Below are positions 1-64,000 of a DNA stretch of 64,000 nt, piece after piece. How positions within the stretch are numbered: the first letter of the stretch is position 1; each line of letters starts with the position of its first letter. The notes under the pieces were generated by a model, which ran no database searches, was not told the origin of the DNA, and worked only from the letters and a program-made list of their open reading frames with translations. The DNA lies in IMG/VR virus record IMGVR_UViG_3300042542_006078. One strand, given 5' to 3'. Position numbers and translations under genes: made by a program. This DNA is from a virus (taxonomy: Duplodnaviria; Caudoviricetes).

Positions 1-1
1 T

Positions 2-2635
2 CAGGGTCAACTTGGTAAATTCTTTGAAAATATAAGTAATCTTATTTCTGAAGGAATAGTTGCTCCAGTATCAATGATTGGAAATGTTGAAACATTGAAG
101 CCAGTTGCTAAGACATTGGCTGTTATTTCAGTTTTGTTGAATGAAGCAGCCAAGACAATCAAGGCTTTAGCTGATGTTGTTGGATTAATGGACCCAGTAA
201 GCTTCTTCCAAGAATCGCCAATAAGTAAAATTTCTAAGTATAAAAATCAATTTGCAGAATATTTCCTTGAAATAGCTGATTTGGTTACTTGGGGAATTGT
301 TTGGCCAATTCTCTTTGCTATGCCAAATACAGAAGACTTAAGAAAAGCTCAGACAATTTTAATTGGAGTTGCAACAATTGCTTGCGCTACAGGAAAAACA
401 ATCAAATCTCTTGCTGAAGTAATGGCTCTGATGGACCCTGTTAGTTTGTTTTTTGATTCTCCCATGGAAAAAATTGTCAATAACAAAAAACAATTTACAG
501 ATTGGTTTGATTCAATTGCCGTATTTGTTCGTGATGGGATTGTTGATCCTGTTGTGGCCATATTTACCGATACGACTCAATTGAATAAGGCGGCAGTTAT
601 AATCAAGGCCATGAGTCTAATTGCGATAAGACTTGTTCCTCTCATTAAAAATCTTGCAGAAGCAATTTCATTGGCAACAGATGCTCCCACATTCTTCGGA
701 GTTGCTCCGATGCAAAAAATTGTAGACAATAAAGAAAAATTTAAGGGTTGGTTCATATCAATTGCCGAATTCATGAAAACTGGAATTATAATACCTGTTT
801 TCACGAATCTTGGTGATGTAGACATGGGCAAGGCTCAAAAAATAATCATGGCTATGGCCACAATTGCAAGAAATATATCTCCACTCATCAAGAACATGGC
901 ATCGGCAGTTGGCATGGTGAGCGAAGGAGGAGAAGAAAGCATAGACACCGATTTTCCAATGGACAAAATAATTGCCAGCAAGGATAAATTTGCTAAATTT
1001 TTCAATACTACTGCAATATTTTTGAGAGACGGCGTGGTAATGCCTATTTTGCAACAAATGGGCGATCTTAAACAGATTCAACAGGCATCAAGAACTTTGT
1101 TGGCTATGAATTCTTTGTTGACAAATATTCCACTAGTAATCAAAAACTTTGCAAATAATGTTCTTCCATTGGTTGTAAGTGCAGACACAGATTTAAGGGA
1201 TACTCCTGCTGAGAAAATAGATGCAGGAAAAGAAAAATTTGCAATATTCTTCAGGAATGTTACAGCTTTCTTGCGTGACGGAATTGTAAATCCAGTAATA
1301 CAAGAAATGCCAGACTCTAAGACCATTCAAACAGCGGGAAGAATCATGCTTGGAATGAACATGCTGTTAAACAATGTTTCTGGAGTAATCAAAAATTTGG
1401 TTAAATTGTTTGGTGGATCACTTGATCCAAACCAATGTTTGAAAGAAGCTCCTATACCTATGATTGCTAGAATGGCACCAATTTATCAGGAATTCTTTGG
1501 GGCTGTAATTGGATTTTTGGTTGATGGAATTGCGAATCCCATATTGCACGGATTCCCTTCAGAAGATGATATGAAGGAGGCAAATGGCAGAATGAAAAAC
1601 ATGCTTTTGCTTATCACTCAAATTCCTCCATTTATTCAACAATTGAATAAAACAATTAATGATCTTGGAACCAATATTGTTGGTTTTGGAACAATGTTTA
1701 GCGTGGCGGTATTTACAGGAACTTTTGGTTATATTTCCAATCTTTTAATTGAAGGTGTTATCAATCCAATCAGAATGATGCCAGACTCAGAAGAGCTTGA
1801 TGAAATGTTAAATAAATTAAATTTGATGTCAGAAGTTGTTTATACTGCTGGAGTTGTTATGAGCAGAATGAATCAGACATTCAACAACTTCGCATCAGCA
1901 ACAAATATTTTCTCATCACTTACTGGCAGATGGGATCAACACTTCTTCCAGAAATCATTCACGGGAATGGCGATAAGCTTAAAGAGTGGAATCATAGAGC
2001 CGATCACAAATCTTTTCCCGAAAGCATCTGAGCTTCAGATCGTTGTTGATAAGCTTGCTTTGCTTGGACAAGTATTAAATAAGCTTGAAGAGGTCATGAA
2101 CTCACTTGGAGCAACATTCTCATCAATTGGCAAGATGGGAGTCGATATGAGCCAAATTAATACAATGCCAATGGATAAGTTGTTGGCTTTGGCAAATATA
2201 GCACAAAGTGGGGCGCAAGCGGCAATCACACCTGTTGGAGCAGCAGTTGCAAATTCTCCAGCAGGAGCGGCAGTATCTACAGCAGCATCCGGCTCAACAA
2301 ATGCCGCAATTGAGAATAAAGTCGCTGCCAAGAAAGCTGGAGAAGAGCCAGCGACAAATAAAGTTACATCGAAAGAATTGCAAGATATATCTAAAAATTC
2401 TTCTGATCAAAACGCAAAACTTGACACGCTTATTACATTATTCCAGAAGGTCGTCGATGCACTTAAACCTTCTCCCGCATCGGGAGGAGGTGGTGGAAGT
2501 GTAGCTGGTGAAACTCCTGATACTTCGTTGAATAGACCACCTGCCAAGAGTCCCATGTTTCCTAGGGCTGTGACCGGAAGGGTTGGACAGGGACCAGCAA
2601 AGCAAGTGAATACCTTGCTACCAATAAGACTGTAA
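2..2635 (+). CDS. Probable tape measure protein, 3' part (5'-truncated by the window edge)
   Basis: The frame is open from base 2, upstream of the track ATG at 74. The product is long and amphipathic-helical with ~80-aa repeats (P[MI]xKI..K..F..[WF]F..IA.F...G[IV][VI].P[VI]) and a low-complexity A/G/S tail. It lies directly upstream of tube-initiator, gp53 and hub genes. Confidence 0.7.
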   Translation, partial: QGQLGKFFENISNLISEGIVAPVSMIGNVETLKPVAKTLAVISVLLNEAAKTIKALADVVGLMDPVSFFQESPISKISKYKNQFAEYFLEIADLVTWGIVWPILFAMPNTEDLRKAQTILIGVATIACATGKTIKSLAEVMALMDPVSLFFDSPMEKIVNNKKQFTDWFDSIAVFVRDGIVDPVVAIFTDTTQLNKAAVIIKAMSLIAIRLVPLIKNLAEAISLATDAPTFFGVAPMQKIVDNKEKFKGWFISIAEFMKTGIIIPVFTNLGDVDMGKAQKIIMAMATIARNISPLIKNMASAVGMVSEGGEESIDTDFPMDKIIASKDKFAKFFNTTAIFLRDGVVMPILQQMGDLKQIQQASRTLLAMNSLLTNIPLVIKNFANNVLPLVVSADTDLRDTPAEKIDAGKEKFAIFFRNVTAFLRDGIVNPVIQEMPDSKTIQTAGRIMLGMNMLLNNVSGVIKNLVKLFGGSLDPNQCLKEAPIPMIARMAPIYQEFFGAVIGFLVDGIANPILHGFPSEDDMKEANGRMKNMLLLITQIPPFIQQLNKTINDLGTNIVGFGTMFSVAVFTGTFGYISNLLIEGVINPIRMMPDSEELDEMLNKLNLMSEVVYTAGVVMSRMNQTFNNFASATNIFSSLTGRWDQHFFQKSFTGMAISLKSGIIEPITNLFPKASELQIVVDKLALLGQVLNKLEEVMNSLGATFSSIGKMGVDMSQINTMPMDKLLALANIAQSGAQAAITPVGAAVANSPAGAAVSTAASGSTNAAIENKVAAKKAGEEPATNKVTSKELQDISKNSSDQNAKLDTLITLFQKVVDALKPSPASGGGGGSVAGETPDTSLNRPPAKSPMFPRAVTGRVGQGPAKQVNTLLPIRL

Positions 2636-2650
2636 TTTGAGGTTAATTAA

Positions 2651-3211
2651 ATGAATGCAACATTGCCAAGTGGAGATTTGAATGAGTTTATTTTTGAACA
2701 AAAATGTTATATCGATATAATAGGAAATGGAATAGATGAAACAATAGTAATGCAAAGTCTTCCAGATATATCAGATACTAAAGGCGCAAGTTATTCCGAT
2801 GAAACATCAATAGGTAGAAGTACACCATTTAAGACATATAACAATTCTGATAATAGAACCATAAGCTGGACTGCTCACTTTATGGTGACAAAAAAAGATC
2901 ATATAGAAAAATTTTTTGGATACATTCGTGCAATACAGGCAGCAGTATATCCATTTGATAGCAGAAGCAGTCAAGGAGGATTGGGAGGCGCTCCTTATGC
3001 TCCTCCTCCAATTTGTAAATTGCAATGTGGAGATCTATTGTCAAAACTACCTCTTAATGCAATAATGAAAAGCTATACTATAAAATTTGATACTTCTGTT
3101 CCTTGGGACGAAAATACATTTTTACCCTATAAGTTTGATATTGATATGAATTTTGATATAATTTATGATCAATCAAATTTACCCGATTCAAATAAAATAT
3201 TAAATGATTGA
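2651..3211 (+). CDS. Tail tube initiator / baseplate tube-cap protein (gpU/gp48-gp54-like)
   Basis: Motif LPDISDTKGASYSDETSIGRSTPFKTYNNSDNRTISW; position between the TMP and gp53-like genes. Confidence 0.65.
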   Translation: MNATLPSGDLNEFIFEQKCYIDIIGNGIDETIVMQSLPDISDTKGASYSDETSIGRSTPFKTYNNSDNRTISWTAHFMVTKKDHIEKFFGYIRAIQAAVYPFDSRSSQGGLGGAPYAPPPICKLQCGDLLSKLPLNAIMKSYTIKFDTSVPWDENTFLPYKFDIDMNFDIIYDQSNLPDSNKILND

Positions 3212-3235
3212 AAATAAAATATTACAGGATTAAAA

Positions 3236-3562
3236 ATGGCAAACTACATAGAATACACAAAAATACAACCATCTAGATTTGTTCCCATATCGAGTAGGTA
3301 CTATGAATCGCCTGTTGTTTATTATACAGAAAACAAGTTAATGACATTTGCGACATATAAAAAAACAGTTATACCAAAGACCAACAGGGATAGATACTAT
3401 GTAATTACTGCTGGCAGAGAATATAGGCCAGACTTAGTGTCTTTGGCGGCTTATGGCACTGTAGATTATTGGTGGAAAATCATGGAAGCCAATGACATCA
3501 AAGATATTTTTAATTTTAAGGCTGGTTTGAATATTCGTTTGCCAGATGCCATTTTAGGATAA
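3236..3562 (+). CDS. gp53: Baseplate wedge subunit, T4 gp53 / LysM-like gpX family
   Basis: YRPDLVSLAAYGTVDYWWKIMEANDI...GLNIRLP matches the gp53-type signature; synteny. Confidence 0.8.
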   Translation: MANYIEYTKIQPSRFVPISSRYYESPVVYYTENKLMTFATYKKTVIPKTNRDRYYVITAGREYRPDLVSLAAYGTVDYWWKIMEANDIKDIFNFKAGLNIRLPDAILG

Positions 3563-3564
3563 TT

Positions 3565-5100
3565 ATGCCTGTTCAATCTTGTGTTGTTGAAAATGGATTG
3601 CTTAAAATGTTTGGTTGTGCCACTCCAGAAGCACCCATAGAAGGAGCGGTTTACGCTGCATATGTAGAAATGAGATTTGGGTCATCAAATCCAGAAGAAC
3701 AAGTAGTTTTAACAGTTGGTAATAACTCAGCGCCTACAGGAAACTTAGCGGTAATTAATTCATTTGAATATGGACAAGAAGGATCAAGCGGATATCAAAT
3801 TGATATTGAAATCATGGATCATGGAGGAGCCATGTATAAAGAAATCATCAGAAACCTGAACAAATCATTCGTCACTCAAAAACAAGAAGCGGAATTTATA
3901 GCAATTGATTTTGGATGGATAATAAGCGATGAAGATGGCAATTCTAGATTGAAAACAAGTAGAACTACAATTGGAACAGTATTAACTGGAGTGATGACAT
4001 CTGTTGAAACAAGTTTTGCAGGAGGCAATGTCAAGATTAAAGTAAAAATAACGGCTCCTCAAGACATTGGATCAGCCCAAACAGGTTCGGAAGGAAGCAA
4101 TGATCAGCTTATGGACTTAAAAACTGCCATCAGGAATGTTTTGGTTGATGGAGAACAGCCTTTGTTTTCAAATGTTTCTTTTAGAAGTGCATCTTCATTT
4201 GAAGATGCGGGTGCAGACAATAATTTAGAATTTGAAAAATCAAAAGGTGGAGAAAAGGGTCCGCCATCAGTTTGGCCAAAAGATCAGATGAGTGTTTTGT
4301 CTTGTGTAAGATCTTGGCTTTCAACAGTAACATCTGCTGATGGTAGAGGACTTATGATTCTTTACGATGCTGCCAATAATGGAATTATAATCCAAGAAGA
4401 CCCATTGGACCCTAGCGGACAAAATTCTGGATGTTGCACTACAAGTGTTGCCACCTATATTGTCAATGGAGGGAATTGCAGTCCTGTTATTGAATTCAGT
4501 CCATCTGTTCAATGGGCACCAACCATGGTTCCCGGCAAGGGTGGTACTAATGGTGGTGCTTCTGGCGGAAATGCACCTCTTCTTGAACCAATCAACAACA
4601 TTCAGGACACAGGTTCTCAAACTAGTCCAACAATGGAATCTCATGTTTGGAATTTCATTCCTCCTAAAGATCAAGCTGATAATGCAAACAAAGCTATTGG
4701 TGCAGCTATGGACGCAGAAGAGAAGACAGGACCGGGTCTTTCAGGAGGAACTCCAGCATGGTCTGCTGATTTGAAAATAATGGGCGATCCTTTCTATACT
4801 AATGTATATAACTTCCTTGGAAAATCAGTATCAATACTTTTTATAAACCCATATTATTTTGGCAATGAAGCTAATTCAACATGGCTTCAAACATCACTAT
4901 GCAATACAATGTTAAGCAATAAAAGATATATGATTAAAAGAGTAAATCACAGTATTAGTGCCGGAAGCTACACAACCACTTTGCAACTTCAATTGAATGT
5001 GCCGAACATTGATATAGATTGGGATGCCAGTCTTGGCGGAAACGGTTGTGGTAGTTTGGAACAAAGCTTCGTTGATGCTCCTGCTAAGAGTACACTATAA
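3565..5100 (+). CDS. Baseplate hub protein (gp27/gpD-like)
   Basis: 511 aa between gp53 and the spike; C-terminal ADLKIMGDP...YMIKRVNHSISAGSYTTTLQL is typical of hub proteins. Confidence 0.7.
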   Translation: MPVQSCVVENGLLKMFGCATPEAPIEGAVYAAYVEMRFGSSNPEEQVVLTVGNNSAPTGNLAVINSFEYGQEGSSGYQIDIEIMDHGGAMYKEIIRNLNKSFVTQKQEAEFIAIDFGWIISDEDGNSRLKTSRTTIGTVLTGVMTSVETSFAGGNVKIKVKITAPQDIGSAQTGSEGSNDQLMDLKTAIRNVLVDGEQPLFSNVSFRSASSFEDAGADNNLEFEKSKGGEKGPPSVWPKDQMSVLSCVRSWLSTVTSADGRGLMILYDAANNGIIIQEDPLDPSGQNSGCCTTSVATYIVNGGNCSPVIEFSPSVQWAPTMVPGKGGTNGGASGGNAPLLEPINNIQDTGSQTSPTMESHVWNFIPPKDQADNANKAIGAAMDAEEKTGPGLSGGTPAWSADLKIMGDPFYTNVYNFLGKSVSILFINPYYFGNEANSTWLQTSLCNTMLSNKRYMIKRVNHSISAGSYTTTLQLQLNVPNIDIDWDASLGGNGCGSLEQSFVDAPAKSTL

Positions 5101-5108
5101 GGAATAAA

Positions 5109-7238
5109 ATGACATTTGTATCACATAAAGATTTTCAATCTCTAAAGAAAAAAGTTGACACAATTGTCAATCAAATGGGAGGACTTAATTATGATATGAG
5201 ACAAGTTGTTCGTGCAGAAATTTTGTCAAATTCCAAAGTAATTGACCAGTCACAAATGCAATATGGTCTTTATACGGCTTTGTGTGTTGACACTTTGGAT
5301 ATATGGAAGCAGAACAGAATTCGTTTTTATTCGCCTCTTTTTCAGAACCCTCAAATGAAAGTTGAACAACTTCCTTGGGCTAATGCAGTAAGCGCCATGG
5401 GAGGATTTGATGATACCGGATTGACATGGGTTCCTCCAGCAGGATCAACTGTTGTCATTATGTTTGAAAATGGTAGTCGTAGTTCTCCTTATTACCTTGG
5501 AACAACATGGCATCGAGATCGTGGTCCTAGTGGTCAACATACTTGGGGCTACAACATAAATGAATATTATAAAATATGGGAAGGAACAAGAAATGGTTAT
5601 TTAGTGGGACCAGACGATGGATCTCAAGTTTTGCCTCCTTGGAATACTGAAAACTATAATGGTTTTGATCTCACATCAGTAATTGACTTTAATTCCAATC
5701 CAGAAGCACAAAGGCTTTTGACATATCCAAACATATACGGATTCAAAACTCCAGAAAAGCATATGATTAAGATGGTCGATGGAGACCCTAAGTGTAATAG
5801 AAAGTGGAAAAGATTTGAAATCATGTCCAGTTGTGGAAACTGGATTATGTTAAAAGACGATCATTTGCATTATGCCGGTCAGTGGGCTCACCCTGATTGC
5901 GGAGGAGTGGTCAAAGAAGGTGAAACAAGTTGTGTTGAAGATGCTTACACGCAGAATCAAATTGACAACATATCATCTGGAGGAACAATTGAACAAGCAC
6001 AAAATACAACAGACTTGAGTCCCGAGTCTGGAAAAAAACTTGAAGAAAATTCTTGTGAAGGAAAAAAGAGCAACAAAAAAATCATTGGAGGACACCCAAA
6101 CACAGGTTCTCCCAGATCAACATATTACAAAAAACAAATAGGTTCTAATCCTTTTTTTAAGCAAAGGCAGGAGTGTCGTCCTTACAAGGGTCCGCCTACT
6201 CCGCAGAATAATTCTGCTGATTTACCGCAAAGTGGAATTCAGATTCAATCAATATCTGGTCATTCTTTCGTAATGGATGACTCAGTTGAGGAACCAAGTG
6301 GTTCACCGACATGGGACAGAGAATTTGATTTTGGTTGCAACAACAAGTATGTTGGAAGAAGTTATTGGAAGTCGGCAACTGGACATAGCATAGAATTAAG
6401 TGATGTTGAAGGTGAGTCTGGTAGTGACAAAGGTGCAATTCGTGGTGAAGATAATTACATTAGGATAAAAACAGCTACTGGCAATAAAATTGAACTGAAT
6501 GACCACACTCAATCCGAGCCAGATTGCAAGGGTTGTCCTCCCAATATTGCTGGAGAGAGAAGAGGTATTCTTCTTCAAAGCACTAGTAATCACATTATTC
6601 AAATGTCTGATGAAGGCAATGAACAATGTGGACCATGTCGAGTCGAAGGCGGGAATCCTGTAGCCAAAGCAAAGAAAGCCTTTGTCAAGATTCGTTCTGG
6701 TTATGGTCTTGAGATGAGTTTTAATGATGATTCAAATCAGGAAACTGCGGAAAACCAAAACATTCAGATATATTGTCCTCACAAGCAAAATGTGAATGGA
6801 CCTCATATTTTCAGGATGCAGGAAGCAACTGATCCCTCACCCGGATTAGTATTTCTGAGAGTTGGTGGCAACTACATTAACATGACCGCAATTAACCATT
6901 ATACGATTGTCGGAACAAATGAAGACAGTAGTTTAATTGAGTTTGTAACAAAGTATAACTTGGTTTATTCCAAAGATGCTTACATGAATATTACTGATAC
7001 ATCTCATTTATTTTTGGCGAAAGATAAAATTATTCTTTTGGCTGGTACTGACTGTCCAGACCCAGAGGGAGGCCCTTCTGGACCATGTTTAGCTCCTGTT
7101 TGTGTTCTTAAGGATGGTGCTATTAGAGCTAGTGATCGTGTTTTTGCAAGTGCATCTCCCGATGCTACGGTTTTGAGTATGTTTCAGTTGAAACCATTCT
7201 ATAAAGAACCTCCAACAACTCCACCGACTACTGGATAA
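5109..7238 (+). CDS. gp5: Baseplate central spike (gp5/VgrG-like): OB-fold plus beta-helix repeats, no recognisable lysozyme domain
   Basis: OB-fold motifs NRIRFYSP...LPWA...GGFDDTGLTWVPPAGSTVVIMFENG...PYYLG; repeated [KS]S.[ST]GH.I.[ML].D units. Confidence 0.8.
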   Translation: MTFVSHKDFQSLKKKVDTIVNQMGGLNYDMRQVVRAEILSNSKVIDQSQMQYGLYTALCVDTLDIWKQNRIRFYSPLFQNPQMKVEQLPWANAVSAMGGFDDTGLTWVPPAGSTVVIMFENGSRSSPYYLGTTWHRDRGPSGQHTWGYNINEYYKIWEGTRNGYLVGPDDGSQVLPPWNTENYNGFDLTSVIDFNSNPEAQRLLTYPNIYGFKTPEKHMIKMVDGDPKCNRKWKRFEIMSSCGNWIMLKDDHLHYAGQWAHPDCGGVVKEGETSCVEDAYTQNQIDNISSGGTIEQAQNTTDLSPESGKKLEENSCEGKKSNKKIIGGHPNTGSPRSTYYKKQIGSNPFFKQRQECRPYKGPPTPQNNSADLPQSGIQIQSISGHSFVMDDSVEEPSGSPTWDREFDFGCNNKYVGRSYWKSATGHSIELSDVEGESGSDKGAIRGEDNYIRIKTATGNKIELNDHTQSEPDCKGCPPNIAGERRGILLQSTSNHIIQMSDEGNEQCGPCRVEGGNPVAKAKKAFVKIRSGYGLEMSFNDDSNQETAENQNIQIYCPHKQNVNGPHIFRMQEATDPSPGLVFLRVGGNYINMTAINHYTIVGTNEDSSLIEFVTKYNLVYSKDAYMNITDTSHLFLAKDKIILLAGTDCPDPEGGPSGPCLAPVCVLKDGAIRASDRVFASASPDATVLSMFQLKPFYKEPPTTPPTTG

Positions 7239-7267
7239 ATAATTTGTTGTACAAGTTTGTAAGATTG

Positions 7268-7274
7268 ATAAATA
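7268..7274 (+). promoter_or_regulatory. Putative T4-type late promoter core (ATAAATA) upstream of the gp25-like gene
   Basis: ATAAATA in the intergenic gap about 50 nt before the ATG at 7326; the same core recurs upstream of several other genes. Confidence 0.4.
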
Positions 7275-7325
7275 AAAAGTATTTTAGGAAAACCGTCATA
7301 ATTTGGCGGGAGGAAATAATATAAT

Positions 7326-7742
7326 ATGGCTACATTTGGCGGTGTTCCCTACCCAACAGTAAAAACACCAAGGGGTTATTGGTATTCACAGACTGGAAGC
7401 AGTCAGATCAAGTCTGATTTGCTTTGTCTTCTTTTGACAAATCCGGGTGAAAGGGTAATGATTCCAGATTTTGGCACTCCTCTTAAAAAACTATTATTTG
7501 AGCAAAATGATGTTGTTTTGAGGAATGAAGTGAAAAGAGTTATATCTTCTGCTATAAAAAAGTGGGAGCCTAGAATTGTTGTGCAAAATATTGAGGTTTC
7601 TTCTCAAATTGACGAAAATTCTTTGAATAATGATGATGACAGAAGCTCTATAGATAGCATTATATCTGTTAAAATAATTTTCGTTGATCCACAGAATATT
7701 AAACAGGTGGAACAACTTGTACTTGAAATTCCACTAAGTTAG
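7326..7742 (+). CDS. gp25: Baseplate wedge subunit gp25
   Basis: IKSDLLCLLLTNPGERVMIPDFGTPL...IKKWEPRI is the gp25/GPW signature. Confidence 0.93.
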   Translation: MATFGGVPYPTVKTPRGYWYSQTGSSQIKSDLLCLLLTNPGERVMIPDFGTPLKKLLFEQNDVVLRNEVKRVISSAIKKWEPRIVVQNIEVSSQIDENSLNNDDDRSSIDSIISVKIIFVDPQNIKQVEQLVLEIPLS

Positions 7743-7750
7743 GAGAAAAA

Positions 7751-9310
7751 ATGGCGACAAACAATAATTGCCCATTTGATATTACGCCATATACTCAGTC
7801 TCAACTGATTACAACGCCTAGTATTTTCAGCCTCAATTATACAAACCAAGATTTTTGGAGCATGAAGACCCGTCTTGTTGAATTTATCAGGCAGAAATTC
7901 AGCACGGATTTTTCTGACTTTGTTGAGTCATCTTTGGCGATGATGTTAATTGAAAACTGGGCTTTTCTTGCTGACACATTGTCTTTCAAGATGGATCAGA
8001 TTGCTAATGAAATTTTCATTGACACGGTAACAGAGCTTGAGAATGCCTTCAGGTTGGCTAATTTGGTTGGTTATCAGCCACAACCTCCAATAGCAGCCAG
8101 ATCATTGTGGACTGCAACCTTGAATAATCCTGTTTTAAGCGATGTTCCAATACCAGCGCCATTTGATGTTCAGATCAATGCTGGAGGAACAGCAATAACT
8201 GTTGAGCTATTCCCAGCAGATTCAGAAAACAACCCTATTTTTGATGAGGACATCATTATTCCGGCTGGCAATCTTGTTAATGCAAGCATAGTTGGTCTTG
8301 AGGGCAAAACAAGAAATATCTTGATTGCTGGAACAGGTGCTGTTGGACAAGTAATAACCTTGGGACAAAACCCTGTTATTTTTGATTCGATCAGGGTTTA
8401 TGTTGACGGAATCAAATGGGACCAAGTGCCTTATTTCACAGATTCACAACCAAGAAGAGAATACAGGATTGAATATGATTCAACATATACGGCTTATGTA
8501 ATTTTTGGAAATAATCAAACTGGTTTGGTTCCAAATAGTGGAAGTAACATTCGTGTGATTTACAGACAGGGAGGCGGAACTGTAGGAAACATTGTAAGTG
8601 GAACTATTGAAAAGCAGGCAATCATCAATGTGCCGGGAATTCCATATGGAATTCCAATTGTTATGAGAAATTATACTAGAGGTGAATTTGGATATGATGG
8701 GGACACTATTGACGATATCAGACTTAAGCTTCCAGCTTGGGTAAGGTCTCAAAACAGGGCTGTTACTGGTTTGGATTACAAGACATTGACTGATCAATTT
8801 TCAACTCCATATCAGGGTCAAATTGGAAAAAGCACGGCTGTACTAAGAAACAGTGGATGTTCTGGCAACATTGTTGATATTTATATTTTGGCCAGAAATG
8901 GCATAGATGGTCTTCAAGAGGCAGGACCAGACTTGAAAGTTGCTTTAGAAAGATATCTTAATGATGTAAAAATGATTACTGATTTTATTTGTATAAGAAA
9001 TGGATTCATTATACCAGTAGACATAAATATAGACATTGTAATGGACAGGCTTTATAGAAAGTTTGAAGAAGAATTTAGGGTAAAAATACAGAGAAGACTT
9101 GATCAATTTTTTGCAATATCCAATTGGGAATTTGGTGAGCAATTGAAGGAAATCGATATTACAAAGACTCTGTCGGATTTGAAAGAAATAACAAGTATTG
9201 ATGTATCTTTCACAACAGACAATCCTAATAATAGCGGCAATATAGTCAACTCAAGATTCTTTGAGATTATAAGGCCAGATGTGACAACGATCACATTTAC
9301 ATTTGAGTAA
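7751..9310 (+). CDS. gp6: Baseplate wedge subunit gp6 (baseplate J-like)
   Basis: LNYTNQDFWSMKTRL...DFSDF...MMLIE..AFLADTLSFKMDQ.ANE.F; GGGTVGN; QNRAVTGLDY. Confidence 0.9.
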   Translation: MATNNNCPFDITPYTQSQLITTPSIFSLNYTNQDFWSMKTRLVEFIRQKFSTDFSDFVESSLAMMLIENWAFLADTLSFKMDQIANEIFIDTVTELENAFRLANLVGYQPQPPIAARSLWTATLNNPVLSDVPIPAPFDVQINAGGTAITVELFPADSENNPIFDEDIIIPAGNLVNASIVGLEGKTRNILIAGTGAVGQVITLGQNPVIFDSIRVYVDGIKWDQVPYFTDSQPRREYRIEYDSTYTAYVIFGNNQTGLVPNSGSNIRVIYRQGGGTVGNIVSGTIEKQAIINVPGIPYGIPIVMRNYTRGEFGYDGDTIDDIRLKLPAWVRSQNRAVTGLDYKTLTDQFSTPYQGQIGKSTAVLRNSGCSGNIVDIYILARNGIDGLQEAGPDLKVALERYLNDVKMITDFICIRNGFIIPVDINIDIVMDRLYRKFEEEFRVKIQRRLDQFFAISNWEFGEQLKEIDITKTLSDLKEITSIDVSFTTDNPNNSGNIVNSRFFEIIRPDVTTITFTFE

Positions 9311-9316
9311 GGAGTG

Positions 9317-12300
9317 ATGGTGGCAATAGTCGATCTTGAAAAAAATCCCACAATAACCGACACTGTCAGGTTTCGTCTTTTGACACCTGATTATAACGGT
9401 TGCTTTTTGACGATGCCGTACAAGTTTGACAGCATCACCATTTACTTTGTTGAAAGAGATTTTTCTAGTGGAAACACAAGCGCATACAATGAAAAAAGCT
9501 ATGATCCAAAGAAAATTGCTTCAGCAGAAGAGCTTGAGGCGACAGCTTGTGCAAACCCAACATCAGATAATATAGCAGCAGCGAAAAGGGCAAGAGCATT
9601 AGCCGAACAAACTGTTGCTTCATCTTTTTTTTATTTTAATCAAGCCAATCCAATAAAAATTGTTGGTAAAAATACTGAACCAGCTTGGATTACTGGTCAT
9701 GAAATAACTGGAATAAGTGCAACAAATCCTGTTGTAATAACATCAGCAAGTCACGGCTTAAACACAGGCGATACAGTTTACATATACGCAACAAATTCCG
9801 CCCCTCCAGTTGACGGCGAATATGAAATAACATATTTAACATCGAATACTTTTTCAATTGATTTTGATTTAAGCGATCCAAGTTATACTGCCGGTACGGA
9901 CGGCATGTGGTTCACATCACTGGAAAACAGCAATAATTTTGTTCAGCCTGTAGTTGTCAACAATCAGACAACAATTGGCCTTTTTGAGTATCTTTGGGAG
10001 CCAAGGGGAGTTAGAGAGGGTGACTATTTCATTTGTTGGAAGTGGACACCATTGGTGGGTGGAGATTCAATTTCTTCTCACATTAAGTTTAGTTTATCTG
10101 GAAACACGCATGTAACAACAAGTATACCAACTCATTTTACAAATCCTGAAAAATACAAAACTTTGTTAGAAAAGTATACTCCAGAAATGTTCAAAACACT
10201 CATTTCTGATGTTGATGAAACACCATCTGTAATTGACAGGTTCAATCAATCAGTGGCTCTTGGATTTACAACTCTTGAAAACTTAGCCAATCAGATTGTT
10301 GACCTTCAAGATCCAAATGTCATAGCAGAACCACTATTGCCTTATTTGTCAAATTTGTTCAATTTGAAATTAAAAAGCAATGATCCGACAAGATGGCGTG
10401 GACAAATAGCAAGAGCAATTCCTCTTTTCAAAAATAAAGGAACAAGGAATGCGTTAGAAGAATCGTTTGGTCATGCAGGAATGAAACTTGTTTCATATAA
10501 GCCATTGTGGCAAGTTGTTTCAAGGTATACATGGCAAGAATCATTTACATATGAAGGCATAATTTATGCTTGGGAATTAGAAAAAGTTTTAATTGAACCT
10601 ATTGATCTAAATAATTTTTATTTGTGGATAAGACCTTATAATTCAGACGCATATACGATATTGACATCTAGTTATGTGTCATTCTCAACAGTAGATGGCA
10701 TAACAACTATGACTTGGGTTGGTGATACTCTTTCAGTTGATCCAATTACATTGATTTCTGGAGATACAATTAGAGTTTTGTATCAATATTCAACAATTCC
10801 AAGTCCTGTTGAACAAGATTTGGAAAATTATGTTAGAACTCTTGAGTTAATAGACAAGCGTGACGAAAGAAGTCAAATATATCCTTTGAAGAATTGGAAT
10901 GTTCGTGGAATTGAACAAGACGATGTTTTATTTAATTTGATTGTTCCTTCAAGAAATCCATTTCATGATTTCTTAATTTTTGGCCAGATAAGGACTGAAT
11001 TTCCTTATTCGGAAAACATTTACAATATGGAAGAGTACAACGGTAGTATTAGAAATTCCAAGGTTCCTTGCGACATAGGAAGGGAATTTGTTGATCCTTG
11101 TTCATCCTGCATAAGCAGTAGTTATAACATAGATGTTCAAATAGACGCATTGTCAAATGATAGAATAAATGAGTTTTATGAAGTTTTGGCAGAAAACATG
11201 CCATTTCATGCTTTGTTGAATACTGTAAATTTCTATGGAGGACTACAAGAATTCATTGCTTCTCCACAAGAAACCATTGAATGCTTAGTAAAGGTTGCTC
11301 AACTGCAATATTGCATTTCTGGAGAAGGTCAGACTTATTTCAATAGATCTATGAGACTCAGCAATCTTAATGACCTTCCAAATAGCCAATGCATCTTTAG
11401 AAATGAACTTGCAACAAAAACACAAGTTGTAACATCGGCTACAGCTACTGCCTATAACTCCGACATCGTTGTTTATTGTCCAAGTCAACCATTAGCTGGA
11501 TTTGCAATAAGGGGCGATCATAGTGCAATATTGCAAATTCTTGATGGTGCATATCAAGGTTCTTATATAGTATACGGCGTTGATGACAGAATTGTTTATT
11601 TCAATACTTCACCAACAGAGCCAATTGATGGGTGCAATAACATATTCTCGTGGTCTGGATCATTGAGTACATGTTCATTTCCTTTCAGAATCATTAATCC
11701 AATTATTGACAATTACAACTATGGATCTTTGTGCAATATAATTCAGGACAATCTTGTTGTATTTGGCGATTCTTCTAAGGATTTTGGATTACTTGGCATC
11801 AAGTCGCAATTTGATGTTAATCAAGGAACTGCTTTATCTGCTTATGAAATTTCTATTCCCGCTTACGGACTAACAAATTATACAATATTGAATGTTGATC
11901 CTAGCGGAAATTTAACTATAGATTATGACAGTACTCTTCCTTCTTCTTCCTCTACAAATATAAGCTACACAATTTATAACGGTGCTACTCCAGTTACCAC
12001 AGGAACATTAGGTTTTCTAACTGTTACCACCAGAGGCCGGGTTACAGTTTTGAATTCGTCTTTGCTACCAATAAGCAGCATGATAACTGGACCAAATTTT
12101 TATCATAATGTTAGTTCAATTGATTATGAAATATCCAGTTTGGTTGATGGAACAACAGACCAGTTTTATATAAGCGGTTATAATGGTGGTACTATAGCTG
12201 GACTTAATATGGTTATCACTAAAAGAATGGTTGACAATGTCATTGGCTACATGAGTCATCGTGGCATGAACATTCAATTTTCTGGAATTGACTACGAAAC

Positions 12301-12769
12301 AAGCCTTGGAATTCAAGATGGATCAAACAATATTTTACCATATGTTGATCCTGTAGTAAATAATTTCATGGCTAATTATATTGTCGAAGTTGATGGTGTA
12401 AATTATTGGATGTCGGGTATTAACGGAAATAGTCCAGCAGGCGATACTACAATAAATTTAAGTGGTCCTGACATTTATTGGAGAACTTTGCTAAACGGAG
12501 GAACATCAGTTACAGTCAATATGTATAAATACAATAGCTTGGGATCAACGATTCCCGGCCAACAATCAGGTCAACCAACTCATACTTTCCAAAAGCTGGA
12601 TAGATCAGGAAGTCCTAATGTTACTGGGACAAATGAGTTGAATGATGCGATAGTCGCTTCTCTGAGTGTTGAAGATCAGGGAATGCCGAAGGAAAACATA
12701 AAGCAGAAAGAATCAATCTCGTATAAAATTGTTTATTCCAATGGAAGCGGAGAAGAAGGCACACTATGA
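9317..12769 (+). CDS. Large baseplate wedge protein (gp7/gpI-like) with an E1-FCCH-like beta domain
   Basis: Follows gp6; LLPYLSNLFNLKL...IARAIPLFKNKGTRNALE resembles tail protein I/gp7; ITGISATNPVVITSASHGLNTGDTVYI is FCCH-like. Confidence 0.7.
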   Translation: MVAIVDLEKNPTITDTVRFRLLTPDYNGCFLTMPYKFDSITIYFVERDFSSGNTSAYNEKSYDPKKIASAEELEATACANPTSDNIAAAKRARALAEQTVASSFFYFNQANPIKIVGKNTEPAWITGHEITGISATNPVVITSASHGLNTGDTVYIYATNSAPPVDGEYEITYLTSNTFSIDFDLSDPSYTAGTDGMWFTSLENSNNFVQPVVVNNQTTIGLFEYLWEPRGVREGDYFICWKWTPLVGGDSISSHIKFSLSGNTHVTTSIPTHFTNPEKYKTLLEKYTPEMFKTLISDVDETPSVIDRFNQSVALGFTTLENLANQIVDLQDPNVIAEPLLPYLSNLFNLKLKSNDPTRWRGQIARAIPLFKNKGTRNALEESFGHAGMKLVSYKPLWQVVSRYTWQESFTYEGIIYAWELEKVLIEPIDLNNFYLWIRPYNSDAYTILTSSYVSFSTVDGITTMTWVGDTLSVDPITLISGDTIRVLYQYSTIPSPVEQDLENYVRTLELIDKRDERSQIYPLKNWNVRGIEQDDVLFNLIVPSRNPFHDFLIFGQIRTEFPYSENIYNMEEYNGSIRNSKVPCDIGREFVDPCSSCISSSYNIDVQIDALSNDRINEFYEVLAENMPFHALLNTVNFYGGLQEFIASPQETIECLVKVAQLQYCISGEGQTYFNRSMRLSNLNDLPNSQCIFRNELATKTQVVTSATATAYNSDIVVYCPSQPLAGFAIRGDHSAILQILDGAYQGSYIVYGVDDRIVYFNTSPTEPIDGCNNIFSWSGSLSTCSFPFRIINPIIDNYNYGSLCNIIQDNLVVFGDSSKDFGLLGIKSQFDVNQGTALSAYEISIPAYGLTNYTILNVDPSGNLTIDYDSTLPSSSSTNISYTIYNGATPVTTGTLGFLTVTTRGRVTVLNSSLLPISSMITGPNFYHNVSSIDYEISSLVDGTTDQFYISGYNGGTIAGLNMVITKRMVDNVIGYMSHRGMNIQFSGIDYETSLGIQDGSNNILPYVDPVVNNFMANYIVEVDGVNYWMSGINGNSPAGDTTINLSGPDIYWRTLLNGGTSVTVNMYKYNSLGSTIPGQQSGQPTHTFQKLDRSGSPNVTGTNELNDAIVASLSVEDQGMPKENIKQKESISYKIVYSNGSGEEGTL

Positions 12770-13248
12770 AAGATCTAATTAACAGTATCAAGACCCGTGG
12801 CGATGTGCAGATGATAATAGATTATGCTTGTGGAAAGCGTGAGATTATTGAGTTTCCAAACACGGTATTAAATAATGGTCGTGAAGCTCTAGCTGCTTCT
12901 CTCGGAAACAAATTTACTGGAAATTATAGTTTCTACATTAACAGGATGATTTTTGGAACTGGTGGAACTACTGGCGGAAATGTAAAATTCGTTGATGCTG
13001 GTAGAAATGGTTTGTTTTGTGGTTCTCCAGTTTCATCAAAGCCCGTCATATCCGCAATTGATCCTAATGTTAATTCGCAGATAATTTTGACCTCTGTTTT
13101 GGCAACTGGTGATGCAGTTGGCGAAACTCTCAACGAGATGGCATTACAAATGGCCACTGGTGATTTGTACAGTATGGTTACATTTCCTGATTTGACTAAA
13201 ACAGATCAGATGAGTATCATTTGGAATTGGACTCTAAGCTTTATCTAA
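12766..13248 (+). CDS. Baseplate / tail-fibre attachment protein (tail-collar-like)
   Basis: NTVLNNGREALA...MIFGTGG...LNEMAL...LYSMVTFPDLTKT resembles the collar-fibre family; synteny. Confidence 0.55.
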   Translation: MKDLINSIKTRGDVQMIIDYACGKREIIEFPNTVLNNGREALAASLGNKFTGNYSFYINRMIFGTGGTTGGNVKFVDAGRNGLFCGSPVSSKPVISAIDPNVNSQIILTSVLATGDAVGETLNEMALQMATGDLYSMVTFPDLTKTDQMSIIWNWTLSFI

Positions 13249-13263
13249 TATTGAAGGGGGAAA

Positions 13264-14100
13264 ATGCCTGACTTAAATGGTTTACCAGTTCCACAATACA
13301 ATGCTGGCCAGCCTTATCACTGGGAATATGACAATCTGCCTTTGCAAACATTGGCTGATAGGGATGATCTGATCAATGCTGTTGTAGACACTCATCAAGA
13401 GATTTTAAGAAATAGTGCTGGCACTGTAGGAACATTGGCTAATCGTCTTGATCAATCGATTCAAGATGATGGTAATTTGCTTACTAGTGCTGTTAATGAT
13501 GCCTTGCACAATATTGCAAAACATACAGATGGTAGTACTACCGTTTCTGGTTCTGATCTTACAGATTACCAAAATCTTGGTTATGTGACAGTAAGCAATC
13601 CTGTTCCTTTTGTGAGGATGCTAGAGGCGGAGAGAGATAAGCTTTCTCTTGTTGCAGATGAAGCCACTAAGTTGTTGGTTGATGTCAACACGCCATCTCT
13701 TGTTTATACATTCGGTGATGGTGGTATTGACAATCTTGTCTTGGCTGAGTCAACTAGTATTGGATGGACATTTGAAGGCCCGAATAGCGTAAAGCCGGAA
13801 ATTAAATTTTCTATTGCTTTTGCCCATCGTCATTATTATGATTTAGAACCAATAACTAGCAATTACATCAATTTTCAGGTCAATAGCCCATCTACTCCAT
13901 ACATGGAAGACAGTTTGCGAGTTTATATCAATGGTGTGAGACTTAATTCAGAGTATAATGTATATGTTCCAAACAACACCGTAAGCACATGGACTTCCAA
14001 TAGGTTCACTCCAAGTCATCTTGCTGGGACATTTGCGCTTGCGACTGCAATCAATGCTTCTGATATAATCAGAATTGATTTTGATGTAGCTGTAACATAG
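13264..14100 (+). CDS. Putative virion structural protein
   Basis: Last gene of the baseplate operon; beta-rich C-terminus (SLRVYINGVRL...DIIRIDF). Confidence 0.5.
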   Translation: MPDLNGLPVPQYNAGQPYHWEYDNLPLQTLADRDDLINAVVDTHQEILRNSAGTVGTLANRLDQSIQDDGNLLTSAVNDALHNIAKHTDGSTTVSGSDLTDYQNLGYVTVSNPVPFVRMLEAERDKLSLVADEATKLLVDVNTPSLVYTFGDGGIDNLVLAESTSIGWTFEGPNSVKPEIKFSIAFAHRHYYDLEPITSNYINFQVNSPSTPYMEDSLRVYINGVRLNSEYNVYVPNNTVSTWTSNRFTPSHLAGTFALATAINASDIIRIDFDVAVT

Positions 14101-14108
14101 GAGCTTGC

Positions 14109-14831
14109 ATGTCATTTATAAACTGGGTGAAGAATAGAGATAATGATCTTTATTGTGAGTTCATCTTGCAGGATGAGTATGGCAATGAAAATACAGACAG
14201 CAAAAAAGAACTTGTTGTTCTGGTCGGACCTCCAGCAGTTGGCAAAAGCACATATATAGCTCAAAAATTTCATTCAGATGATGTTTTTGTTGTAAGTCGT
14301 GATGAAATAGTTGATCGTGTATCAAAAGATTACGACATGACATATGATGATATGTTTGCATTACCTCCAAAAGATGCTTTGCCAAATACTAGCGTGGCTG
14401 GAATGGAAAAGTATGGGAATGTGCAAAAAGCTCCTTTGTGGATGAAATGGACTCCCGTGGTTTTCGATAGAGTTCAAGAAGCGAATGATAGAATAAATAA
14501 TTTATTGCAAAAAAGATTTGCTGATGCAGTAAATTCTGACCTGAATATTGTTGTTGATATGACAAACATGACAGCTTCTGTTCGCAAGAACGCTTTGAAA
14601 CATGCAGACAAAAAAGATTATTTCAAAAGAGCGGTGGTTTTTACATTTCAGGATTCTGATCTTCCTGAATTGATGAGAAGAATGAAAGAAAGAAGCGATA
14701 AGATTAGAAAGCAGGGAGGAAGCAAAACAATTGGCGAAGATGTCGTCAATAGAATGATTCAAAGTTTTGAAGCTATAGATCCGAAAGAAGGATTTGACCG
14801 AGTTGACACAATCAATACTTTTTCTGTTTGA
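14109..14831 (+). CDS. P-loop kinase, polynucleotide-kinase (AAA_33)-like
   Basis: Walker A GPPAVGKST, VSRDEI, IVVDMTN....R as in PNK kinase domains; no phosphatase domain. Confidence 0.75.
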   Translation: MSFINWVKNRDNDLYCEFILQDEYGNENTDSKKELVVLVGPPAVGKSTYIAQKFHSDDVFVVSRDEIVDRVSKDYDMTYDDMFALPPKDALPNTSVAGMEKYGNVQKAPLWMKWTPVVFDRVQEANDRINNLLQKRFADAVNSDLNIVVDMTNMTASVRKNALKHADKKDYFKRAVVFTFQDSDLPELMRRMKERSDKIRKQGGSKTIGEDVVNRMIQSFEAIDPKEGFDRVDTINTFSV

Positions 14832-14875
14832 TTGTATCAAAGCATTTCTCTTATAATTACGGAGGAGTGCTTATT

Positions 14876-15412
14876 GTGACTATGTTTTCAAACAAAGATT
14901 TGAAAGTGTGTTTTGTAATTTTATCGCCAGATTGTGCTGTTAATCTAATCAAAAATACAGCCAGTTCGATCAAATACCACTATCCAAAATTACCTTTTAT
15001 AACAATTACGGAATCATCAGCAATCAAAGAAGATGTGGCTGAAATTAAAAAAATATGCCCTGTATACAAGGGAAATGAAACAATAAGTTCTCTTATAAAT
15101 GTTGGAATGCGCCACTCTCCTGCCGAATGGGTTTTTCTTGTAATAGCTGGAACAAATGTAAGACCAAACCTTGATTCCAAATTTTCATTCTATGTTGCAA
15201 ATGAAAAAGATATTCTTTATCCAGTTGCAAATTACAAATATAATTTTATTGATGCCACTTTGAATGGATTGTTTATAAATCGCAAAACATTCAGGGAAGT
15301 TGGAGAAATGCAGGAAAGTGGCTCTCTTGACATGGTTAAACTTGCTTGGGCAGCGGAAGCTGTCGAATATGGTTGTAAGTTCAAGGCAATAGTAGGCAGT
15401 AAAATGTGCTAA
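14876..15412 (+). CDS. Degenerate GT-A (GT2-like) fold protein
   Basis: VCFVILS...NTASSIK...SLINVGMRHSPAEWVFLVIAG parallels GT2 N-terminal motifs but lacks DxD. Start placed at GTG 14876 after GGAGGAG. Confidence 0.45.
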   Translation: MTMFSNKDLKVCFVILSPDCAVNLIKNTASSIKYHYPKLPFITITESSAIKEDVAEIKKICPVYKGNETISSLINVGMRHSPAEWVFLVIAGTNVRPNLDSKFSFYVANEKDILYPVANYKYNFIDATLNGLFINRKTFREVGEMQESGSLDMVKLAWAAEAVEYGCKFKAIVGSKMC

Positions 15413-15422
15413 GGAGCATGAC

Positions 15423-16130
15423 ATGGAACTTGTAAAAAATGAATTGCTGAAAGAAATTGATGAAGTGATTTCAAAAAGAGAAATCAATCAAAGACATAGT
15501 TATTTTCAGTTAAAGTATTTTTTGATTGGCAAAGAGCCGACAATGCAATCAAAAATGTGGCAATGCCTTCGGGAAATGAAAAATAGAAGCGAAAGCTTGA
15601 AAAGCATTGATCTTGAAACTGAAGAGTTAAAAGATAAGTTGGAGCTACTAGATATTAATGTCCAAAAAGTAAAACATGACAAGGATAAATCCCTACCTGA
15701 AGATAAGATTTTACATGATCTTTTTATGAAAGAATGTGACATTAAAATTCGCCAGTTGGATCGTCAAAAAAAGGCTTTGGAACAAAGTTATAAGGATATT
15801 CAAGAAAGAAGGCGTTGGATATCAGAGGAAGGTAAGTTTTTTCTGGAAACATTCAAAAATCTGGAAAAGATTGAACCACTCAAACATTTTGATGATTTGG
15901 AGGCTCAAAAGGAATACTGGCAAGAAAAACTTACCCAAAAAGTTAATCTTAAGATGTTGACCCAGAACACAATTGATGTCGATCTTATTGAAACAATTGT
16001 GGCTTTGCCAGACGACTTAAAAATCAAACAACAAACACTACAAACATTAAACTTAAAACAAAATGAAATACTTGTTAAACTTTCAGAAACAGCCAAAAAA
16101 CTTGAATCTAAGAATTTGAAGGAGACTTGA
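15423..16130 (+). CDS. Coiled-coil protein of unknown function
   Basis: 235 aa, E/K/L-rich heptads, RBS AAGGAG. Confidence 0.6.
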   Translation: MELVKNELLKEIDEVISKREINQRHSYFQLKYFLIGKEPTMQSKMWQCLREMKNRSESLKSIDLETEELKDKLELLDINVQKVKHDKDKSLPEDKILHDLFMKECDIKIRQLDRQKKALEQSYKDIQERRRWISEEGKFFLETFKNLEKIEPLKHFDDLEAQKEYWQEKLTQKVNLKMLTQNTIDVDLIETIVALPDDLKIKQQTLQTLNLKQNEILVKLSETAKKLESKNLKET

Positions 16131-17188
16131 TGGCAGTAACAAAAATATCATCGTATGATACTGGTTATGTTACAGGAAATTTATCTCTTTATCCAGAGGC
16201 GATAGATTCAAGATATCAGCTTTATGAGGCAAAAAACAATGCCGAAACTAAATTATCTCAATCATTAACATATACTGCAAAATTTATTTTAGTCGAAAAC
16301 AATGATAGTTTTCCATCAACAGGCATCATCAGGATTGGTCCTCCTCCCGGCCAATCCGGTGCCGCAGAGATGATTTATTACGACAATAAATCTCAAGGGA
16401 TTTTTAAGAATTTGATAAGGGGATTCGCTGGATCAAGGCAAAATCCTTGGCCAGTTGGAAGTTATGTTACAAGCGCAGTTTTCGCAGAACATCACAATAG
16501 TATCAAGGATGCCATAATCAACATCGAAACAAATGTTGGAGTTGAAACAAATCCATTATCTACTTCCCTCAATGGTATCCTTAAGACTCAAGAAAACAGA
16601 TTTTTAGCACCAAGACCAGTTTTCAGAAGTTATCCAACAATTGCCTTGCCCGGTAAAAAAATAAGATTCCAGAACTTCAGTTCTGGACCAATAATTAGAT
16701 ATCTTTGGGACTTTGGAGACGGAACTACTTCAATAGAAAAATCTCCATCACACACATATTACAAGGAAGGTGTTTTTTCGATCAAATTGAACATCATTAC
16801 TGAGAGCGGGGCTCAGGGAATTGCTGAAAAGAAAAATTACATCACAATAAGTAACGATGCAGCTTTGCCATTTTTCTATATTCTTCCAAAAACAGGAATT
16901 TCAATGCAGACTGCCATTTCCTTGGGAGATTCTAATTTGGCGACAAAATTCAACTTTGTTGACCAAGCAGACGGCGACATCATTCAAAGATACTGGGTTT
17001 TTGATGGTGTTGGTTATCAAAATGGTGTACTTGTTCCTTCACAAACAATTACGGAACTTGATCCAAATATCCATTTTACTTCCTATACCTACGATAAACC
17101 CGGAAAATACACTCCATCATTATTGATCGTGTATGAAAACCAAAAAGTGAAAAGGTCTGTTCTTGCTGACAGCATAGTGGTGGAATAA
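16130..17188 (+). CDS. PKD-domain virion appendage protein (paralog 1)
   Basis: AEHHN motif; PKD signature RYLWDFGDGTTSIEKSPSHTY..EGVFSIKL and a second PKD-like unit. Confidence 0.75.
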   Translation: MAVTKISSYDTGYVTGNLSLYPEAIDSRYQLYEAKNNAETKLSQSLTYTAKFILVENNDSFPSTGIIRIGPPPGQSGAAEMIYYDNKSQGIFKNLIRGFAGSRQNPWPVGSYVTSAVFAEHHNSIKDAIINIETNVGVETNPLSTSLNGILKTQENRFLAPRPVFRSYPTIALPGKKIRFQNFSSGPIIRYLWDFGDGTTSIEKSPSHTYYKEGVFSIKLNIITESGAQGIAEKKNYITISNDAALPFFYILPKTGISMQTAISLGDSNLATKFNFVDQADGDIIQRYWVFDGVGYQNGVLVPSQTITELDPNIHFTSYTYDKPGKYTPSLLIVYENQKVKRSVLADSIVVE

Positions 17189-19539
17189 TGGCAACAAATT
17201 ATCCTGTATCTTTTGATACCAATCTAAACCTTTACAAGGTTAGTGATGGGTTAAGAGTATTTCTTGCAGAGGATTACAATCCCGGCGATACCACCATTAC
17301 GGTTCTTGGCGACGAATCAACCATGAGGTTGTTTAACAACACCGGAATCATCACTCTCACCGAACAATGTAGTGAACCATCTCTTCGTGCCCTGAGCTTT
17401 TCCTACACATCCAGAACACTTACAACATTTGAAGGTCTGACACTTCTATCTGGATTTGTTGATAATGCCAAGCCAAAAAATGTAACCAATGTCATTCAGA
17501 ATGTAATGGCAGAACACCACAATGCAATCAAAGATGCATTGATAGGAATTCAAGAGTTTGTTGGAAAAAAAGGTGAAGTTGCAACAGGGCCTCTCGAAGG
17601 AACGATGGAAGAAAGAATTAATTATTTAAGACAAATAGCATTGCAGCCGAAAGCTTGGTTCAAGGTTGATAAGACTAGTGGTCTAGCACCTCTTACGGTT
17701 ACTTTCACAGACTTAAGTTTTCGTCTTGGCACTGATGGATCATCATCGAATATTCAATATTTTTGGAATTTTGGCGACAATACAACATCTACCATTTCAT
17801 TCATATCAGTTATTGGAGGAATATCCACATTAGAAGTAATGTCAGTTTTACCTTCAGTAATTTCTTTAGCATCTTATGTTCCAAACAATATATCCAATAT
17901 TATTGTGGAAGATATTGATGGCGGCACAATTAGTAAGGTTTATACTGAGCCGGGCGTATACACCGTGCAGCTTAAAATAGTTAATGATTTTGGAGAAGAC
18001 ACAGTAATATTTGATGATCTCATAGAAGCCAAATTTCCTGCTCCAAGCGAAGCATGCATTACATTTGTTGCAAGAGCCAATCAAATAATTACCACAGCCG
18101 GAGTGCCATCTGGAGGCCCTTACACGACAACTCCAGTTATTCGTGCCCCAATCAATTCAATCATTGACATGTACATTCCAACTGGAACTAATCCAAACAC
18201 ACCGGGAGTGACATATTCTGGCGAAACCATGATAGACGGAACGATTATTGATCCTATCGAAACTTACACTTGGTCTTTCACGGATGATTTGACACATGGA
18301 AATTCCACTGTCGCAAGAGCAGTTTATAGCGTTGGTGGAATATATGACATGGTTTTAAGATGCGACACAAAATTGGGCGCATACAGAATCACAGTATATG
18401 AAAGCGCATTTGACATTGTGGAAAAATATAACCTTTGGCTTTGGTTGTATAACACCAATAAAACGCAAGCTTCTGTATCTGAATTTGGACTTCTAAGCGA
18501 AACATTCAAGTCAACTACCGCTCCTTTGACATTAAATGTAAACCAGTCATTTCTTGTGAATACAGTTTCCAATCCAGTTGTTAATTCGGCACAGCAACTT
18601 AGGGAATTCAACAGAAATGTTGGATTTGCTCCTAGAACATCAGCAAGTTCCGGTAATGCTGGGACAGGAATTCTTTACTGGGCAAGTGGAAGACCCGCTA
18701 ACAGTTCTGTTCTAAATGAAAAAATTCTTAGCTCGCAATTCAATGGTTTCACTCAAGTTTACACAAGTGGGATTGATAACGCTGGTGTTGATATCCAAAG
18801 ACCTTGGAACTGGATTGGGTTGGCTTCAACACAAAAAATTTATTTTGTGTTTGGAGGAGTAATTGGATCAATATCTCCCAATACATCACCAACAAATCAA
18901 ACCAAGGATGTTGTTCCTCTAAGCACTTTATCTGCCGTGATACCAGCAACCATTTTAGCAAATGATAATTATCAAAACGGAGCAGAAGAATTACAGGAAA
19001 ATGAGGTGACATTCAATATTTCTGGCATAGCAGAACAAGGAAACATGAGTGTTTACCGTAGTTGTTGGAAGGACGATGCAGGATTTTTTCTCAGAAACCA
19101 AGGAACTGGAACATTTTTCAGAATCAAAAGTTTTTACAGAACAAGTGGAAATACATCAGAACCATTTATTAATATCAAGAAACTTCCAGATATGACAGGT
19201 TCGTCTAAGGTAGAAGGGCAATTGGTTGCGCTTTCAACTGGTGTTTATTTCTTTAGCAACTCTGGCGCAGTTGCGGCTTATAACCCCACTACAGGCGTTT
19301 GGGGCACTGGCGGGCCGGGAGTTAACTCTCCAGCATTCAAGGCTCTTCAGGACAGTACAGTCTCTGGATTCGATAGCGAAAGCCAAACATTATTGGCAGC
19401 TTCTGACGGAGACAAGCTGGCTTATTTAAGTTTTGACTATAGTGCAAAAGCATTTATAAAATTTAATGAAACAGACACAACATTCAGTAGTGTTACCAGC
19501 AGGCCAAGTGGTGATCAATGGAACATGACCATTTTTTAA
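17188..19539 (+). CDS. PKD-domain virion appendage protein (paralog 2)
   Basis: AEHHN motif; SGLAPLTVTFTDLS...YFWNFGD...YTEPGVYTVQLKI; long beta-rich C-terminus. Confidence 0.75.
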   Translation: MATNYPVSFDTNLNLYKVSDGLRVFLAEDYNPGDTTITVLGDESTMRLFNNTGIITLTEQCSEPSLRALSFSYTSRTLTTFEGLTLLSGFVDNAKPKNVTNVIQNVMAEHHNAIKDALIGIQEFVGKKGEVATGPLEGTMEERINYLRQIALQPKAWFKVDKTSGLAPLTVTFTDLSFRLGTDGSSSNIQYFWNFGDNTTSTISFISVIGGISTLEVMSVLPSVISLASYVPNNISNIIVEDIDGGTISKVYTEPGVYTVQLKIVNDFGEDTVIFDDLIEAKFPAPSEACITFVARANQIITTAGVPSGGPYTTTPVIRAPINSIIDMYIPTGTNPNTPGVTYSGETMIDGTIIDPIETYTWSFTDDLTHGNSTVARAVYSVGGIYDMVLRCDTKLGAYRITVYESAFDIVEKYNLWLWLYNTNKTQASVSEFGLLSETFKSTTAPLTLNVNQSFLVNTVSNPVVNSAQQLREFNRNVGFAPRTSASSGNAGTGILYWASGRPANSSVLNEKILSSQFNGFTQVYTSGIDNAGVDIQRPWNWIGLASTQKIYFVFGGVIGSISPNTSPTNQTKDVVPLSTLSAVIPATILANDNYQNGAEELQENEVTFNISGIAEQGNMSVYRSCWKDDAGFFLRNQGTGTFFRIKSFYRTSGNTSEPFINIKKLPDMTGSSKVEGQLVALSTGVYFFSNSGAVAAYNPTTGVWGTGGPGVNSPAFKALQDSTVSGFDSESQTLLAASDGDKLAYLSFDYSAKAFIKFNETDTTFSSVTSRPSGDQWNMTIF

Positions 19540-19548
19540 CTTATAGAG

Positions 19549-19555
19549 ATAAATA
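19549..19555 (+). promoter_or_regulatory. Putative late promoter core ATAAATA
   Basis: Intergenic, about 30 nt upstream of the GTG at 19586. Confidence 0.4.
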
Positions 19556-19585
19556 CTTTGATACAAAAAAGGGATAAATCAAAAA

Positions 19586-22500
19586 GTGGCCAATTACTTT
19601 CCACCAACTCCTGTCTACCCTAAAAATTACGACAGTGAACAAACTTTGTTTCTGGTTTACAACACATCAGAAACATTAACAAGCGGAGAAAATCTGCCTT
19701 GGGCTCAGGAAATTGATATTGTTCCTGTTGCGGCAGAATTACAAGAGCAATGGTCAACTAATGGTTTTGCAAATATTGATGGTGAATTATTTTACTACGA
19801 TTCAGTTGCATATGATGAAAATGGAAAAATAAACAAGTTTAAGCGTTGCTCAAGAAATTTAGGCGGGACTCATACTCATAAAACTCAGGCCGGAAGTGAA
19901 GTTCGTGGTTTCGTAATTGCGGAGCATCACAATCAGCTTGTTGATGCTATAGTTCAGACTGAAAAATTCATTGGATATAACTTTACTCCAGACAAAACCA
20001 CATTGGATTGGAGAATAAGAAATCTTCAACAGTTAAATCCAATTTTTGATGATTTTTCATGTCCAGATGTTGTTTTTGACAAAAGCATATTGAGCGAAAA
20101 CCCTGTTACTGGCACAGTCATGAGTTATGCCATAACCATTACAGGAATTTTTACAAACTACAGGCTTGATTTTGGAGATGGCAATTTTACAACGACATCG
20201 ACAAGTGGAACTCACACTTACGCTCCAAACTCAAAAATCGACCCTGTTTTAACTATTTCAAATAGCCAATGTGCCATAGTCCAAACTCCGATTGAAAGAG
20301 AAGTTTTAACAGAAATTCCACAACAGGCTGTAACACCTGTTTTGGAAATACCAATACCAACTATTCCAGACTTTCCTTTTATTACACTACCAGATATAAC
20401 TGTTCCATCTCTTACTCCACAAATTCCACCAATTGTATTTCCTTATTTGAATATTGGGCCTGTTGGGCCAATTATTGTCCCAAGCGTCATTAGTGTTGTT
20501 CCACCTATTGTCATTCCGTCCATTGTTTCAATTACGCCTTTGAATGTTCCCAGCATTATTTCAGTTGTGCCCAATGAAATTATTATCACTGGCAATATTA
20601 TCCCAACTGAAATTAATGTAATAGATGATATTCCGAATGAAATCAACATAAACGATGATTTACCAACTGAAATACCAATAGTAGATGATTTACCAACTGA
20701 AATACCAATAGTAGATGATTTACCAACTGAAATACCAATAGTAGATGATTTGCCAACTGAGATTAATGTAAATAGTGATATTCCAACTGAAATTAATGTA
20801 AATAGTGATATTCCGACAAATATCACCATTGATGACGATATACCTGAAATCATCACAATAATAGAAGACATTCCTACTACAATAGCCATTGTTGAAGATA
20901 TACCAACAATTATAAATATTATTGATGATGTGCCTACAACTATTACAGTAGATGATGATTTACCTACAACTATTACAATAGACGATGATTTGCCTACCAC
21001 GATTGTAGTAACAGATAGTTTGCCAACAATCATAATAGTGAATGACGATATCACTCCTGTCATTACAGTAGAAGACGATATCACTCCTGTCATTACAGTA
21101 GAAGATGATATCACTCCTGTCATTATAGTAGAAGATGATATCACTCCTGTCATTATAGTAGAAGATGATATTGACCCAGTTATTACAGTATTTGACTCAT
21201 TACCAACCAATATACCATTTTTGGATGATTTGCCTCCATATATTGAGTTGTATGACGACTTGCCTACAGTTATTTCAATTATTGATGACATAACAAGAAT
21301 AATTTCAATTCTTGAAGACATTCCTTCAACTATTACTGTGATTGGTCTAGAAATACCATCAATAATTTCGATTCAAGTAACGGCAACTATACCAACACTA
21401 ATATCAATAACTGGAAACATACCATCTGTTATTTCTGTTACTAGTGAAATTCCATCTGTTATTTCTTTGAGTCATGATTTGCCATCAAATATCAATGTAA
21501 TTGATAATATACCAAGTGAAATAAATGTTATGGAAGATATTCCAGATGTTATTACGCTTGAGTCTACTGTACCAGATATCATTACACTTGTAGAAAATCT
21601 ACCAAGGAGCATAAATTTAGTTGGTACTATTCCAGAAAACATAAATTTAATTGCAAACCTGCCAGAAAGCATAGACCTCAATGATGATCTTCCAACATCA
21701 ATTAATTTGGCAGATGATCTTCCTGAGACAATAACTTTGGCATCAGACATACCAACTATTATTGAGCTTTATGATGATATTCCTGATGCAATTGTTCTGG
21801 TTGATGATATTCCCCTTTTCATTCAGGTTATTGATGATTTGCCATCAAGAATTTCATTTGGTCCAGCGCCAACTTTCCCGAAGATTCAATTTGCCCCAGC
21901 ACCAAAATTAGGGCCTATATCAGTAGATTGGGGAACACCGCCCTACATCCCTGTTTCGTGGGGAACTCCTCCAAAACTGAGTGCTGTTGTGACCGTGCAA
22001 TGTGCCCCAGCAAGTACGCCATTCACTAAAGTCAAGGATTTGTTTTCAGAGCAGGATTCATTCAGTCCATTGGAGCCTGTAAGAATCCAAGCTGAAGAAG
22101 TTGGAATACCATCAGAAATTACTTTGAAAATTCCCGAGATACCAGACATCAAGGTTTTGCATGACATACCCGCAATAATCAGGGTTGAGTCGCCAAAAAT
22201 TCCTGATATTAGGATTATTGCTCCAGATGTGCCCATACCAAATGAAATCAGAATTAATTCTGAAAATGTTCCTTCAACAATAGAGCTTTTGGCCACTAAC
22301 ATACCATCATCAATTAAGCTTGAGACATCAAATCTTCCAAGTTCAATTAAATTAGAAGTTCCAAATGTTATGCCAACAATAAAGATTGATGCTTCTGGAA
22401 TACCAGAAAAAATTCAAGTTGTTGGAATACCATCTGCAATTGAATTGATAGGCGCTCCTTCGGAAATCAAGTTGGTCATGCCAGAAAAACCGGAAATCGA

Positions 22501-22618
22501 ACTTGTTTATAAGGGGGCTCCAATTGATGTGAAGATCAATCTGGATGTGACAAAATTAACTGGAGAAAATGGCGAACAACCCTGCTTTGCCTTAGTACCC
22601 TGCAACAAACCGGCGTAA
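19586..22618 (+). CDS. PKD-domain appendage protein (paralog 3) with a long decapeptide-repeat shaft
   Basis: AEHHN motif, YRLDFGDG..THTY, then about 41 DD[LI]P.xIxV repeats and an I/P-rich C-terminus. Confidence 0.75.
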   Translation: MANYFPPTPVYPKNYDSEQTLFLVYNTSETLTSGENLPWAQEIDIVPVAAELQEQWSTNGFANIDGELFYYDSVAYDENGKINKFKRCSRNLGGTHTHKTQAGSEVRGFVIAEHHNQLVDAIVQTEKFIGYNFTPDKTTLDWRIRNLQQLNPIFDDFSCPDVVFDKSILSENPVTGTVMSYAITITGIFTNYRLDFGDGNFTTTSTSGTHTYAPNSKIDPVLTISNSQCAIVQTPIEREVLTEIPQQAVTPVLEIPIPTIPDFPFITLPDITVPSLTPQIPPIVFPYLNIGPVGPIIVPSVISVVPPIVIPSIVSITPLNVPSIISVVPNEIIITGNIIPTEINVIDDIPNEININDDLPTEIPIVDDLPTEIPIVDDLPTEIPIVDDLPTEINVNSDIPTEINVNSDIPTNITIDDDIPEIITIIEDIPTTIAIVEDIPTIINIIDDVPTTITVDDDLPTTITIDDDLPTTIVVTDSLPTIIIVNDDITPVITVEDDITPVITVEDDITPVIIVEDDITPVIIVEDDIDPVITVFDSLPTNIPFLDDLPPYIELYDDLPTVISIIDDITRIISILEDIPSTITVIGLEIPSIISIQVTATIPTLISITGNIPSVISVTSEIPSVISLSHDLPSNINVIDNIPSEINVMEDIPDVITLESTVPDIITLVENLPRSINLVGTIPENINLIANLPESIDLNDDLPTSINLADDLPETITLASDIPTIIELYDDIPDAIVLVDDIPLFIQVIDDLPSRISFGPAPTFPKIQFAPAPKLGPISVDWGTPPYIPVSWGTPPKLSAVVTVQCAPASTPFTKVKDLFSEQDSFSPLEPVRIQAEEVGIPSEITLKIPEIPDIKVLHDIPAIIRVESPKIPDIRIIAPDVPIPNEIRINSENVPSTIELLATNIPSSIKLETSNLPSSIKLEVPNVMPTIKIDASGIPEKIQVVGIPSAIELIGAPSEIKLVMPEKPEIELVYKGAPIDVKINLDVTKLTGENGEQPCFALVPCNKPA
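20624..21853 (+). repeat. Coding tandem repeat, 30-bp unit (about 41 degenerate copies)
   Basis: Perfect copies of gatgatttaccaactgaaataccaatagta at 20654-20743; near-perfect gaagatgatatcactcctgtcattayagta at 21041-21190. Confidence 0.9.
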
Positions 22619-22620
22619 AA

Positions 22621-23490
22621 ATGTCTGATAGAATTAAAAAAACAACTGATGGTAACAAGTATTATTTAACAGAGGAAGGGATGTGGGTCAGAGATTTCAC
22701 ATCTGATCAATTTCCTTTTGTTGACCTGAATAATACTATAGACAACAAAGATTATTTTACCTTCTTGGAAAACGAAACAAAAAATAGTCTGGAAAAATGT
22801 GCTTGGATTGATAGCGAAAGTTTTCAAATGCGTGATGTTGTGATTGTTTCTGATGGTTATGGTTTTCAGAACAAACAGAAAATTCTTTCTAAATTGCCAA
22901 AGTCAACAACAATCATAGGTGTAAATGGTTCTTTGATAAAATGGAACCTAACCGATAGAGTCATGAACTGGTATGTGGTGAATAATCCATATAGAGAATG
23001 CATGAAATATCTTCCCAGAAGAAATCGTATCATGCCAAAATGCATAGCTTCATGCAGAACAAATCATCAATTTATGAGTGCGTACAAAGGAATAAAATAT
23101 AAATATTATCCTGTCAATGAAAAGAAATATTCTGGATTTGGGTTAAAGGAAACCCAATGGCAGGTTGATGATTATAGGAACTCTATATGCGCCGCACTCA
23201 ATATAGCTTATCGTTTTGGTGCTGAAAATATAATGTTATTTTGTTGTGATGACAGTTTTGATGGTGAAAGACCCGGTGCTATAAAACTTGAAAATGGATT
23301 ATATGAATATCCACAACATTCTATAGCTCACGGAATAATTGATGGATTTTTCTATTGGATAAAAAATCATCCTCATTTTGAAACTAAATTAAGTGATCAT
23401 TCAAGCACTAAAGAATATAAACATGCACCATATATAAGAGAGGAAGAATTACTTCCTTTTTTTCAACAAGGTGGTGAAAAATATGACTAG
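22621..23490 (+). CDS. DUF115/MptE/MAF-like (glycosyltransferase-associated) protein
   Basis: VVIVSDGYG...TTIIGVNGSL...NSICAALNIAYRFGAENIMLFCCDDSF parallels the G.GPSL...iia.N...A..lG...I.l.G.D pattern. Confidence 0.55.
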   Translation: MSDRIKKTTDGNKYYLTEEGMWVRDFTSDQFPFVDLNNTIDNKDYFTFLENETKNSLEKCAWIDSESFQMRDVVIVSDGYGFQNKQKILSKLPKSTTIIGVNGSLIKWNLTDRVMNWYVVNNPYRECMKYLPRRNRIMPKCIASCRTNHQFMSAYKGIKYKYYPVNEKKYSGFGLKETQWQVDDYRNSICAALNIAYRFGAENIMLFCCDDSFDGERPGAIKLENGLYEYPQHSIAHGIIDGFFYWIKNHPHFETKLSDHSSTKEYKHAPYIREEELLPFFQQGGEKYD

Positions 23491-23797
23491 ATGGAATTAT
23501 AAAAACGATGATGATCCTTTTGGACCATTCAATTTCAGCGACTTCAAAAAATGGATGTCGCAGCAACAAGAAAACGGCAGATCAAGTATGGTCGGTGTTC
23601 AAGTTGAATCAAAAATACCCCTCAAAAAACTCGTTTCAAGAATTGAAACCCAAGATGGCGAATTACTTGAAGTGGCAAAAGATTTTAAGAAAAACGGTGG
23701 TAAAATCACAGAAGAAAACGGACATTACATGTATGTCGCTGTTGATAGCGGCTCATTTATGATCCACAAAATGCATTTGAAAAAATCAGATTGCTAA
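23483..23797 (+). CDS. Hypothetical protein
   Basis: ORF with RBS AAGGTGG before ATG 23483. Confidence 0.6.
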   Translation: MTRWNYKNDDDPFGPFNFSDFKKWMSQQQENGRSSMVGVQVESKIPLKKLVSRIETQDGELLEVAKDFKKNGGKITEENGHYMYVAVDSGSFMIHKMHLKKSDC

Positions 23798-24162
23798 GTT
23801 TTTTTCCTGATCATTGTTATCTTCTGTGGCAATTGATTAGTGTTAATTTTGGGTATTGTTGTTTTTATGGTTATTTGAGGCTGCGAACTCAAAGGTATAT
23901 TAGTGTAACCACGATCTTTGAGAGCAGCCCTTAAGTCTTCAAATTTATCGGCTGACTCGGCCCAAGGCTCCCAAAACATCCTGTTATCGTAAATTAATTG
24001 AACTAATTCATCTGTCATATTTGAAGGCAAGTTCAATATTTCAGGATTATCAAGCCTTGATGCGAGTATTTCTTTGCCCTTTGCAACAATTAAAATTTTG
24101 ACAGATGATTTGTCTCTTCTGGCCAAATAAATATAAATGTTTGTGGTTTGATTAGCTGCCAT
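23794..24162 (-). CDS. Hypothetical protein
   Basis: 122-aa ORF filling the gap, convergent with the previous gene. Confidence 0.65.
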   Translation of the reverse strand: MAANQTTNIYIYLARRDKSSVKILIVAKGKEILASRLDNPEILNLPSNMTDELVQLIYDNRMFWEPWAESADKFEDLRAALKDRGYTNIPLSSQPQITIKTTIPKINTNQLPQKITMIRKKT

Positions 24163-24323
24163 GATTTTAATTACCTGAATTTTTTAGATTTTTATTGCTT
24201 AAAAAAAGCTCTTCTAGTAAAATTTCGATTACTAATTTAGTATAGTCGTCATTTGCATCAAATTGCTTGACGAATTCTTGCAATGCGTCAACCGTGGAAT
24301 TAATTTCATTTTGGTGGTTTTTC

Positions 24324-24935
24324 ATGATAGCTTTACCAGATTATGCGAAGATCAAAGATAATTACTGCATATCGTATTTTGGTTACAACAAAGAATATTT
24401 GACACAGCTTCGTCTTCTCAGGCCTCAAATGGAACAAGCCTTTCCCGGCATCAAAGTTTATCTTTGTTGCAGAGATGATCTCTTTTATTTATTTCATGGA
24501 GAACCAAGAACATTGGTTAAATCAAAACTTTTTGCAGAAAAGAATCAATTTGCTTATGTCAGAGAAATTTCTTATAAAGAAGGAGAACATCCAATTGAGC
24601 AGCTTTTTATCGAATCTGATTTGAAAATTAAACCAATATGCACTTCTTTTAGTAAATATGGACCAGCTAACCTTCTCACAAATGGCGTTTATCCAATAAA
24701 TAGCTTAAATCACAAACAAATACAATTTTCATTAGAATATATTGCATCGAAAAATTGCACCTGCCAAATTAACAAAGACTGGAATAATTTTGAATGGATT
24801 GTGGGAGTTGAAAATGAATTATTGTACGAGGCTGCTTCTTCAGGAAAGAAAGTAACCCTCATTTCTAATGGAATTGGTGAAAATATTTTCAAGATGATGT
24901 TCCCGAAATCTGAAATCTTGAATATTCCTTTGTGA
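24324..24935 (+). CDS. Degenerate GT-B (GT9-like) protein
   Basis: LRPQMEQAFPGIKVYLCC and IVGVENELLYEAASSGKKVTLI parallel GT9 motifs (compare VVTVDTATFHLAGGLG in the neighbour) with the His replaced. Confidence 0.4.
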   Translation: MIALPDYAKIKDNYCISYFGYNKEYLTQLRLLRPQMEQAFPGIKVYLCCRDDLFYLFHGEPRTLVKSKLFAEKNQFAYVREISYKEGEHPIEQLFIESDLKIKPICTSFSKYGPANLLTNGVYPINSLNHKQIQFSLEYIASKNCTCQINKDWNNFEWIVGVENELLYEAASSGKKVTLISNGIGENIFKMMFPKSEILNIPL

Positions 24936-24949
24936 ATGAATCACTTGTG

Positions 24950-24957
24950 CATAAATA
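24950..24957 (+). promoter_or_regulatory. Putative late promoter core CATAAATA
   Basis: About 45 nt upstream of AAGGAG-ATG at 25001. Confidence 0.45.
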
Positions 24958-25000
24958 TGTAAGAGGTAGTTTTGATCCCTTTTTATCTCCAAGGAGAAAA

Positions 25001-25579
25001 ATGAGCGTATTCAAGGTGAATTTGAATAACATTACTCAAGGTAGTTTAGACTTAAATCCTGCAACAGGGGTAAAGTTTGTCGATTCAATTCAGCGCACCA
25101 TTTATGTAACTGGTCCAAACAAAATTTATCGTAAACTTAATGATGGCGATCAGTTTACTGATTGCAATTATTGGAAAAGATTTGCTTATCCACAAGTTAG
25201 CTATGATCAGTCTTTCATTGAAGTCGTAACAGATGATGGTTCAATTTATAGCGACATTCCAGAAGAAAATACATATCCTTTGGTTTATAATTTCACTGTT
25301 CTTGATGGTGATGTTTATGTTGATCATGAAGCGGACATCGTTGACGACACAGGATCTCCAGCCAACTTCGTTCAGATTGCTTCAACTGATGCTGCTGGCG
25401 GTGATGTAAAAGTGAAGCTTAATGGTCTTGCTGGAGCAATTTTTGACCTTAAAGCCGGAGACACTCAAGTTTTCAACTATGGTGACCTTGCTGTAACCAA
25501 ATTGAATTTTGAGAACACAAGTGGTTCTAATCAGACAGTTCAGGTTATCGTATCGGCAAGAAGCATTTGCTATAGCTGA
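25001..25579 (+). CDS. Hypothetical (possibly virion) protein
   Basis: Strong RBS AAGGAG before ATG 25001; beta-rich; preceded by a late-promoter-like core and followed by a terminator. Confidence 0.65.
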   Translation: MSVFKVNLNNITQGSLDLNPATGVKFVDSIQRTIYVTGPNKIYRKLNDGDQFTDCNYWKRFAYPQVSYDQSFIEVVTDDGSIYSDIPEENTYPLVYNFTVLDGDVYVDHEADIVDDTGSPANFVQIASTDAAGGDVKVKLNGLAGAIFDLKAGDTQVFNYGDLAVTKLNFENTSGSNQTVQVIVSARSICYS

Positions 25580-25596
25580 TTTTCATGATTAATCGT

Positions 25597-25638
25597 GTTA
25601 AGCCCGGCCTCTATTTCAAGGCTGGGCTTAACTATTTT
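25597..25638 (+). terminator. Intrinsic terminator-like hairpin
   Basis: 14-bp stem gttaagcccggcct / aggctgggcttaac (one G-U pair), 8-nt loop, short T tail. Confidence 0.7.
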
Positions 25639-25643
25639 AAGTC

Positions 25644-26591
25644 ATGCAAGAATCAAGAAAAAACATGTCATTAAAGGAATTCAACGAGGCAAGAAATTCA
25701 ATCTTGTTCATATCTGATTGGGGAGGGCTTGGAGATGTTCTTATTCATCGCTTAATATTTGATGATGTTAAAAAAATAATTCCAGAAGCAAAAATACACT
25801 TTTGTTGCCTTAATCAATATCAAGATGCAATAAAAGATCATCCTCTTGTTGATAAAATTATTTTCCCAGAAGACCTAAAAAAAGAAAAATATCTTGTTTT
25901 TTATCAAACTTGTGTGAAAACATCCAACAAGTACGAAAGTCATTATGGTAAAGAATGCAAACTACATCGTGCCGAAGTATGGGGGCTTTTTTGCGGTTAT
26001 GAAATAAAAGATCCCAATATGCATTTTGATTTGCATAAGGGAAAAATTGCAATATACAAAAAAAGAATGCAAGAAATGGTAAAAGATGAAAAAAAACCAA
26101 TCGTTGTATTCAGTCCTAAATCTGCAATTACAACCAAGTGTCTTCAGCCAAATCAAATAAAAGCTGTAATAGAAGAATTAATTGATTTCAATGTGTTTGT
26201 AATTGAAAAAAAAGAAGACAAAGAACTGAAAAAATTTAACATCAATACCATTTCAAACACAACAATTGATGAGTGGATTTACTACACGGCATGCGCCGAT
26301 TATGTCGTAACTGTTGATACAGCAACATTCCATCTTGCTGGAGGTCTTGGAATACCAATGACTGGCATATTCACTTTCGCTAATGGAAAAACATATGGAA
26401 AATATTATGATTTTATTCTTGTGCAAAAACATATGGATGATGGAAATTGGGATTGCGGACCTTGTTACAATTATCGAATTTGTCCCAAGACACAAAAAGA
26501 ACTAAAGCCTTGTTTGACAGAGTTGACAGAAAAGGAAATCAAAGAAGGCATAAATAAAATGTTCAAAAAATGGCCCATTTTGATTAGTTAA
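25644..26591 (+). CDS. Glycosyltransferase family 9 (heptosyltransferase-like)
   Basis: GGLGDVL...IPEAKIHF...HPLVDKII; ADYVVTVDTATFHLAGGLGIPMTGIF. Confidence 0.88.
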   Translation: MQESRKNMSLKEFNEARNSILFISDWGGLGDVLIHRLIFDDVKKIIPEAKIHFCCLNQYQDAIKDHPLVDKIIFPEDLKKEKYLVFYQTCVKTSNKYESHYGKECKLHRAEVWGLFCGYEIKDPNMHFDLHKGKIAIYKKRMQEMVKDEKKPIVVFSPKSAITTKCLQPNQIKAVIEELIDFNVFVIEKKEDKELKKFNINTISNTTIDEWIYYTACADYVVTVDTATFHLAGGLGIPMTGIFTFANGKTYGKYYDFILVQKHMDDGNWDCGPCYNYRICPKTQKELKPCLTELTEKEIKEGINKMFKKWPILIS

Positions 26592-26630
26592 TTTAATATT
26601 GCTAGAGATAACTATAATGATTGTGACGGT

Positions 26631-26888
26631 TTGCGTGGAGGGTGCTTGGGACAATTACTTAAACCCAATACAGTCAAAGTTGTGACCAAAGATGGAGAAA
26701 TGCATGTGACCATCTCCTTGGAAATCACGATAAACCTTAACAGTGATAACCTTAAAGTTACTGCTGCTCCAAGTGTTGTTGTTCCACAAATGGAACAAAA
26801 GGTTGCAACTCAAAAAATTGAAGAGCCAATGTGGGAAATACCTGATTTTGCTCCCATGCCTAAAGTTGAATTTGGAAAGAAAGCGTAA
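26631..26888 (+). CDS. Small hypothetical protein upstream of the actin-like gene
   Basis: 85-aa ORF; the true start may be TTG 26646 after GGAGGG. Confidence 0.55.
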   Translation: MRGGCLGQLLKPNTVKVVTKDGEMHVTISLEITINLNSDNLKVTAAPSVVVPQMEQKVATQKIEEPMWEIPDFAPMPKVEFGKKA

Positions 26889-26900
26889 AGGAGAATAAAA

Positions 26901-27908
26901 ATGGCTAGTCATGGTTTTGATTGCGGAACATATAACTTGGTTCATTGTAACAGGGACAAAAATGGAAATTTTGAATATCACAGAGAAGTAAACGCATTCC
27001 TTGAAATGCCTTTGGAAAACAGATTCGTTTTCGACATGATGAAAAGGGCAGGAGTTCCTCTAATCGAGCGTGAAAAGAGAGCATACGCTCTTGGAGAAGC
27101 AGCAGTCAACATGACTTATACTATGAGTGCTTTAGAACTTAAAAGGCCAATGACACATGGTTGCGTTAACCCAAAAGAAAAAGACGCTTTCCAGATCATG
27201 AGCATCATGATTCATAGCCTAATCAATAATGTTCAAAAAGACGGCGAAACATTATATTATTGTGTTCCAGCAAATGCAGTCAATCAAGAAACAGATGCTG
27301 ATTACCATCAAAGAATTCTCGATGCCATTTTCAAAGCTTACAAAAGTGAAACAGGATATAAGGTTGATGCACATCCAATCAATGAAGCACTCGCACTTGT
27401 TTATGCTGAATTGGGCAAGAAAGCATATACGGGAATTTCTGCAAGTTTTGGTGCTGGCATGGTAAACATTTGCTATGCGATGTATGGATCGCCAGTTTTT
27501 ACTTTTGCTATTGTAAATTCAGGAGACTGGATTGATCGTCAAGCAGCCAAGGCAACTGGAGAAAGCATCAGTTTCATCAACAAGGAAAAAACCAAGATTG
27601 ATTTGACAAAGCCTCCATCAACTCTTGTTGAAAGAGCGATTCACACACAATATCAACTCATGATTGAACATACCGTAAACGGTTTGAAAAAAGGATTTAG
27701 CGATGTTAACAAAACTGTAAGAACTGATGGTGAAGTTGATGTCGTAATTGCAGGAGGAACAAGTTCTCCTAATGGATTTACTGAATTGTTCAAGGAAACA
27801 ATAAGTAAAGTTGAATTGCCAATTAAAATTGGCGATGTTATCAAGCCATCTGATCCATTGTATTCGGTGGCCAGAGGTTGCTTGGTAGCCGCAGAAGCAT
27901 CGAAGTGA
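26901..27908 (+). CDS. Actin-fold ATPase (MreB/ParM/MamK superfamily)
   Basis: Phosphate-1 GFDCGTYN, connect-1 INEALA, phosphate-2 SFGAGMVN, adenosine VIAGGTS, connect-2 DPLYSVARG; RBS AAGGAG. Confidence 0.88.
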   Translation: MASHGFDCGTYNLVHCNRDKNGNFEYHREVNAFLEMPLENRFVFDMMKRAGVPLIEREKRAYALGEAAVNMTYTMSALELKRPMTHGCVNPKEKDAFQIMSIMIHSLINNVQKDGETLYYCVPANAVNQETDADYHQRILDAIFKAYKSETGYKVDAHPINEALALVYAELGKKAYTGISASFGAGMVNICYAMYGSPVFTFAIVNSGDWIDRQAAKATGESISFINKEKTKIDLTKPPSTLVERAIHTQYQLMIEHTVNGLKKGFSDVNKTVRTDGEVDVVIAGGTSSPNGFTELFKETISKVELPIKIGDVIKPSDPLYSVARGCLVAAEASK

Positions 27909-27964
27909 AGAATAGTCGTCTTCTTGTGGCGAATTAATTAGTGAACTGTATAGAAAGGTAAAGA

Positions 27965-28423
27965 ATGAAAGTTAATCAGAAATGCATAAGCGACCTTGGT
28001 GCCGCTGCATATTTGCTAATGCATGATTTCAAGGTAATTGGTAGAAAAGGCAAAGATATTTATTTTATCCTTGACCATAAACATACATCTGAACAATTTG
28101 ATCAATTTACTCTTGATTATTTGTCAAGTGAATTCCATCGATTTGATGCTTGCATCATGAGTCTCAAGAAAATCGGTGAATATAATTTTAATCCACATAA
28201 TTTTCGATTTGTTACCGATCTTGGAGCAGCAGCTTATATTCTAATGCACAAATATAAAGTTGTTGGCAAGAGAGGAAAAGCAATTTACTTTGATGTGGAC
28301 GATATTTCAGCAGATAAATTCGACGAAATAGCTTTGGAATACATAAGCAGCGATTTTCATAGATTCGATTCATGCCTTATGTCTTTGAAGAAAATCGGTG
28401 AATATATCAGCGAACAATATTAA
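27965..28423 (+). CDS. Tandem-duplicated small-domain protein (DUF5659-like)
   Basis: Two ~72-aa units, [ST]DLGAAAY[LI]LMH...FHRFD.C[IL]MSLKKIGEY. Confidence 0.6.
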   Translation: MKVNQKCISDLGAAAYLLMHDFKVIGRKGKDIYFILDHKHTSEQFDQFTLDYLSSEFHRFDACIMSLKKIGEYNFNPHNFRFVTDLGAAAYILMHKYKVVGKRGKAIYFDVDDISADKFDEIALEYISSDFHRFDSCLMSLKKIGEYISEQY

Positions 28424-28490
28424 AAAATTCAATATATAAAGTTAGAAATTGGCCAAAACCATCAAACAATGATGGAAGGTTGTAACACAT

Positions 28491-29729
28491 ATGTTGAAAT
28501 CTCGTAAAATAACAGAAAAAATAAATTTGAATCTTGTAGAAGGACTACAGGAAGTTGAAAAACAGATTGATGACTTGGTTGACTCTTGGTCATCACTCTT
28601 GAAAAAGGAACTGATTACTGGAACAACAGATGTTGACAGAAACCTTTGGGATAAATTCAAAGATTTTATTGATAATGTAAGTATTACTCCTCAGGGATTG
28701 ATACAAACAAAATCTCCTAGAAGAATGATTTTTGGCAAAAATCTTTCTCCAGACTTCAGTCAGTATTGGTCAGGGTCTTATCAAAAACCGAAAACCGCAG
28801 CAAATGATAAGACAGATTTCAAAAAGTTGTGGACTGGTAAGTATCAAAACAAAATGTCTCTTGAAGACTATAGAAATTTTCAAGAGATATTTTCCATGCT
28901 GTCAGAAGAATCAAATACTTCAAGTATTAAGATTTTCCAAATAATTGACAAACATGCAAATGAATTAAGAAAAAAATTGAAAGATTTATTTACAGTTGCA
29001 AGCAAATCTTCAAGTGCCATGCCAGCTTTGTCGTATCAACTTTCCCCAAAAGAAATAGAATTGGTGAGACAAAAATCTGATACGGAAATTCCAAATGTTA
29101 AAAAAGCTATTGAAAAAGCTCCAATTGAAAAAGACGAAAAAGAAAAAGTTCTAAAAATTATAAATAAATATATAATAAAAGACCAAGAAAAAACAGACGA
29201 TAAACAAAAACCAGTAGTTGGTAGTTCTTCAAGTTTTCGTGGCTTGAAAAAGACTTCAACTGAAACAAAGCCAACTGTATCAGGAAAAGAAGAAACAAAG
29301 CCAACTGTATCAGGAAAAGAAGAAACAAAGCCAACTGTATCAGGAAAAGAAGAAACAAAGCCAACTGTATCAGGAAAAGAAGAAACAAAGCCAACTGTAT
29401 CAACTGAAACAAAGCCGACTGTATCGGGAAAAGAAGAAACAAAGACTGTTGAAGATAATTTAGAAAATGTTCCAGCAATAGTCAAAAGATTTGTTCATGT
29501 TTTAGAAAATCAAAAAAAGCTGAGTCAAGAAATAAAAGATACTTTGAAAAATTGGCCAAGTCGAATAGACGACTTTTATTCATTTGTAACAGATATTTTA
29601 TTAGATGAAATCAAAAATTTGGAAACTAAGGAAAGAAAACATTTAAGAAAACAAATTGAAGAAACTGATAATCCAATAAATTTCCTTAAATTAGCTACAA
29701 CTATATTGATGAAATTGGGAGATGATTAA
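28491..29729 (+). CDS. Hypothetical protein with ETKPTVSGKE tandem repeats
   Basis: 412-aa ORF, K/E-rich, containing a VNTR. Confidence 0.7.
   Translation: MLKSRKITEKINLNLVEGLQEVEKQIDDLVDSWSSLLKKELITGTTDVDRNLWDKFKDFIDNVSITPQGLIQTKSPRRMIFGKNLSPDFSQYWSGSYQKPKTAANDKTDFKKLWTGKYQNKMSLEDYRNFQEIFSMLSEESNTSSIKIFQIIDKHANELRKKLKDLFTVASKSSSAMPALSYQLSPKEIELVRQKSDTEIPNVKKAIEKAPIEKDEKEKVLKIINKYIIKDQEKTDDKQKPVVGSSSSFRGLKKTSTETKPTVSGKEETKPTVSGKEETKPTVSGKEETKPTVSGKEETKPTVSTETKPTVSGKEETKTVEDNLENVPAIVKRFVHVLENQKKLSQEIKDTLKNWPSRIDDFYSFVTDILLDEIKNLETKERKHLRKQIEETDNPINFLKLATTILMKLGDD
29262..29444 (+). repeat. Coding VNTR, 30-bp unit gaaacaaagccaactgtatcaggaaaagaa
   Basis: Four perfect units, one 24-bp deleted unit, one unit with two synonymous changes, then a partial unit. 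Confidence 0.95.
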
Positions 29730-30145
29730 CTGCCTCCCTTGTTAATCATCTTCTTGTTAAATTCTTGCGCTTGTTTTGAGAGCGCAGCAAGAGTCGCTGG
29801 ATCAACATATGGCGATGCTGAAGGATCAACTCCAATAATCATGGGATTATTGTTGGGTGTATTCTTTTTGACTTGATTGACTATATTTTCATATTCGGGA
29901 TTATTTTCATCTATTACTTGCTCTTCAAGTAATCCGACTACAAATTGCATAGAATAAAAATTCTTACATCCAGTTAAATGATGCCTTGTAAATATTCCAT
30001 CCTCATCTATTGATTCTACTATTCCAGTAAAGAAATCAGCAAATTGATGATCTTGTAAATTATTTTTGCCTATTCCGGTTGTCAAAACCGTGCATACTTT
30101 ATTGACAAACTGTTCTTGTAATTTTTTAATTGTTGTAATTTTCAT
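29726..30145 (-). CDS. Hypothetical protein (Sm/SH3-like beta domain possible)
   Basis: 139-aa ORF; FTGIVESIDEDGIF motif. Confidence 0.6.
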   Translation of the reverse strand: MKITTIKKLQEQFVNKVCTVLTTGIGKNNLQDHQFADFFTGIVESIDEDGIFTRHHLTGCKNFYSMQFVVGLLEEQVIDENNPEYENIVNQVKKNTPNNNPMIIGVDPSASPYVDPATLAALSKQAQEFNKKMINKGGS

Positions 30146-30714
30146 GTGTACAAACTATATCCTATGCTAAACCTATCAGTCTCAGAGTAAACACAATGCC
30201 AAAGAAGATTTTCAGAAATGCGAAACATTCTAAAATTCCAGCCTTCTTTGTCCCATGAAGTAACGATCTCTCCATCATCTGGATCACGATACCTGAAAAA
30301 AGATTTATTGCTCTCTCTTGCATAAGTGCAATATAACCTGAATCCTTTGTTGTTGCTATTAGTATGCCATCCCATGTATCCATTGTTTGGATACCAAATC
30401 CTACCACTTATGCCTATTTTTTTGATATTTTTGTCTTTTACATATCTGCTAATACGATTTGTCAGAAAATCAAAGTTTATATTGTTAAATTTGTATACAT
30501 TGCAATCGTATGTTGCCACTTCTCTATCTTTTTCAAGATATTCTTGCAACGCCTTTTCATCAACCCTTGATAATGCAAACTCGTTAGTTATTTCTGACTT
30601 GTATAATTTACGCTCAACTTTTTTGGGTTCATAATTAATTGTATCTATGACCTTTTGCAACCCAGATAAGATTAATTCATCATCTACTTTTAATTCTTCG
30701 TAATTTTTGTCCAT
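30142..30714 (-). CDS. 2OG-Fe(II) oxygenase-like protein
   Basis: WYPNNGYMGWHTN...WHCVYSETDRFSIG gives the HxD/N...H...RxS arrangement. Confidence 0.7.
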   Translation of the reverse strand: MDKNYEELKVDDELILSGLQKVIDTINYEPKKVERKLYKSEITNEFALSRVDEKALQEYLEKDREVATYDCNVYKFNNINFDFLTNRISRYVKDKNIKKIGISGRIWYPNNGYMGWHTNSNNKGFRLYCTYARESNKSFFRYRDPDDGEIVTSWDKEGWNFRMFRISENLLWHCVYSETDRFSIGYSLYT

Positions 30715-30759
30715 TTTGAATCTCCACTAAATTATAAGAGAAAAAAATAAAAAAATCAG

Positions 30760-30766
30760 ATAAATA
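30760..30766 (+). promoter_or_regulatory. Putative late promoter core ATAAATA
   Basis: Just upstream of GAGG-ATG 30782. Confidence 0.4.
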
Positions 30767-30781
30767 AAAAAGAGGTAAATT

Positions 30782-31285
30782 ATGAGACAAATGAAACAAA
30801 ATCGGCCACCAAAAAGCGATGATATTAAAGGCAATGTTGATCAAACAAAAATTGCCAGAGGCGCTTTACCAAGATTTAGTGGACAAGGCTATCATGCTGA
30901 CAAAAGAGAAAAAAGAGCAAGTGATCAAAAAAGAAAAGAGCTTCGTAACGAAGTTGCTCCTGTAGGTTTCCCCACTTTTTCTGAATGGCTTAAAAATAAT
31001 CATGGTGAAATTTATGATGAAAATGCGAAAAGCATATTATTGGCTGGTTTAGCAGGTGCAGGTATTGGAGCGGGTTTAGGAGCGGCTGCGCCTTATGCGA
31101 AAGAGTATGATCCTGAATATAGATTGCATCATGCTCTTGGAGCAACAGATACAGCTAAGGATGTATTTGCAAATATGTCAACGGGAAAAAGAGTTGGATT
31201 AGGTGGAGCTATTGGTGCTGCTGCTGGTGCTGGGGCGCTTGCTAGTGCGTTGAGAAAAAGAAAAGGTAACTGGATGAAAAAATAA
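30782..31285 (+). CDS. Glycine-zipper protein with a basic N-terminus
   Basis: Two G/A-rich hydrophobic helices (LLAGLAGAGIGAGLGAAA; VGLGGAIGAAAGAGALA). Confidence 0.65.
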   Translation: MRQMKQNRPPKSDDIKGNVDQTKIARGALPRFSGQGYHADKREKRASDQKRKELRNEVAPVGFPTFSEWLKNNHGEIYDENAKSILLAGLAGAGIGAGLGAAAPYAKEYDPEYRLHHALGATDTAKDVFANMSTGKRVGLGGAIGAAAGAGALASALRKRKGNWMKK

Positions 31286-32350
31286 CTATTGCCATATATC
31301 GCTAAATGCGAAGTAATCTCCGACAGTACCCCTAGGCCCCGAATAATCAAGGGGCCTTTGGTTTTTGATGATGTAATGATGCAACATAGCTGGACTGTTC
31401 CTGACCAAAAACTCATTCCAGTCGTTGTATCCTTTTGGTGGAATCACATACATTAGTTTTTCAGATGAGTTTTTGGCAGTTTCTAATGTTGCTATCATTG
31501 AACTCATCTTGGCCGTTCCGGCCTTTCCAGCATGATCTCTGTCTAGGCAAAGAACTGTTCTATAGTTTTTAAGAATCAATGCCTGCTTTTCGCTCATGTT
31601 CTTGCCACCGCAAGCAACGGCATTTAGTTCTGCCTGTTTAAGGCTCAATGAGTTGAATTCACCTTCACAGATGTATACAAGACTTCCATCTTCTGGCCAT
31701 TTTCCAGCCATAAATACAACATCTTCCTTGCCAACACCAACATCTTTAGGTGGGCCGAGATATTTGCATTTTGAATCGTGTAGCGCACGACCATTGTAAT
31801 AAATTAATTTTCCCTTTTTGTCATAATATGGTATGACGATCCTGTTCTTATATCTCCCATCCACGCAAATATACAAACCATCAATTGGCAGTTTTCGACC
31901 ATTCAAATAACCCTCTGCTTTTTGCCTCCATCTGTTATTGAGTCCAAGATCTGAAATTAAAAGACAACCACTGGGCATTGGCAGTCCAATTGGTTTTATG
32001 TCGAATTCTATAACAGGACCATCTTCTTTTAAGAACATTTCCTCCAATTCTTTCTCAAGATCACGGATGCTCCTGCTTCCATTTAACCTTGACAGAGCAG
32101 TGTCATGGTCACAGGAATCCACAATCATGATCAGTTTGACAAGGCTTCCTTTTTTATCAGTTTTGAAACAATGATATGCACCATTTTTACGCTTGAGCTT
32201 GCCGCCATCTGGGCTGCACCACAAGTGAAAATCATCGTCTCCCGGTTCAAATATACTGTGTATCCTAATTTCTGGACTACGAACCAAAACATTTTCATCG
32301 CCAAATCGATCTTTGGCCCATTTCTCAAAATGCTTGAAAGAAACACCCAT
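31286..32350 (-). CDS. DnaG/gp61-type DNA primase
   Basis: YLNGRKL...RIVIPYYD..GKLIYYNGRAL...KYLGP; TOPRIM ICEGEFN and LCLDRDHAG. Start placed at ATG 32350 after AAGGGAAG. Confidence 0.85.
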   Translation of the reverse strand: MGVSFKHFEKWAKDRFGDENVLVRSPEIRIHSIFEPGDDDFHLWCSPDGGKLKRKNGAYHCFKTDKKGSLVKLIMIVDSCDHDTALSRLNGSRSIRDLEKELEEMFLKEDGPVIEFDIKPIGLPMPSGCLLISDLGLNNRWRQKAEGYLNGRKLPIDGLYICVDGRYKNRIVIPYYDKKGKLIYYNGRALHDSKCKYLGPPKDVGVGKEDVVFMAGKWPEDGSLVYICEGEFNSLSLKQAELNAVACGGKNMSEKQALILKNYRTVLCLDRDHAGKAGTAKMSSMIATLETAKNSSEKLMYVIPPKGYNDWNEFLVRNSPAMLHHYIIKNQRPLDYSGPRGTVGDYFAFSDIWQ

Positions 32351-32389
32351 TTCACTTCCCTTTATCAAACAATAATACTAAAATATCAT

Positions 32390-33166
32390 ATGGAAGAAAA
32401 TAAACTAATTTGCGAACATATCTCTGTTTCAAGGAAACAAACTTGGGACTCTTGCCAGTTGGCATATAAATATCGCTACCACCTCAAGCTTGTTTCCGAA
32501 GAACCTGTGCAACCTTATTTCGGCTACGGAAAACTTGTCCATAAAATAGCAGAAGTTTATGTGGAAAATCAAGGCAAAAAACCAATTGAAGAAATCGCCT
32601 CTTCATGCATAAAAGGCGAAATTGTTGTCGAAGAAGGAAAGCCTCCTTTTGTTTTAGACACTGAATATAAAAGAAAACTTCCCGAACACATTAGAAACAT
32701 CAAAAAAATAAGCGATACTATAGGATTTGATGGAGAACTCGAATGGATGTTCAAATATGACATGAATCCACCTGACAATCACATGATTACTGGCGTGATA
32801 GACAGACTGATTATTCGTGGCGACAAGTTTTTCATACTTGATTACAAAACAACTAAAAAAGGTAAGTGGCGTAAAAACGCAAGCACAATTGGAAAAGACT
32901 TGCAACTAAGATGCTATGCAAGAGTAGTCAATAAGCATTTTGGAGCTAAACCAGAGAACATCCGAGCAGCCCTATACTATTTGGATGGTGGCGATCTTAT
33001 ATCGACTAGGTTTACAGAAGAAAGCATCATGACGGCAGAACAAGAACTTCATGAAACATACAAGCATATTCGCTCAACAAATCCAGATGACACATATGGA
33101 AAAGTTGGCGATCAATGCCGAAGATGCGACTGGAGAAAAATCTGTCCAGCATTTAGGACTTCATAA
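32390..33166 (+). CDS. PD-(D/E)XK nuclease, Cas4/AddB-like, probable Fe-S cluster
   Basis: SCQLAYKY; GVIDRL...ILDYKT; QLRCY; C-terminal CRRCDWRKIC. The true start is ATG 32390; the track extension overlaps the primase. Confidence 0.88.
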   Translation: MEENKLICEHISVSRKQTWDSCQLAYKYRYHLKLVSEEPVQPYFGYGKLVHKIAEVYVENQGKKPIEEIASSCIKGEIVVEEGKPPFVLDTEYKRKLPEHIRNIKKISDTIGFDGELEWMFKYDMNPPDNHMITGVIDRLIIRGDKFFILDYKTTKKGKWRKNASTIGKDLQLRCYARVVNKHFGAKPENIRAALYYLDGGDLISTRFTEESIMTAEQELHETYKHIRSTNPDDTYGKVGDQCRRCDWRKICPAFRTS

Positions 33167-33170
33167 TTTT

Positions 33171-34067
33171 TCAGGGCAACAAAATATATTCTGGTCTGAA
33201 TTCCTCTTTTGAACCACTATGATCTTTGATTTTAATTTGCTTGGCATTTCCGCTTACTTGTTTTTGATTAAGTAGGAATTCATATCCTTTTTGTTTTGAC
33301 CAGAATTTATGAATTACAAACAATGGTGTAAAGTAACCTTTGCCAGTACCATCACGGTACTGGGTTCCCCAACATGTTCCTATATAACTACCATCATCAT
33401 CTATAAGTCCTCCGCCACTCCTTCCGGGCCTTGGTGAATTATTGCGGGTAACCAAATCGTCGCCATCTATGCCAAGCATTTCAATGTCATAATGCGCTGT
33501 TTCTGTTCCAGAATCACAACCAACAGAATGTGAATGCTGACCCTTTACATACCTGTAATCCGAAGGGCCAATAGGAAAAAAGTTTGGTTCCCAGTCTGGT
33601 TTGAATGTAATCAGACCTGTATCTTGGCCATTAATGTAGCTATAGAAAATAACATTTGCATCATAAGATTTAGGAGCATCTAGTTTTTGGTCGTTGTGAT
33701 ACCAAACAATTACTTTACATTTCAAATTGCGTTTTTTGCCTTCTTCTGCATTCATTATGCCTTGTTCCCACAAGTGGCCACATGTAGCAACATATGCTGT
33801 TTTTTTGAAATTATCGAAATGAATTATTGTTCCTGATCCTGATGCTCCACCTACCATGATCTTTACAGAAGGAGCCAAATATTTCCTGAACTCAGGACCA
33901 CGCCTAGCTATTGGTGCTGGATTTTCATTGCCGAACTTGTCTCTCTCAAGAATCGGCATCCTGTCAAGGGAATCAATATCAAAAAACCTTGGATTGTCTT
34001 GATATGAATTAACAGGAGTAATTGCAAAAATCCACAAAGCAAGAGAATAAATTAATTTTTTAAGCAT
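33171..34067 (-). CDS. Secreted trypsin-like (S1) serine peptidase
   Basis: Signal peptide MLKKLIYSLALWIFAITPVNS; ATCGH (His), DTGL (Asp), GRSGGG (Ser). Confidence 0.85.
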   Translation of the reverse strand: MLKKLIYSLALWIFAITPVNSYQDNPRFFDIDSLDRMPILERDKFGNENPAPIARRGPEFRKYLAPSVKIMVGGASGSGTIIHFDNFKKTAYVATCGHLWEQGIMNAEEGKKRNLKCKVIVWYHNDQKLDAPKSYDANVIFYSYINGQDTGLITFKPDWEPNFFPIGPSDYRYVKGQHSHSVGCDSGTETAHYDIEMLGIDGDDLVTRNNSPRPGRSGGGLIDDDGSYIGTCWGTQYRDGTGKGYFTPLFVIHKFWSKQKGYEFLLNQKQVSGNAKQIKIKDHSGSKEEFRPEYILLP

Positions 34068-34118
34068 TTGAACTCCACAATAATTTGTGTAAAATATATA
34101 GTATTGGAGAAAACAATC

Positions 34119-34565
34119 ATGGCGACACTGACCGTTTCTCATCATCTTTACCTTACCAAGGAACAAAGATATGAACTGAATCAAGGCAAAGAAATAAAAA
34201 CAGTTGGAGTTTGCGTACCAGTATGGTTCCAAAAAGGAAACACATCAGAACCAGCACAGGAAATTTTTTGTAAATACAAAATTTATAATCCGAAAACTGG
34301 CGCAAACATTAAACAAGATGATGAAGGATTTGAGATTTGGATGCCAAGCATCAATAAAGATGAAGAATACATTGAAGGAGAAGGAAAAATTGCCATCCAA
34401 AAGAAAATAGGAACTTCGGAAAATTTGCTTGATTATAAAGATGGAGGAGAATCTAAATGCGATTTCAAATTATATCAAAAATTGTTAATCAATGATTCTT
34501 TGCACCACCTTGTGCATTTTATTGAAATAAAGCCTATTGAAATTCTGCTTGACACTATGGGTTAG
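34119..34565 (+). CDS. Hypothetical protein
   Basis: GGAG RBS before ATG 34119. Confidence 0.65.
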   Translation: MATLTVSHHLYLTKEQRYELNQGKEIKTVGVCVPVWFQKGNTSEPAQEIFCKYKIYNPKTGANIKQDDEGFEIWMPSINKDEEYIEGEGKIAIQKKIGTSENLLDYKDGGESKCDFKLYQKLLINDSLHHLVHFIEIKPIEILLDTMG

Positions 34566-35071
34566 GGGCAATCGTGTAGTTGCAATGACATTTTCAGGTT
34601 AACACTATCTCCGCTTGCCAATGTTATAGAAGAACTAAGTGGCGCAGATGAGACAAGTGTTCCTGTGTTGTCGGGAGTTGTGACCATGAAAAGATTTTTA
34701 ACAGGTCCGAATCCTGATGATGCTCCAGTATAAATCAGAGTTGGCGTTACTGCACGATAGATGCCTCCTATTGAAGTGATTGTGAATCCACTCGACGAAC
34801 TTATTGGAATTCTGGCATATCCTCCAGATACTGGCTCATCAATCAATGATGAAATTGTATCATTAATTGAAATTGTTGTTCTGTTATCGAGTCCAAAGTA
34901 ATAATTGTTTGGCAATATAGAGCCATCATTTGCAAAACATGCTGTTAAAAGAAACGCTTCACCCAATTGATGAAGAGTATTGTGAATATTACGGTCTTCC
35001 CAAATGACTTTGCCATTCCTAATATGTTGAATTGTTTCTATTTTCAATATTCCACGCCAATTATTTGTCAT
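34562..35071 (-). CDS. Putative virion structural protein (distant resemblance to 12766..13248)
   Basis: RG..KI.....G...W....HNT....G N-terminal pattern; S/T/G-rich beta composition. Confidence 0.5.
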   Translation of the reverse strand: MTNNWRGILKIETIQHIRNGKVIWEDRNIHNTLHQLGEAFLLTACFANDGSILPNNYYFGLDNRTTISINDTISSLIDEPVSGGYARIPISSSSGFTITSIGGIYRAVTPTLIYTGASSGFGPVKNLFMVTTPDNTGTLVSSAPLSSSITLASGDSVNLKMSLQLHDCP

Positions 35072-35580
35072 TTGAAATCTCCAAGACTAAATTTTATTTG
35101 ATTTTCTGGAGAAGAATAAATTAATTCTCTCACATTGAAACTCTTACCGTTAAAGTATTTATTACCCAAGAATTTTTCTCCTATTCCTTTTTTCATGTAG
35201 CAAATTGTAACATGAGGAATAAAAAAAGAATAAAAATTATCGAAATCTATGTTTTTTGAAAGTTTTTTGTTTACATCTATTATATCGTTGTTTGTTATTT
35301 CAACATATAAAACATCAAACTTACTGTTTGTCGTAAATAATTTTATATCACCTAATATACAATTAAATAAACTTTCTTCTACAATAGATTGTTTTATATT
35401 TCTTATAGATTGTTTTTTCAAATTACTTAAAACAGTAACATGAACATCGTGAACTCTACCGTATTGATCTCCGTTGATATATAAACAACTATCTTCAACT
35501 TGATCATAACACCAAGAAATAATTTCATCTGAAATTAAATCTGGTAATTCAGCTATGATATAAGAATTATCCAAAAACAT
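35068..35580 (-). CDS. 2H phosphoesterase (Acb1/gp57B-like or LigT-like)
   Basis: Two HxT motifs: DVHVTVL and FIPHVTICY. Confidence 0.8.
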   Translation of the reverse strand: MFLDNSYIIAELPDLISDEIISWCYDQVEDSCLYINGDQYGRVHDVHVTVLSNLKKQSIRNIKQSIVEESLFNCILGDIKLFTTNSKFDVLYVEITNNDIIDVNKKLSKNIDFDNFYSFFIPHVTICYMKKGIGEKFLGNKYFNGKSFNVRELIYSSPENQIKFSLGDFK

Positions 35581-35908
35581 TTTGTATTTCTCCGCTTTCT
35601 TCTTCTGGATAATCCAAGAGTTTTTTGGAATTTCGTTTATTTTTAATTTCTTCCAACTTTGTTTTCTCAGAATTAATTTCTTTGTCGATTACCTTTAGTG
35701 TGTTGAAATAATCATATTTTTTGACTGATAATTCTAATTTTCTTTTCTCTTGATTTGATTCACGAATTGATCTCTTTTTTTCTAAAGATTCCACAACATC
35801 CAATGCACGGACAATCAATGACTTGGCATCATTGAGAGCAAAGTCATCTGGAGCATTCAACAACGCTTGACGAAGTGAATTCTTGAGTGCTTCGGTATTA
35901 TTTTTCAT
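35567..35908 (-). CDS. Hypothetical coiled-coil protein
   Basis: 113-aa ORF in the minus-strand operon. Confidence 0.6.
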   Translation of the reverse strand: MKNNTEALKNSLRQALLNAPDDFALNDAKSLIVRALDVVESLEKKRSIRESNQEKRKLELSVKKYDYFNTLKVIDKEINSEKTKLEEIKNKRNSKKLLDYPEEESGEIQNVFG

Positions 35909-36881
35909 TTTGTCTCCTAAACAATTCTATCCATCTCAAATTAGATTCACCAATAATCTTGAATCCAGAAACATCTCCTTCTTGAAGAGACTTAAGAAGA
36001 TTTATTTTCTCTATTTTTACTTTCCATATATCTTGGTTTTCATCAATCGGAACATTCGTGAGGATTGTTCCTTTAGGAAGAAATGTTTTTATTCCCAAAG
36101 CTATTTGTTTTCTCTTATTTTCAAATAAGTCTCTATTCACTACAGGTTTCGACATGTACAAAGTTACCAATTGCTTAATTTTTGGGCTTTCCTTGAGTCT
36201 TTGCATTAAAGCCTGAATTTGATTCTTCATTCTTTCAGGCATTTCACTCAAAACAATATTTTCAATAACAAAACCATTTGTCTCTTTGAGTAAATCAAAA
36301 CTTGAAACAAATTGATTTCCTATTTCAACACGAGCTTTTTCAGCAATCCATTTATCAGAAGGCAAAGCTTTTATCATAATTGGATGATTATCCCATTCAA
36401 TTTTGCTCAATTCATTTTCTATTTTCAATACCATTTCTTCAAGGACAAATGTTGACTTATCAGTTAATGATTCGATTGCATAATCAACATCTTCAGGTTC
36501 TATTTCTTTTTTTAATATGTTTGATTGATAAAGCCAAAATTCAGATTCAATCAAATTGACAATTGATTCATCGAGAGAATTCTCAAAAATCCAATCTTCA
36601 ATTTTTTGTATATGGTTTAATATTTTTTTTGAATTGCCTTGTTCAAGGCAGATCATAAAGGATTCTATAAAAGGATAATCCGCTTCTTCCAATGCATTTT
36701 TTATTTTTTCACAGTCTATAGTTCTTCTTAGAGCATCACGGCTTTTATCATCGCTTTTCATTACAAGTCCAGATAGCGATGTTGTCAAATTCTCACGATA
36801 AAAATCAAGAGACATTCTAACAGTTGTAAGTTGAATTGATTTTTTTGAGATATAGTCTGATAAATTTTTATACATTTTCAA
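35898..36881 (-). CDS. Hypothetical protein downstream of the terminase
   Basis: 327-aa ORF with a 4-nt overlap to the terminase stop. Confidence 0.7.
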   Translation of the reverse strand: MKMYKNLSDYISKKSIQLTTVRMSLDFYRENLTTSLSGLVMKSDDKSRDALRRTIDCEKIKNALEEADYPFIESFMICLEQGNSKKILNHIQKIEDWIFENSLDESIVNLIESEFWLYQSNILKKEIEPEDVDYAIESLTDKSTFVLEEMVLKIENELSKIEWDNHPIMIKALPSDKWIAEKARVEIGNQFVSSFDLLKETNGFVIENIVLSEMPERMKNQIQALMQRLKESPKIKQLVTLYMSKPVVNRDLFENKRKQIALGIKTFLPKGTILTNVPIDENQDIWKVKIEKINLLKSLQEGDVSGFKIIGESNLRWIELFRRQNEK

Positions 36882-38740
36882 AATCCAAATTCCCTGAGTA
36901 ATTTGTCATACTTTCTTTCAGGTATGTAAGTATAACCACCATAGTATGAATCTTTTTCTGGTGCTAGAATATCAATTTCATCATCGGCTAGCAAATCTTC
37001 TGGAGAACCTTCCAAAAGTTGTTTTTTAATTTCTTCATAAACAGCATTCTTGATTATCTGAACTGATTCTTTTGGTCTTTCTGCTCCCATAGGCAAATCA
37101 CGGAGAAGAGTATCACGAACATAAAGTGCTATGCACATTGCCATGATTGCATCATCGTGTTTGCCTTTTTGAGCCTGAGCCTTTCTTGTTACTTTATTAT
37201 ATTCAAAAGTTTGTAGCTCACAAACAAATCTCATACTGTTGATTCTGACTGTTTGATTAGTGAGCCTATTTTGCAAAGATTCAAGATAAAGTGATCTGTT
37301 AGATTGGCCTATCTTTATGCCCGGTTTCGCATTTGCGTTTTTGTTGTTTTCAAAATATAAGTTATCGTAATAAAGAGTGTGCTGCAAGGCGCTAAGAACA
37401 GCGGTGCCCGGACCCATATTCTCAACAACCACTAATGCGTTATTGTAAAATGTTGCAACCTCATTGATAACTTGGGAAAATTCGTGTGGGATGATTAGAT
37501 TGGAATAAAATTCCACAACCTGTTCAAGAGTCGCTGTGTCAATGATATGAAAAACGCTGCTATCATTGTTTTCAGCCTGACCTTCGGCACAGTCGGCGGA
37601 AAGAATATACTCATGACCTTCAACAGGTTCTTTCCAAATCCACATAGCTCCCTTGTTATCGTCGTTATCAAGTTGAGCAACTCTTCCAGCTTGGTTTGCC
37701 CATTTGGGAAATAACTTACGACTTGGATAATTACTTCTTGTTTGTTCGGTCAAGCCGTTGATGATCTTGGCACTAAAATAAGTTTCTCCTGATCCTTGAA
37801 ACTCACGCAAAACTTCTTGGCGAAAACCCTTTTCTCCAAGCTGCGCTTTTTGTTCAGATACCCAACTCTCATCGTTGTAGTCTGGATGTTCCCAATAATC
37901 GAGATCAATCACATGGAACTTGTTTAAGCGGTCTTTAGCTTCACGATAAGTTTGTTCATACCAGTTTCCCAAACCATTTACCGTTGAAATCAATGTGCAT
38001 GAACCACCTGTTGAAAGAATGGGCCACATGGCTTTCCAGTGCTTTTCCATGTCATCAATGAACGCACATTCGTCAACAATAAGGAATGTTACTGATTTAC
38101 CACGGGCAGCTTCTGGAGAGTAAAACTTCAAAGCAGAACCAGTATCAGTGAATTGCTTTAAGTGGTCGTTCCACTTTCCATCTTTCTTAGGCTTGAGCCA
38201 TTCTGGCAAGTTTTCGCAAGCACGGTCTGCCATCATGCCGATGTCGGTGGCTTCACGATCTGTTTTGGAAATAAGCATGATTTGCTGGTCTAACTGAAAC
38301 ATGCATCTCCACAAACCCCACAAAAGAGTTACGGTAGTCAAACCGCCCTGACGGAATTTTGAAATAATATTGAAACGATTGGTCTCGTAATCGTATATGG
38401 TTTTTCTTTGGTATTTGTAAAGCACAAAAGGAATTAATCCACGCATTGGGTGAAGAATTTTGACATACTTGTGACAAAAGTATGCAAAACTATCAGAGCA
38501 TTTTATCATTTCCTTTTTGCGTCTGATAGGATCATATTTTTCAATATTTTCTAAAGGTTCATCAGGATCTATTTGCAATTCAAATTTGTCGAAGTTGTAA
38601 TACTTTGGATCATACTGCAACCTTCCTATTTCTGGATCATAATTGCCTCCAGAACGGTAATAATCATCCAAGCTTTTGAAATTACTTCTCCAGACGGAAT
38701 CTTTTGCGCTTTTGAAATAACGGGTTTCTTCCATTTGCAT
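36878..38740 (-). CDS. gp17: Terminase large subunit (T4 gp17-like)
   Basis: Q-motif FVLYKYQ; deviant Walker A KFRQGGLTT; Walker B LIVDECAF; ISTVNG; nuclease LSADCAEG, VENMGPG, HDDAIMA. Confidence 0.95.
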   Translation of the reverse strand: MQMEETRYFKSAKDSVWRSNFKSLDDYYRSGGNYDPEIGRLQYDPKYYNFDKFELQIDPDEPLENIEKYDPIRRKKEMIKCSDSFAYFCHKYVKILHPMRGLIPFVLYKYQRKTIYDYETNRFNIISKFRQGGLTTVTLLWGLWRCMFQLDQQIMLISKTDREATDIGMMADRACENLPEWLKPKKDGKWNDHLKQFTDTGSALKFYSPEAARGKSVTFLIVDECAFIDDMEKHWKAMWPILSTGGSCTLISTVNGLGNWYEQTYREAKDRLNKFHVIDLDYWEHPDYNDESWVSEQKAQLGEKGFRQEVLREFQGSGETYFSAKIINGLTEQTRSNYPSRKLFPKWANQAGRVAQLDNDDNKGAMWIWKEPVEGHEYILSADCAEGQAENNDSSVFHIIDTATLEQVVEFYSNLIIPHEFSQVINEVATFYNNALVVVENMGPGTAVLSALQHTLYYDNLYFENNKNANAKPGIKIGQSNRSLYLESLQNRLTNQTVRINSMRFVCELQTFEYNKVTRKAQAQKGKHDDAIMAMCIALYVRDTLLRDLPMGAERPKESVQIIKNAVYEEIKKQLLEGSPEDLLADDEIDILAPEKDSYYGGYTYIPERKYDKLLREFGF

Positions 38741-38817
38741 CCAATTAATTTATAGTTTTTTTAAGACAAAACTAAGATAATGTATATAGTTTAGGCTATT
38801 CCAAAACAGAGGTCTAT

Positions 38818-39957
38818 ATGAAAAAGTTGCACATATGCGTGTTGGCTCTTGGCTTCTTACTGTTGGCAATACTGTTAAATAAGGAAAGAAATTCACAACA
38901 TGAACAAAATCATCCAGAAAGCCCCTTTGAAAATAAAGTAGAAAAGAAACCAGAAAAAAAAGAAGAACCTCCCAAATTAACAATTGCAGAGGCAATATCC
39001 AAAATCGACAGAATCGATTTGAGGACACATCTTGAATACCTTGCTTCAAATGAATTAGAAGGAAGAATGTCTGGCAAGAAGGGCAATAAAACTGCTGCTG
39101 AATACATCAAGAAGAAATTTGACGACAAAGGACTTTCAGCGGAATACGATAAATTCAACATCAAAAGAGTCAATCCCGGCCCCAAGAATGAAATTGGCGA
39201 TGATTTTACACAGAACATCTATGCAGTTCTAGAAGGAAACGATCCTGTCCTTAAGGATGAAGTAGTTGTGATTGGTGCCCACATGGACCATATAGGATAT
39301 GGTCCAACATACAGTCGCACAGGAGGAGGAAGGATTCATAATGGAGCAGACGATAATGCAAGTGGAACTGCGGCCTTGATTGAAATGGCAGAAGCATTGT
39401 CTGCTATGAAAGGGCAAAACAAAAGAACGATTGTTCTTATGGCATTCTCAGCAGAAGAAATGGGACTTCTTGGTAGTATCCATTATGTGAACAATCCCAA
39501 ATTCCCAAAAGGAAATCCAAATATCAAGAAACACATTTTCATGTTGAATATGGACATGATTGGTTATCTTGGCAAAAGCAAAACAGTTGCTTTTGATGAT
39601 GGATCAAGTTCGCCAGATATTGGCTTTATCATTAAGCAACTGACAGAAAAATATTCTTTTGCAAAAAATGTAACTTTGAGAGGCTCTGGTGGAAGTGATC
39701 ACGCACCCTTCTATAATAAAAGAGTGCCGATAGCGTTCCTTCATACTGGATTGCATGAATACTATCACACCCCCAGAGATACTGCTGACAAGATCAATTA
39801 TGAAGGTCTTGAAAAAGTTGCAAGATACGGTTTTGAATTGGCGTGGACCGTATGCAATGCAGTTGAAAGAGTCGAGTTTGACTATGGGTCATTCAAGGAA
39901 ATGGATTTGCTTCACGACCACGGTCAAAAAGACATGCCACTAGAGGAAATGCCATGA
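38818..39957 (+). CDS. M28 family metallopeptidase with an N-terminal signal/anchor
   Basis: GAHMDH, GADDNASG, AEEMGLLGS, NMDMIG, SDHAPF, YHTPRD. Confidence 0.93.
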   Translation: MKKLHICVLALGFLLLAILLNKERNSQHEQNHPESPFENKVEKKPEKKEEPPKLTIAEAISKIDRIDLRTHLEYLASNELEGRMSGKKGNKTAAEYIKKKFDDKGLSAEYDKFNIKRVNPGPKNEIGDDFTQNIYAVLEGNDPVLKDEVVVIGAHMDHIGYGPTYSRTGGGRIHNGADDNASGTAALIEMAEALSAMKGQNKRTIVLMAFSAEEMGLLGSIHYVNNPKFPKGNPNIKKHIFMLNMDMIGYLGKSKTVAFDDGSSSPDIGFIIKQLTEKYSFAKNVTLRGSGGSDHAPFYNKRVPIAFLHTGLHEYYHTPRDTADKINYEGLEKVARYGFELAWTVCNAVERVEFDYGSFKEMDLLHDHGQKDMPLEEMP

Positions 39958-40382
39958 CTAAAGATGAAATGATCAAGCTGCTGAACGATGACCTTAAAAA
40001 TGAATGGATGCATCTGAAATTCTATCTTTTTCATGCTAGCCAAGTAACTGGACTGCATAGCGTTGAATACAAAGAAATGCTTATCGAACACGCAGCAAGT
40101 GAAATGAAGCATATTACTGAATTTTCAGATGTAATTGTTGGATTAGGAGGACATCCAACCGATGATTCAAATCAATTCTTCAAGTATTCAGAACCAAAAG
40201 AAATCATTCAATACGCTCTGGATATGGAGGCAAGAGTGGTTGAAAACTACACTCAAAGAATCAATCATGCCGAAGAACTGGGTGGAGTTGATGGCAAATG
40301 GCTTGAAATATTTTTGGAAAAACAGGTGGAACACAGTCGTCAAGATGTCGATCAATTCAGACAAATTCTGCGTGGGATATAA
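39954..40382 (+). CDS. Ferritin-like / bacterioferritin-like di-iron protein
   Basis: LNDDLKNE...EHAASEMKH...MEARVVENY...EKQVEH four-helix pattern. Confidence 0.8.
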   Translation: MTKDEMIKLLNDDLKNEWMHLKFYLFHASQVTGLHSVEYKEMLIEHAASEMKHITEFSDVIVGLGGHPTDDSNQFFKYSEPKEIIQYALDMEARVVENYTQRINHAEELGGVDGKWLEIFLEKQVEHSRQDVDQFRQILRGI

Positions 40383-40476
40383 CTTGATTGTTATCTTCTC
40401 GCTCTATACAATTTAATGGATGAATTCTTCATAAATCCGTCACTTCATGAGAGTGCGGAACTAAGAGGGAATAAAC

Positions 40477-40779
40477 ATGAAGTATAATATTGTTTCTGAT
40501 TTGCCTGTTGCTCGTTTTTGGTACAAAGGCAACCATAGCCATCCTGTTCGCAGAACTATTTTGGTAACAACACAAGACAAGAATTCCATCACAGGTTATG
40601 AACTTCGTGAAGGAAGTAAAATTAGACCAGCTAAGTATGCTCCCGTAAAAACCTTTACAAGATCAAAAATTGCCAAGACAAATAACTTGAGACAAGATAA
40701 TCCACTTAGAAACAAAGGTCAAATTAAATCAACTCTTGTCCGAAAACCACTTATTGATCTTATCGAAAGTGGAATTTGA
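40477..40779 (+). CDS. Basic hypothetical protein (SH3/WYL-like beta domain possible)
   Basis: RBS GAGGG; FWYKGNHSHPVRRTI...ITGYE; followed by a terminator. Confidence 0.6.
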   Translation: MKYNIVSDLPVARFWYKGNHSHPVRRTILVTTQDKNSITGYELREGSKIRPAKYAPVKTFTRSKIAKTNNLRQDNPLRNKGQIKSTLVRKPLIDLIESGI

Positions 40780-40803
40780 AGCAAATTCTGAATAAATGTC
40801 TTC

Positions 40804-40837
40804 AAGACACTACTAAATAAAGTAGTGTCTTTTTTTT
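40804..40837 (+). terminator. Intrinsic terminator; stem and loop together contain CTAAATA
   Basis: 11-bp stem aagacactact / agtagtgtctt, loop aaataa, followed by a T run. Confidence 0.8.
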
Positions 40838-40909
40838 CGTGGTTTGATTTTCAATTCAAATCATTTAATTTTTTAGAAATCTGTCTTTAATGATAGTGGG
40901 GAAAGAAAA

Positions 40910-41914
40910 ATGTCTTTTTATTTGAACCCTTTTAGTGATTATTACGGCTACTATACAGTAGGCGATTCATCAAGTTATAAACTTACTTTTAAGGTTCCAG
41001 CCAATAAAAATATAGGCGAATTCTTTATCTGTTGGAATAGTGGACCTTTCAACCTTTCAGTAAATAGTGTATTGACATTTAATTATGCCTTCGATCCATC
41101 TTATAAGAATTGGTCTTCATTTAGTGTAAACATTGCTGGTGTAAATGCAGCAACAACGACATCTTACGAAATAGTTGGAATACTTAACTCAAATTCCAAT
41201 TTTTCATCTTGGTACATAGCAAGCGTTTACAACTCATCACAAATTGCAATTAGACAAAAAAGGCCTACTTCTTCATTTAGAACTTACATTTCCAATACAA
41301 GTGCTGAAATCGAACTAAGATTCAATAAGAAAATTGGAATTGCAGACATTCCTTCTTATTTCGACAAAGACACAATTGCTAATAGATTTTTGACCGATAC
41401 AGCGAACAACACGCTTATCAGGTTGGGAAAAATAATTACTGCAAATACCGTTAACAATCCAACTCAATGCACTTGTACAGGACATGGACTTTCAAACGGG
41501 GACTCAATTTATATTGCCAACAGCAATAGCACACCCTCTCTAAATGGTCTGCAAACTGTTACTTCTACAGGACCAAATACATTTACTATTCCAGTAAATG
41601 TTACAGTTGCAGGTACTTTTGCAGAATTCTTCACAGAAGATGAATACAATCTTCTCAACGATCTAAACATTGACTACACAAATCTTTTGAAAGATTATGA
41701 ACATCTAAAAGGAAGATGCGAATCATTCACATTTGCAGTTAATACTCTTGACGGATCAGGCAGAATTACCAAGCAAATCATATACGCAACAGGCGCTACA
41801 GCAGGCATGCTCGGAAAGAGAACTCTTTACACCTATTCTGGAGCAGCAACAACTCCTGTCACAGTAACAGAAATGCCGTATATTTTAACCGATTCTGACA
41901 TTCTTGACCCTTGA
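40910..41914 (+). CDS. Putative virion protein with an E1-FCCH-like domain
   Basis: ITANTVNNPTQCTCTGHGLSNGDSIYI...LNGLQTVT...NTFTI, the same module as in 9317..12769. Confidence 0.6.
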   Translation: MSFYLNPFSDYYGYYTVGDSSSYKLTFKVPANKNIGEFFICWNSGPFNLSVNSVLTFNYAFDPSYKNWSSFSVNIAGVNAATTTSYEIVGILNSNSNFSSWYIASVYNSSQIAIRQKRPTSSFRTYISNTSAEIELRFNKKIGIADIPSYFDKDTIANRFLTDTANNTLIRLGKIITANTVNNPTQCTCTGHGLSNGDSIYIANSNSTPSLNGLQTVTSTGPNTFTIPVNVTVAGTFAEFFTEDEYNLLNDLNIDYTNLLKDYEHLKGRCESFTFAVNTLDGSGRITKQIIYATGATAGMLGKRTLYTYSGAATTPVTVTEMPYILTDSDILDP

Positions 41915-42088
41915 CATTTTTTCTTGAAAATCATACCAATTCCAAGTGGCTGCTGATTCTTGATAGCCACTTATGCTTATTGTCTGTGGTTTTTTAATTA
42001 TTTTTTCTTTGACAAAAAAAGGCAGATTGTGAAGCACACAATCTGCCCATTCATTATTAAGTAGTGAACGCCAGCCGTTGCTGGTCAT
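41885..42088 (-). CDS. Small hypothetical protein
   Basis: GAGGT RBS immediately after the upstream stop; 30-nt convergent overlap with 40910..41914. Confidence 0.45.
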   Translation of the reverse strand: MTSNGWRSLLNNEWADCVLHNLPFFVKEKIIKKPQTISISGYQESAATWNWYDFQEKMSRVKNVRIG

Positions 42089-42099
42089 ATTACCTCATA

Positions 42100-42663
42100 T
42101 CACATAAAGAAAAGGATGTATCCAAGACCAACAACTTGTGATGCAATAACCACCAAAAGAATCTTATCCATCATTGACATACCATCTTTTTGAGGAATTT
42201 GCAATTTCTGGAACTCTTCTGCTAGTCCTTGAGCTTTCACACACTTCTTCTCAGCATGAGAAGCCAAAGACAACTCACGGTTTGCTTTGATAGCTGCAAC
42301 TATTGCATCAATCATCTCCTGCTTGGTAACAGGCTTGTTTTCGCCTAGATCAGATTGAGGATTGGATGATGCTGCAATGTGTTCAACAACTTGCATCGGA
42401 ACCTTTGATTCCAAAGATTCGATCTTTTGCTCAACAACATTTCCAGTATTAGGGTCGATTGTTTCTAGTTTTCGTTCATAAAGCATGGGTTTGCATTTTT
42501 CAACGACCCTTTGTTGTAGTTTCAAAGGGCGTTCGTCTTCAACCAATAATTCAACAACTTTTTCGCATTCTCCGTTGGAGTTTTTGATTTCAGTAACTCT
42601 GCGTTCAGCCCTGCGACCGTCTTCAAGAGTCCACTTTTCGATTTTCACATCGTCCATAATCAC
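42100..42663 (-). CDS. Hypothetical protein with a C-terminal transmembrane helix
   Basis: C-terminus ILLVVIASQVVGLGYILFFM. Confidence 0.7.
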   Translation of the reverse strand: MIMDDVKIEKWTLEDGRRAERRVTEIKNSNGECEKVVELLVEDERPLKLQQRVVEKCKPMLYERKLETIDPNTGNVVEQKIESLESKVPMQVVEHIAASSNPQSDLGENKPVTKQEMIDAIVAAIKANRELSLASHAEKKCVKAQGLAEEFQKLQIPQKDGMSMMDKILLVVIASQVVGLGYILFFM

Positions 42664-42688
42664 CCCTTTTTTTAAGGAATTAGCTATA

Positions 42689-43051
42689 CTATTTACTCTT
42701 TAATCTCACTTTTATTTCAGAAATAATTACTTTTTGATTCTTGAAAAAATCTTCAACTTGTAATTTGGCAACTTCACATGCTTGTTCGTAGTTTTCTGAT
42801 TCAATAAAACTAAGGTTTTTATATTCAATGCCCAAACCCCTATTGTATCTAACCACACCAGACCATTTCAAAATCCTTGGTTTTTTCAACATTTCTATCG
42901 CAAACTCAATTGCTTGTCCATAACTGTCACATTCTTTTGCCTCGATTGTGAAGTTGCTTTCTGGAACGGCTTCTTTTTTAACAATAAATTTACCATTGCT
43001 TGGATAAACCAAAAATCCATTGAGAATGATGTCACGCAATTCTTCGCTCAT
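42689..43051 (-). CDS. Hypothetical protein
   Basis: 120-aa ORF in the operon. Confidence 0.6.
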   Translation of the reverse strand: MSEELRDIILNGFLVYPSNGKFIVKKEAVPESNFTIEAKECDSYGQAIEFAIEMLKKPRILKWSGVVRYNRGLGIEYKNLSFIESENYEQACEVAKLQVEDFFKNQKVIISEIKVRLKSK

Positions 43052-43060
43052 ACGACACCC

Positions 43061-43591
43061 CTATGTTAGGCCCCACTTTTGTTTGAACTCATTAAGCAAT
43101 TCTTGCCTTTTCTTGTTGGCAGCTTCTACCAACTTCTTTCTTTCTTGAGGTCTCTGTAATCTTTCTACTTTCTTGGCGTTATCATAAATTTTTTCCAACT
43201 GATTTTCCCAAGACTCGTGAGGCACATAAGATTCTAACTCGCCACCTATTTCCCAATAAACCTTTTGACCATTAAATTCGCAAATTATTTCACGATGATG
43301 AAAATGCACATAAACTGAAAGATTTATACCACGGGACAAACCATCATAATGCAAACCTATCTCATAACTGTGATCGTTCTCTCCTATAGTAGGCATTTCA
43401 TCGTCTTTTTCTAAGGCAAAAGGATCGCTCAGAAATGTCTGTTCAAATGATCGACTACCTTGTTGAATTATAGGTTGGCCTAGACGCTTGGCAATTACAG
43501 AGATTTTGCCCTCCATTCCCATATATCCTCGGCGCATAGCCTCAATTGTTCTTGCCTCACGAATCATTTGCTCACGATTCATCTTTGCCAC
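43061..43591 (-). CDS. Hypothetical protein
   Basis: 176-aa ORF with GTG start after GAGG. Confidence 0.65.
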   Translation of the reverse strand: MAKMNREQMIREARTIEAMRRGYMGMEGKISVIAKRLGQPIIQQGSRSFEQTFLSDPFALEKDDEMPTIGENDHSYEIGLHYDGLSRGINLSVYVHFHHREIICEFNGQKVYWEIGGELESYVPHESWENQLEKIYDNAKKVERLQRPQERKKLVEAANKKRQELLNEFKQKWGLT

Positions 43592-43641
43592 CTCTGATCA
43601 CTATATATTCATGTCGTGAATAACTAACTCAAAGGAGCAAC

Positions 43642-45354
43642 ATGTTGCAAGGAATACTGAATTGGTTTAGACAAAACACTAGATTCATTTTTGAGAACGA
43701 TCCACTTGTTGATTCTCAAGCAATTCCAACAACAAAAAATAATCTCAACAAAACATACTTAATCGACGCTTCAGCACCATCTCTCGTAATCGAAAAATTA
43801 ATGCCAATATCAACGGCTTTACCAATGACTTCTCAAGGAGAATCTGGTGGAGGATATGCTCTTGGAACATCACAACAGCAAGCTGCTGGTCTAAAGCAAA
43901 TCGTGAATGAAGCACTTGTTTACATGATGGCAAAATCCCCCAAGAAAATTGTAAAATGGGCAGCTACATCAAATATTTCTCTCGTATCCAGAGCAGGAAC
44001 TGACATCAATGCCTTTTATGACAGAAAAGCTTTGAAGTTCTTTTACTTCACAGACAAATTAAGAAAAAAAACAGTATTTGCATGCGACTCAAGAACTGTA
44101 GTTTCACACGAATTTGGTCATGCTCTCCTCGATATTCTAAGACCTGATCTTTGGAACTTGGTTTCAGATGAGATTTGGGCATTTCATGAAGCATTTGGCG
44201 ATATGGTAGCCATGCTCAACAACCTTCAATATGAAGCATTAATCGATGCGGCTACAAAAGAAACTACAGACCTGACAAAATCAAGCGTCTTAACAAGACT
44301 TGCGGCAGACATGGGAATAGGACTATATGGTTTAACAAAAGGAACAAGCGGCGAATTGAATAATTGCCTTCGTGACATTTCACAAAAATTCCAATATGTT
44401 AGCCCATCAAGTCTCCCTAGTGATGGAAGAGATGATCAAATTATCAATGAGCCTCATAGCTTCAGTCGGGTTTTCTCAAGCATGTTTTGGTATATTCTCG
44501 TACAAGTTGCAAATTCATACATTTTAGTAGATAAACTCGCACCCAAAGCTGCTTTGGTGAAAGCAAGAGATACTATGTCAGTTTATTTACTTGTTGCTGT
44601 AAGCAGCGCATCAGCAAATAACAAGTTTTTTAGATCAGTGTGTCAAGAAATTATAATTGCAGATAAAAAAGCAGGAGGAAGATTCCAAAATCTTTTCATG
44701 TCAATATTTGTTGAATGGAAGATGTATGAATCTCCAATCAAAATGCTTAGTAAATTAACTTATGACGATGTCATTAAGAATATTGATCAGGATTTTGAAT
44801 ACCAAGACCACGGGACAATCAAAGCTTTACATGTAGGATCAAGTAAAACAATAAAACTTTCTGATTCTGTTGGTGTAGCCTCTTTGGCTATGAACCCATT
44901 GTTCTCAGCAGAAATAGAGGTTGCGGCAAAATCATCATATTACTTCGATGAAAACATGATACTTCAAGAAGCAATAGAATCTACTGAAGCAGAAATATTA
45001 CAGAGCGCAACAAACTGTCTTAACCTAATCGATAAGAAAAATTGGCTAGGCGAAAGTGACAAAGCACAATTTGAACTTGTTGATGGAAAACTTCAAAGAA
45101 CAAAGATTGCTGCATGCGGATGTAATAAACCTAATTATTGCATACCCGGATCACCCGAGTATCAAAAACCTTGGAAGCCTAAAAACAACGCTGGTTGTAT
45201 TAAATGCCGAAATCAAAACTGTTTGCCTAAATCATGTGATTGCACCAGCCCTACGCCTCCAGCACCACCTAAAACTGGATGTTATACAACATCATCAACA
45301 TGCAAAACAACAAGTATAAGAGTCGGCAATAAAACTTCAAGGAAGGTCTGTTAG
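43642..45354 (+). CDS. Gluzincin metallopeptidase (M4 thermolysin / M36 fungalysin-like) with a Cys-rich C-terminal tail
   Basis: INAFYD, SHEFGH (HExxH), FHEAFGD (third ligand), EPH; 11 Cys in the last ~80 aa; RBS AAGGAG. Confidence 0.85.
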   Translation: MLQGILNWFRQNTRFIFENDPLVDSQAIPTTKNNLNKTYLIDASAPSLVIEKLMPISTALPMTSQGESGGGYALGTSQQQAAGLKQIVNEALVYMMAKSPKKIVKWAATSNISLVSRAGTDINAFYDRKALKFFYFTDKLRKKTVFACDSRTVVSHEFGHALLDILRPDLWNLVSDEIWAFHEAFGDMVAMLNNLQYEALIDAATKETTDLTKSSVLTRLAADMGIGLYGLTKGTSGELNNCLRDISQKFQYVSPSSLPSDGRDDQIINEPHSFSRVFSSMFWYILVQVANSYILVDKLAPKAALVKARDTMSVYLLVAVSSASANNKFFRSVCQEIIIADKKAGGRFQNLFMSIFVEWKMYESPIKMLSKLTYDDVIKNIDQDFEYQDHGTIKALHVGSSKTIKLSDSVGVASLAMNPLFSAEIEVAAKSSYYFDENMILQEAIESTEAEILQSATNCLNLIDKKNWLGESDKAQFELVDGKLQRTKIAACGCNKPNYCIPGSPEYQKPWKPKNNAGCIKCRNQNCLPKSCDCTSPTPPAPPKTGCYTTSSTCKTTSIRVGNKTSRKVC

Positions 45355-45774
45355 TATAACATTATATGTGTTTTTAACAGGTTGTCCTTTATCATTATAA
45401 AAAATCGTGTTTGTGTTCGCATCAATTTTTGTGTATAAAAGTTCAGCATATGGCTTGTCGCCCATCAAATTGATGCGAACAGACACTTCAACAATTTTAA
45501 GTTTAACTTGTCTTATTGTTATCTTGAATTTATTTTTTTCACCAGCAGTCAAAAAATAACCATCCTTAGTCTTTTCGTCACTATGAATTTGATGGTCCAG
45601 TTCTTTAAGGGAATTTTTTGTAGCCCTGTAAATGATCATCAAATCTTCGTTGTAATATTTTTTAGCCTCTCCTTGTTTCCACATTACAACCCCAGTTATA
45701 ATAGGACCAACTAGGAATGGAGCTACAGAGCAGCCGCAAACAAAAAAACTCAAAAACAATACTAATTTTTTCAT
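45337..45774 (-). CDS. Lipoprotein (DUF3568-like)
   Basis: Signal II MKKLVLFLSFFVCG|C; IYRATKNSLKEL...VEVSVRINLMGD pattern. Confidence 0.65.
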   Translation of the reverse strand: MKKLVLFLSFFVCGCSVAPFLVGPIITGVVMWKQGEAKKYYNEDLMIIYRATKNSLKELDHQIHSDEKTKDGYFLTAGEKNKFKITIRQVKLKIVEVSVRINLMGDKPYAELLYTKIDANTNTIFYNDKGQPVKNTYNVILTDLP

Positions 45775-45860
45775 AGTCTTCTCCTATGATAGTTAGTATC
45801 GCAATATTTCATAAATCTGTTAAAATATAACAGATAACCTCAATATAAGGAGACCTAACC

Positions 45861-46232
45861 GTGAGTGATGAATTAAGAGAAATCTTTATGCTTTATTGCT
45901 TAGAAGAAGTTGAAAAATCATGGTCTTCATCGTTGTTCAGCAAAGTTGATTTTGATGAAGATGAAGACGACGAAGACGACGAAGACGACGAAGATGGTGA
46001 CGATGATGACGATGATGAAGACTATATTTGGAATGACAACGAAGACGAAGATGATGATGAAGACGATGAAGATGATTGGGACGACGACGAAGATGACGAT
46101 GATGACGAAGATGACGATGATGACGATGATGACGATGATTGGGACGACGACGAAGATGACGATGACGATGATGACGATGATGACGATGATGACTGGGATG
46201 ACGAAGATGAAGATGAAGAAGATAATTATTGA
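45861..46232 (+). CDS. Extremely acidic poly-Asp/Glu protein
   Basis: RBS AAGGAG before the GTG; about 90 residues almost entirely D/E with four spaced Trp; own terminator downstream. Confidence 0.7.
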   Translation: MSDELREIFMLYCLEEVEKSWSSSLFSKVDFDEDEDDEDDEDDEDGDDDDDDEDYIWNDNEDEDDDEDDEDDWDDDEDDDDDEDDDDDDDDDDWDDDEDDDDDDDDDDDDDWDDEDEDEEDNY

Positions 46233-46255
46233 TTAAAAAATAAAACAATAATTCC

Positions 46256-46289
46256 AAGGGAGTCCATGATAATATGGACTCCCTTTTTT
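46256..46289 (+). terminator. Intrinsic terminator
   Basis: 12-bp stem aagggagtccat / atggactccctt, loop gataat, T tail. Confidence 0.85.
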
Positions 46290-46332
46290 GTTTATAAAGA
46301 CTCTATATATTTACAAAACCTATGAGGATTTT

Positions 46333-47073
46333 ATGGCAAGATTCTTTTGTTTGATGTTATTTTTTGCCACCAACTTCATGGTCTTGGCTGAAAAACCACC
46401 AATTCCATTTGAAGAAAGAACATTCCCTCAAAAACCAAGCATCAAACAATTCCCAAGCGTTTACCTTGCTGTCGATACAAATCCAATAGTCGCCTATGAC
46501 GGCGCTATTGACGAAGATCTTTCTGACCTCATGGTTCCCATACCAATGAGAGATCGAGTATTCAACAGAACAGGAATTCAATGCGTATGGGCATCAACAG
46601 AAGCACTGGGAAGATACGCAGAAGAACCAAAACTAATCAACCTCACAGACGACCCAGAATGTAAAAGCTACGCTGGACCAGCAAGTTATTCACGGAAAAT
46701 GAAAGAGCGTGGCGTAAAATACCAAATGACATATGATACAAGTGAAAGAAATTTAATTAAAAAGTCAGTCGTGCAAGAAAGAAGAGGATGTATGTTCTGC
46801 GTCCCCGGTCATGCAATGGTTATGGTTCATTACGATGAGAAAAAAGGAATTGTAAAATACTTCAATAACTCAGATAGATCATTGGCAATAAGAACTTGGA
46901 CAATGGCTGAATTCAATAAAAGATTTGAAGGATGGGTTTCAGTAATTTATGCCGATAATGATATAGTACCACAAAAATATTCACCTCAAATTCCACAATT
47001 ACCCATCATAGACAGAAATAGCCAACAAGGAATATACGACAAAGAATATATCTTGCAACCATCAAAGAATTGA
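46333..47073 (+). CDS. Secreted papain-fold (C39-like) cysteine peptidase
   Basis: Signal peptide MARFFCLMLFFATNFMVLA; GIQCVWAS (Cys), GHAMVMVHYD (His), YFNNSD. Confidence 0.7.
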   Translation: MARFFCLMLFFATNFMVLAEKPPIPFEERTFPQKPSIKQFPSVYLAVDTNPIVAYDGAIDEDLSDLMVPIPMRDRVFNRTGIQCVWASTEALGRYAEEPKLINLTDDPECKSYAGPASYSRKMKERGVKYQMTYDTSERNLIKKSVVQERRGCMFCVPGHAMVMVHYDEKKGIVKYFNNSDRSLAIRTWTMAEFNKRFEGWVSVIYADNDIVPQKYSPQIPQLPIIDRNSQQGIYDKEYILQPSKN

Positions 47074-47075
47074 AA

Positions 47076-47768
47076 ATGATAAAATTTCCAAAAAATCCAT
47101 TTATGATATTTGCTCATGCAAGGTGTGGATCAACACAATTGACAAAAATACTTAACACAAATGACATCAAAACCATGTACGAGCCATTCAGCAGAGGTTA
47201 TCACAAAGGTGTTTATCTGGAATCTTTCATTGAAAACGGAATGGATGATACATTAAAATCAATAATGTCATTGTGCCAAGGATTCAAACATGAGCGTGAC
47301 CATTTGGAATTTAATCAAAATGTAATATTGCTCAAAAAATTTCCAACAATTTTCATCTACAGAAAAAATATTGTCAACACAGCACTCAGTTTTTTGACAG
47401 CAAAACAAACAAAAATATGGTTTCCAGAACAAGTAAAAGAACAAATAGATTATGCAAAAAATGTAATTATAGATAAAGAAAATTTTTTGAACTATGTTCA
47501 AAAAATTGAGAATATGACAAAACTTTATCTTGTTGTGGAATCCAAATCCATCCAAATAACATACGAAGACTTGTACGGCGAAAATGGAATGGAACACTTG
47601 GAAAAATGTTTTGAATTCATCAAAGCAAAGATAATCAAACCCGAAGAGACAAAAAAACTTCTTCTTCCAGACAAAAAACTCAACAGACTTCCTTGGGAAC
47701 AAGTTATTTTCAACTGGCCCGAAATAGAACAAACTATTTTTGAAAATAATTTACAAATGCCTAGATGA
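47076..47768 (+). CDS. Sulfotransferase (Stf0-like)
   Basis: 5'-PSB-like loop ARCGSTQL; IYRKNIVNTALS; ITYEDL. Confidence 0.8.
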   Translation: MIKFPKNPFMIFAHARCGSTQLTKILNTNDIKTMYEPFSRGYHKGVYLESFIENGMDDTLKSIMSLCQGFKHERDHLEFNQNVILLKKFPTIFIYRKNIVNTALSFLTAKQTKIWFPEQVKEQIDYAKNVIIDKENFLNYVQKIENMTKLYLVVESKSIQITYEDLYGENGMEHLEKCFEFIKAKIIKPEETKKLLLPDKKLNRLPWEQVIFNWPEIEQTIFENNLQMPR

Positions 47769-47770
47769 AA

Positions 47771-47983
47771 TCACTTTTTATTCTTACAATTACAACCCTT
47801 TTTCATTTTTTTCATTTTATCTAAAATAGTAGGAGGCTTCTCATCAGACATATATGTGTTCATTGCAGTTGTAGGAACAGAAGAGCCAAATCCATCAGGC
47901 CCCGGTGACGCAAAAGAAGGCGCACCAGTCATTCCTCCATAATTTTCTCTTTTTTGTAACCAATTGAAAAAAGATCGCTCCAT
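47771..47983 (-). CDS. Small protein with a capsid-targeting-like N-terminus
   Basis: MERSFFNWLQKRE; GGAG RBS; basic C-terminus. Confidence 0.6.
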   Translation of the reverse strand: MERSFFNWLQKRENYGGMTGAPSFASPGPDGFGSSVPTTAMNTYMSDEKPPTILDKMKKMKKGCNCKNKK

Positions 47984-48027
47984 AATCGATATATAGTTTG
48001 TCGGATTCTTTTATAACAAGGAGTGTT

Positions 48028-49092
48028 ATGAAAAATAGTCTTATTAAGACAATTGTCGTCCTTCTGCTTTCGGCAGCTATTTTTGCCACTTACAATAAAA
48101 AGTCTTCTTCTAAAATAATCATAAATTCCTCTCCAAAAGAGACGGAAGTAATTGAAATTCAATCAAAAGAAACAGAAAAATTAAAAACTTTTAATATTTC
48201 AACAAAAATACCAGAGTTTTTAACCTATCCGCAAACAGTAGAACAAATCAAAAAATGGAAAGAAGAAGCAAGCGAAATAGTTCAAGTAGAAAAATATGGA
48301 AAAACAAAAAAAGGAACAGACCTTTATTACATTCGTGTCAATTCTGATGAAAAAAAAGTAAAACCAAAAGTTCTAATTACTGCCTGCATTCATGGTAATG
48401 AACCTCTTGCATCTGGAATAGTCATGGCCTATATTGGCAATTTATTGGAACAATACAATAAAAACAGAGAAATAACCGATCTTGTCAAAACTAGAGATTT
48501 ATATTTTGTTCCAGTAGTATCTCCAGACAGCTATCCAGACTCAAGAATGGTTGACGGAGTTGATCCAAACAGAGATTTTTCAAGCCCTAAATTTCCAAAT
48601 CATCAAAGCAGCCCAAGCGTTGCTGCACTAATCGATCTTTACTGGAAAGTAAGACCATCAGCAGTAATTTCTGGGCATACATTTGGCAGACTTATTCTTA
48701 CTCCATACGGAGACAGATATGACAAATCATTTCACGAAAAAGATTACACAAGAATTGTTGGAAAAATGTCAGAAATGACAGGATATAAGAGAATTCATGC
48801 GGCAGAACTTTACAGCAGACCAATACAAGGAACAGAAGTTGATTGGTTCTACAGAAATGGATCAATGGCTGTCGTGATTGAATTCGGCACACATCAACAC
48901 AAACCATCTTTTTCAGACATTCTCAACGAGTTCAATAAAACAAAGGGCGCAATCTCGCTTTTCATCAACGAAGCACCTATTGTCCCATTCACAGTGGCCG
49001 ACGAAGAGATTGATTTTTCAAAAAATACAGGTATCGCTCATACTTATCGCAAGCCTGCGAACGGAGAACTGACCCCAGCAAGTCATCACTAA
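48028..49092 (+). CDS. M14 zinc carboxypeptidase with an N-terminal signal/anchor
   Basis: IHGNE (HxxE), GVDPNRDF, ISGHTFG, IEFG; AAGGAG before ATG 48028. Confidence 0.92.
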   Translation: MKNSLIKTIVVLLLSAAIFATYNKKSSSKIIINSSPKETEVIEIQSKETEKLKTFNISTKIPEFLTYPQTVEQIKKWKEEASEIVQVEKYGKTKKGTDLYYIRVNSDEKKVKPKVLITACIHGNEPLASGIVMAYIGNLLEQYNKNREITDLVKTRDLYFVPVVSPDSYPDSRMVDGVDPNRDFSSPKFPNHQSSPSVAALIDLYWKVRPSAVISGHTFGRLILTPYGDRYDKSFHEKDYTRIVGKMSEMTGYKRIHAAELYSRPIQGTEVDWFYRNGSMAVVIEFGTHQHKPSFSDILNEFNKTKGAISLFINEAPIVPFTVADEEIDFSKNTGIAHTYRKPANGELTPASHH

Positions 49093-49600
49093 CAGTATTT
49101 TTATAGACAGCAAAATTATTGGGGTTGAAATCAATTGGCTTTACTAATTCTAAGTAATCATTGATCAAATCAGCCCCTCTATCATTCAACAAATCATCAA
49201 AAGTCAACAAAACAGCACCGGGAGTATTTCTTGCCATTTCACAAATTCTTCTCAACCTAAATGTGTAATACCTCACAGCATTCAAAGGCCTATAACCAAA
49301 ATTAGAAATTATTTGCGGAATACATTGTTCTGGACTTCTCAATACATAAATAAACTTGCATGAAGAATAAACATTCTTAGTTGAAATTTGATAATTAAAA
49401 TTAATTTCATCCATGAAAATAGCCGAATTATTATTGGCTTTGTGTCTGCACGACATCAAATTTATAATATTCATACTTGATTCATAGTTGTTCAAATTTT
49501 TACTCTTGTATCCCTGAATGCGGGGATTTTGTTGCATGGCGGCATATAATTGATTGGAACCAGAAAATAAATGGCTACATATGAAAATAACTTTTTTCAT
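48989..49600 (-). CDS. Degenerate sulfotransferase-like protein
   Basis: SHLFSGSNQL (PSB loop lacking Arg), YVLRSPE, LLTFDDL; 104-nt convergent overlap with the M14 gene. Confidence 0.6.
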   Translation of the reverse strand: MKKVIFICSHLFSGSNQLYAAMQQNPRIQGYKSKNLNNYESSMNIINLMSCRHKANNNSAIFMDEINFNYQISTKNVYSSCKFIYVLRSPEQCIPQIISNFGYRPLNAVRYYTFRLRRICEMARNTPGAVLLTFDDLLNDRGADLINDYLELVKPIDFNPNNFAVYKNTVSDDLLGSVLRSQACDKYERYLYFLKNQSLRRPL

Positions 49601-49666
49601 TGGTCATCCGAGAGAAATATTAGAAAGAAAACTAACTATCCATATTAAGAGTTAAAGGTACACAGT

Positions 49667-52174
49667 ATGCCAATTTGGTCAGACTTTTTCAAAATTTTTA
49701 ACTTTTCGGCAGAACCAGACCCTTTGTCTCGCCGCAAAGACCCTAGGCAATTCATCTCGGCAGGAATTAGCCAACCAGAAGCATTAGGCGCAGATATCAA
49801 CAATGGTCAAGTAAGCGGCGGTATGTCCAGCTACCGTCAGACCAACGACATGATTGACACCACCACACTGTCAAATCGTGCCATGCGCTACAAAGAGTAC
49901 GAAAGACTCAGAAATGTGCCAGAAATTGAAATGTCAATGACAGTATATTCAGACGAAGCATGTATATCTGGAGATACTAAGATATCCACACCTTTTGGTT
50001 TCACAACTATTAAACATCTTGCTGAAACCAAAAAAGATGAGCGTTTTCTTGTCTATTGCTACGACTTTGAAAAGAAAGACTATACCCTAGGTTGGGCATA
50101 CGACCCAAGAATTGTTAAAACGGCACCAACTATAAAAATAACACTAGACAACGGATCAACCTATACCGCAACAGAAGATCATCGTGTCCTTCTCAAAAAT
50201 GGCGAATGGACAGAAACAGGAAAACTAAAGTTTGGCGACGAACTCATGCCATTCTACCGTGTTCCAGCACAAACACATATCACTAAAATAAAACATTCCC
50301 AATACCCAAGATTGTTTTCATTTGCCAAAGGATGGATTCACGAAAGACAATTTATTGATGATTGGAAAACTGGAAAAACAACCCGTGACTACCAAATTGT
50401 TAATCGTGCATGCCGCATGATAGCCGGTGGACTGACAACCAGACAAATATCACAACAAATAGAAATGGATTGGCACACAATAGAAGACAGAATGCACAAA
50501 GAAGGATTTTCTTACAAAGAAGTCAAAAGATTGCACGGACTTGGAGAATCAAGAAGAGTAGTTGGAGTATCACCCGGACCAGAACAAGAAGTATACGACC
50601 TTTCAGTAGAAAAACACAAGTGCTTCGCCACAGATTCAGTCATTCTTCATAACTGCCAAAGAGATGAAAGCGGCAATATCCTCAAAGTGACATCTGAAAA
50701 CATGGATGTCAAAGAAGAAATTGAATTCCTTTTCCTCAACAGAAGGATGCTAAATCTAAATCGTCATGGCTGGACTTGGTTCAAAAACCTTTGCATATTT
50801 GGTGACTTCTTCGTTGAAATTATAATAAATCCCGACAATCCAAAAGAAGGCATCTACAGATGTCTACCATTACCTGTCGAAACAATGTATCGAATCGAAA
50901 CAGTAAAAGGAAGAGTAATCGAATACCAACAATCAAAAGAAGGACCAGATTATCAAGCAATAGTTAGAGGATCACCAGTAGAACTCACCGATACCGAACT
51001 AAACCAAACGACAGCAATCAGATTCGCTCCAAGCCAAGTTGTTCATTTCCGAATTGGAGATGATAGAAAAACTTTTTATCCATACGGCCAAAGCCTTATA
51101 GAACCAGCAAGAGCCCCAGCACATAGCCTCAGATTACTAGAAGATGCTATGGTCGTTTACAGATTGACTCGAGCGCCGGAAAGGCGTGTTTTCTACATAG
51201 ATGTAGGTCAATTACCTCCATTCAAAGCCGAAGCATTTATGGATCGCATGAAGGATCAATTCCGCAAAAGAAAGGTCGCTAATAGTAGTGGTGGTGTTGG
51301 CGCAAATGCCGTCGATGAAAGATGGATGCCACCAGCGCAAGATGAAGATTATTGGTTGCCTGTCAGGCCAAATAGTGGAACAAGAATCGATACTCTTCCC
51401 GGTGCTGAGAATCTTGGTGAAATTGATGATGCTGTATATTTCCGAAACAAACTTCTGACAGCACTTAATTTTCCAAAGAATTATTTTAACAATGAAGACC
51501 CCGGTGCAACTAGGATTACACTTTCATCGCAAGATGTCAAATTTGCAAGAATGATTGAAAGACTACAAAGTCACTTTGAAGACGGACTTCTTGAATTGGC
51601 AGAAAGGCATCTTGCTTTAAGAGGTTTCCCACAAGAAAACTATCGTGACCTTCGTGTCAAAATGACTCCTCCAAGCGATTGGAGAGAACTTTCTCGTGCC
51701 GAAGTTGTTAATGCCCGTTATGGAAATGCTGGTACTCTCAAAAGTAGTCAGCTTATGTCAGACTATGACATCATGACTAAGATACTCAAGTATCACAATG
51801 ATGAAGCAGATGAAATGCTCGCAAGACTCAAGATTCAAAAGCTTGAAGATCTCAAGCTTCAAGTATTGGCCCAAAACCCACAACTTTTGGGTGTCGGTAT
51901 TCCCGGTCAAGAAGAAGGCCAAGATCAGCCAGAATTGGGATCTACACCGGGAGGCCCATCACCGATGCCCGGTCCAGAAGGAGAACAGCCTCCTATGCCT
52001 CCAGAAGGATTGCCATCACCTCCAGAAGGCGGAGAATCCCCTAAACAAGCTGGATCTGAACCAACGATCTTGCCTGAACCAAGCAGCGATGATGTCAAAA
52101 AATTTGATCTTGAACTACAAGATTATGAATCAGAGTCCGATATAGAAGACATCGATTATAGCGTAGGTGAATAA
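49667..52174 (+). CDS. gp20: Portal protein (T4 gp20-like) containing an intein
   Basis: EYERLRNVPEI...DEA; MVVYRLTRAPERRVFYIDVGQLP..KAE; EDYWLPVR...GTRIDTLPG.ENLGEIDD; P/E-rich tail. Confidence 0.95.
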   Translation: MPIWSDFFKIFNFSAEPDPLSRRKDPRQFISAGISQPEALGADINNGQVSGGMSSYRQTNDMIDTTTLSNRAMRYKEYERLRNVPEIEMSMTVYSDEACISGDTKISTPFGFTTIKHLAETKKDERFLVYCYDFEKKDYTLGWAYDPRIVKTAPTIKITLDNGSTYTATEDHRVLLKNGEWTETGKLKFGDELMPFYRVPAQTHITKIKHSQYPRLFSFAKGWIHERQFIDDWKTGKTTRDYQIVNRACRMIAGGLTTRQISQQIEMDWHTIEDRMHKEGFSYKEVKRLHGLGESRRVVGVSPGPEQEVYDLSVEKHKCFATDSVILHNCQRDESGNILKVTSENMDVKEEIEFLFLNRRMLNLNRHGWTWFKNLCIFGDFFVEIIINPDNPKEGIYRCLPLPVETMYRIETVKGRVIEYQQSKEGPDYQAIVRGSPVELTDTELNQTTAIRFAPSQVVHFRIGDDRKTFYPYGQSLIEPARAPAHSLRLLEDAMVVYRLTRAPERRVFYIDVGQLPPFKAEAFMDRMKDQFRKRKVANSSGGVGANAVDERWMPPAQDEDYWLPVRPNSGTRIDTLPGAENLGEIDDAVYFRNKLLTALNFPKNYFNNEDPGATRITLSSQDVKFARMIERLQSHFEDGLLELAERHLALRGFPQENYRDLRVKMTPPSDWRELSRAEVVNARYGNAGTLKSSQLMSDYDIMTKILKYHNDEADEMLARLKIQKLEDLKLQVLAQNPQLLGVGIPGQEEGQDQPELGSTPGGPSPMPGPEGEQPPMPPEGLPSPPEGGESPKQAGSEPTILPEPSSDDVKKFDLELQDYESESDIEDIDYSVGE
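49961..50653 (+). mobile_element. Intein (231 aa) in the portal, with an HTH-bearing insert and no intact endonuclease
   Basis: Block A C-ISGDTKI, block B TATEDHRVL, block F VYDLSV, block G ILHN followed by the +1 Cys; in frame. Confidence 0.92.
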
Positions 52175-52431
52175 TGATTAAAATTAGTGTTTCCCAATTG
52201 CCAACAGTCACGATGAAAAATCGTGCAATAGTTGAATCATCTAAACAAGCTGGATGCATGTATTGTGGAAAAATTTTTCAAATTAGTGAAATAAAATCTT
52301 ACACAGATAATCAAAAAACATGCTTATGCCCTCATTGCAATGTCGATGCAGTGATTGGCGATAATTCAGGTTACGAAATTACAGATAAGTCATTGCAAGA
52401 AGCAAATAAATTTTGGTTCACAAAAAAATGA
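52174..52431 (+). CDS. Small zinc-finger protein (CxxC...CxxC)
   Basis: AGCMYCG...TCLCPHCNVDAVIG. Confidence 0.75.
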   Translation: MIKISVSQLPTVTMKNRAIVESSKQAGCMYCGKIFQISEIKSYTDNQKTCLCPHCNVDAVIGDNSGYEITDKSLQEANKFWFTKK

Positions 52432-52457
52432 ATTTTCTTAAAAAAAAAAAATGAAGA

Positions 52458-52464
52458 ATAAATA
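52458..52464 (+). promoter_or_regulatory. Putative late promoter core ATAAATA
   Basis: Upstream of AGGAG-ATG 52491. Confidence 0.4.
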
Positions 52465-52490
52465 ATTCATCCCCTTAATTCAGGAGAAGT

Positions 52491-52772
52491 ATGAACAAGA
52501 AAATTGCAAGCAAATTAAAGGCACAGTATCTGTGCGGAATCATCACAGAAGCACAGTATCACGAAGCTCTTATGACTGGTGGTCCTAATAGATTTGATCC
52601 AACTGGAAAAGCCGCACCTTATTCATCTCATGGCACTCATGAGCTTGGAGAGGTTCACGCAGTAATTCATGGCAGTGAATTAATTCTTTCTTCAAAGGGC
52701 GCAATGGTGCATATTAAACTAAGTCAACAACAAATTGAAGAAATTCTCACCGATCTTGGCGAAAAATATTAA
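52491..52772 (+). CDS. Small hypothetical protein (possible internal head protein)
   Basis: QYLCGIITE resembles the scaffold C-terminal LLVLSGL / LAGI..E motif. Confidence 0.55.
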   Translation: MNKKIASKLKAQYLCGIITEAQYHEALMTGGPNRFDPTGKAAPYSSHGTHELGEVHAVIHGSELILSSKGAMVHIKLSQQQIEEILTDLGEKY

Positions 52773-52802
52773 ATTATAAGAATTTCAAATCTTAAAAAAT
52801 CA

Positions 52803-52837
52803 AAAAAACACCCAACTCAAAAAGTTGGGTGTTTTTT
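52803..52837. terminator. Bidirectional intrinsic terminator
   Basis: aaaaaacacccaact / agttgggtgtttttt inverted repeat between convergent genes. Confidence 0.85.
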
Positions 52838-53486
52838 ATTTGACTGGATATTTCAAGACACATTCAGTCAAGTTACTTGCCCTCATTCCTTTTTTTTCAT
52901 TTCCAACAATTGAAATTGGAATTTTGGTGGGTAATGATGCTCCAGAAAAAATCTTAGTGAAAAAGTTTCCGCCCAAAATCATGTAATAAAACCACCAAGG
53001 AACAATATCCTTCAACAAATATGAACCACCCAAATCATATCCGCATTTTCCATATATCCACTTTACAGATTCAGTGCAATAAAAATTTGAAGAATCATTA
53101 AAATTAAAATCATAACTTGGATCTTCTTCCAAAAATTTATAAATATTTTTCTTAAAACACTCATCATCCAAAAATGATCTATTCTTCAAACGATAAACAC
53201 AAAATTCAGTCATTTGCCAATCATCAAACCAGTCTATCAAACGCAATTTTCTTGTTCCCCAATCTGATACATCAACTGCATATGTTTCACCTTCTTCGAC
53301 AAGAATGCAAGTTCCATGTGAATATGGTGAATTTGTAAAATATTGAATCAGTTTAGAAAATGGTATTCCGAATGGACCGGGAACATTAGCGGCGTTGTAT
53401 ACGATGTCTCCATTTTTAAGTGGCAAAGATTTCAATAAACTAACTATTTCTTTTCTTTTTTCGTAAAGAGGACCAAGTTTAATCAT
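52836..53486 (-). CDS. Permuted papain-like amidase (YiiX/YebB, C92)
   Basis: LKNGDIV...SPYSHG...YDFNF......YCTESV with His before Cys. Confidence 0.85.
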   Translation of the reverse strand: MIKLGPLYEKRKEIVSLLKSLPLKNGDIVYNAANVPGPFGIPFSKLIQYFTNSPYSHGTCILVEEGETYAVDVSDWGTRKLRLIDWFDDWQMTEFCVYRLKNRSFLDDECFKKNIYKFLEEDPSYDFNFNDSSNFYCTESVKWIYGKCGYDLGGSYLLKDIVPWWFYYMILGGNFFTKIFSGASLPTKIPISIVGNEKKGMRASNLTECVLKYPVK

Positions 53487-53495
53487 ATTAATCTC

Positions 53496-53858
53496 TCAGT
53501 GAGCCGTATAGCCATCTGCTGCGTTTGGATATAACTCATCATCATTCGGCTTTATACCGTCAAAATTGCCCAAACCTTTATCATCATTCATACCACCATG
53601 ATGTTTTCTACCTATATTTTGAAAAGAATCCAGCTTGTAATCATTCAAAATTTCTTTTATTTCAGGATCATTCCTATGCTGATTCAAAAAAGCGACCAAT
53701 TCTTGAGGTTTGATTTCCATGATCTTCTTAATAGCCCTTTTGACAACCTCTAAAGAAGCCAATGAATTTTGATCCATGTCATTTTTCTTGTTGTGAATTG
53801 GTTCGTGATCGTAGGAGGCAATCTCCTTTATATTCAAATATTGCTGAAATGTTTTCAT
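53496..53858 (-). CDS. Small protein with a T4 CTS-like N-terminus
   Basis: MKTFQQYLNIKE. Confidence 0.65.
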   Translation of the reverse strand: MKTFQQYLNIKEIASYDHEPIHNKKNDMDQNSLASLEVVKRAIKKIMEIKPQELVAFLNQHRNDPEIKEILNDYKLDSFQNIGRKHHGGMNDDKGLGNFDGIKPNDDELYPNAADGYTAH

Positions 53859-53951
53859 TTATTTGTCCAATTTTACAAGTTGTTGCATACTTATATATGA
53901 TGTTGGATTAGTAATCTGTCACAAGGTGATAGAGTGAAAATAAAAACAATT

Positions 53952-54046
53952 ATGCGGTTCAAAATTTAAGCATGAAGTATACATACTCTCATCGGAAAGA
54001 GCCGAACCGCATGAAATGTTTTGTAATCCGTTGAATTATAACGGAT
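53952..54046 (+). promoter_or_regulatory. Structured 5' leader of the head operon (putative cis-regulatory RNA)
   Basis: atgcggttc (53952-60) pairs with gaaccgcat (54004-12); second hairpin atccgtt/aacggat (54026-46). Confidence 0.45.
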
Positions 54047-54089
54047 AAGTAGAGGGAGTCAGGTGGTCTAAGAAACCGGAGAAATCAAT

Positions 54090-56114
54090 ATGAAGAGAAA
54101 ACTTATTTCTTACGATGTCTTCAAGAATCTTGAAGAAAGCTCATTGACACATGTGGAAAAGGAACTCATTGAAGCTGAAGAATTACTTGCGGCAAGCCTC
54201 GGACTTGACGAAGTACAACTTCACGCATTTGGTGAATCTGATGTTACTTATAAGACATCAGACGACAATTTTATTCATGCCACCTATACTGTCTCCGACA
54301 ATCAGGTGATTCTTGAAAACATTGAACTCCTTGTTGTTGAAGAAGAAAGCGCAAAGTCAGCAGCCCGCCAAACAATCAGCGTTATGATCGACAAGCTTCT
54401 TGAGAACGACAACAACGCAGCAAGTGAACTTTTCGAGTCTTACATGTCAATGCCTTCAGTTAAGAGGGAAATGTCTGTAAACGAAGCAGTTAAGATCGGA
54501 AAGAAGAAATCACCTCTCGCAGGCAAGAAGCAAAGCCCTGCAACAATTCTTAAGAGAAAGCTTGCTCGCAACGCAAAAATTTCCAGAATGTCGCCAGCAG
54601 AAAGAGCAGCAAAGCTAGGTCGCCCCAAGGGCAAAAAAAGCGGCAAGGCAAAGTTCTATGCATCAAAGCTCAAGCCTAAAACCATGAAGGAATGGGCAAG
54701 AATGTGCGAGAATGTTCTTGGATACATCAATTTTGTTGAAAATGGATCAGTACTCAGCGAAACAGCAGTCAAGTCTGATGATAATGGCAATGTAAGCGCA
54801 GTGGCCATGCCTTCAAGCAAAAACCGTAAAGAAGGAAAAGTTCTAAGCATGGGATTCAAGACCATGGACACAGAACTAAAAGTTCTCCGTGGAAACATGA
54901 AGAATATCAGTGAAGATCAAACTTTCGTCAAGGCCATGTCTGATCTGAAGCGTTACAACAATATCAGCGATAACAGGGCTCTTGAAGAAACCCTTGAGGC
55001 AATAGTTTCCAGATGGCCAGACATTCTTTACATCAGCGAAACAGAACTTGCACAGCAGATTGACTCAGCTTTGTCTTCAGCAAGCGTCAGCAATTACGAT
55101 GACGATACTTGCTCATTCATGGCAGAAGCAATTCTTCGCACAGCACACAATGTGTTCACCGATAGAGTTCGCAAGATTGCACACCTCGCTGGATACGGCA
55201 AGGATGTAAGCAGCGACTGCAATGACTGCGAAGACGCTTATCGTGAATTTTCAAGCGTTTCACAGAATTTGTTCAACCAGCTTGATGAAAACCACAACAA
55301 CGAAGTTCGCATCTTTGGCGACCTTTACAGCGCACTCAACGACATCTACCGCATCGCAAACGAAAGCGGAGATGAAGCAACAAGAGTCGAAGTTGCCGAT
55401 ATGATGCGTGAATGTTATGCAATTATGAACTCAACCAGACTTCCAGACATGGAACTCGCTGAATCAATCGCTGACTTCCTCGCAGAACTCATCGAGAGCG
55501 AAGGTGGAGATCATTCACAAAAAGGATGGGATCAAGGTGTCGAAATTGACGCTCTTGGCGACAACTCAATGACCAAGTGGAACGCAAAGCAGTATGCTGT
55601 TCCTTCTAACAATAGCGGCGACTGGAGAGATGCCGCTCCTGTTAGCGATGGCAAGTCTTATCACGGCAACTCAAATGAAATGGGACACAACGCCCTTGCA
55701 AACTATGGCAAAGACACTTGGCCAAATGTTCAAAATCCATTCACGCCAAAATCATTATTCGCAAAAATGAAAGAAAAAAGTGTAATCGATGATGAAGGTC
55801 TTGGAAGTTTCCAGAAGGATACTTGGCCAAACCTCCACAACCCAATGGCTCCAAAGCCAGTTATGCCAAAAATGGTTGAAGGATACGGACAATCATTCGA
55901 TGGAACAAAATACGGAAAAGTAGATAATTCTAGTCAGATCGCCATTCCAAGACAAATGATCAATGATGCTGAAATACAAATTAACTCAGCACGAAGAAAA
56001 GGCGATAAAGAGTTAGCCTTTAGACTTGCAAGAAAACTCAAGGATGATCTAACACAGTTTGGCTACGCTTGGCAAAGAGATCCTCACGCAACTGATTTAA
56101 TTCAACAAAAATAA
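54090..56114 (+). CDS. Large prohead core / internal head protein (putative)
   Basis: Directly upstream of gp21; acidic with many [LIV]xE sites and one strongly basic K/R segment. Confidence 0.6.
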   Translation: MKRKLISYDVFKNLEESSLTHVEKELIEAEELLAASLGLDEVQLHAFGESDVTYKTSDDNFIHATYTVSDNQVILENIELLVVEEESAKSAARQTISVMIDKLLENDNNAASELFESYMSMPSVKREMSVNEAVKIGKKKSPLAGKKQSPATILKRKLARNAKISRMSPAERAAKLGRPKGKKSGKAKFYASKLKPKTMKEWARMCENVLGYINFVENGSVLSETAVKSDDNGNVSAVAMPSSKNRKEGKVLSMGFKTMDTELKVLRGNMKNISEDQTFVKAMSDLKRYNNISDNRALEETLEAIVSRWPDILYISETELAQQIDSALSSASVSNYDDDTCSFMAEAILRTAHNVFTDRVRKIAHLAGYGKDVSSDCNDCEDAYREFSSVSQNLFNQLDENHNNEVRIFGDLYSALNDIYRIANESGDEATRVEVADMMRECYAIMNSTRLPDMELAESIADFLAELIESEGGDHSQKGWDQGVEIDALGDNSMTKWNAKQYAVPSNNSGDWRDAAPVSDGKSYHGNSNEMGHNALANYGKDTWPNVQNPFTPKSLFAKMKEKSVIDDEGLGSFQKDTWPNLHNPMAPKPVMPKMVEGYGQSFDGTKYGKVDNSSQIAIPRQMINDAEIQINSARRKGDKELAFRLARKLKDDLTQFGYAWQRDPHATDLIQQK

Positions 56115-56124
56115 AGGAGTATAA

Positions 56125-56811
56125 ATGGAAAATCAATTCCTTCTAGTTGATTGCTGCAACAACGGAGGATTTACCATGAGTCTTAACGAGTCAGTCTCCG
56201 ATAGGGGACTGACTAAGTTCAAAGGTAAATTCCAAGAAGCAGAAGCAATCAATAAAAATAAAAGAATCTATCCATACGGAGTTCTTGACGAAAATGTTAA
56301 GAAACTTCTGCCGATTATCCAAAACCGTGGCCTGATCGGAGAACTCGATCACCCAACCGATTCTATAATCCACTTTGAAAAATGCTCTCACATTGTTACT
56401 AAACTATGGTGGGAAGGCAACAACCTAATGGGAGAGGGAGAAATCCTCAATACACCACATGGGAAAATTCTAAAGGCCCTACTGAACGATGGAGTTCGTG
56501 TGGGGATATCAAGCCGTGGAGTAGGAAACGGAAGAAGCGACGAGAATGGAATCCTTGTGATTGGTGAAAGCTACAAACTCATTACCTTCGATGCTGTAGC
56601 AGATCCAAGCACACACTCAGCATTTCAGGAGAAAGTGTCGAGTGGTAAGAAAGAAAGTTATGCCCCAACTGCAAATAATGCAGAAATTTCTAAAAATGCG
56701 GTTAAAAACGAAAGTAGCCGCATACATAATGTCAGAAAAGATGCATTGTTGGCTTGTTTGGGCGGAATAATCGAACAACAAACACGAAACATTACAGCGA
56801 GGTTAGGCTAA
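56125..56811 (+). CDS. gp21: Prohead core protease gp21
   Basis: FQEAEAINKNKRIYP; GELDHP; ILNTPHG; VGISSRGVG; ITFDAVADPST. Confidence 0.95.
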   Translation: MENQFLLVDCCNNGGFTMSLNESVSDRGLTKFKGKFQEAEAINKNKRIYPYGVLDENVKKLLPIIQNRGLIGELDHPTDSIIHFEKCSHIVTKLWWEGNNLMGEGEILNTPHGKILKALLNDGVRVGISSRGVGNGRSDENGILVIGESYKLITFDAVADPSTHSAFQEKVSSGKKESYAPTANNAEISKNAVKNESSRIHNVRKDALLACLGGIIEQQTRNITARLG

Positions 56812-57710
56812 TGGACAAGATCGTAGAAGCATTGAAGAATCTCCTACCGGAGAATGAAGTTAATGAAGTCGCTAACGCCGTTGGCGAACTACTTGAGCAG
56901 GCCAAGGAATCCCTTGAATTTGAGTATAATCAGAAACTTGAGGAAGCCTATGCCGAACTCACCAGCGAACTAGCTGAGGCTGAAAAGATTGCAGAACAAG
57001 GCTATGAAGAAGCCTACTCAATAATTGGAGACCTCAGAAATCGCCTTGAAGTTCAAGGTCAGGAATATAACTCCGCTCTCGAAGAAGGATATGAAGAAGC
57101 ATACCAGATGCTTAAATCTGAAAGAGCTAAGAACGAAAACCTTGAAGTCGATATGTATGAAGAATACGACCATAAACTGGCCGAGATGAAAGAATACATC
57201 GTTGACAAGGTCGATCAGTTCCTCCAGATCAAGGGCAGCGAAATCTACGAACAAGCCCGCCGTGATGTTCTCACAGACCCAAGACTTGCAGAACACAAGG
57301 TCGCTCTCGACAAGATCGTTAATATCGCCTCAAACTACATCAGCAATGATGAATACGGTGTAAGCGGCGAAAGACTTGAAGAAGCTACCCGTGAAGTTGA
57401 AGCTATGAGGGGCCAAATGAGAATCCTTGAAGCAAGAAACATTCGTATCAGCACCGAAAACACCAAGCTGAACGAAGCAGTTCGTCAAGCTAATGACCTC
57501 ATCACCGAAAGCCGCAGATTTGTGGCCAAGGAAAGGAAGTCAGCAGTTATTTCCGAACAGAATGAAAGAGCGCAGAAAGCAAAGAATGTATCGGGGAGAG
57601 GAAGCATTTCCAGCGATAATGTTGTTATTTCGGAACATAACAACTCCTCTGCTGGAGGTTCTGACATGGACCAATTGTTGGTCCTGTCGGGTCTGAAACA
57701 AACTAAGTAA
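56811..57710 (+). CDS. gp22: Prohead scaffolding protein (gp22-like)
   Basis: Acidic coiled coil between protease and MCP; TAATG coupled start at 56811. Confidence 0.8.
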   Translation: MDKIVEALKNLLPENEVNEVANAVGELLEQAKESLEFEYNQKLEEAYAELTSELAEAEKIAEQGYEEAYSIIGDLRNRLEVQGQEYNSALEEGYEEAYQMLKSERAKNENLEVDMYEEYDHKLAEMKEYIVDKVDQFLQIKGSEIYEQARRDVLTDPRLAEHKVALDKIVNIASNYISNDEYGVSGERLEEATREVEAMRGQMRILEARNIRISTENTKLNEAVRQANDLITESRRFVAKERKSAVISEQNERAQKAKNVSGRGSISSDNVVISEHNNSSAGGSDMDQLLVLSGLKQTK

Positions 57711-57741
57711 CTCCTTTTAGCTTAAAGAATAGGAAAAACAT

Positions 57742-59178
57742 ATGAACGCTAATTCTAGATTTTTGAACGAGGCTAGGGAGCTAGAAACTCGTTGGAAGCA
57801 GACCGGACTCCTTGAAGGCATTCAAGATCGTTATGTCCGCTCCGCTACCGCAGTTCTGCTCGAAAACCAGAGACTCATGAACGAAGTCTCAACCGATACT
57901 GGAGATGTCGCACAGTTCAAGAGGATTTCAATTCCACTTGTTCGTCGTATCTACCCACAGCTTATCGCAAATAAGATCGTTTCCGTACAGCCTCTCCTTG
58001 GCCCAACCGGCTTGGTCTACTATCTCCGCTTCCGTTATTCAAGCAACAAGGGCGCTACCCGTGGTGCTGACAATAACGGCGGATTCCCCGGCGACGATGC
58101 CAACTCACTCATGCAGAGAGCCGATGGTACTGCCAATCTCGACATCTTCTATTCCAGCCAGTTCATCCAGAATGAAACAACCAGCACTGATGCTGGCGCT
58201 GGTGTTGTAAGCGTGTTCGCTCCTCTTGAACACACGCCAATCCTTGCCGGAACAATAACAGGCACTATCTATGATGGCGCTACTGCTATTCAAACATTCA
58301 CCGTGTCTGCTAGCGGAACTTTCACCTTCTCAGATATCGGCTCTCCTTCACCAAAGGTTACATCTGGTACTCTTCAGACAACCACAGGCGAACTCACCCT
58401 TACTTGGAACGGCGCTCCCGGCTCAAACAACGCAGTTTTGAGCTACGAATACAACATGGAGTGCAACCAAGATCTTCCTGAAATCAATCTCGTAATTGAA
58501 TCAGAAGAAATCGCTGCTAAGACCCGTAAGCTCAAGGCTGTATGGTCTTATGAAGCACAGCAGGATCTTCGCTCACAGCACAATCTTGACGCTGAAGCTG
58601 AACTCACCGCTGTTCTCGCTCAGGAAATCAACCTCGAAATCGACCGTGAAGTTCTCACCGATCTTCGCAACAACGCAGGTACTGTCTCAGCTTGGGACTT
58701 CAACACTGCACTCGGCGAAACGATCAAGGAAAAGTACGAAAGCCTTTATGTTAAGGTTGTCGAAATTTCCAATGTCATCCACAGAAAGACCCTTCGTGGT
58801 GGCGCAAACTTCATCGTGACCTCACCTGAAGTTGCTTCAATCTTTGAAACAGCAACAGCCGGTTTCGCTCCTGCACCTTCTGAAACCTTCACAAGCTCAC
58901 TCGGCATCCAGTATGTCGGCACCGTGAACAATCGCTGGAGACTCTACAAAGATCCTCTCTTCCCAAGCAATCAGTTGTTGATGGGTTACAAGGGCGACTC
59001 TTACATGGACAGCGGATACTTCTACTGCCCATATGTTCCATTGACCCAGACACCAGTTGTTCTCGATCCAGAGAGCTTCTGCCCACGCAAGGGAATTCTC
59101 ACTCGCTATGGAAAAAAGCTGCTTCGTGAGGGGGCAAAATTTTACGCACGCCTCAGTATTGCTAATTTCGTCATCTGA
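57742..59178 (+). CDS. gp23: Major capsid protein gp23
   Basis: TAVLLENQ; PLVRR; VSVQPL.GPTGL; AKTRKLKAVWSYEAQQDL...DAEAEL...EINLEIDRE; GYFYCPYVPL; TRYG. Confidence 0.97.
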   Translation: MNANSRFLNEARELETRWKQTGLLEGIQDRYVRSATAVLLENQRLMNEVSTDTGDVAQFKRISIPLVRRIYPQLIANKIVSVQPLLGPTGLVYYLRFRYSSNKGATRGADNNGGFPGDDANSLMQRADGTANLDIFYSSQFIQNETTSTDAGAGVVSVFAPLEHTPILAGTITGTIYDGATAIQTFTVSASGTFTFSDIGSPSPKVTSGTLQTTTGELTLTWNGAPGSNNAVLSYEYNMECNQDLPEINLVIESEEIAAKTRKLKAVWSYEAQQDLRSQHNLDAEAELTAVLAQEINLEIDREVLTDLRNNAGTVSAWDFNTALGETIKEKYESLYVKVVEISNVIHRKTLRGGANFIVTSPEVASIFETATAGFAPAPSETFTSSLGIQYVGTVNNRWRLYKDPLFPSNQLLMGYKGDSYMDSGYFYCPYVPLTQTPVVLDPESFCPRKGILTRYGKKLLREGAKFYARLSIANFVI

Positions 59179-59210
59179 TTTTTATGCACGATTTACTATC
59201 GCAAACCCAA

Positions 59211-59244
59211 GAAAACCCCGGAAAAACCGGGGTTTTCCCTTTTT
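59211..59244 (+). terminator. Intrinsic terminator after the MCP gene
   Basis: 11-bp stem gaaaaccccgg / ccggggttttc, loop aaaaa, T tail. Confidence 0.88.
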
Positions 59245-59347
59245 ACAAGCATCTAAATATTTTCTTAAAATTGCTGAAAAAATCCTTGATTTCTAAAATT
59301 TGCTTACTATAATACCTTTGCGGGGCAATAAGAAAAAGAGGTGTTAC

Positions 59348-60877
59348 ATGGAACCGAACATCATCGTGATGAATGAGTTGAATCAGAATAAGCATTGGGC
59401 TAAGGAAGTCCTTGAAGTTGCCCGCAAAACAAATCCAAATTCATTCCTTTTCTATAAACATGAATTCATAAAAAAAGAACAACAGATCAAATCACATGTT
59501 AATTCATACACAAGCAACAACATGAGATCGGTTTTTGCAAGAAAATGCAAAGTAACAGCAATTGAAACTGATGTGATGAGAAAATTCTGTAATAAATATC
59601 ACATTCAAGGAGCAAACACCCTTGCGATTATTGCATTTGGAATATTTGAAGGAGATGAGCTTCTAGGAGTTCTTTCTTTGGGAAGACATCATCGCAACAA
59701 TGAAGATGTTTTGCTTGATAGGATGTGTTTTAAGAATAATGTAAGGGTAGTTGGTGGAGCCAGTAAATTATTTAATGCTGCTGTAGTTTGGGCAAAAGCT
59801 CAAGGAATCGATAAGATAATCAGCTTTAGTGATAATCGTTACAGTCTTGGAACTGTTTATGATAAACTCGGCTTTACTTTAGAAAGTGAATTGGTTCCTG
59901 ATTACTTTTATGTTGAGCGTGAAAATATTGAAAAGGCTTATAGCAAACAAAGCCAAAAAAAGCAGAATGTTGACTGTCCAGAAGGAATGACAGAAAGGCA
60001 ATGGGCAGAAGAAAGAGGTTTGGTTCAGGTTTATGACGCTGGAAAAAAGCGTTGGATATACAAACTTAGAAAAGTTGTTACAAATTCATTTGCTACTCGC
60101 AGGCATGGTTTTTATGAAACTAAAAAAAGCAGACCGAAAACAATTTATTATCAATCAAGCTATGAGTTAAGAGCGGCAACAATACTTGACAACGATGAAG
60201 CTGTTGATTTTTATACTACTCAAGTTACAGCTTCTATTGACGGAAGGGAAAGAATTATTGATTTTCTCGTTACATACAAATCTGGCGTTGTTTCAATAAT
60301 TGAAGTCAAACCAAGACTCAAAATAGAAGCATGTAAGCAACAAATTGAAGACAACAAGAAAATTGCTCGTGAAAACAGTTGGAGATTCCAGTTGTGGACA
60401 GAGACAGAACTGGGATTTGATTCTGAATACAAAGCTGTTTGTTGGGCTGACATGTTTCTTTCAGAAATACAAGGAATTGATTATGTAGAAGAAAGAAGAG
60501 ATCGTCGCAATGAAAGTGTGAAAAAACATTACAAAAAACATATAGCTACAAAAACTGTAGAAGTCCCCTGTGCCTTCTGTAATGAGGTTCATACGGCTCT
60601 GAGGCTGACTTATGACAAGAACATAGCTAGGAATGGGCGATACATTTGTGAGCGTGAGGGAGGGCATATAGCTGGCAGCAAACCTAAATTGAGTTTGAGG
60701 AAAGATAATCCCCATTCATGTGATGGTAAGAAGGAATGTAATAAGTGTAAGGAAGTTAAATTATTTGAGCAATTTAGTCCTGACAAGAGCAAGCGTGATG
60801 GATATTGTACTATGTGTAAGCCTTGTCGTTCTGAGAAGATGAAGGCTCTGTATGAGTCAAAGAAAAAGAAAAAATAA
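59348..60877 (+). CDS. Multidomain putative homing endonuclease: Hef-like/GNAT-like domain, TnsA-type PD-(D/E)XK domain and Zn ribbon
   Basis: ARKC...YHIQG...VVGGASKLF...ISFSDNRYSLGTVYDKLGF; YQSSYELR...IDFLVTY...IIEVKP; KECNKC...CTMCKPC. Confidence 0.7.
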   Translation: MEPNIIVMNELNQNKHWAKEVLEVARKTNPNSFLFYKHEFIKKEQQIKSHVNSYTSNNMRSVFARKCKVTAIETDVMRKFCNKYHIQGANTLAIIAFGIFEGDELLGVLSLGRHHRNNEDVLLDRMCFKNNVRVVGGASKLFNAAVVWAKAQGIDKIISFSDNRYSLGTVYDKLGFTLESELVPDYFYVERENIEKAYSKQSQKKQNVDCPEGMTERQWAEERGLVQVYDAGKKRWIYKLRKVVTNSFATRRHGFYETKKSRPKTIYYQSSYELRAATILDNDEAVDFYTTQVTASIDGRERIIDFLVTYKSGVVSIIEVKPRLKIEACKQQIEDNKKIARENSWRFQLWTETELGFDSEYKAVCWADMFLSEIQGIDYVEERRDRRNESVKKHYKKHIATKTVEVPCAFCNEVHTALRLTYDKNIARNGRYICEREGGHIAGSKPKLSLRKDNPHSCDGKKECNKCKEVKLFEQFSPDKSKRDGYCTMCKPCRSEKMKALYESKKKKK

Positions 60878-60958
60878 TTAGTATTTATAATATAAACAAT
60901 ATTTTATCTTCAAAAGATGAGGTCTTAAATTATTTTAACTTTTGTTGTGAATGTTTTG

Positions 60959-60966
60959 CATAAATA
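60959..60966 (+). promoter_or_regulatory. Putative late promoter core CATAAATA
   Basis: Immediately upstream of ATG 60971, with no room for an SD sequence between them. Confidence 0.4.
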
Positions 60967-60970
60967 ACAT

Positions 60971-61843
60971 ATGGAATTCCGTAATTTTATTGAAAACGCA
61001 TCATTAAATGAGTGTGTGGTTGCTGGTGTGCGACTACAGGATGGTGTTGTATTGGCCAAGAATCGTGATCGTGGATACAAGGCCAATGTTGAAATAATTC
61101 ATGAATTAATTAATGGTACAGAGGTTATGTACTGGCATGATATTGATACAGATTGGTGTGAAGGGATGAATGAGTATGGTTTAGGGATGGTGAGTAGTAG
61201 TTTGATGGTGAATCAGGATGAGAAGGAAGGATTGCGTGTTATAAATGGCAAGAAGGTTCCTGACGACAAGCATAAGAAGATAGTAACAAATGAGGGCAAT
61301 AAGATAAGGCAGGCTTTGTCGCATGTTAATCTTAAAGACATGGTTCATAGCATTGTGAATGGCAAGAATAAAAAGGGTAAGAATGTTGGTCTTCGTGGTC
61401 AGACATTGGTAAGTGATGGTGTTAATTTATATGCTTTAGAAATCACAAAAGATAGCAAGGTTGTTAAAAGGGTTTCGGATGATGATTCTGTGACTGTGAG
61501 AACAAATCATGGCATATATGACAAAGAAGCTGGTTATAACAAGGGTAGGAAGAAGGAGTCTTCTCACAGCAGGATGAATTTGGCTCAGAAGAATTTGGTG
61601 GATGTTAATTTGCCAAGTGATGTTTTGGACATTTTGAAAAAAAAATATGTATCTGATCCATTTTTGAATCCTTACAGGACAAAGAGTCCATGGTTGATGC
61701 ATACGACTGGTCAAATTTTATTGGATTTGAAAAATTTGCGTGTTATGGTCAGGATGGATAAGGACGAGGGTGTATTTCGTGGTATTGTAAATAACTTGCC
61801 TATTGGTTATAATTCAAAGATCAGGGTTGTTGTTGAGCATTAA
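60971..61843 (+). CDS. Ntn-hydrolase (C45/C59-like) with a 14-aa N-terminal leader
   Basis: LNE|CVVAG...LAKNRD; EGMNEYGL; RTNHG; S..R fit a Cys-nucleophile Ntn fold. Confidence 0.72.
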   Translation: MEFRNFIENASLNECVVAGVRLQDGVVLAKNRDRGYKANVEIIHELINGTEVMYWHDIDTDWCEGMNEYGLGMVSSSLMVNQDEKEGLRVINGKKVPDDKHKKIVTNEGNKIRQALSHVNLKDMVHSIVNGKNKKGKNVGLRGQTLVSDGVNLYALEITKDSKVVKRVSDDDSVTVRTNHGIYDKEAGYNKGRKKESSHSRMNLAQKNLVDVNLPSDVLDILKKKYVSDPFLNPYRTKSPWLMHTTGQILLDLKNLRVMVRMDKDEGVFRGIVNNLPIGYNSKIRVVVEH

Positions 61844-61878
61844 ATTAATTGTGATTGTTGAAAAAATAAAGGTTTCTT

Positions 61879-62253
61879 ATGCCTGATTTTTTTAAGCAAT
61901 CAAAAAGTCGTCTTTATGATTGTTCATCAATCAATCATGATGGTGTTTATATAGCCAGATATCAGTTAAGATTTGTTGGTTCTAGGTGGGTTGTTTGCGA
62001 GGATGTATACGATGGAATTATTGATAAGTGTGATTTGAATCGCCCTTTGATGTTTTGTGAATATGAGACTGCATATTTATCTTTATTTAGGCTTGCTAAA
62101 GATTATGAGAAGGCTGGTTTGAAAATTCCTGATTTTGAGATAGTTGCTATTGATTTTCGTGGCGACAATTGTTATTGTGTCAGGTTTGATGATCGTGAAA
62201 TAGAAATTATTGGTAAATCATATCATCTAAGCCGATTGTTGAAAAAGGAATGA
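61879..62253 (+). CDS. Hypothetical protein
   Basis: 124-aa ORF with an AAGG RBS. Confidence 0.6.
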   Translation: MPDFFKQSKSRLYDCSSINHDGVYIARYQLRFVGSRWVVCEDVYDGIIDKCDLNRPLMFCEYETAYLSLFRLAKDYEKAGLKIPDFEIVAIDFRGDNCYCVRFDDREIEIIGKSYHLSRLLKKE

Positions 62254-62382
62254 TTTTCACCAAATTGACATAGTCAAATTTCTAAGTGTTTGTTGGTTTA
62301 CATAAATAAATTGGATGTTTCATCATATGAAAAAATTAAGTATTTTTTCAAGGAGAAAAATGGGAGCATCTTCAGTAACAGG
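62238..62382 (+). repeat. Direct repeat copy 1 (~145 bp) spanning promoter core, RBS and first codons
   Basis: Aligns with 63084-63229: gttgaaaaaggaatgattttcaccaaat...cataaataaatt...atgggagcatcttcagtaacagg. Confidence 0.9.
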
Positions 62383-62941
62383 TACAGGCAACGGAGCAGT
62401 AGAGAATTCTTTTCCGAGAATTCAAAATAATGTAAAAATACTAAACCTAGCAGCAGATGTGAATTCAGCAATTGCTAACGCATCATCTTCCTCTGAAATT
62501 TCGATTATAGTGTCGTATACCAATTCGGTTGTATCGCTTCCTGTTCATCAGATATCTGCATCCGATGATGGAAAACTGTTTTTATTAGATCATGGACCAA
62601 ATGGATTTATAACATTGCCAGAATTAAGCACTACTACAATTGGGCAGAAATTTCGATTTTTAACCACAGTTCGCCCAGATCAATTTTTCATCCAGTGCTA
62701 TCCTTTTTCTGATTCAATGACTGGTAGTCTAACGCTATATAAAAATGGCGTAGCTGAAACTAGAACTTTTGCTGCCAGTGCTACGAGTAACAAAATCGAA
62801 TATGGAACCAATAATAGCACTGGTGGCATCATAGGAAGTTATGTGGTAGCGATTAGTTTGGGAACTATTTACTGGATACAAGGAGATGTCATTGCAGATG
62901 GTGGTCAAACTGTAAGTAATCCCTTTGGCACGAATACATAA
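62360..62941 (+). CDS. Putative virion (decoration-type) protein
   Basis: MGASSVTG start after AAGGAG; DDGKLFLL....ITLP......GQKFRF beta-sandwich pattern common in phage structural proteins. Confidence 0.6.
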   Translation: MGASSVTGTGNGAVENSFPRIQNNVKILNLAADVNSAIANASSSSEISIIVSYTNSVVSLPVHQISASDDGKLFLLDHGPNGFITLPELSTTTIGQKFRFLTTVRPDQFFIQCYPFSDSMTGSLTLYKNGVAETRTFAASATSNKIEYGTNNSTGGIIGSYVVAISLGTIYWIQGDVIADGGQTVSNPFGTNT

Positions 62942-63083
62942 ATAGAAAAATAAATCTTATAAAATTGTTTGCGAGTCAGATGGAGGAACTTGGTTGCCAT
63001 TTGAACCTTTAACTGAATCGAGGGGCAACAAGAATTTTTACAAGGAATATGTTTGGTTAAAGTGATTGCAAAGAAGAAAGAAG

Positions 63084-63229
63084 GTTGAAAAAGGAATGAT
63101 TTTCACCAAATAAACATAGCTGAATTCCTAAATATGTGTTGGTTTGCATAAATAAATTGAATGTTTCATTATGTAGAAAAATTAAATATTTTTTGGAGGA
63201 GATAAAATGGGAGCATCTTCAGTAACAGG
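63084..63229 (+). repeat. Direct repeat copy 2 (~146 bp)
   Basis: Imperfect copy of 62238-62382 with CATAAATA at 63147-63154. Confidence 0.9.
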
Positions 63230-63554
63230 AGTCGGTGCGGGAGCAGCAGATGTCACCCGTGGTCCCGGCAATCTTCGTGATCAATACGCATCGTTGCTTG
63301 ATCCACATGTTGTCTGGCATGGCACAATTTACAATAATGATGGTTCAGTTACTGTTAATTTACCATCTAATATTAAAGATGTGCCTGAAAAATTGACTAT
63401 TCTTTGTTCTGGTAAGACATATGGTGTTGATAAGAATCTTGATGGCGATGGTCTTGTTGAAAGCTTTGACATTACCGGAACTAAGAAAAGGGAAGTCGAT
63501 TTCATTGTAATCAAGAGTCCATCTGCTTTGTTTACTTCTGATTATAATCCTTGA
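63207..63554 (+). CDS. Putative virion protein sharing the MGASSVTG N-terminus with 62360..62941
   Basis: GGAGG RBS; first 8 aa identical to the upstream paralog. Confidence 0.65.
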   Translation: MGASSVTGVGAGAADVTRGPGNLRDQYASLLDPHVVWHGTIYNNDGSVTVNLPSNIKDVPEKLTILCSGKTYGVDKNLDGDGLVESFDITGTKKREVDFIVIKSPSALFTSDYNP

Positions 63555-63557
63555 TAT

Positions 63558-63977
63558 ATGATTTTATCTTTTAAGGAAGATTTTGAAAAAAATTGCACCC
63601 CGTGTGGACATCATTGGACACACGGGGATTTTGTTGAATTAAGCGGAAGTCATTTCAAGCATTTTTCAACTCTTTTGAAGTGTAAATTTATAGATCCTAA
63701 TGAATTTCGAGTTCAGAATATAATTTCTTTTGATGCTATTGGGGCCAATAGAACACTTTATTTTATTTGTAATTTAGCTGACAAGTATGGTGTGGTTATT
63801 ACGGGAAGAGCGCAGCCTAATTTGGTTGGTCCTTCTATAACTGGAAATGACAATTTTTATTCTGGCTTGCAATTGGAAAGATTATTGAAATGGTATAAAT
63901 ACTATGGATTTGAATGTAAAGAAATAGATGGCATCTTTCATGTTAAAAGGAGTCCTAAAAATGAAGTACAAGATTAA
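63558..63977 (+). CDS. GNAT-like acetyltransferase-fold protein (tentative)
   Basis: ICNLADKYGVVI...LERLLKWYKYYGF resembles GNAT motif B. Confidence 0.45.
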   Translation: MILSFKEDFEKNCTPCGHHWTHGDFVELSGSHFKHFSTLLKCKFIDPNEFRVQNIISFDAIGANRTLYFICNLADKYGVVITGRAQPNLVGPSITGNDNFYSGLQLERLLKWYKYYGFECKEIDGIFHVKRSPKNEVQD

Positions 63978-64000
63978 AACAGAAGAAAAGAAATATGTTG

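What the first reader, a model, noticed from the sequence alone, without database searches (positions are those of the whole stretch)
33171..61843. A phage-borne protease arsenal: seven unrelated peptidase/amidase families, four apparently exported
Seen, with catalytic residues intact: S1 trypsin-like (33171-34067, signal peptide), M28 (38818, signal/anchor), M4/M36-like gluzincin (43642), papain/C39-like (46333, signal peptide), M14 carboxypeptidase (48028, signal/anchor), YiiX/C92 amidase (52836) and an Ntn hydrolase (60971). These are in addition to gp21, and a lipoprotein sits among them. Established: phages normally carry only a maturation protease and lysins. Inference: a coordinated extracytoplasmic proteolysis programme, for example remodelling a protein-rich envelope, destroying receptors for superinfection exclusion, scavenging peptides, or lysing a host with a proteinaceous wall. 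The GRSGGG trypsin and DUF3568-like lipoprotein suggest a Planctomycetota/PVC-type host to me, which is an unverified inference.
Basis: partly seen in the sequence, partly recalled or inferred. Interest (0 to 1): 0.75.

Follow-up and report, generated by a model that had tools for sequence, protein, structure and literature searches.

The report
Exported peptidase set of a huge phage
A half-megabase freshwater phage keeps, among its head and packaging genes, a conserved group of protein-cutting enzymes, four with export signals; each of the five conserved genes follows the same promoter-like TATATA box and two share a short C-terminal tag, which points to a phage-run proteolysis system in the host cell envelope that has not been described.

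Summary
All seven genes are at the stated coordinates and look like intact hydrolases. M28 and M14 are strong Pfam matches. S1 just passes, with an invariant His/Asp/Ser triad. The HExxH protein has a thermolysin/fungalysin fold. The Cys/His protein is C39-like on a weak model. YiiX and C45/Ntn are weak but significant matches.

The window is a fragment of a roughly 0.5 Mb T4-like lake phage and is not a chimera. S1, M28, the gluzincin, the C39-like gene and M14, usually with a DUF3568 lipoprotein, form a syntenic block kept in a subclade at 45-65% identity; YiiX and Ntn do not.

In every ortholog examined, S1, C39-like, M28 and M14 keep an N-terminal hydrophobic export segment.

Two new points:
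- A TATATA box, otherwise depleted, lies 23-34 nt before the start codons of the five block genes and is kept in 29 of 36 orthologs.
- S1 and C39-like (and a C13/C14-like peptidase in relatives) share a 21-residue C-terminal tag, found in IMG/VR only on these exported peptidases.

Ntn has a late-type promoter and a capsid-targeting-like leader, so it is probably virion cargo.

The purpose (digestion, lysis or exclusion) and the host (hints of Planctomycetota) remain open. The scan noted this stretch once before, from an overlapping window.

The parts
33171..34067 (-). Exported S1 (Trypsin_2) serine endopeptidase, 298 aa, with a signal peptide (cleavage probably after VNS)
   Evidence: Pfam 28.4 bits; triad H98/D149/S217 invariant; N-terminal hydrophobic segment in 6/6 orthologs
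33174..33236 (-). C-terminal tag of S1 (IKIKDH...EYILLP), a member of the shared tail motif
   Evidence: Alignment A7; profile search of genomes; IMG/VR pattern scan
34095..34100 (.). TATATA box 28 nt upstream of the S1 start codon
   Evidence: kept upstream of 6/6 S1 orthologs
38783..38788 (.). TATATA box between the divergent terminase and M28 genes, 29 nt before the M28 start codon
   Evidence: kept in 4/5 orthologs
38818..39957 (+). M28 aminopeptidase-like enzyme on an N-terminal membrane anchor with a Pro/Lys/Glu-rich stalk; its stop codon overlaps the start of a ferritin-like gene
   Evidence: Pfam 151 bits; NCBIfam LapA-like 5e-21; ligands invariant; anchor in 5/5 orthologs
43602..43607 (.). 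TATATA box 34 nt before the gluzincin start codon
   Evidence: kept in 8/11 orthologs
43642..45354 (+). Thermolysin-fold (M4/M36-like) zinc metallopeptidase, 570 aa, with no signal peptide and a Cys-rich, poorly modelled C-terminal 80 aa
45337..45774 (-). DUF3568 lipoprotein (the lipobox Cys aligns with AGC/SGC in orthologs)
   Evidence: Pfam 42.5 bits; ortholog N-termini
46256..46285 (+). Strong terminator-like hairpin (13 pairs plus a T run) that separates the acidic-protein gene from the C39-like gene
46304..46309 (.). TATATA box 23 nt before the C39-like start codon
   Evidence: kept in 5/8 orthologs
46333..47073 (+). Exported C39-like (papain-fold) cysteine peptidase, 246 aa, with a signal peptide (VLA|EK)
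   Evidence: Invariant C84/H160; fold matches to C39 domains on a weak model; 466 homologs, none with a Pfam domain; signal segment in 8/8 orthologs
46999..47061 (+). C-terminal tag of the C39-like peptidase (LPIIDRN...EYILQP)
47990..47995 (.). TATATA box 32 nt before the M14 start codon
   Evidence: kept in 6/6 orthologs
48028..49092 (+). M14 zinc carboxypeptidase on an N-terminal anchor or signal with a low-complexity stalk
   Evidence: Pfam 94 bits; H122/E125/H217/E285 invariant; anchor in 6/6 orthologs
52836..53486 (-). YiiX-type permuted papain-like amidase, no export signal, not found in relatives; second gene of a two-gene unit
   Evidence: NCBIfam 1.5e-9; PDB 2if6 E 0.009; 0/15 relatives
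53892..53897 (.). TATATA box 33 nt before ORF 53496-53858 (minus strand), the gene ahead of YiiX
56125..56811 (+). gp21-type prohead maturation protease (context, not part of the exported set)
   Evidence: PHROG 207, 1.2e-48
60959..60966 (+). CATAAATA late-type promoter motif 12 nt before the Ntn start codon
60971..61843 (+). C45-like Ntn hydrolase; Cys15 follows a 14-aa leader ending LNE; probably capsid cargo rather than exported
   Evidence: NCBIfam C45_proenzyme 4.6e-6; the ortholog in L063 keeps Cys right after a 10-aa leader ending FNE

Best explanation
The window belongs to a T4-like freshwater phage of about 0.5 Mb. A subclade of these phages keeps an accessory module among its terminase, portal and capsid genes. 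The module comprises two exported endopeptidases (S1 serine, C39-like cysteine), two membrane-tethered exopeptidases on flexible stalks (M28 amino-, M14 carboxy-), usually a DUF3568 lipoprotein, and a thermolysin-fold metallopeptidase that has no export signal. Each of the five peptidase genes is its own transcription unit behind the same TATATA box, so they are probably switched on together (inferred). The Sec machinery then places the four in the host periplasm or on the outer face of the inner membrane (inferred from N-termini). The two endopeptidases, and a C13/C14-like one in relatives, end in a shared 21-residue linear motif that co-varies within genomes. I read this motif as a common docking or latency tag (inferred). 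An endo-, amino- and carboxypeptidase set is what complete digestion of envelope or periplasmic proteins and peptides needs. My best guess for the purpose is breakdown of host envelope protein, for amino-acid supply or for weakening or stripping the envelope. Lysis help and superinfection exclusion remain live alternatives. YiiX and the Ntn hydrolase are separate: they are strain-level additions, and the Ntn enzyme is probably packaged in the head.
For: - Enzyme identity and intact sites.
- Same gene order in G001: S1 at 312.7 kb, M28 at 318.8, gluzincin at 324.3, C39-like at 327.4, M14 at 329.4, capsid gene near 339 kb. The order also holds in G002, G014 and G008.
- Phage M28 forms one clade, 100/100.
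- Export segments occur in 25 of 25 orthologs and in 26 of 27 tag-bearing proteins from IMG/VR, against 11 of 99 long frames as background.
- TATATA occurs at 17 sites where 63 are expected. Six of 8 peptidase units have it within 75 nt upstream, against 5 of 58 other genes. It is kept before 29 of 36 orthologs of the five genes.
- Tag: alignment A7 and within-genome co-variation. Of 40 IMG/VR pattern hits, 38 are C-termini of S1, C39-like or C13/C14-like proteins.
- The tag was not found in 101 Planctomycetota genomes.
- Independent assemblies from other lakes carry the same linkage.
Against: - No signal-peptide predictor, no expression data and no activity data were available.
- The TATATA association was found post hoc, the box is palindromic and it may be a general promoter class. 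About 14 well-placed boxes occur in 136 kb, and half of them precede other genes.
- The genes lie on both strands and are interleaved with packaging genes.
- The block is missing from five related contigs, including the 595 kb LR756511.1, so it is dispensable.
- The gluzincin has no export signal and is far more widely conserved than the rest (12/15 contigs; 2968 family representatives). It may have an unrelated role, for example in the virion.
- The C39-like assignment rests on a model with pLDDT 48.
- Nothing shows what the tag binds.
Confidence: 0.62

Rival explanations
1. Lysis or entry system built on peptidases. The exported and tethered enzymes cut peptidoglycan stem peptides or wall proteins, taking the place of a glycosidase or amidase endolysin, and the C-terminal tags keep the endopeptidases latent until lysis.
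For: - The complete relative G001 and LR756511.1 have no match to Phage_lysozyme, Amidase_2, SLT or NlpC/P60, with controls ringing.
- M14 shows a faint likeness to MpaA (E 0.0014).
Against: - An M23 peptidase, a classical wall endopeptidase family, is present in G001 and in LR756511.1.
- Many lysin families were not searched (GH25, GH73, GH108, Amidase_3, M15), and GH19 had no ringing control.
- M28 and S1 are not known murein hydrolase families (my knowledge).
- The anchors are strongly hydrophobic, unlike the release-type anchors of SAR endolysins (my knowledge).
- Relatives that lack the block must still lyse.
Confidence: 0.2
2. No programme. The peptidases are unrelated accessory genes that have collected in a variable island between core structural genes, each with its own role, such as exclusion, defence or counter-defence.
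For: - Patchy distribution: S1 in 6/15 contigs, M28 in 5/15, C39-like in 6/15, M14 in 4/15, YiiX and Ntn in 0/15.
- The genes are on different strands.
- Jumbo phages are known to carry patchily distributed peptidases (PMC7824862).
Against: - Four or five of the genes travel together, in the same order, at 45-65% identity.
- The conserved TATATA box.
- The tag shared by unrelated folds and co-varying within genomes.
- The complementary endo-, amino- and carboxy-activities.
Confidence: 0.15
3. Virion cargo. The enzymes are packaged or tail-borne and are delivered into the next host.
For: - The genes lie among head genes.
- Ntn has a CATAAATA motif and a leader ending LNE directly before Cys15. 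An ortholog has a leader ending FNE directly before Cys. The leader resembles the T4 capsid-targeting sequence, as noted in e1-5404702 and e1-5404742.
- The gene ahead of YiiX begins MKTFQQYLNIKE.
Against: - Conserved Sec-type signal peptides and membrane anchors on S1, C39-like, M28 and M14 do not fit assembly into cytoplasmic proheads.
- None of the four has such a leader.
Confidence: 0.05

Closest known systems
Envelope-directed proteins of huge phages (sortase B with signal-peptide substrates, PspA, outer-membrane beta-barrels; Yuan and Chen 2026, bioRxiv 10.64898/2026.10.24.761521)
   Same: Huge phages encode proteins with signal peptides that act in the host cell envelope. Peptidases are named there as a frequent auxiliary class.
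   Different: That paper describes no exported peptidase set, no shared C-terminal tag and no common promoter box. Its examples are mostly from gut phages.
Patchily distributed peptidases of jumbo phages (Iyer, Anantharaman, Krishnan, Burroughs and Aravind 2021, PMC7824862)
   Same: Several peptidase families beyond the prohead protease occur in these phages. The authors suggest that patchy ones are aimed at the host.
   Different: Their examples (ClpP, SprT-like, zincin-like, NlpC/P60) are cytoplasmic or virion-linked. The words 'secreted', 'signal peptide' and 'lipoprotein' do not occur in the text.
Periplasmic and lipoprotein factors of T-even and T5 phages (Imm/Sp, Llp, Rz/Rz1 spanins, SAR endolysins; from my own knowledge)
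   Same: Phage proteins exported by the host Sec or Lol routes to act in the envelope during infection.
   Different: Those are inhibitors, spanins or muramidases, not a multi-class peptidase set. None has the tag described here.
Thermolysin (M4) and fungalysin (M36) metallopeptidases
   Same: HExxH plus a downstream Glu ligand. The predicted fold matches 7z6t, 4k90, 1bqb, 4ger and thermolysin (probability 1.0, TM by target 0.50-0.59).
   Different: No signal peptide or propeptide of the usual type; an extra C-terminal domain and a Cys-rich tail. The window protein misses every Pfam threshold, and sequence identity to solved structures is 11-17%.
T4 capsid-targeting sequence of internal proteins
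   Same: The Ntn enzyme has a short leader ending in Leu-x-Glu before the mature N-terminus and a late-type promoter.
   Different: Cleavage here would expose the catalytic Cys of an Ntn hydrolase. This resemblance was read by eye only and applies to one of the seven genes.

Membership tests
S1 / Trypsin_2 (clan PA) | Profile match above the Pfam gathering score | tested here: met
   28.4 bits against a cut-off of 27.6, residues 132-285 of the long frame; marginal
S1 / Trypsin_2 (clan PA) | Catalytic His, Asp and Ser in that order | tested here: met
   H98 (CGHLW), D149 (QDT) and S217 (GRSGGG) are invariant in 7 orthologs
M28 aminopeptidase | Profile match, two-zinc ligand set and catalytic Glu | tested here: met
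   151 bits. H155, D178, E213/E214, D246 and H317 are invariant. Which residue serves as which ligand is assigned from my knowledge of the family.
M14 carboxypeptidase | Profile match, HxxE...H zinc ligands and catalytic Glu | tested here: met
   94 bits; H122, E125, H217, E285 and R182 invariant
M4/M36 thermolysin-like gluzincins | HExxH plus a Glu ligand about 20-25 residues downstream | tested here: met
   H156, E157, H160 and E183 are invariant in 10 orthologs and at least 90% kept in 150 family members
M4/M36 thermolysin-like gluzincins | Profile match above the Pfam threshold | tested here: not met
   No Pfam hit for the window protein and no PDB sequence hit even with a profile. Of 95 relatives, 43 match M4 and 14 match M36 at E up to 0.01. 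It is therefore a distant relative of these families, not a member by the Pfam rule.
M4/M36 thermolysin-like gluzincins | Thermolysin fold | tested here: met
   AF2 model with pLDDT 87. The top 27 Foldseek hits are M36 or M4 enzymes, probability 1.0.
C39 / C39-like papain-fold peptidases | Profile match | tested here: not met
   No Pfam or NCBIfam hit. One of 121 homologs touches Peptidase_C39 at E 0.062. hhalign against the genome's own true C39_2 protein gives probability 1%.
C39 / C39-like papain-fold peptidases | Papain-like fold with Cys and His in the usual places | tested here: inconclusive
   C84 and H160 are invariant. C39 domains rank first in VIA-align (Z 8.4) and Foldseek (E 3e-4), but the model has pLDDT 48. 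The protein-atlas features point the same way.
YiiX permuted papain-like amidases | Profile match with His before Cys (permuted order) | tested here: inconclusive
   NCBIfam E 1.5e-9, but 37.7 bits against an equivalog cut-off of 216. The alignment to 2if6 pairs YSH with YSH and YCTE with YCSE.
C45 / Ntn hydrolases | Profile match and an N-terminal nucleophile exposed by processing | tested here: inconclusive
   C45_proenzyme E 4.6e-6, 26 bits against a cut-off of 85, covering only residues 146-257. Cys15 follows the leader and is kept in the one ortholog. Processing cannot be tested here.
Sec signal peptide / signal anchor | Basic n-region, hydrophobic h-region, small residues at -3 and -1 for the cleaved type | tested here: met
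   Tested by a hydropathy heuristic and by eye only. S1 ends VNS|Y and the C39-like protein VLA|E. M28 and M14 have anchors followed by stalks. The feature is kept in 25/25 orthologs. SignalP and DeepTMHMM were not available.
DUF3568 lipoprotein | Pfam match plus lipobox | tested here: met
   42.5 bits against a cut-off of 23.2. Orthologs read FAGC, TAGC and FSGC at the aligned position.
T4 capsid-targeting sequence (Ntn only) | Short N-terminal leader ending [LI]xE, cut by the prohead protease | not testable with these tools
   The leader ends LNE in the window and FNE in the ortholog. Cleavage and packaging need virion proteomics.

The most novel reading that the evidence does not exclude
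The 21-residue C-terminal motif (I-P-I-x-D-R ... Y-x-x-x-Y-I-[LP]-x-P) is a new phage-specific tag. It docks or holds latent a set of Sec-exported peptidases of three unrelated catalytic classes. Together with tethered amino- and carboxypeptidases, these form a phage-controlled proteolytic machine in the periplasm that is switched on from a dedicated TATATA promoter class. In a Planctomycetota-like host this machine would take over part of the job of an endolysin.
Probability: 0.15. Interest if true: 0.85.

Novelty: new variant of a known kind. Interest (0 to 1): 0.62.

Why it matters
Phage proteins that act in the host envelope are usually inhibitors, spanins or wall glycosidases. Here a conserved, probably co-regulated set of exported proteases from four catalytic classes suggests that some huge phages digest or remodel host envelope proteins from the inside during infection.

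The shared C-terminal tag is a short, easily tested handle. It may reveal a new localisation or latency signal, and it marks the members of the system in metagenomes.

The phage recurs in lake metagenomes from about 15 studies, so the system is ecologically common, although no isolate in GenBank carries the tag-bearing families.

Tried and rejected
- Complex prediction of mature S1 with the mature C39-like protein gave no answer (score 0.00). This counts neither for nor against binding.
- No RNA holder was listed among public runs, so there is nothing on expression or transcript starts.
- Run X6 showed no cover over 45948-49117. No contig bridges the gap, so I draw no conclusion from it.
- A Pfam scan of 121 C39-like homologs gave nothing useful, and a PDB profile search gave nothing.
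- The gluzincin against PDB, by sequence and by profile, gave nothing.
The controls were silent too, so this is uninformative.
- The tag profile against 101 Planctomycetota genomes gave one chance-level hit.
One DNA pattern had too few fixed bases, and one had a frame error of mine and returned a single irrelevant hit.
- A sigma-70 consensus scan of 33000-49500 gave no excess over shuffles (60 against 60.1), so the TATATA boxes are not ordinary -35/-10 promoters by that test.
- GH19 search: nothing rang anywhere, including the controls.
- The chimera or host-contamination idea was rejected (and phage genes lie on both sides of the block).

Full report
**What the DNA is.** The window is the minus strand of positions 200-64199 of a 136,667-base IMG/VR virus record that CheckV rates 31% complete.
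- It encodes a T4-type large terminase, a gp20-type portal with an intein, a gp21-type prohead protease and a gp23-type capsid protein.
- The capsid protein is 81% identical to that of LR756511.1, a 595 kb uncultured phage. It has 361 relatives in IMG/VR, among them a 532,729-base record rated complete (G001).
- So this is a fragment of a huge phage of about half a megabase.
- Near-identical DNA of 43000-49500 occurs in 20 lake or freshwater runs from about 15 studies.
- Contigs from other runs independently join S1 to the terminase, the terminase to M28 through to the gluzincin and lipoprotein, and the C39-like gene through M14 to the portal. The only break is at an acidic low-complexity repeat. 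A chimera with host DNA is excluded.

**Are the seven enzymes real?**
- M28 (151 bits) and M14 (94 bits) are clear Pfam matches. Every metal-binding and catalytic position is invariant in orthologs.
- S1 only just passes Pfam (28.4 against 27.6), but His98, Asp149 and Ser217 are invariant.
- The HExxH protein has no Pfam or PDB sequence match. Its family is very large: 2968 representatives at E up to 0.001. Of 95 members, 43 touch Peptidase_M4 and 14 touch M36. HExxH and the downstream Glu are nearly invariant. A confident model (pLDDT 87) finds fungalysins and thermolysin-like enzymes as its top 27 matches.
- The Cys/His protein has 466 homologs, none with a Pfam domain, and Cys84 and His160 are invariant. 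Its model is poor (pLDDT 48). Two independent fold searches nevertheless rank C39 domains first (Z 8.4; E 3e-4), and the protein-atlas features agree. I call it C39-like with moderate confidence.
- YiiX is supported by NCBIfam (E 1.5e-9) and by an alignment to E. coli YiiX that pairs the His and Cys motifs.
- The Ntn call is the weakest: C45_proenzyme E 4.6e-6 over the C-terminal half only, and Pfam AAT below threshold.

**Export.** No signal-peptide predictor was on hand, so I used hydropathy and conservation.
- The window proteins read as follows. S1 and the C39-like protein have a basic start, a hydrophobic run and small residues at -3 and -1. M28 and M14 have a stronger hydrophobic helix followed by a Pro/Lys/Glu-rich stalk, which suggests signal anchors.
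- The N-terminal 30-60 residues do not align between orthologs. BLAST alignments start at about residue 55 in M28 and M14. Even so, every ortholog has the hydrophobic segment: S1 6/6, M28 5/5, C39-like 8/8, M14 6/6.
- The same liberal test passes 11 of 99 long frames of the record, and these include the set itself.
- The lipoprotein is DUF3568, with lipobox cysteines in its orthologs.
- The gluzincin, YiiX and Ntn have no such segment.

**Conservation.** I searched fifteen related contigs.

| Gene | Contigs with a match (of 15) |
|---|---|
| Gluzincin | 12, including LR756511.1 |
| S1 | 6 |
| C39-like | 6 |
| M28 | 5 |
| M14 | 4 |
| YiiX | 0 |
| Ntn | 0 (one ortholog found in another locus) |

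- In G001 the five genes lie in the same order and spacing as in the window, just upstream of the capsid gene. The same holds in G002 and G014, and most of the genes are present in G008.
- Their identities are 45-65%, against about 90% for the capsid protein.
- In a tree with 80 bacterial M28 sequences, the phage sequences form one clade (100/100) on a long stem.
- The block is therefore old and fast-evolving in a subclade, and absent from other members (G003-G006, LR756511.1).

**New point 1: a common promoter-like box.**
- TATATA occurs 17 times in the window, where base composition predicts 63. Eight of the sites are non-coding.
- Boxes lie 23-34 nt before the start codons of S1, M28, the gluzincin, the C39-like gene, M14 and the gene ahead of YiiX.
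- Six of 8 peptidase units have a box within 75 nt upstream, against 5 of 58 other genes. Three of those five are divergent neighbours that share the same palindromic box. Fisher p is 1.2e-4, and it is a post hoc test.
- Independent support comes from orthologs. The box is kept before 29 of 36 of them (S1 6/6, M28 4/5, gluzincin 8/11, C39-like 5/8, M14 6/6), although the flanking sequence differs.
- It is not an ordinary sigma-70 promoter by a consensus scan.
- A strong terminator immediately before the C39-like box shows that this gene is its own transcription unit.
- Outside the window, another box precedes a signal-anchored 316-residue protein, which lies next to a bona fide C39_2 peptidase with an N-terminal hydrophobic segment.
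- The Ntn gene instead has CATAAATA 12 nt before its start codon.

**New point 2: a shared C-terminal tag.**
- S1 and the C39-like protein end in the same motif of about 21 residues, I-P-I-x-D-R, six variable residues, [YFW], three variable residues, then [YF]-I-[LP]-x-P, followed by 0-5 residues.
- The two copies in one genome resemble each other more than they resemble orthologous copies elsewhere. For example, both read DFIP in G008, both have GPQG in G002, and both end YILMP in G011.
- In the 136 kb record only these two genes carry the tag.
- In G001 a third protein carries it. It is signal-anchored, has GHG and SCHAG motifs, and has C13/C14 peptidases as its nearest atlas families and structures.
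- A degenerate DNA pattern found 40 places in IMG/VR. Thirty-eight are C-termini of S1 (22), C39-like (13) or C13/C14-like (3) proteins. Twenty-six of 27 distinct full-length ones have an export segment; the exception is cut off by a contig end.
- The tag was not found in 101 Planctomycetota genomes. No GenBank phage has an S1 or C39-like homolog.
- The tag region was modelled with very low confidence, as expected of a short linear motif.
- I read it as a common docking or latency signal. Its partner is unknown, and the one complex job gave no answer.

**What the system does.**
- Shown: the enzymes look intact, the block is conserved, and the export-type N-termini, the box and the tag exist.
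- Inferred: Sec export, co-expression and a common location.
- The set combines two or three endopeptidases with an aminopeptidase and a carboxypeptidase, which is what complete breakdown of proteins to amino acids requires. That is my preferred reading, at about one in three.
- A role in lysis is a serious rival. The complete relative and LR756511.1 lack Phage_lysozyme, Amidase_2, SLT and NlpC/P60. They do have an M23 peptidase, and many lysin families were not searched.
- Receptor destruction or exclusion cannot be judged from sequence.
- YiiX and Ntn are separate matters. The Ntn leader ends LNE directly before Cys15 (FNE before Cys in the ortholog). This fits an earlier unchecked note that the prohead protease would expose the nucleophile inside the head.

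**Host.**
- The best bacterial M28 matches are four Planctomycetota at 35-39% identity, but many phyla follow closely and the tree does not resolve the sister group.
- DUF3568 is found above the cut-off in 22 of 101 Planctomycetota genomes, and in 0 of 101 Bacteroidota and 0 of 14 control genomes. Other phyla were not sampled.

**Compared with the literature.**
- Jumbo phages are known to carry several peptidases, some patchily distributed and thought to be aimed at the host (PMC7824862).
- A recent preprint describes sortases, PspA and outer-membrane proteins of huge phages and lists peptidases only as a common class.
- I found no description of an exported multi-class peptidase set, of this tag or of this box.
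- I rate it a new variant of a known kind, namely phage proteins that act in the host envelope.

Noticed in passing
window 45861-46232 (+): A 123-residue protein made almost wholly of Asp/Glu runs with spaced Trp lies directly upstream of the C39-like gene. The same arrangement is seen in G011 (L107:15316-15714), and an acidic repeat lies at the same place in G001. Metagenome assemblies break at this repeat.
   Followed up: partly
window about 45110-45354 (gluzincin residues about 490-570): A Cys- and Pro-rich C-terminal tail (PEYxKPWKPxNNxGC ... KVC) is conserved in most orthologs and absent in two. In G011 a stop codon splits it off as a separate 83-residue ORF. It is poorly modelled.
   Followed up: partly
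G000:C1:79371-81031 (outside the window; L110): A bona fide C39_2 peptidase with an N-terminal hydrophobic segment (Pfam 44.6 bits) lies next to a 316-residue signal-anchored protein of no known family. That protein is preceded by a TATATA box.
   Followed up: partly
window 39954-40382 (+): A ferritin-like gene (Pfam 6e-15) has a start codon that overlaps the stop codon of the exported M28 gene, so the two are probably translationally coupled.
   Followed up: no
window 47070-47768 (+) and 48989-49600 (-): Two small genes flank M14. The first overlaps the stop codon of the C39-like gene and has a faint Stf0 sulfotransferase match (E 0.001). The second has no Pfam hit.
   Followed up: no
M28 C-terminus, window about 39880-39957: A conserved C-terminal motif, F-[KR]-E-[ML]-x-x-x-H-D-H-G-[HQ], is shared by most of the M28 orthologs. 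It is distinct from the S1/C39 tag.
   Followed up: no
window 49961-50653 within the portal gene: An intein lies in the gp20-type portal protein (Pfam Intein_splicing 2e-10).
   Followed up: no
window 59300-60877 (+): A fusion of a Mom-like/GNAT domain with a TnsA-type endonuclease domain and Cys-rich fingers sits directly after the capsid gene.
   Followed up: no
L239 (IMGVR_UViG_3300015263_000944): One tag-bearing C39-like homolog has a lipobox (GFAGC) in place of a plain signal peptide, so in some phages this enzyme may be lipid-anchored.
   Followed up: no
G001 and LR756511.1, whole records: Neither complete huge-phage genome has a match to the Phage_lysozyme, Amidase_2, SLT or NlpC/P60 families, while each has one M23 peptidase.
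   Followed up: partly
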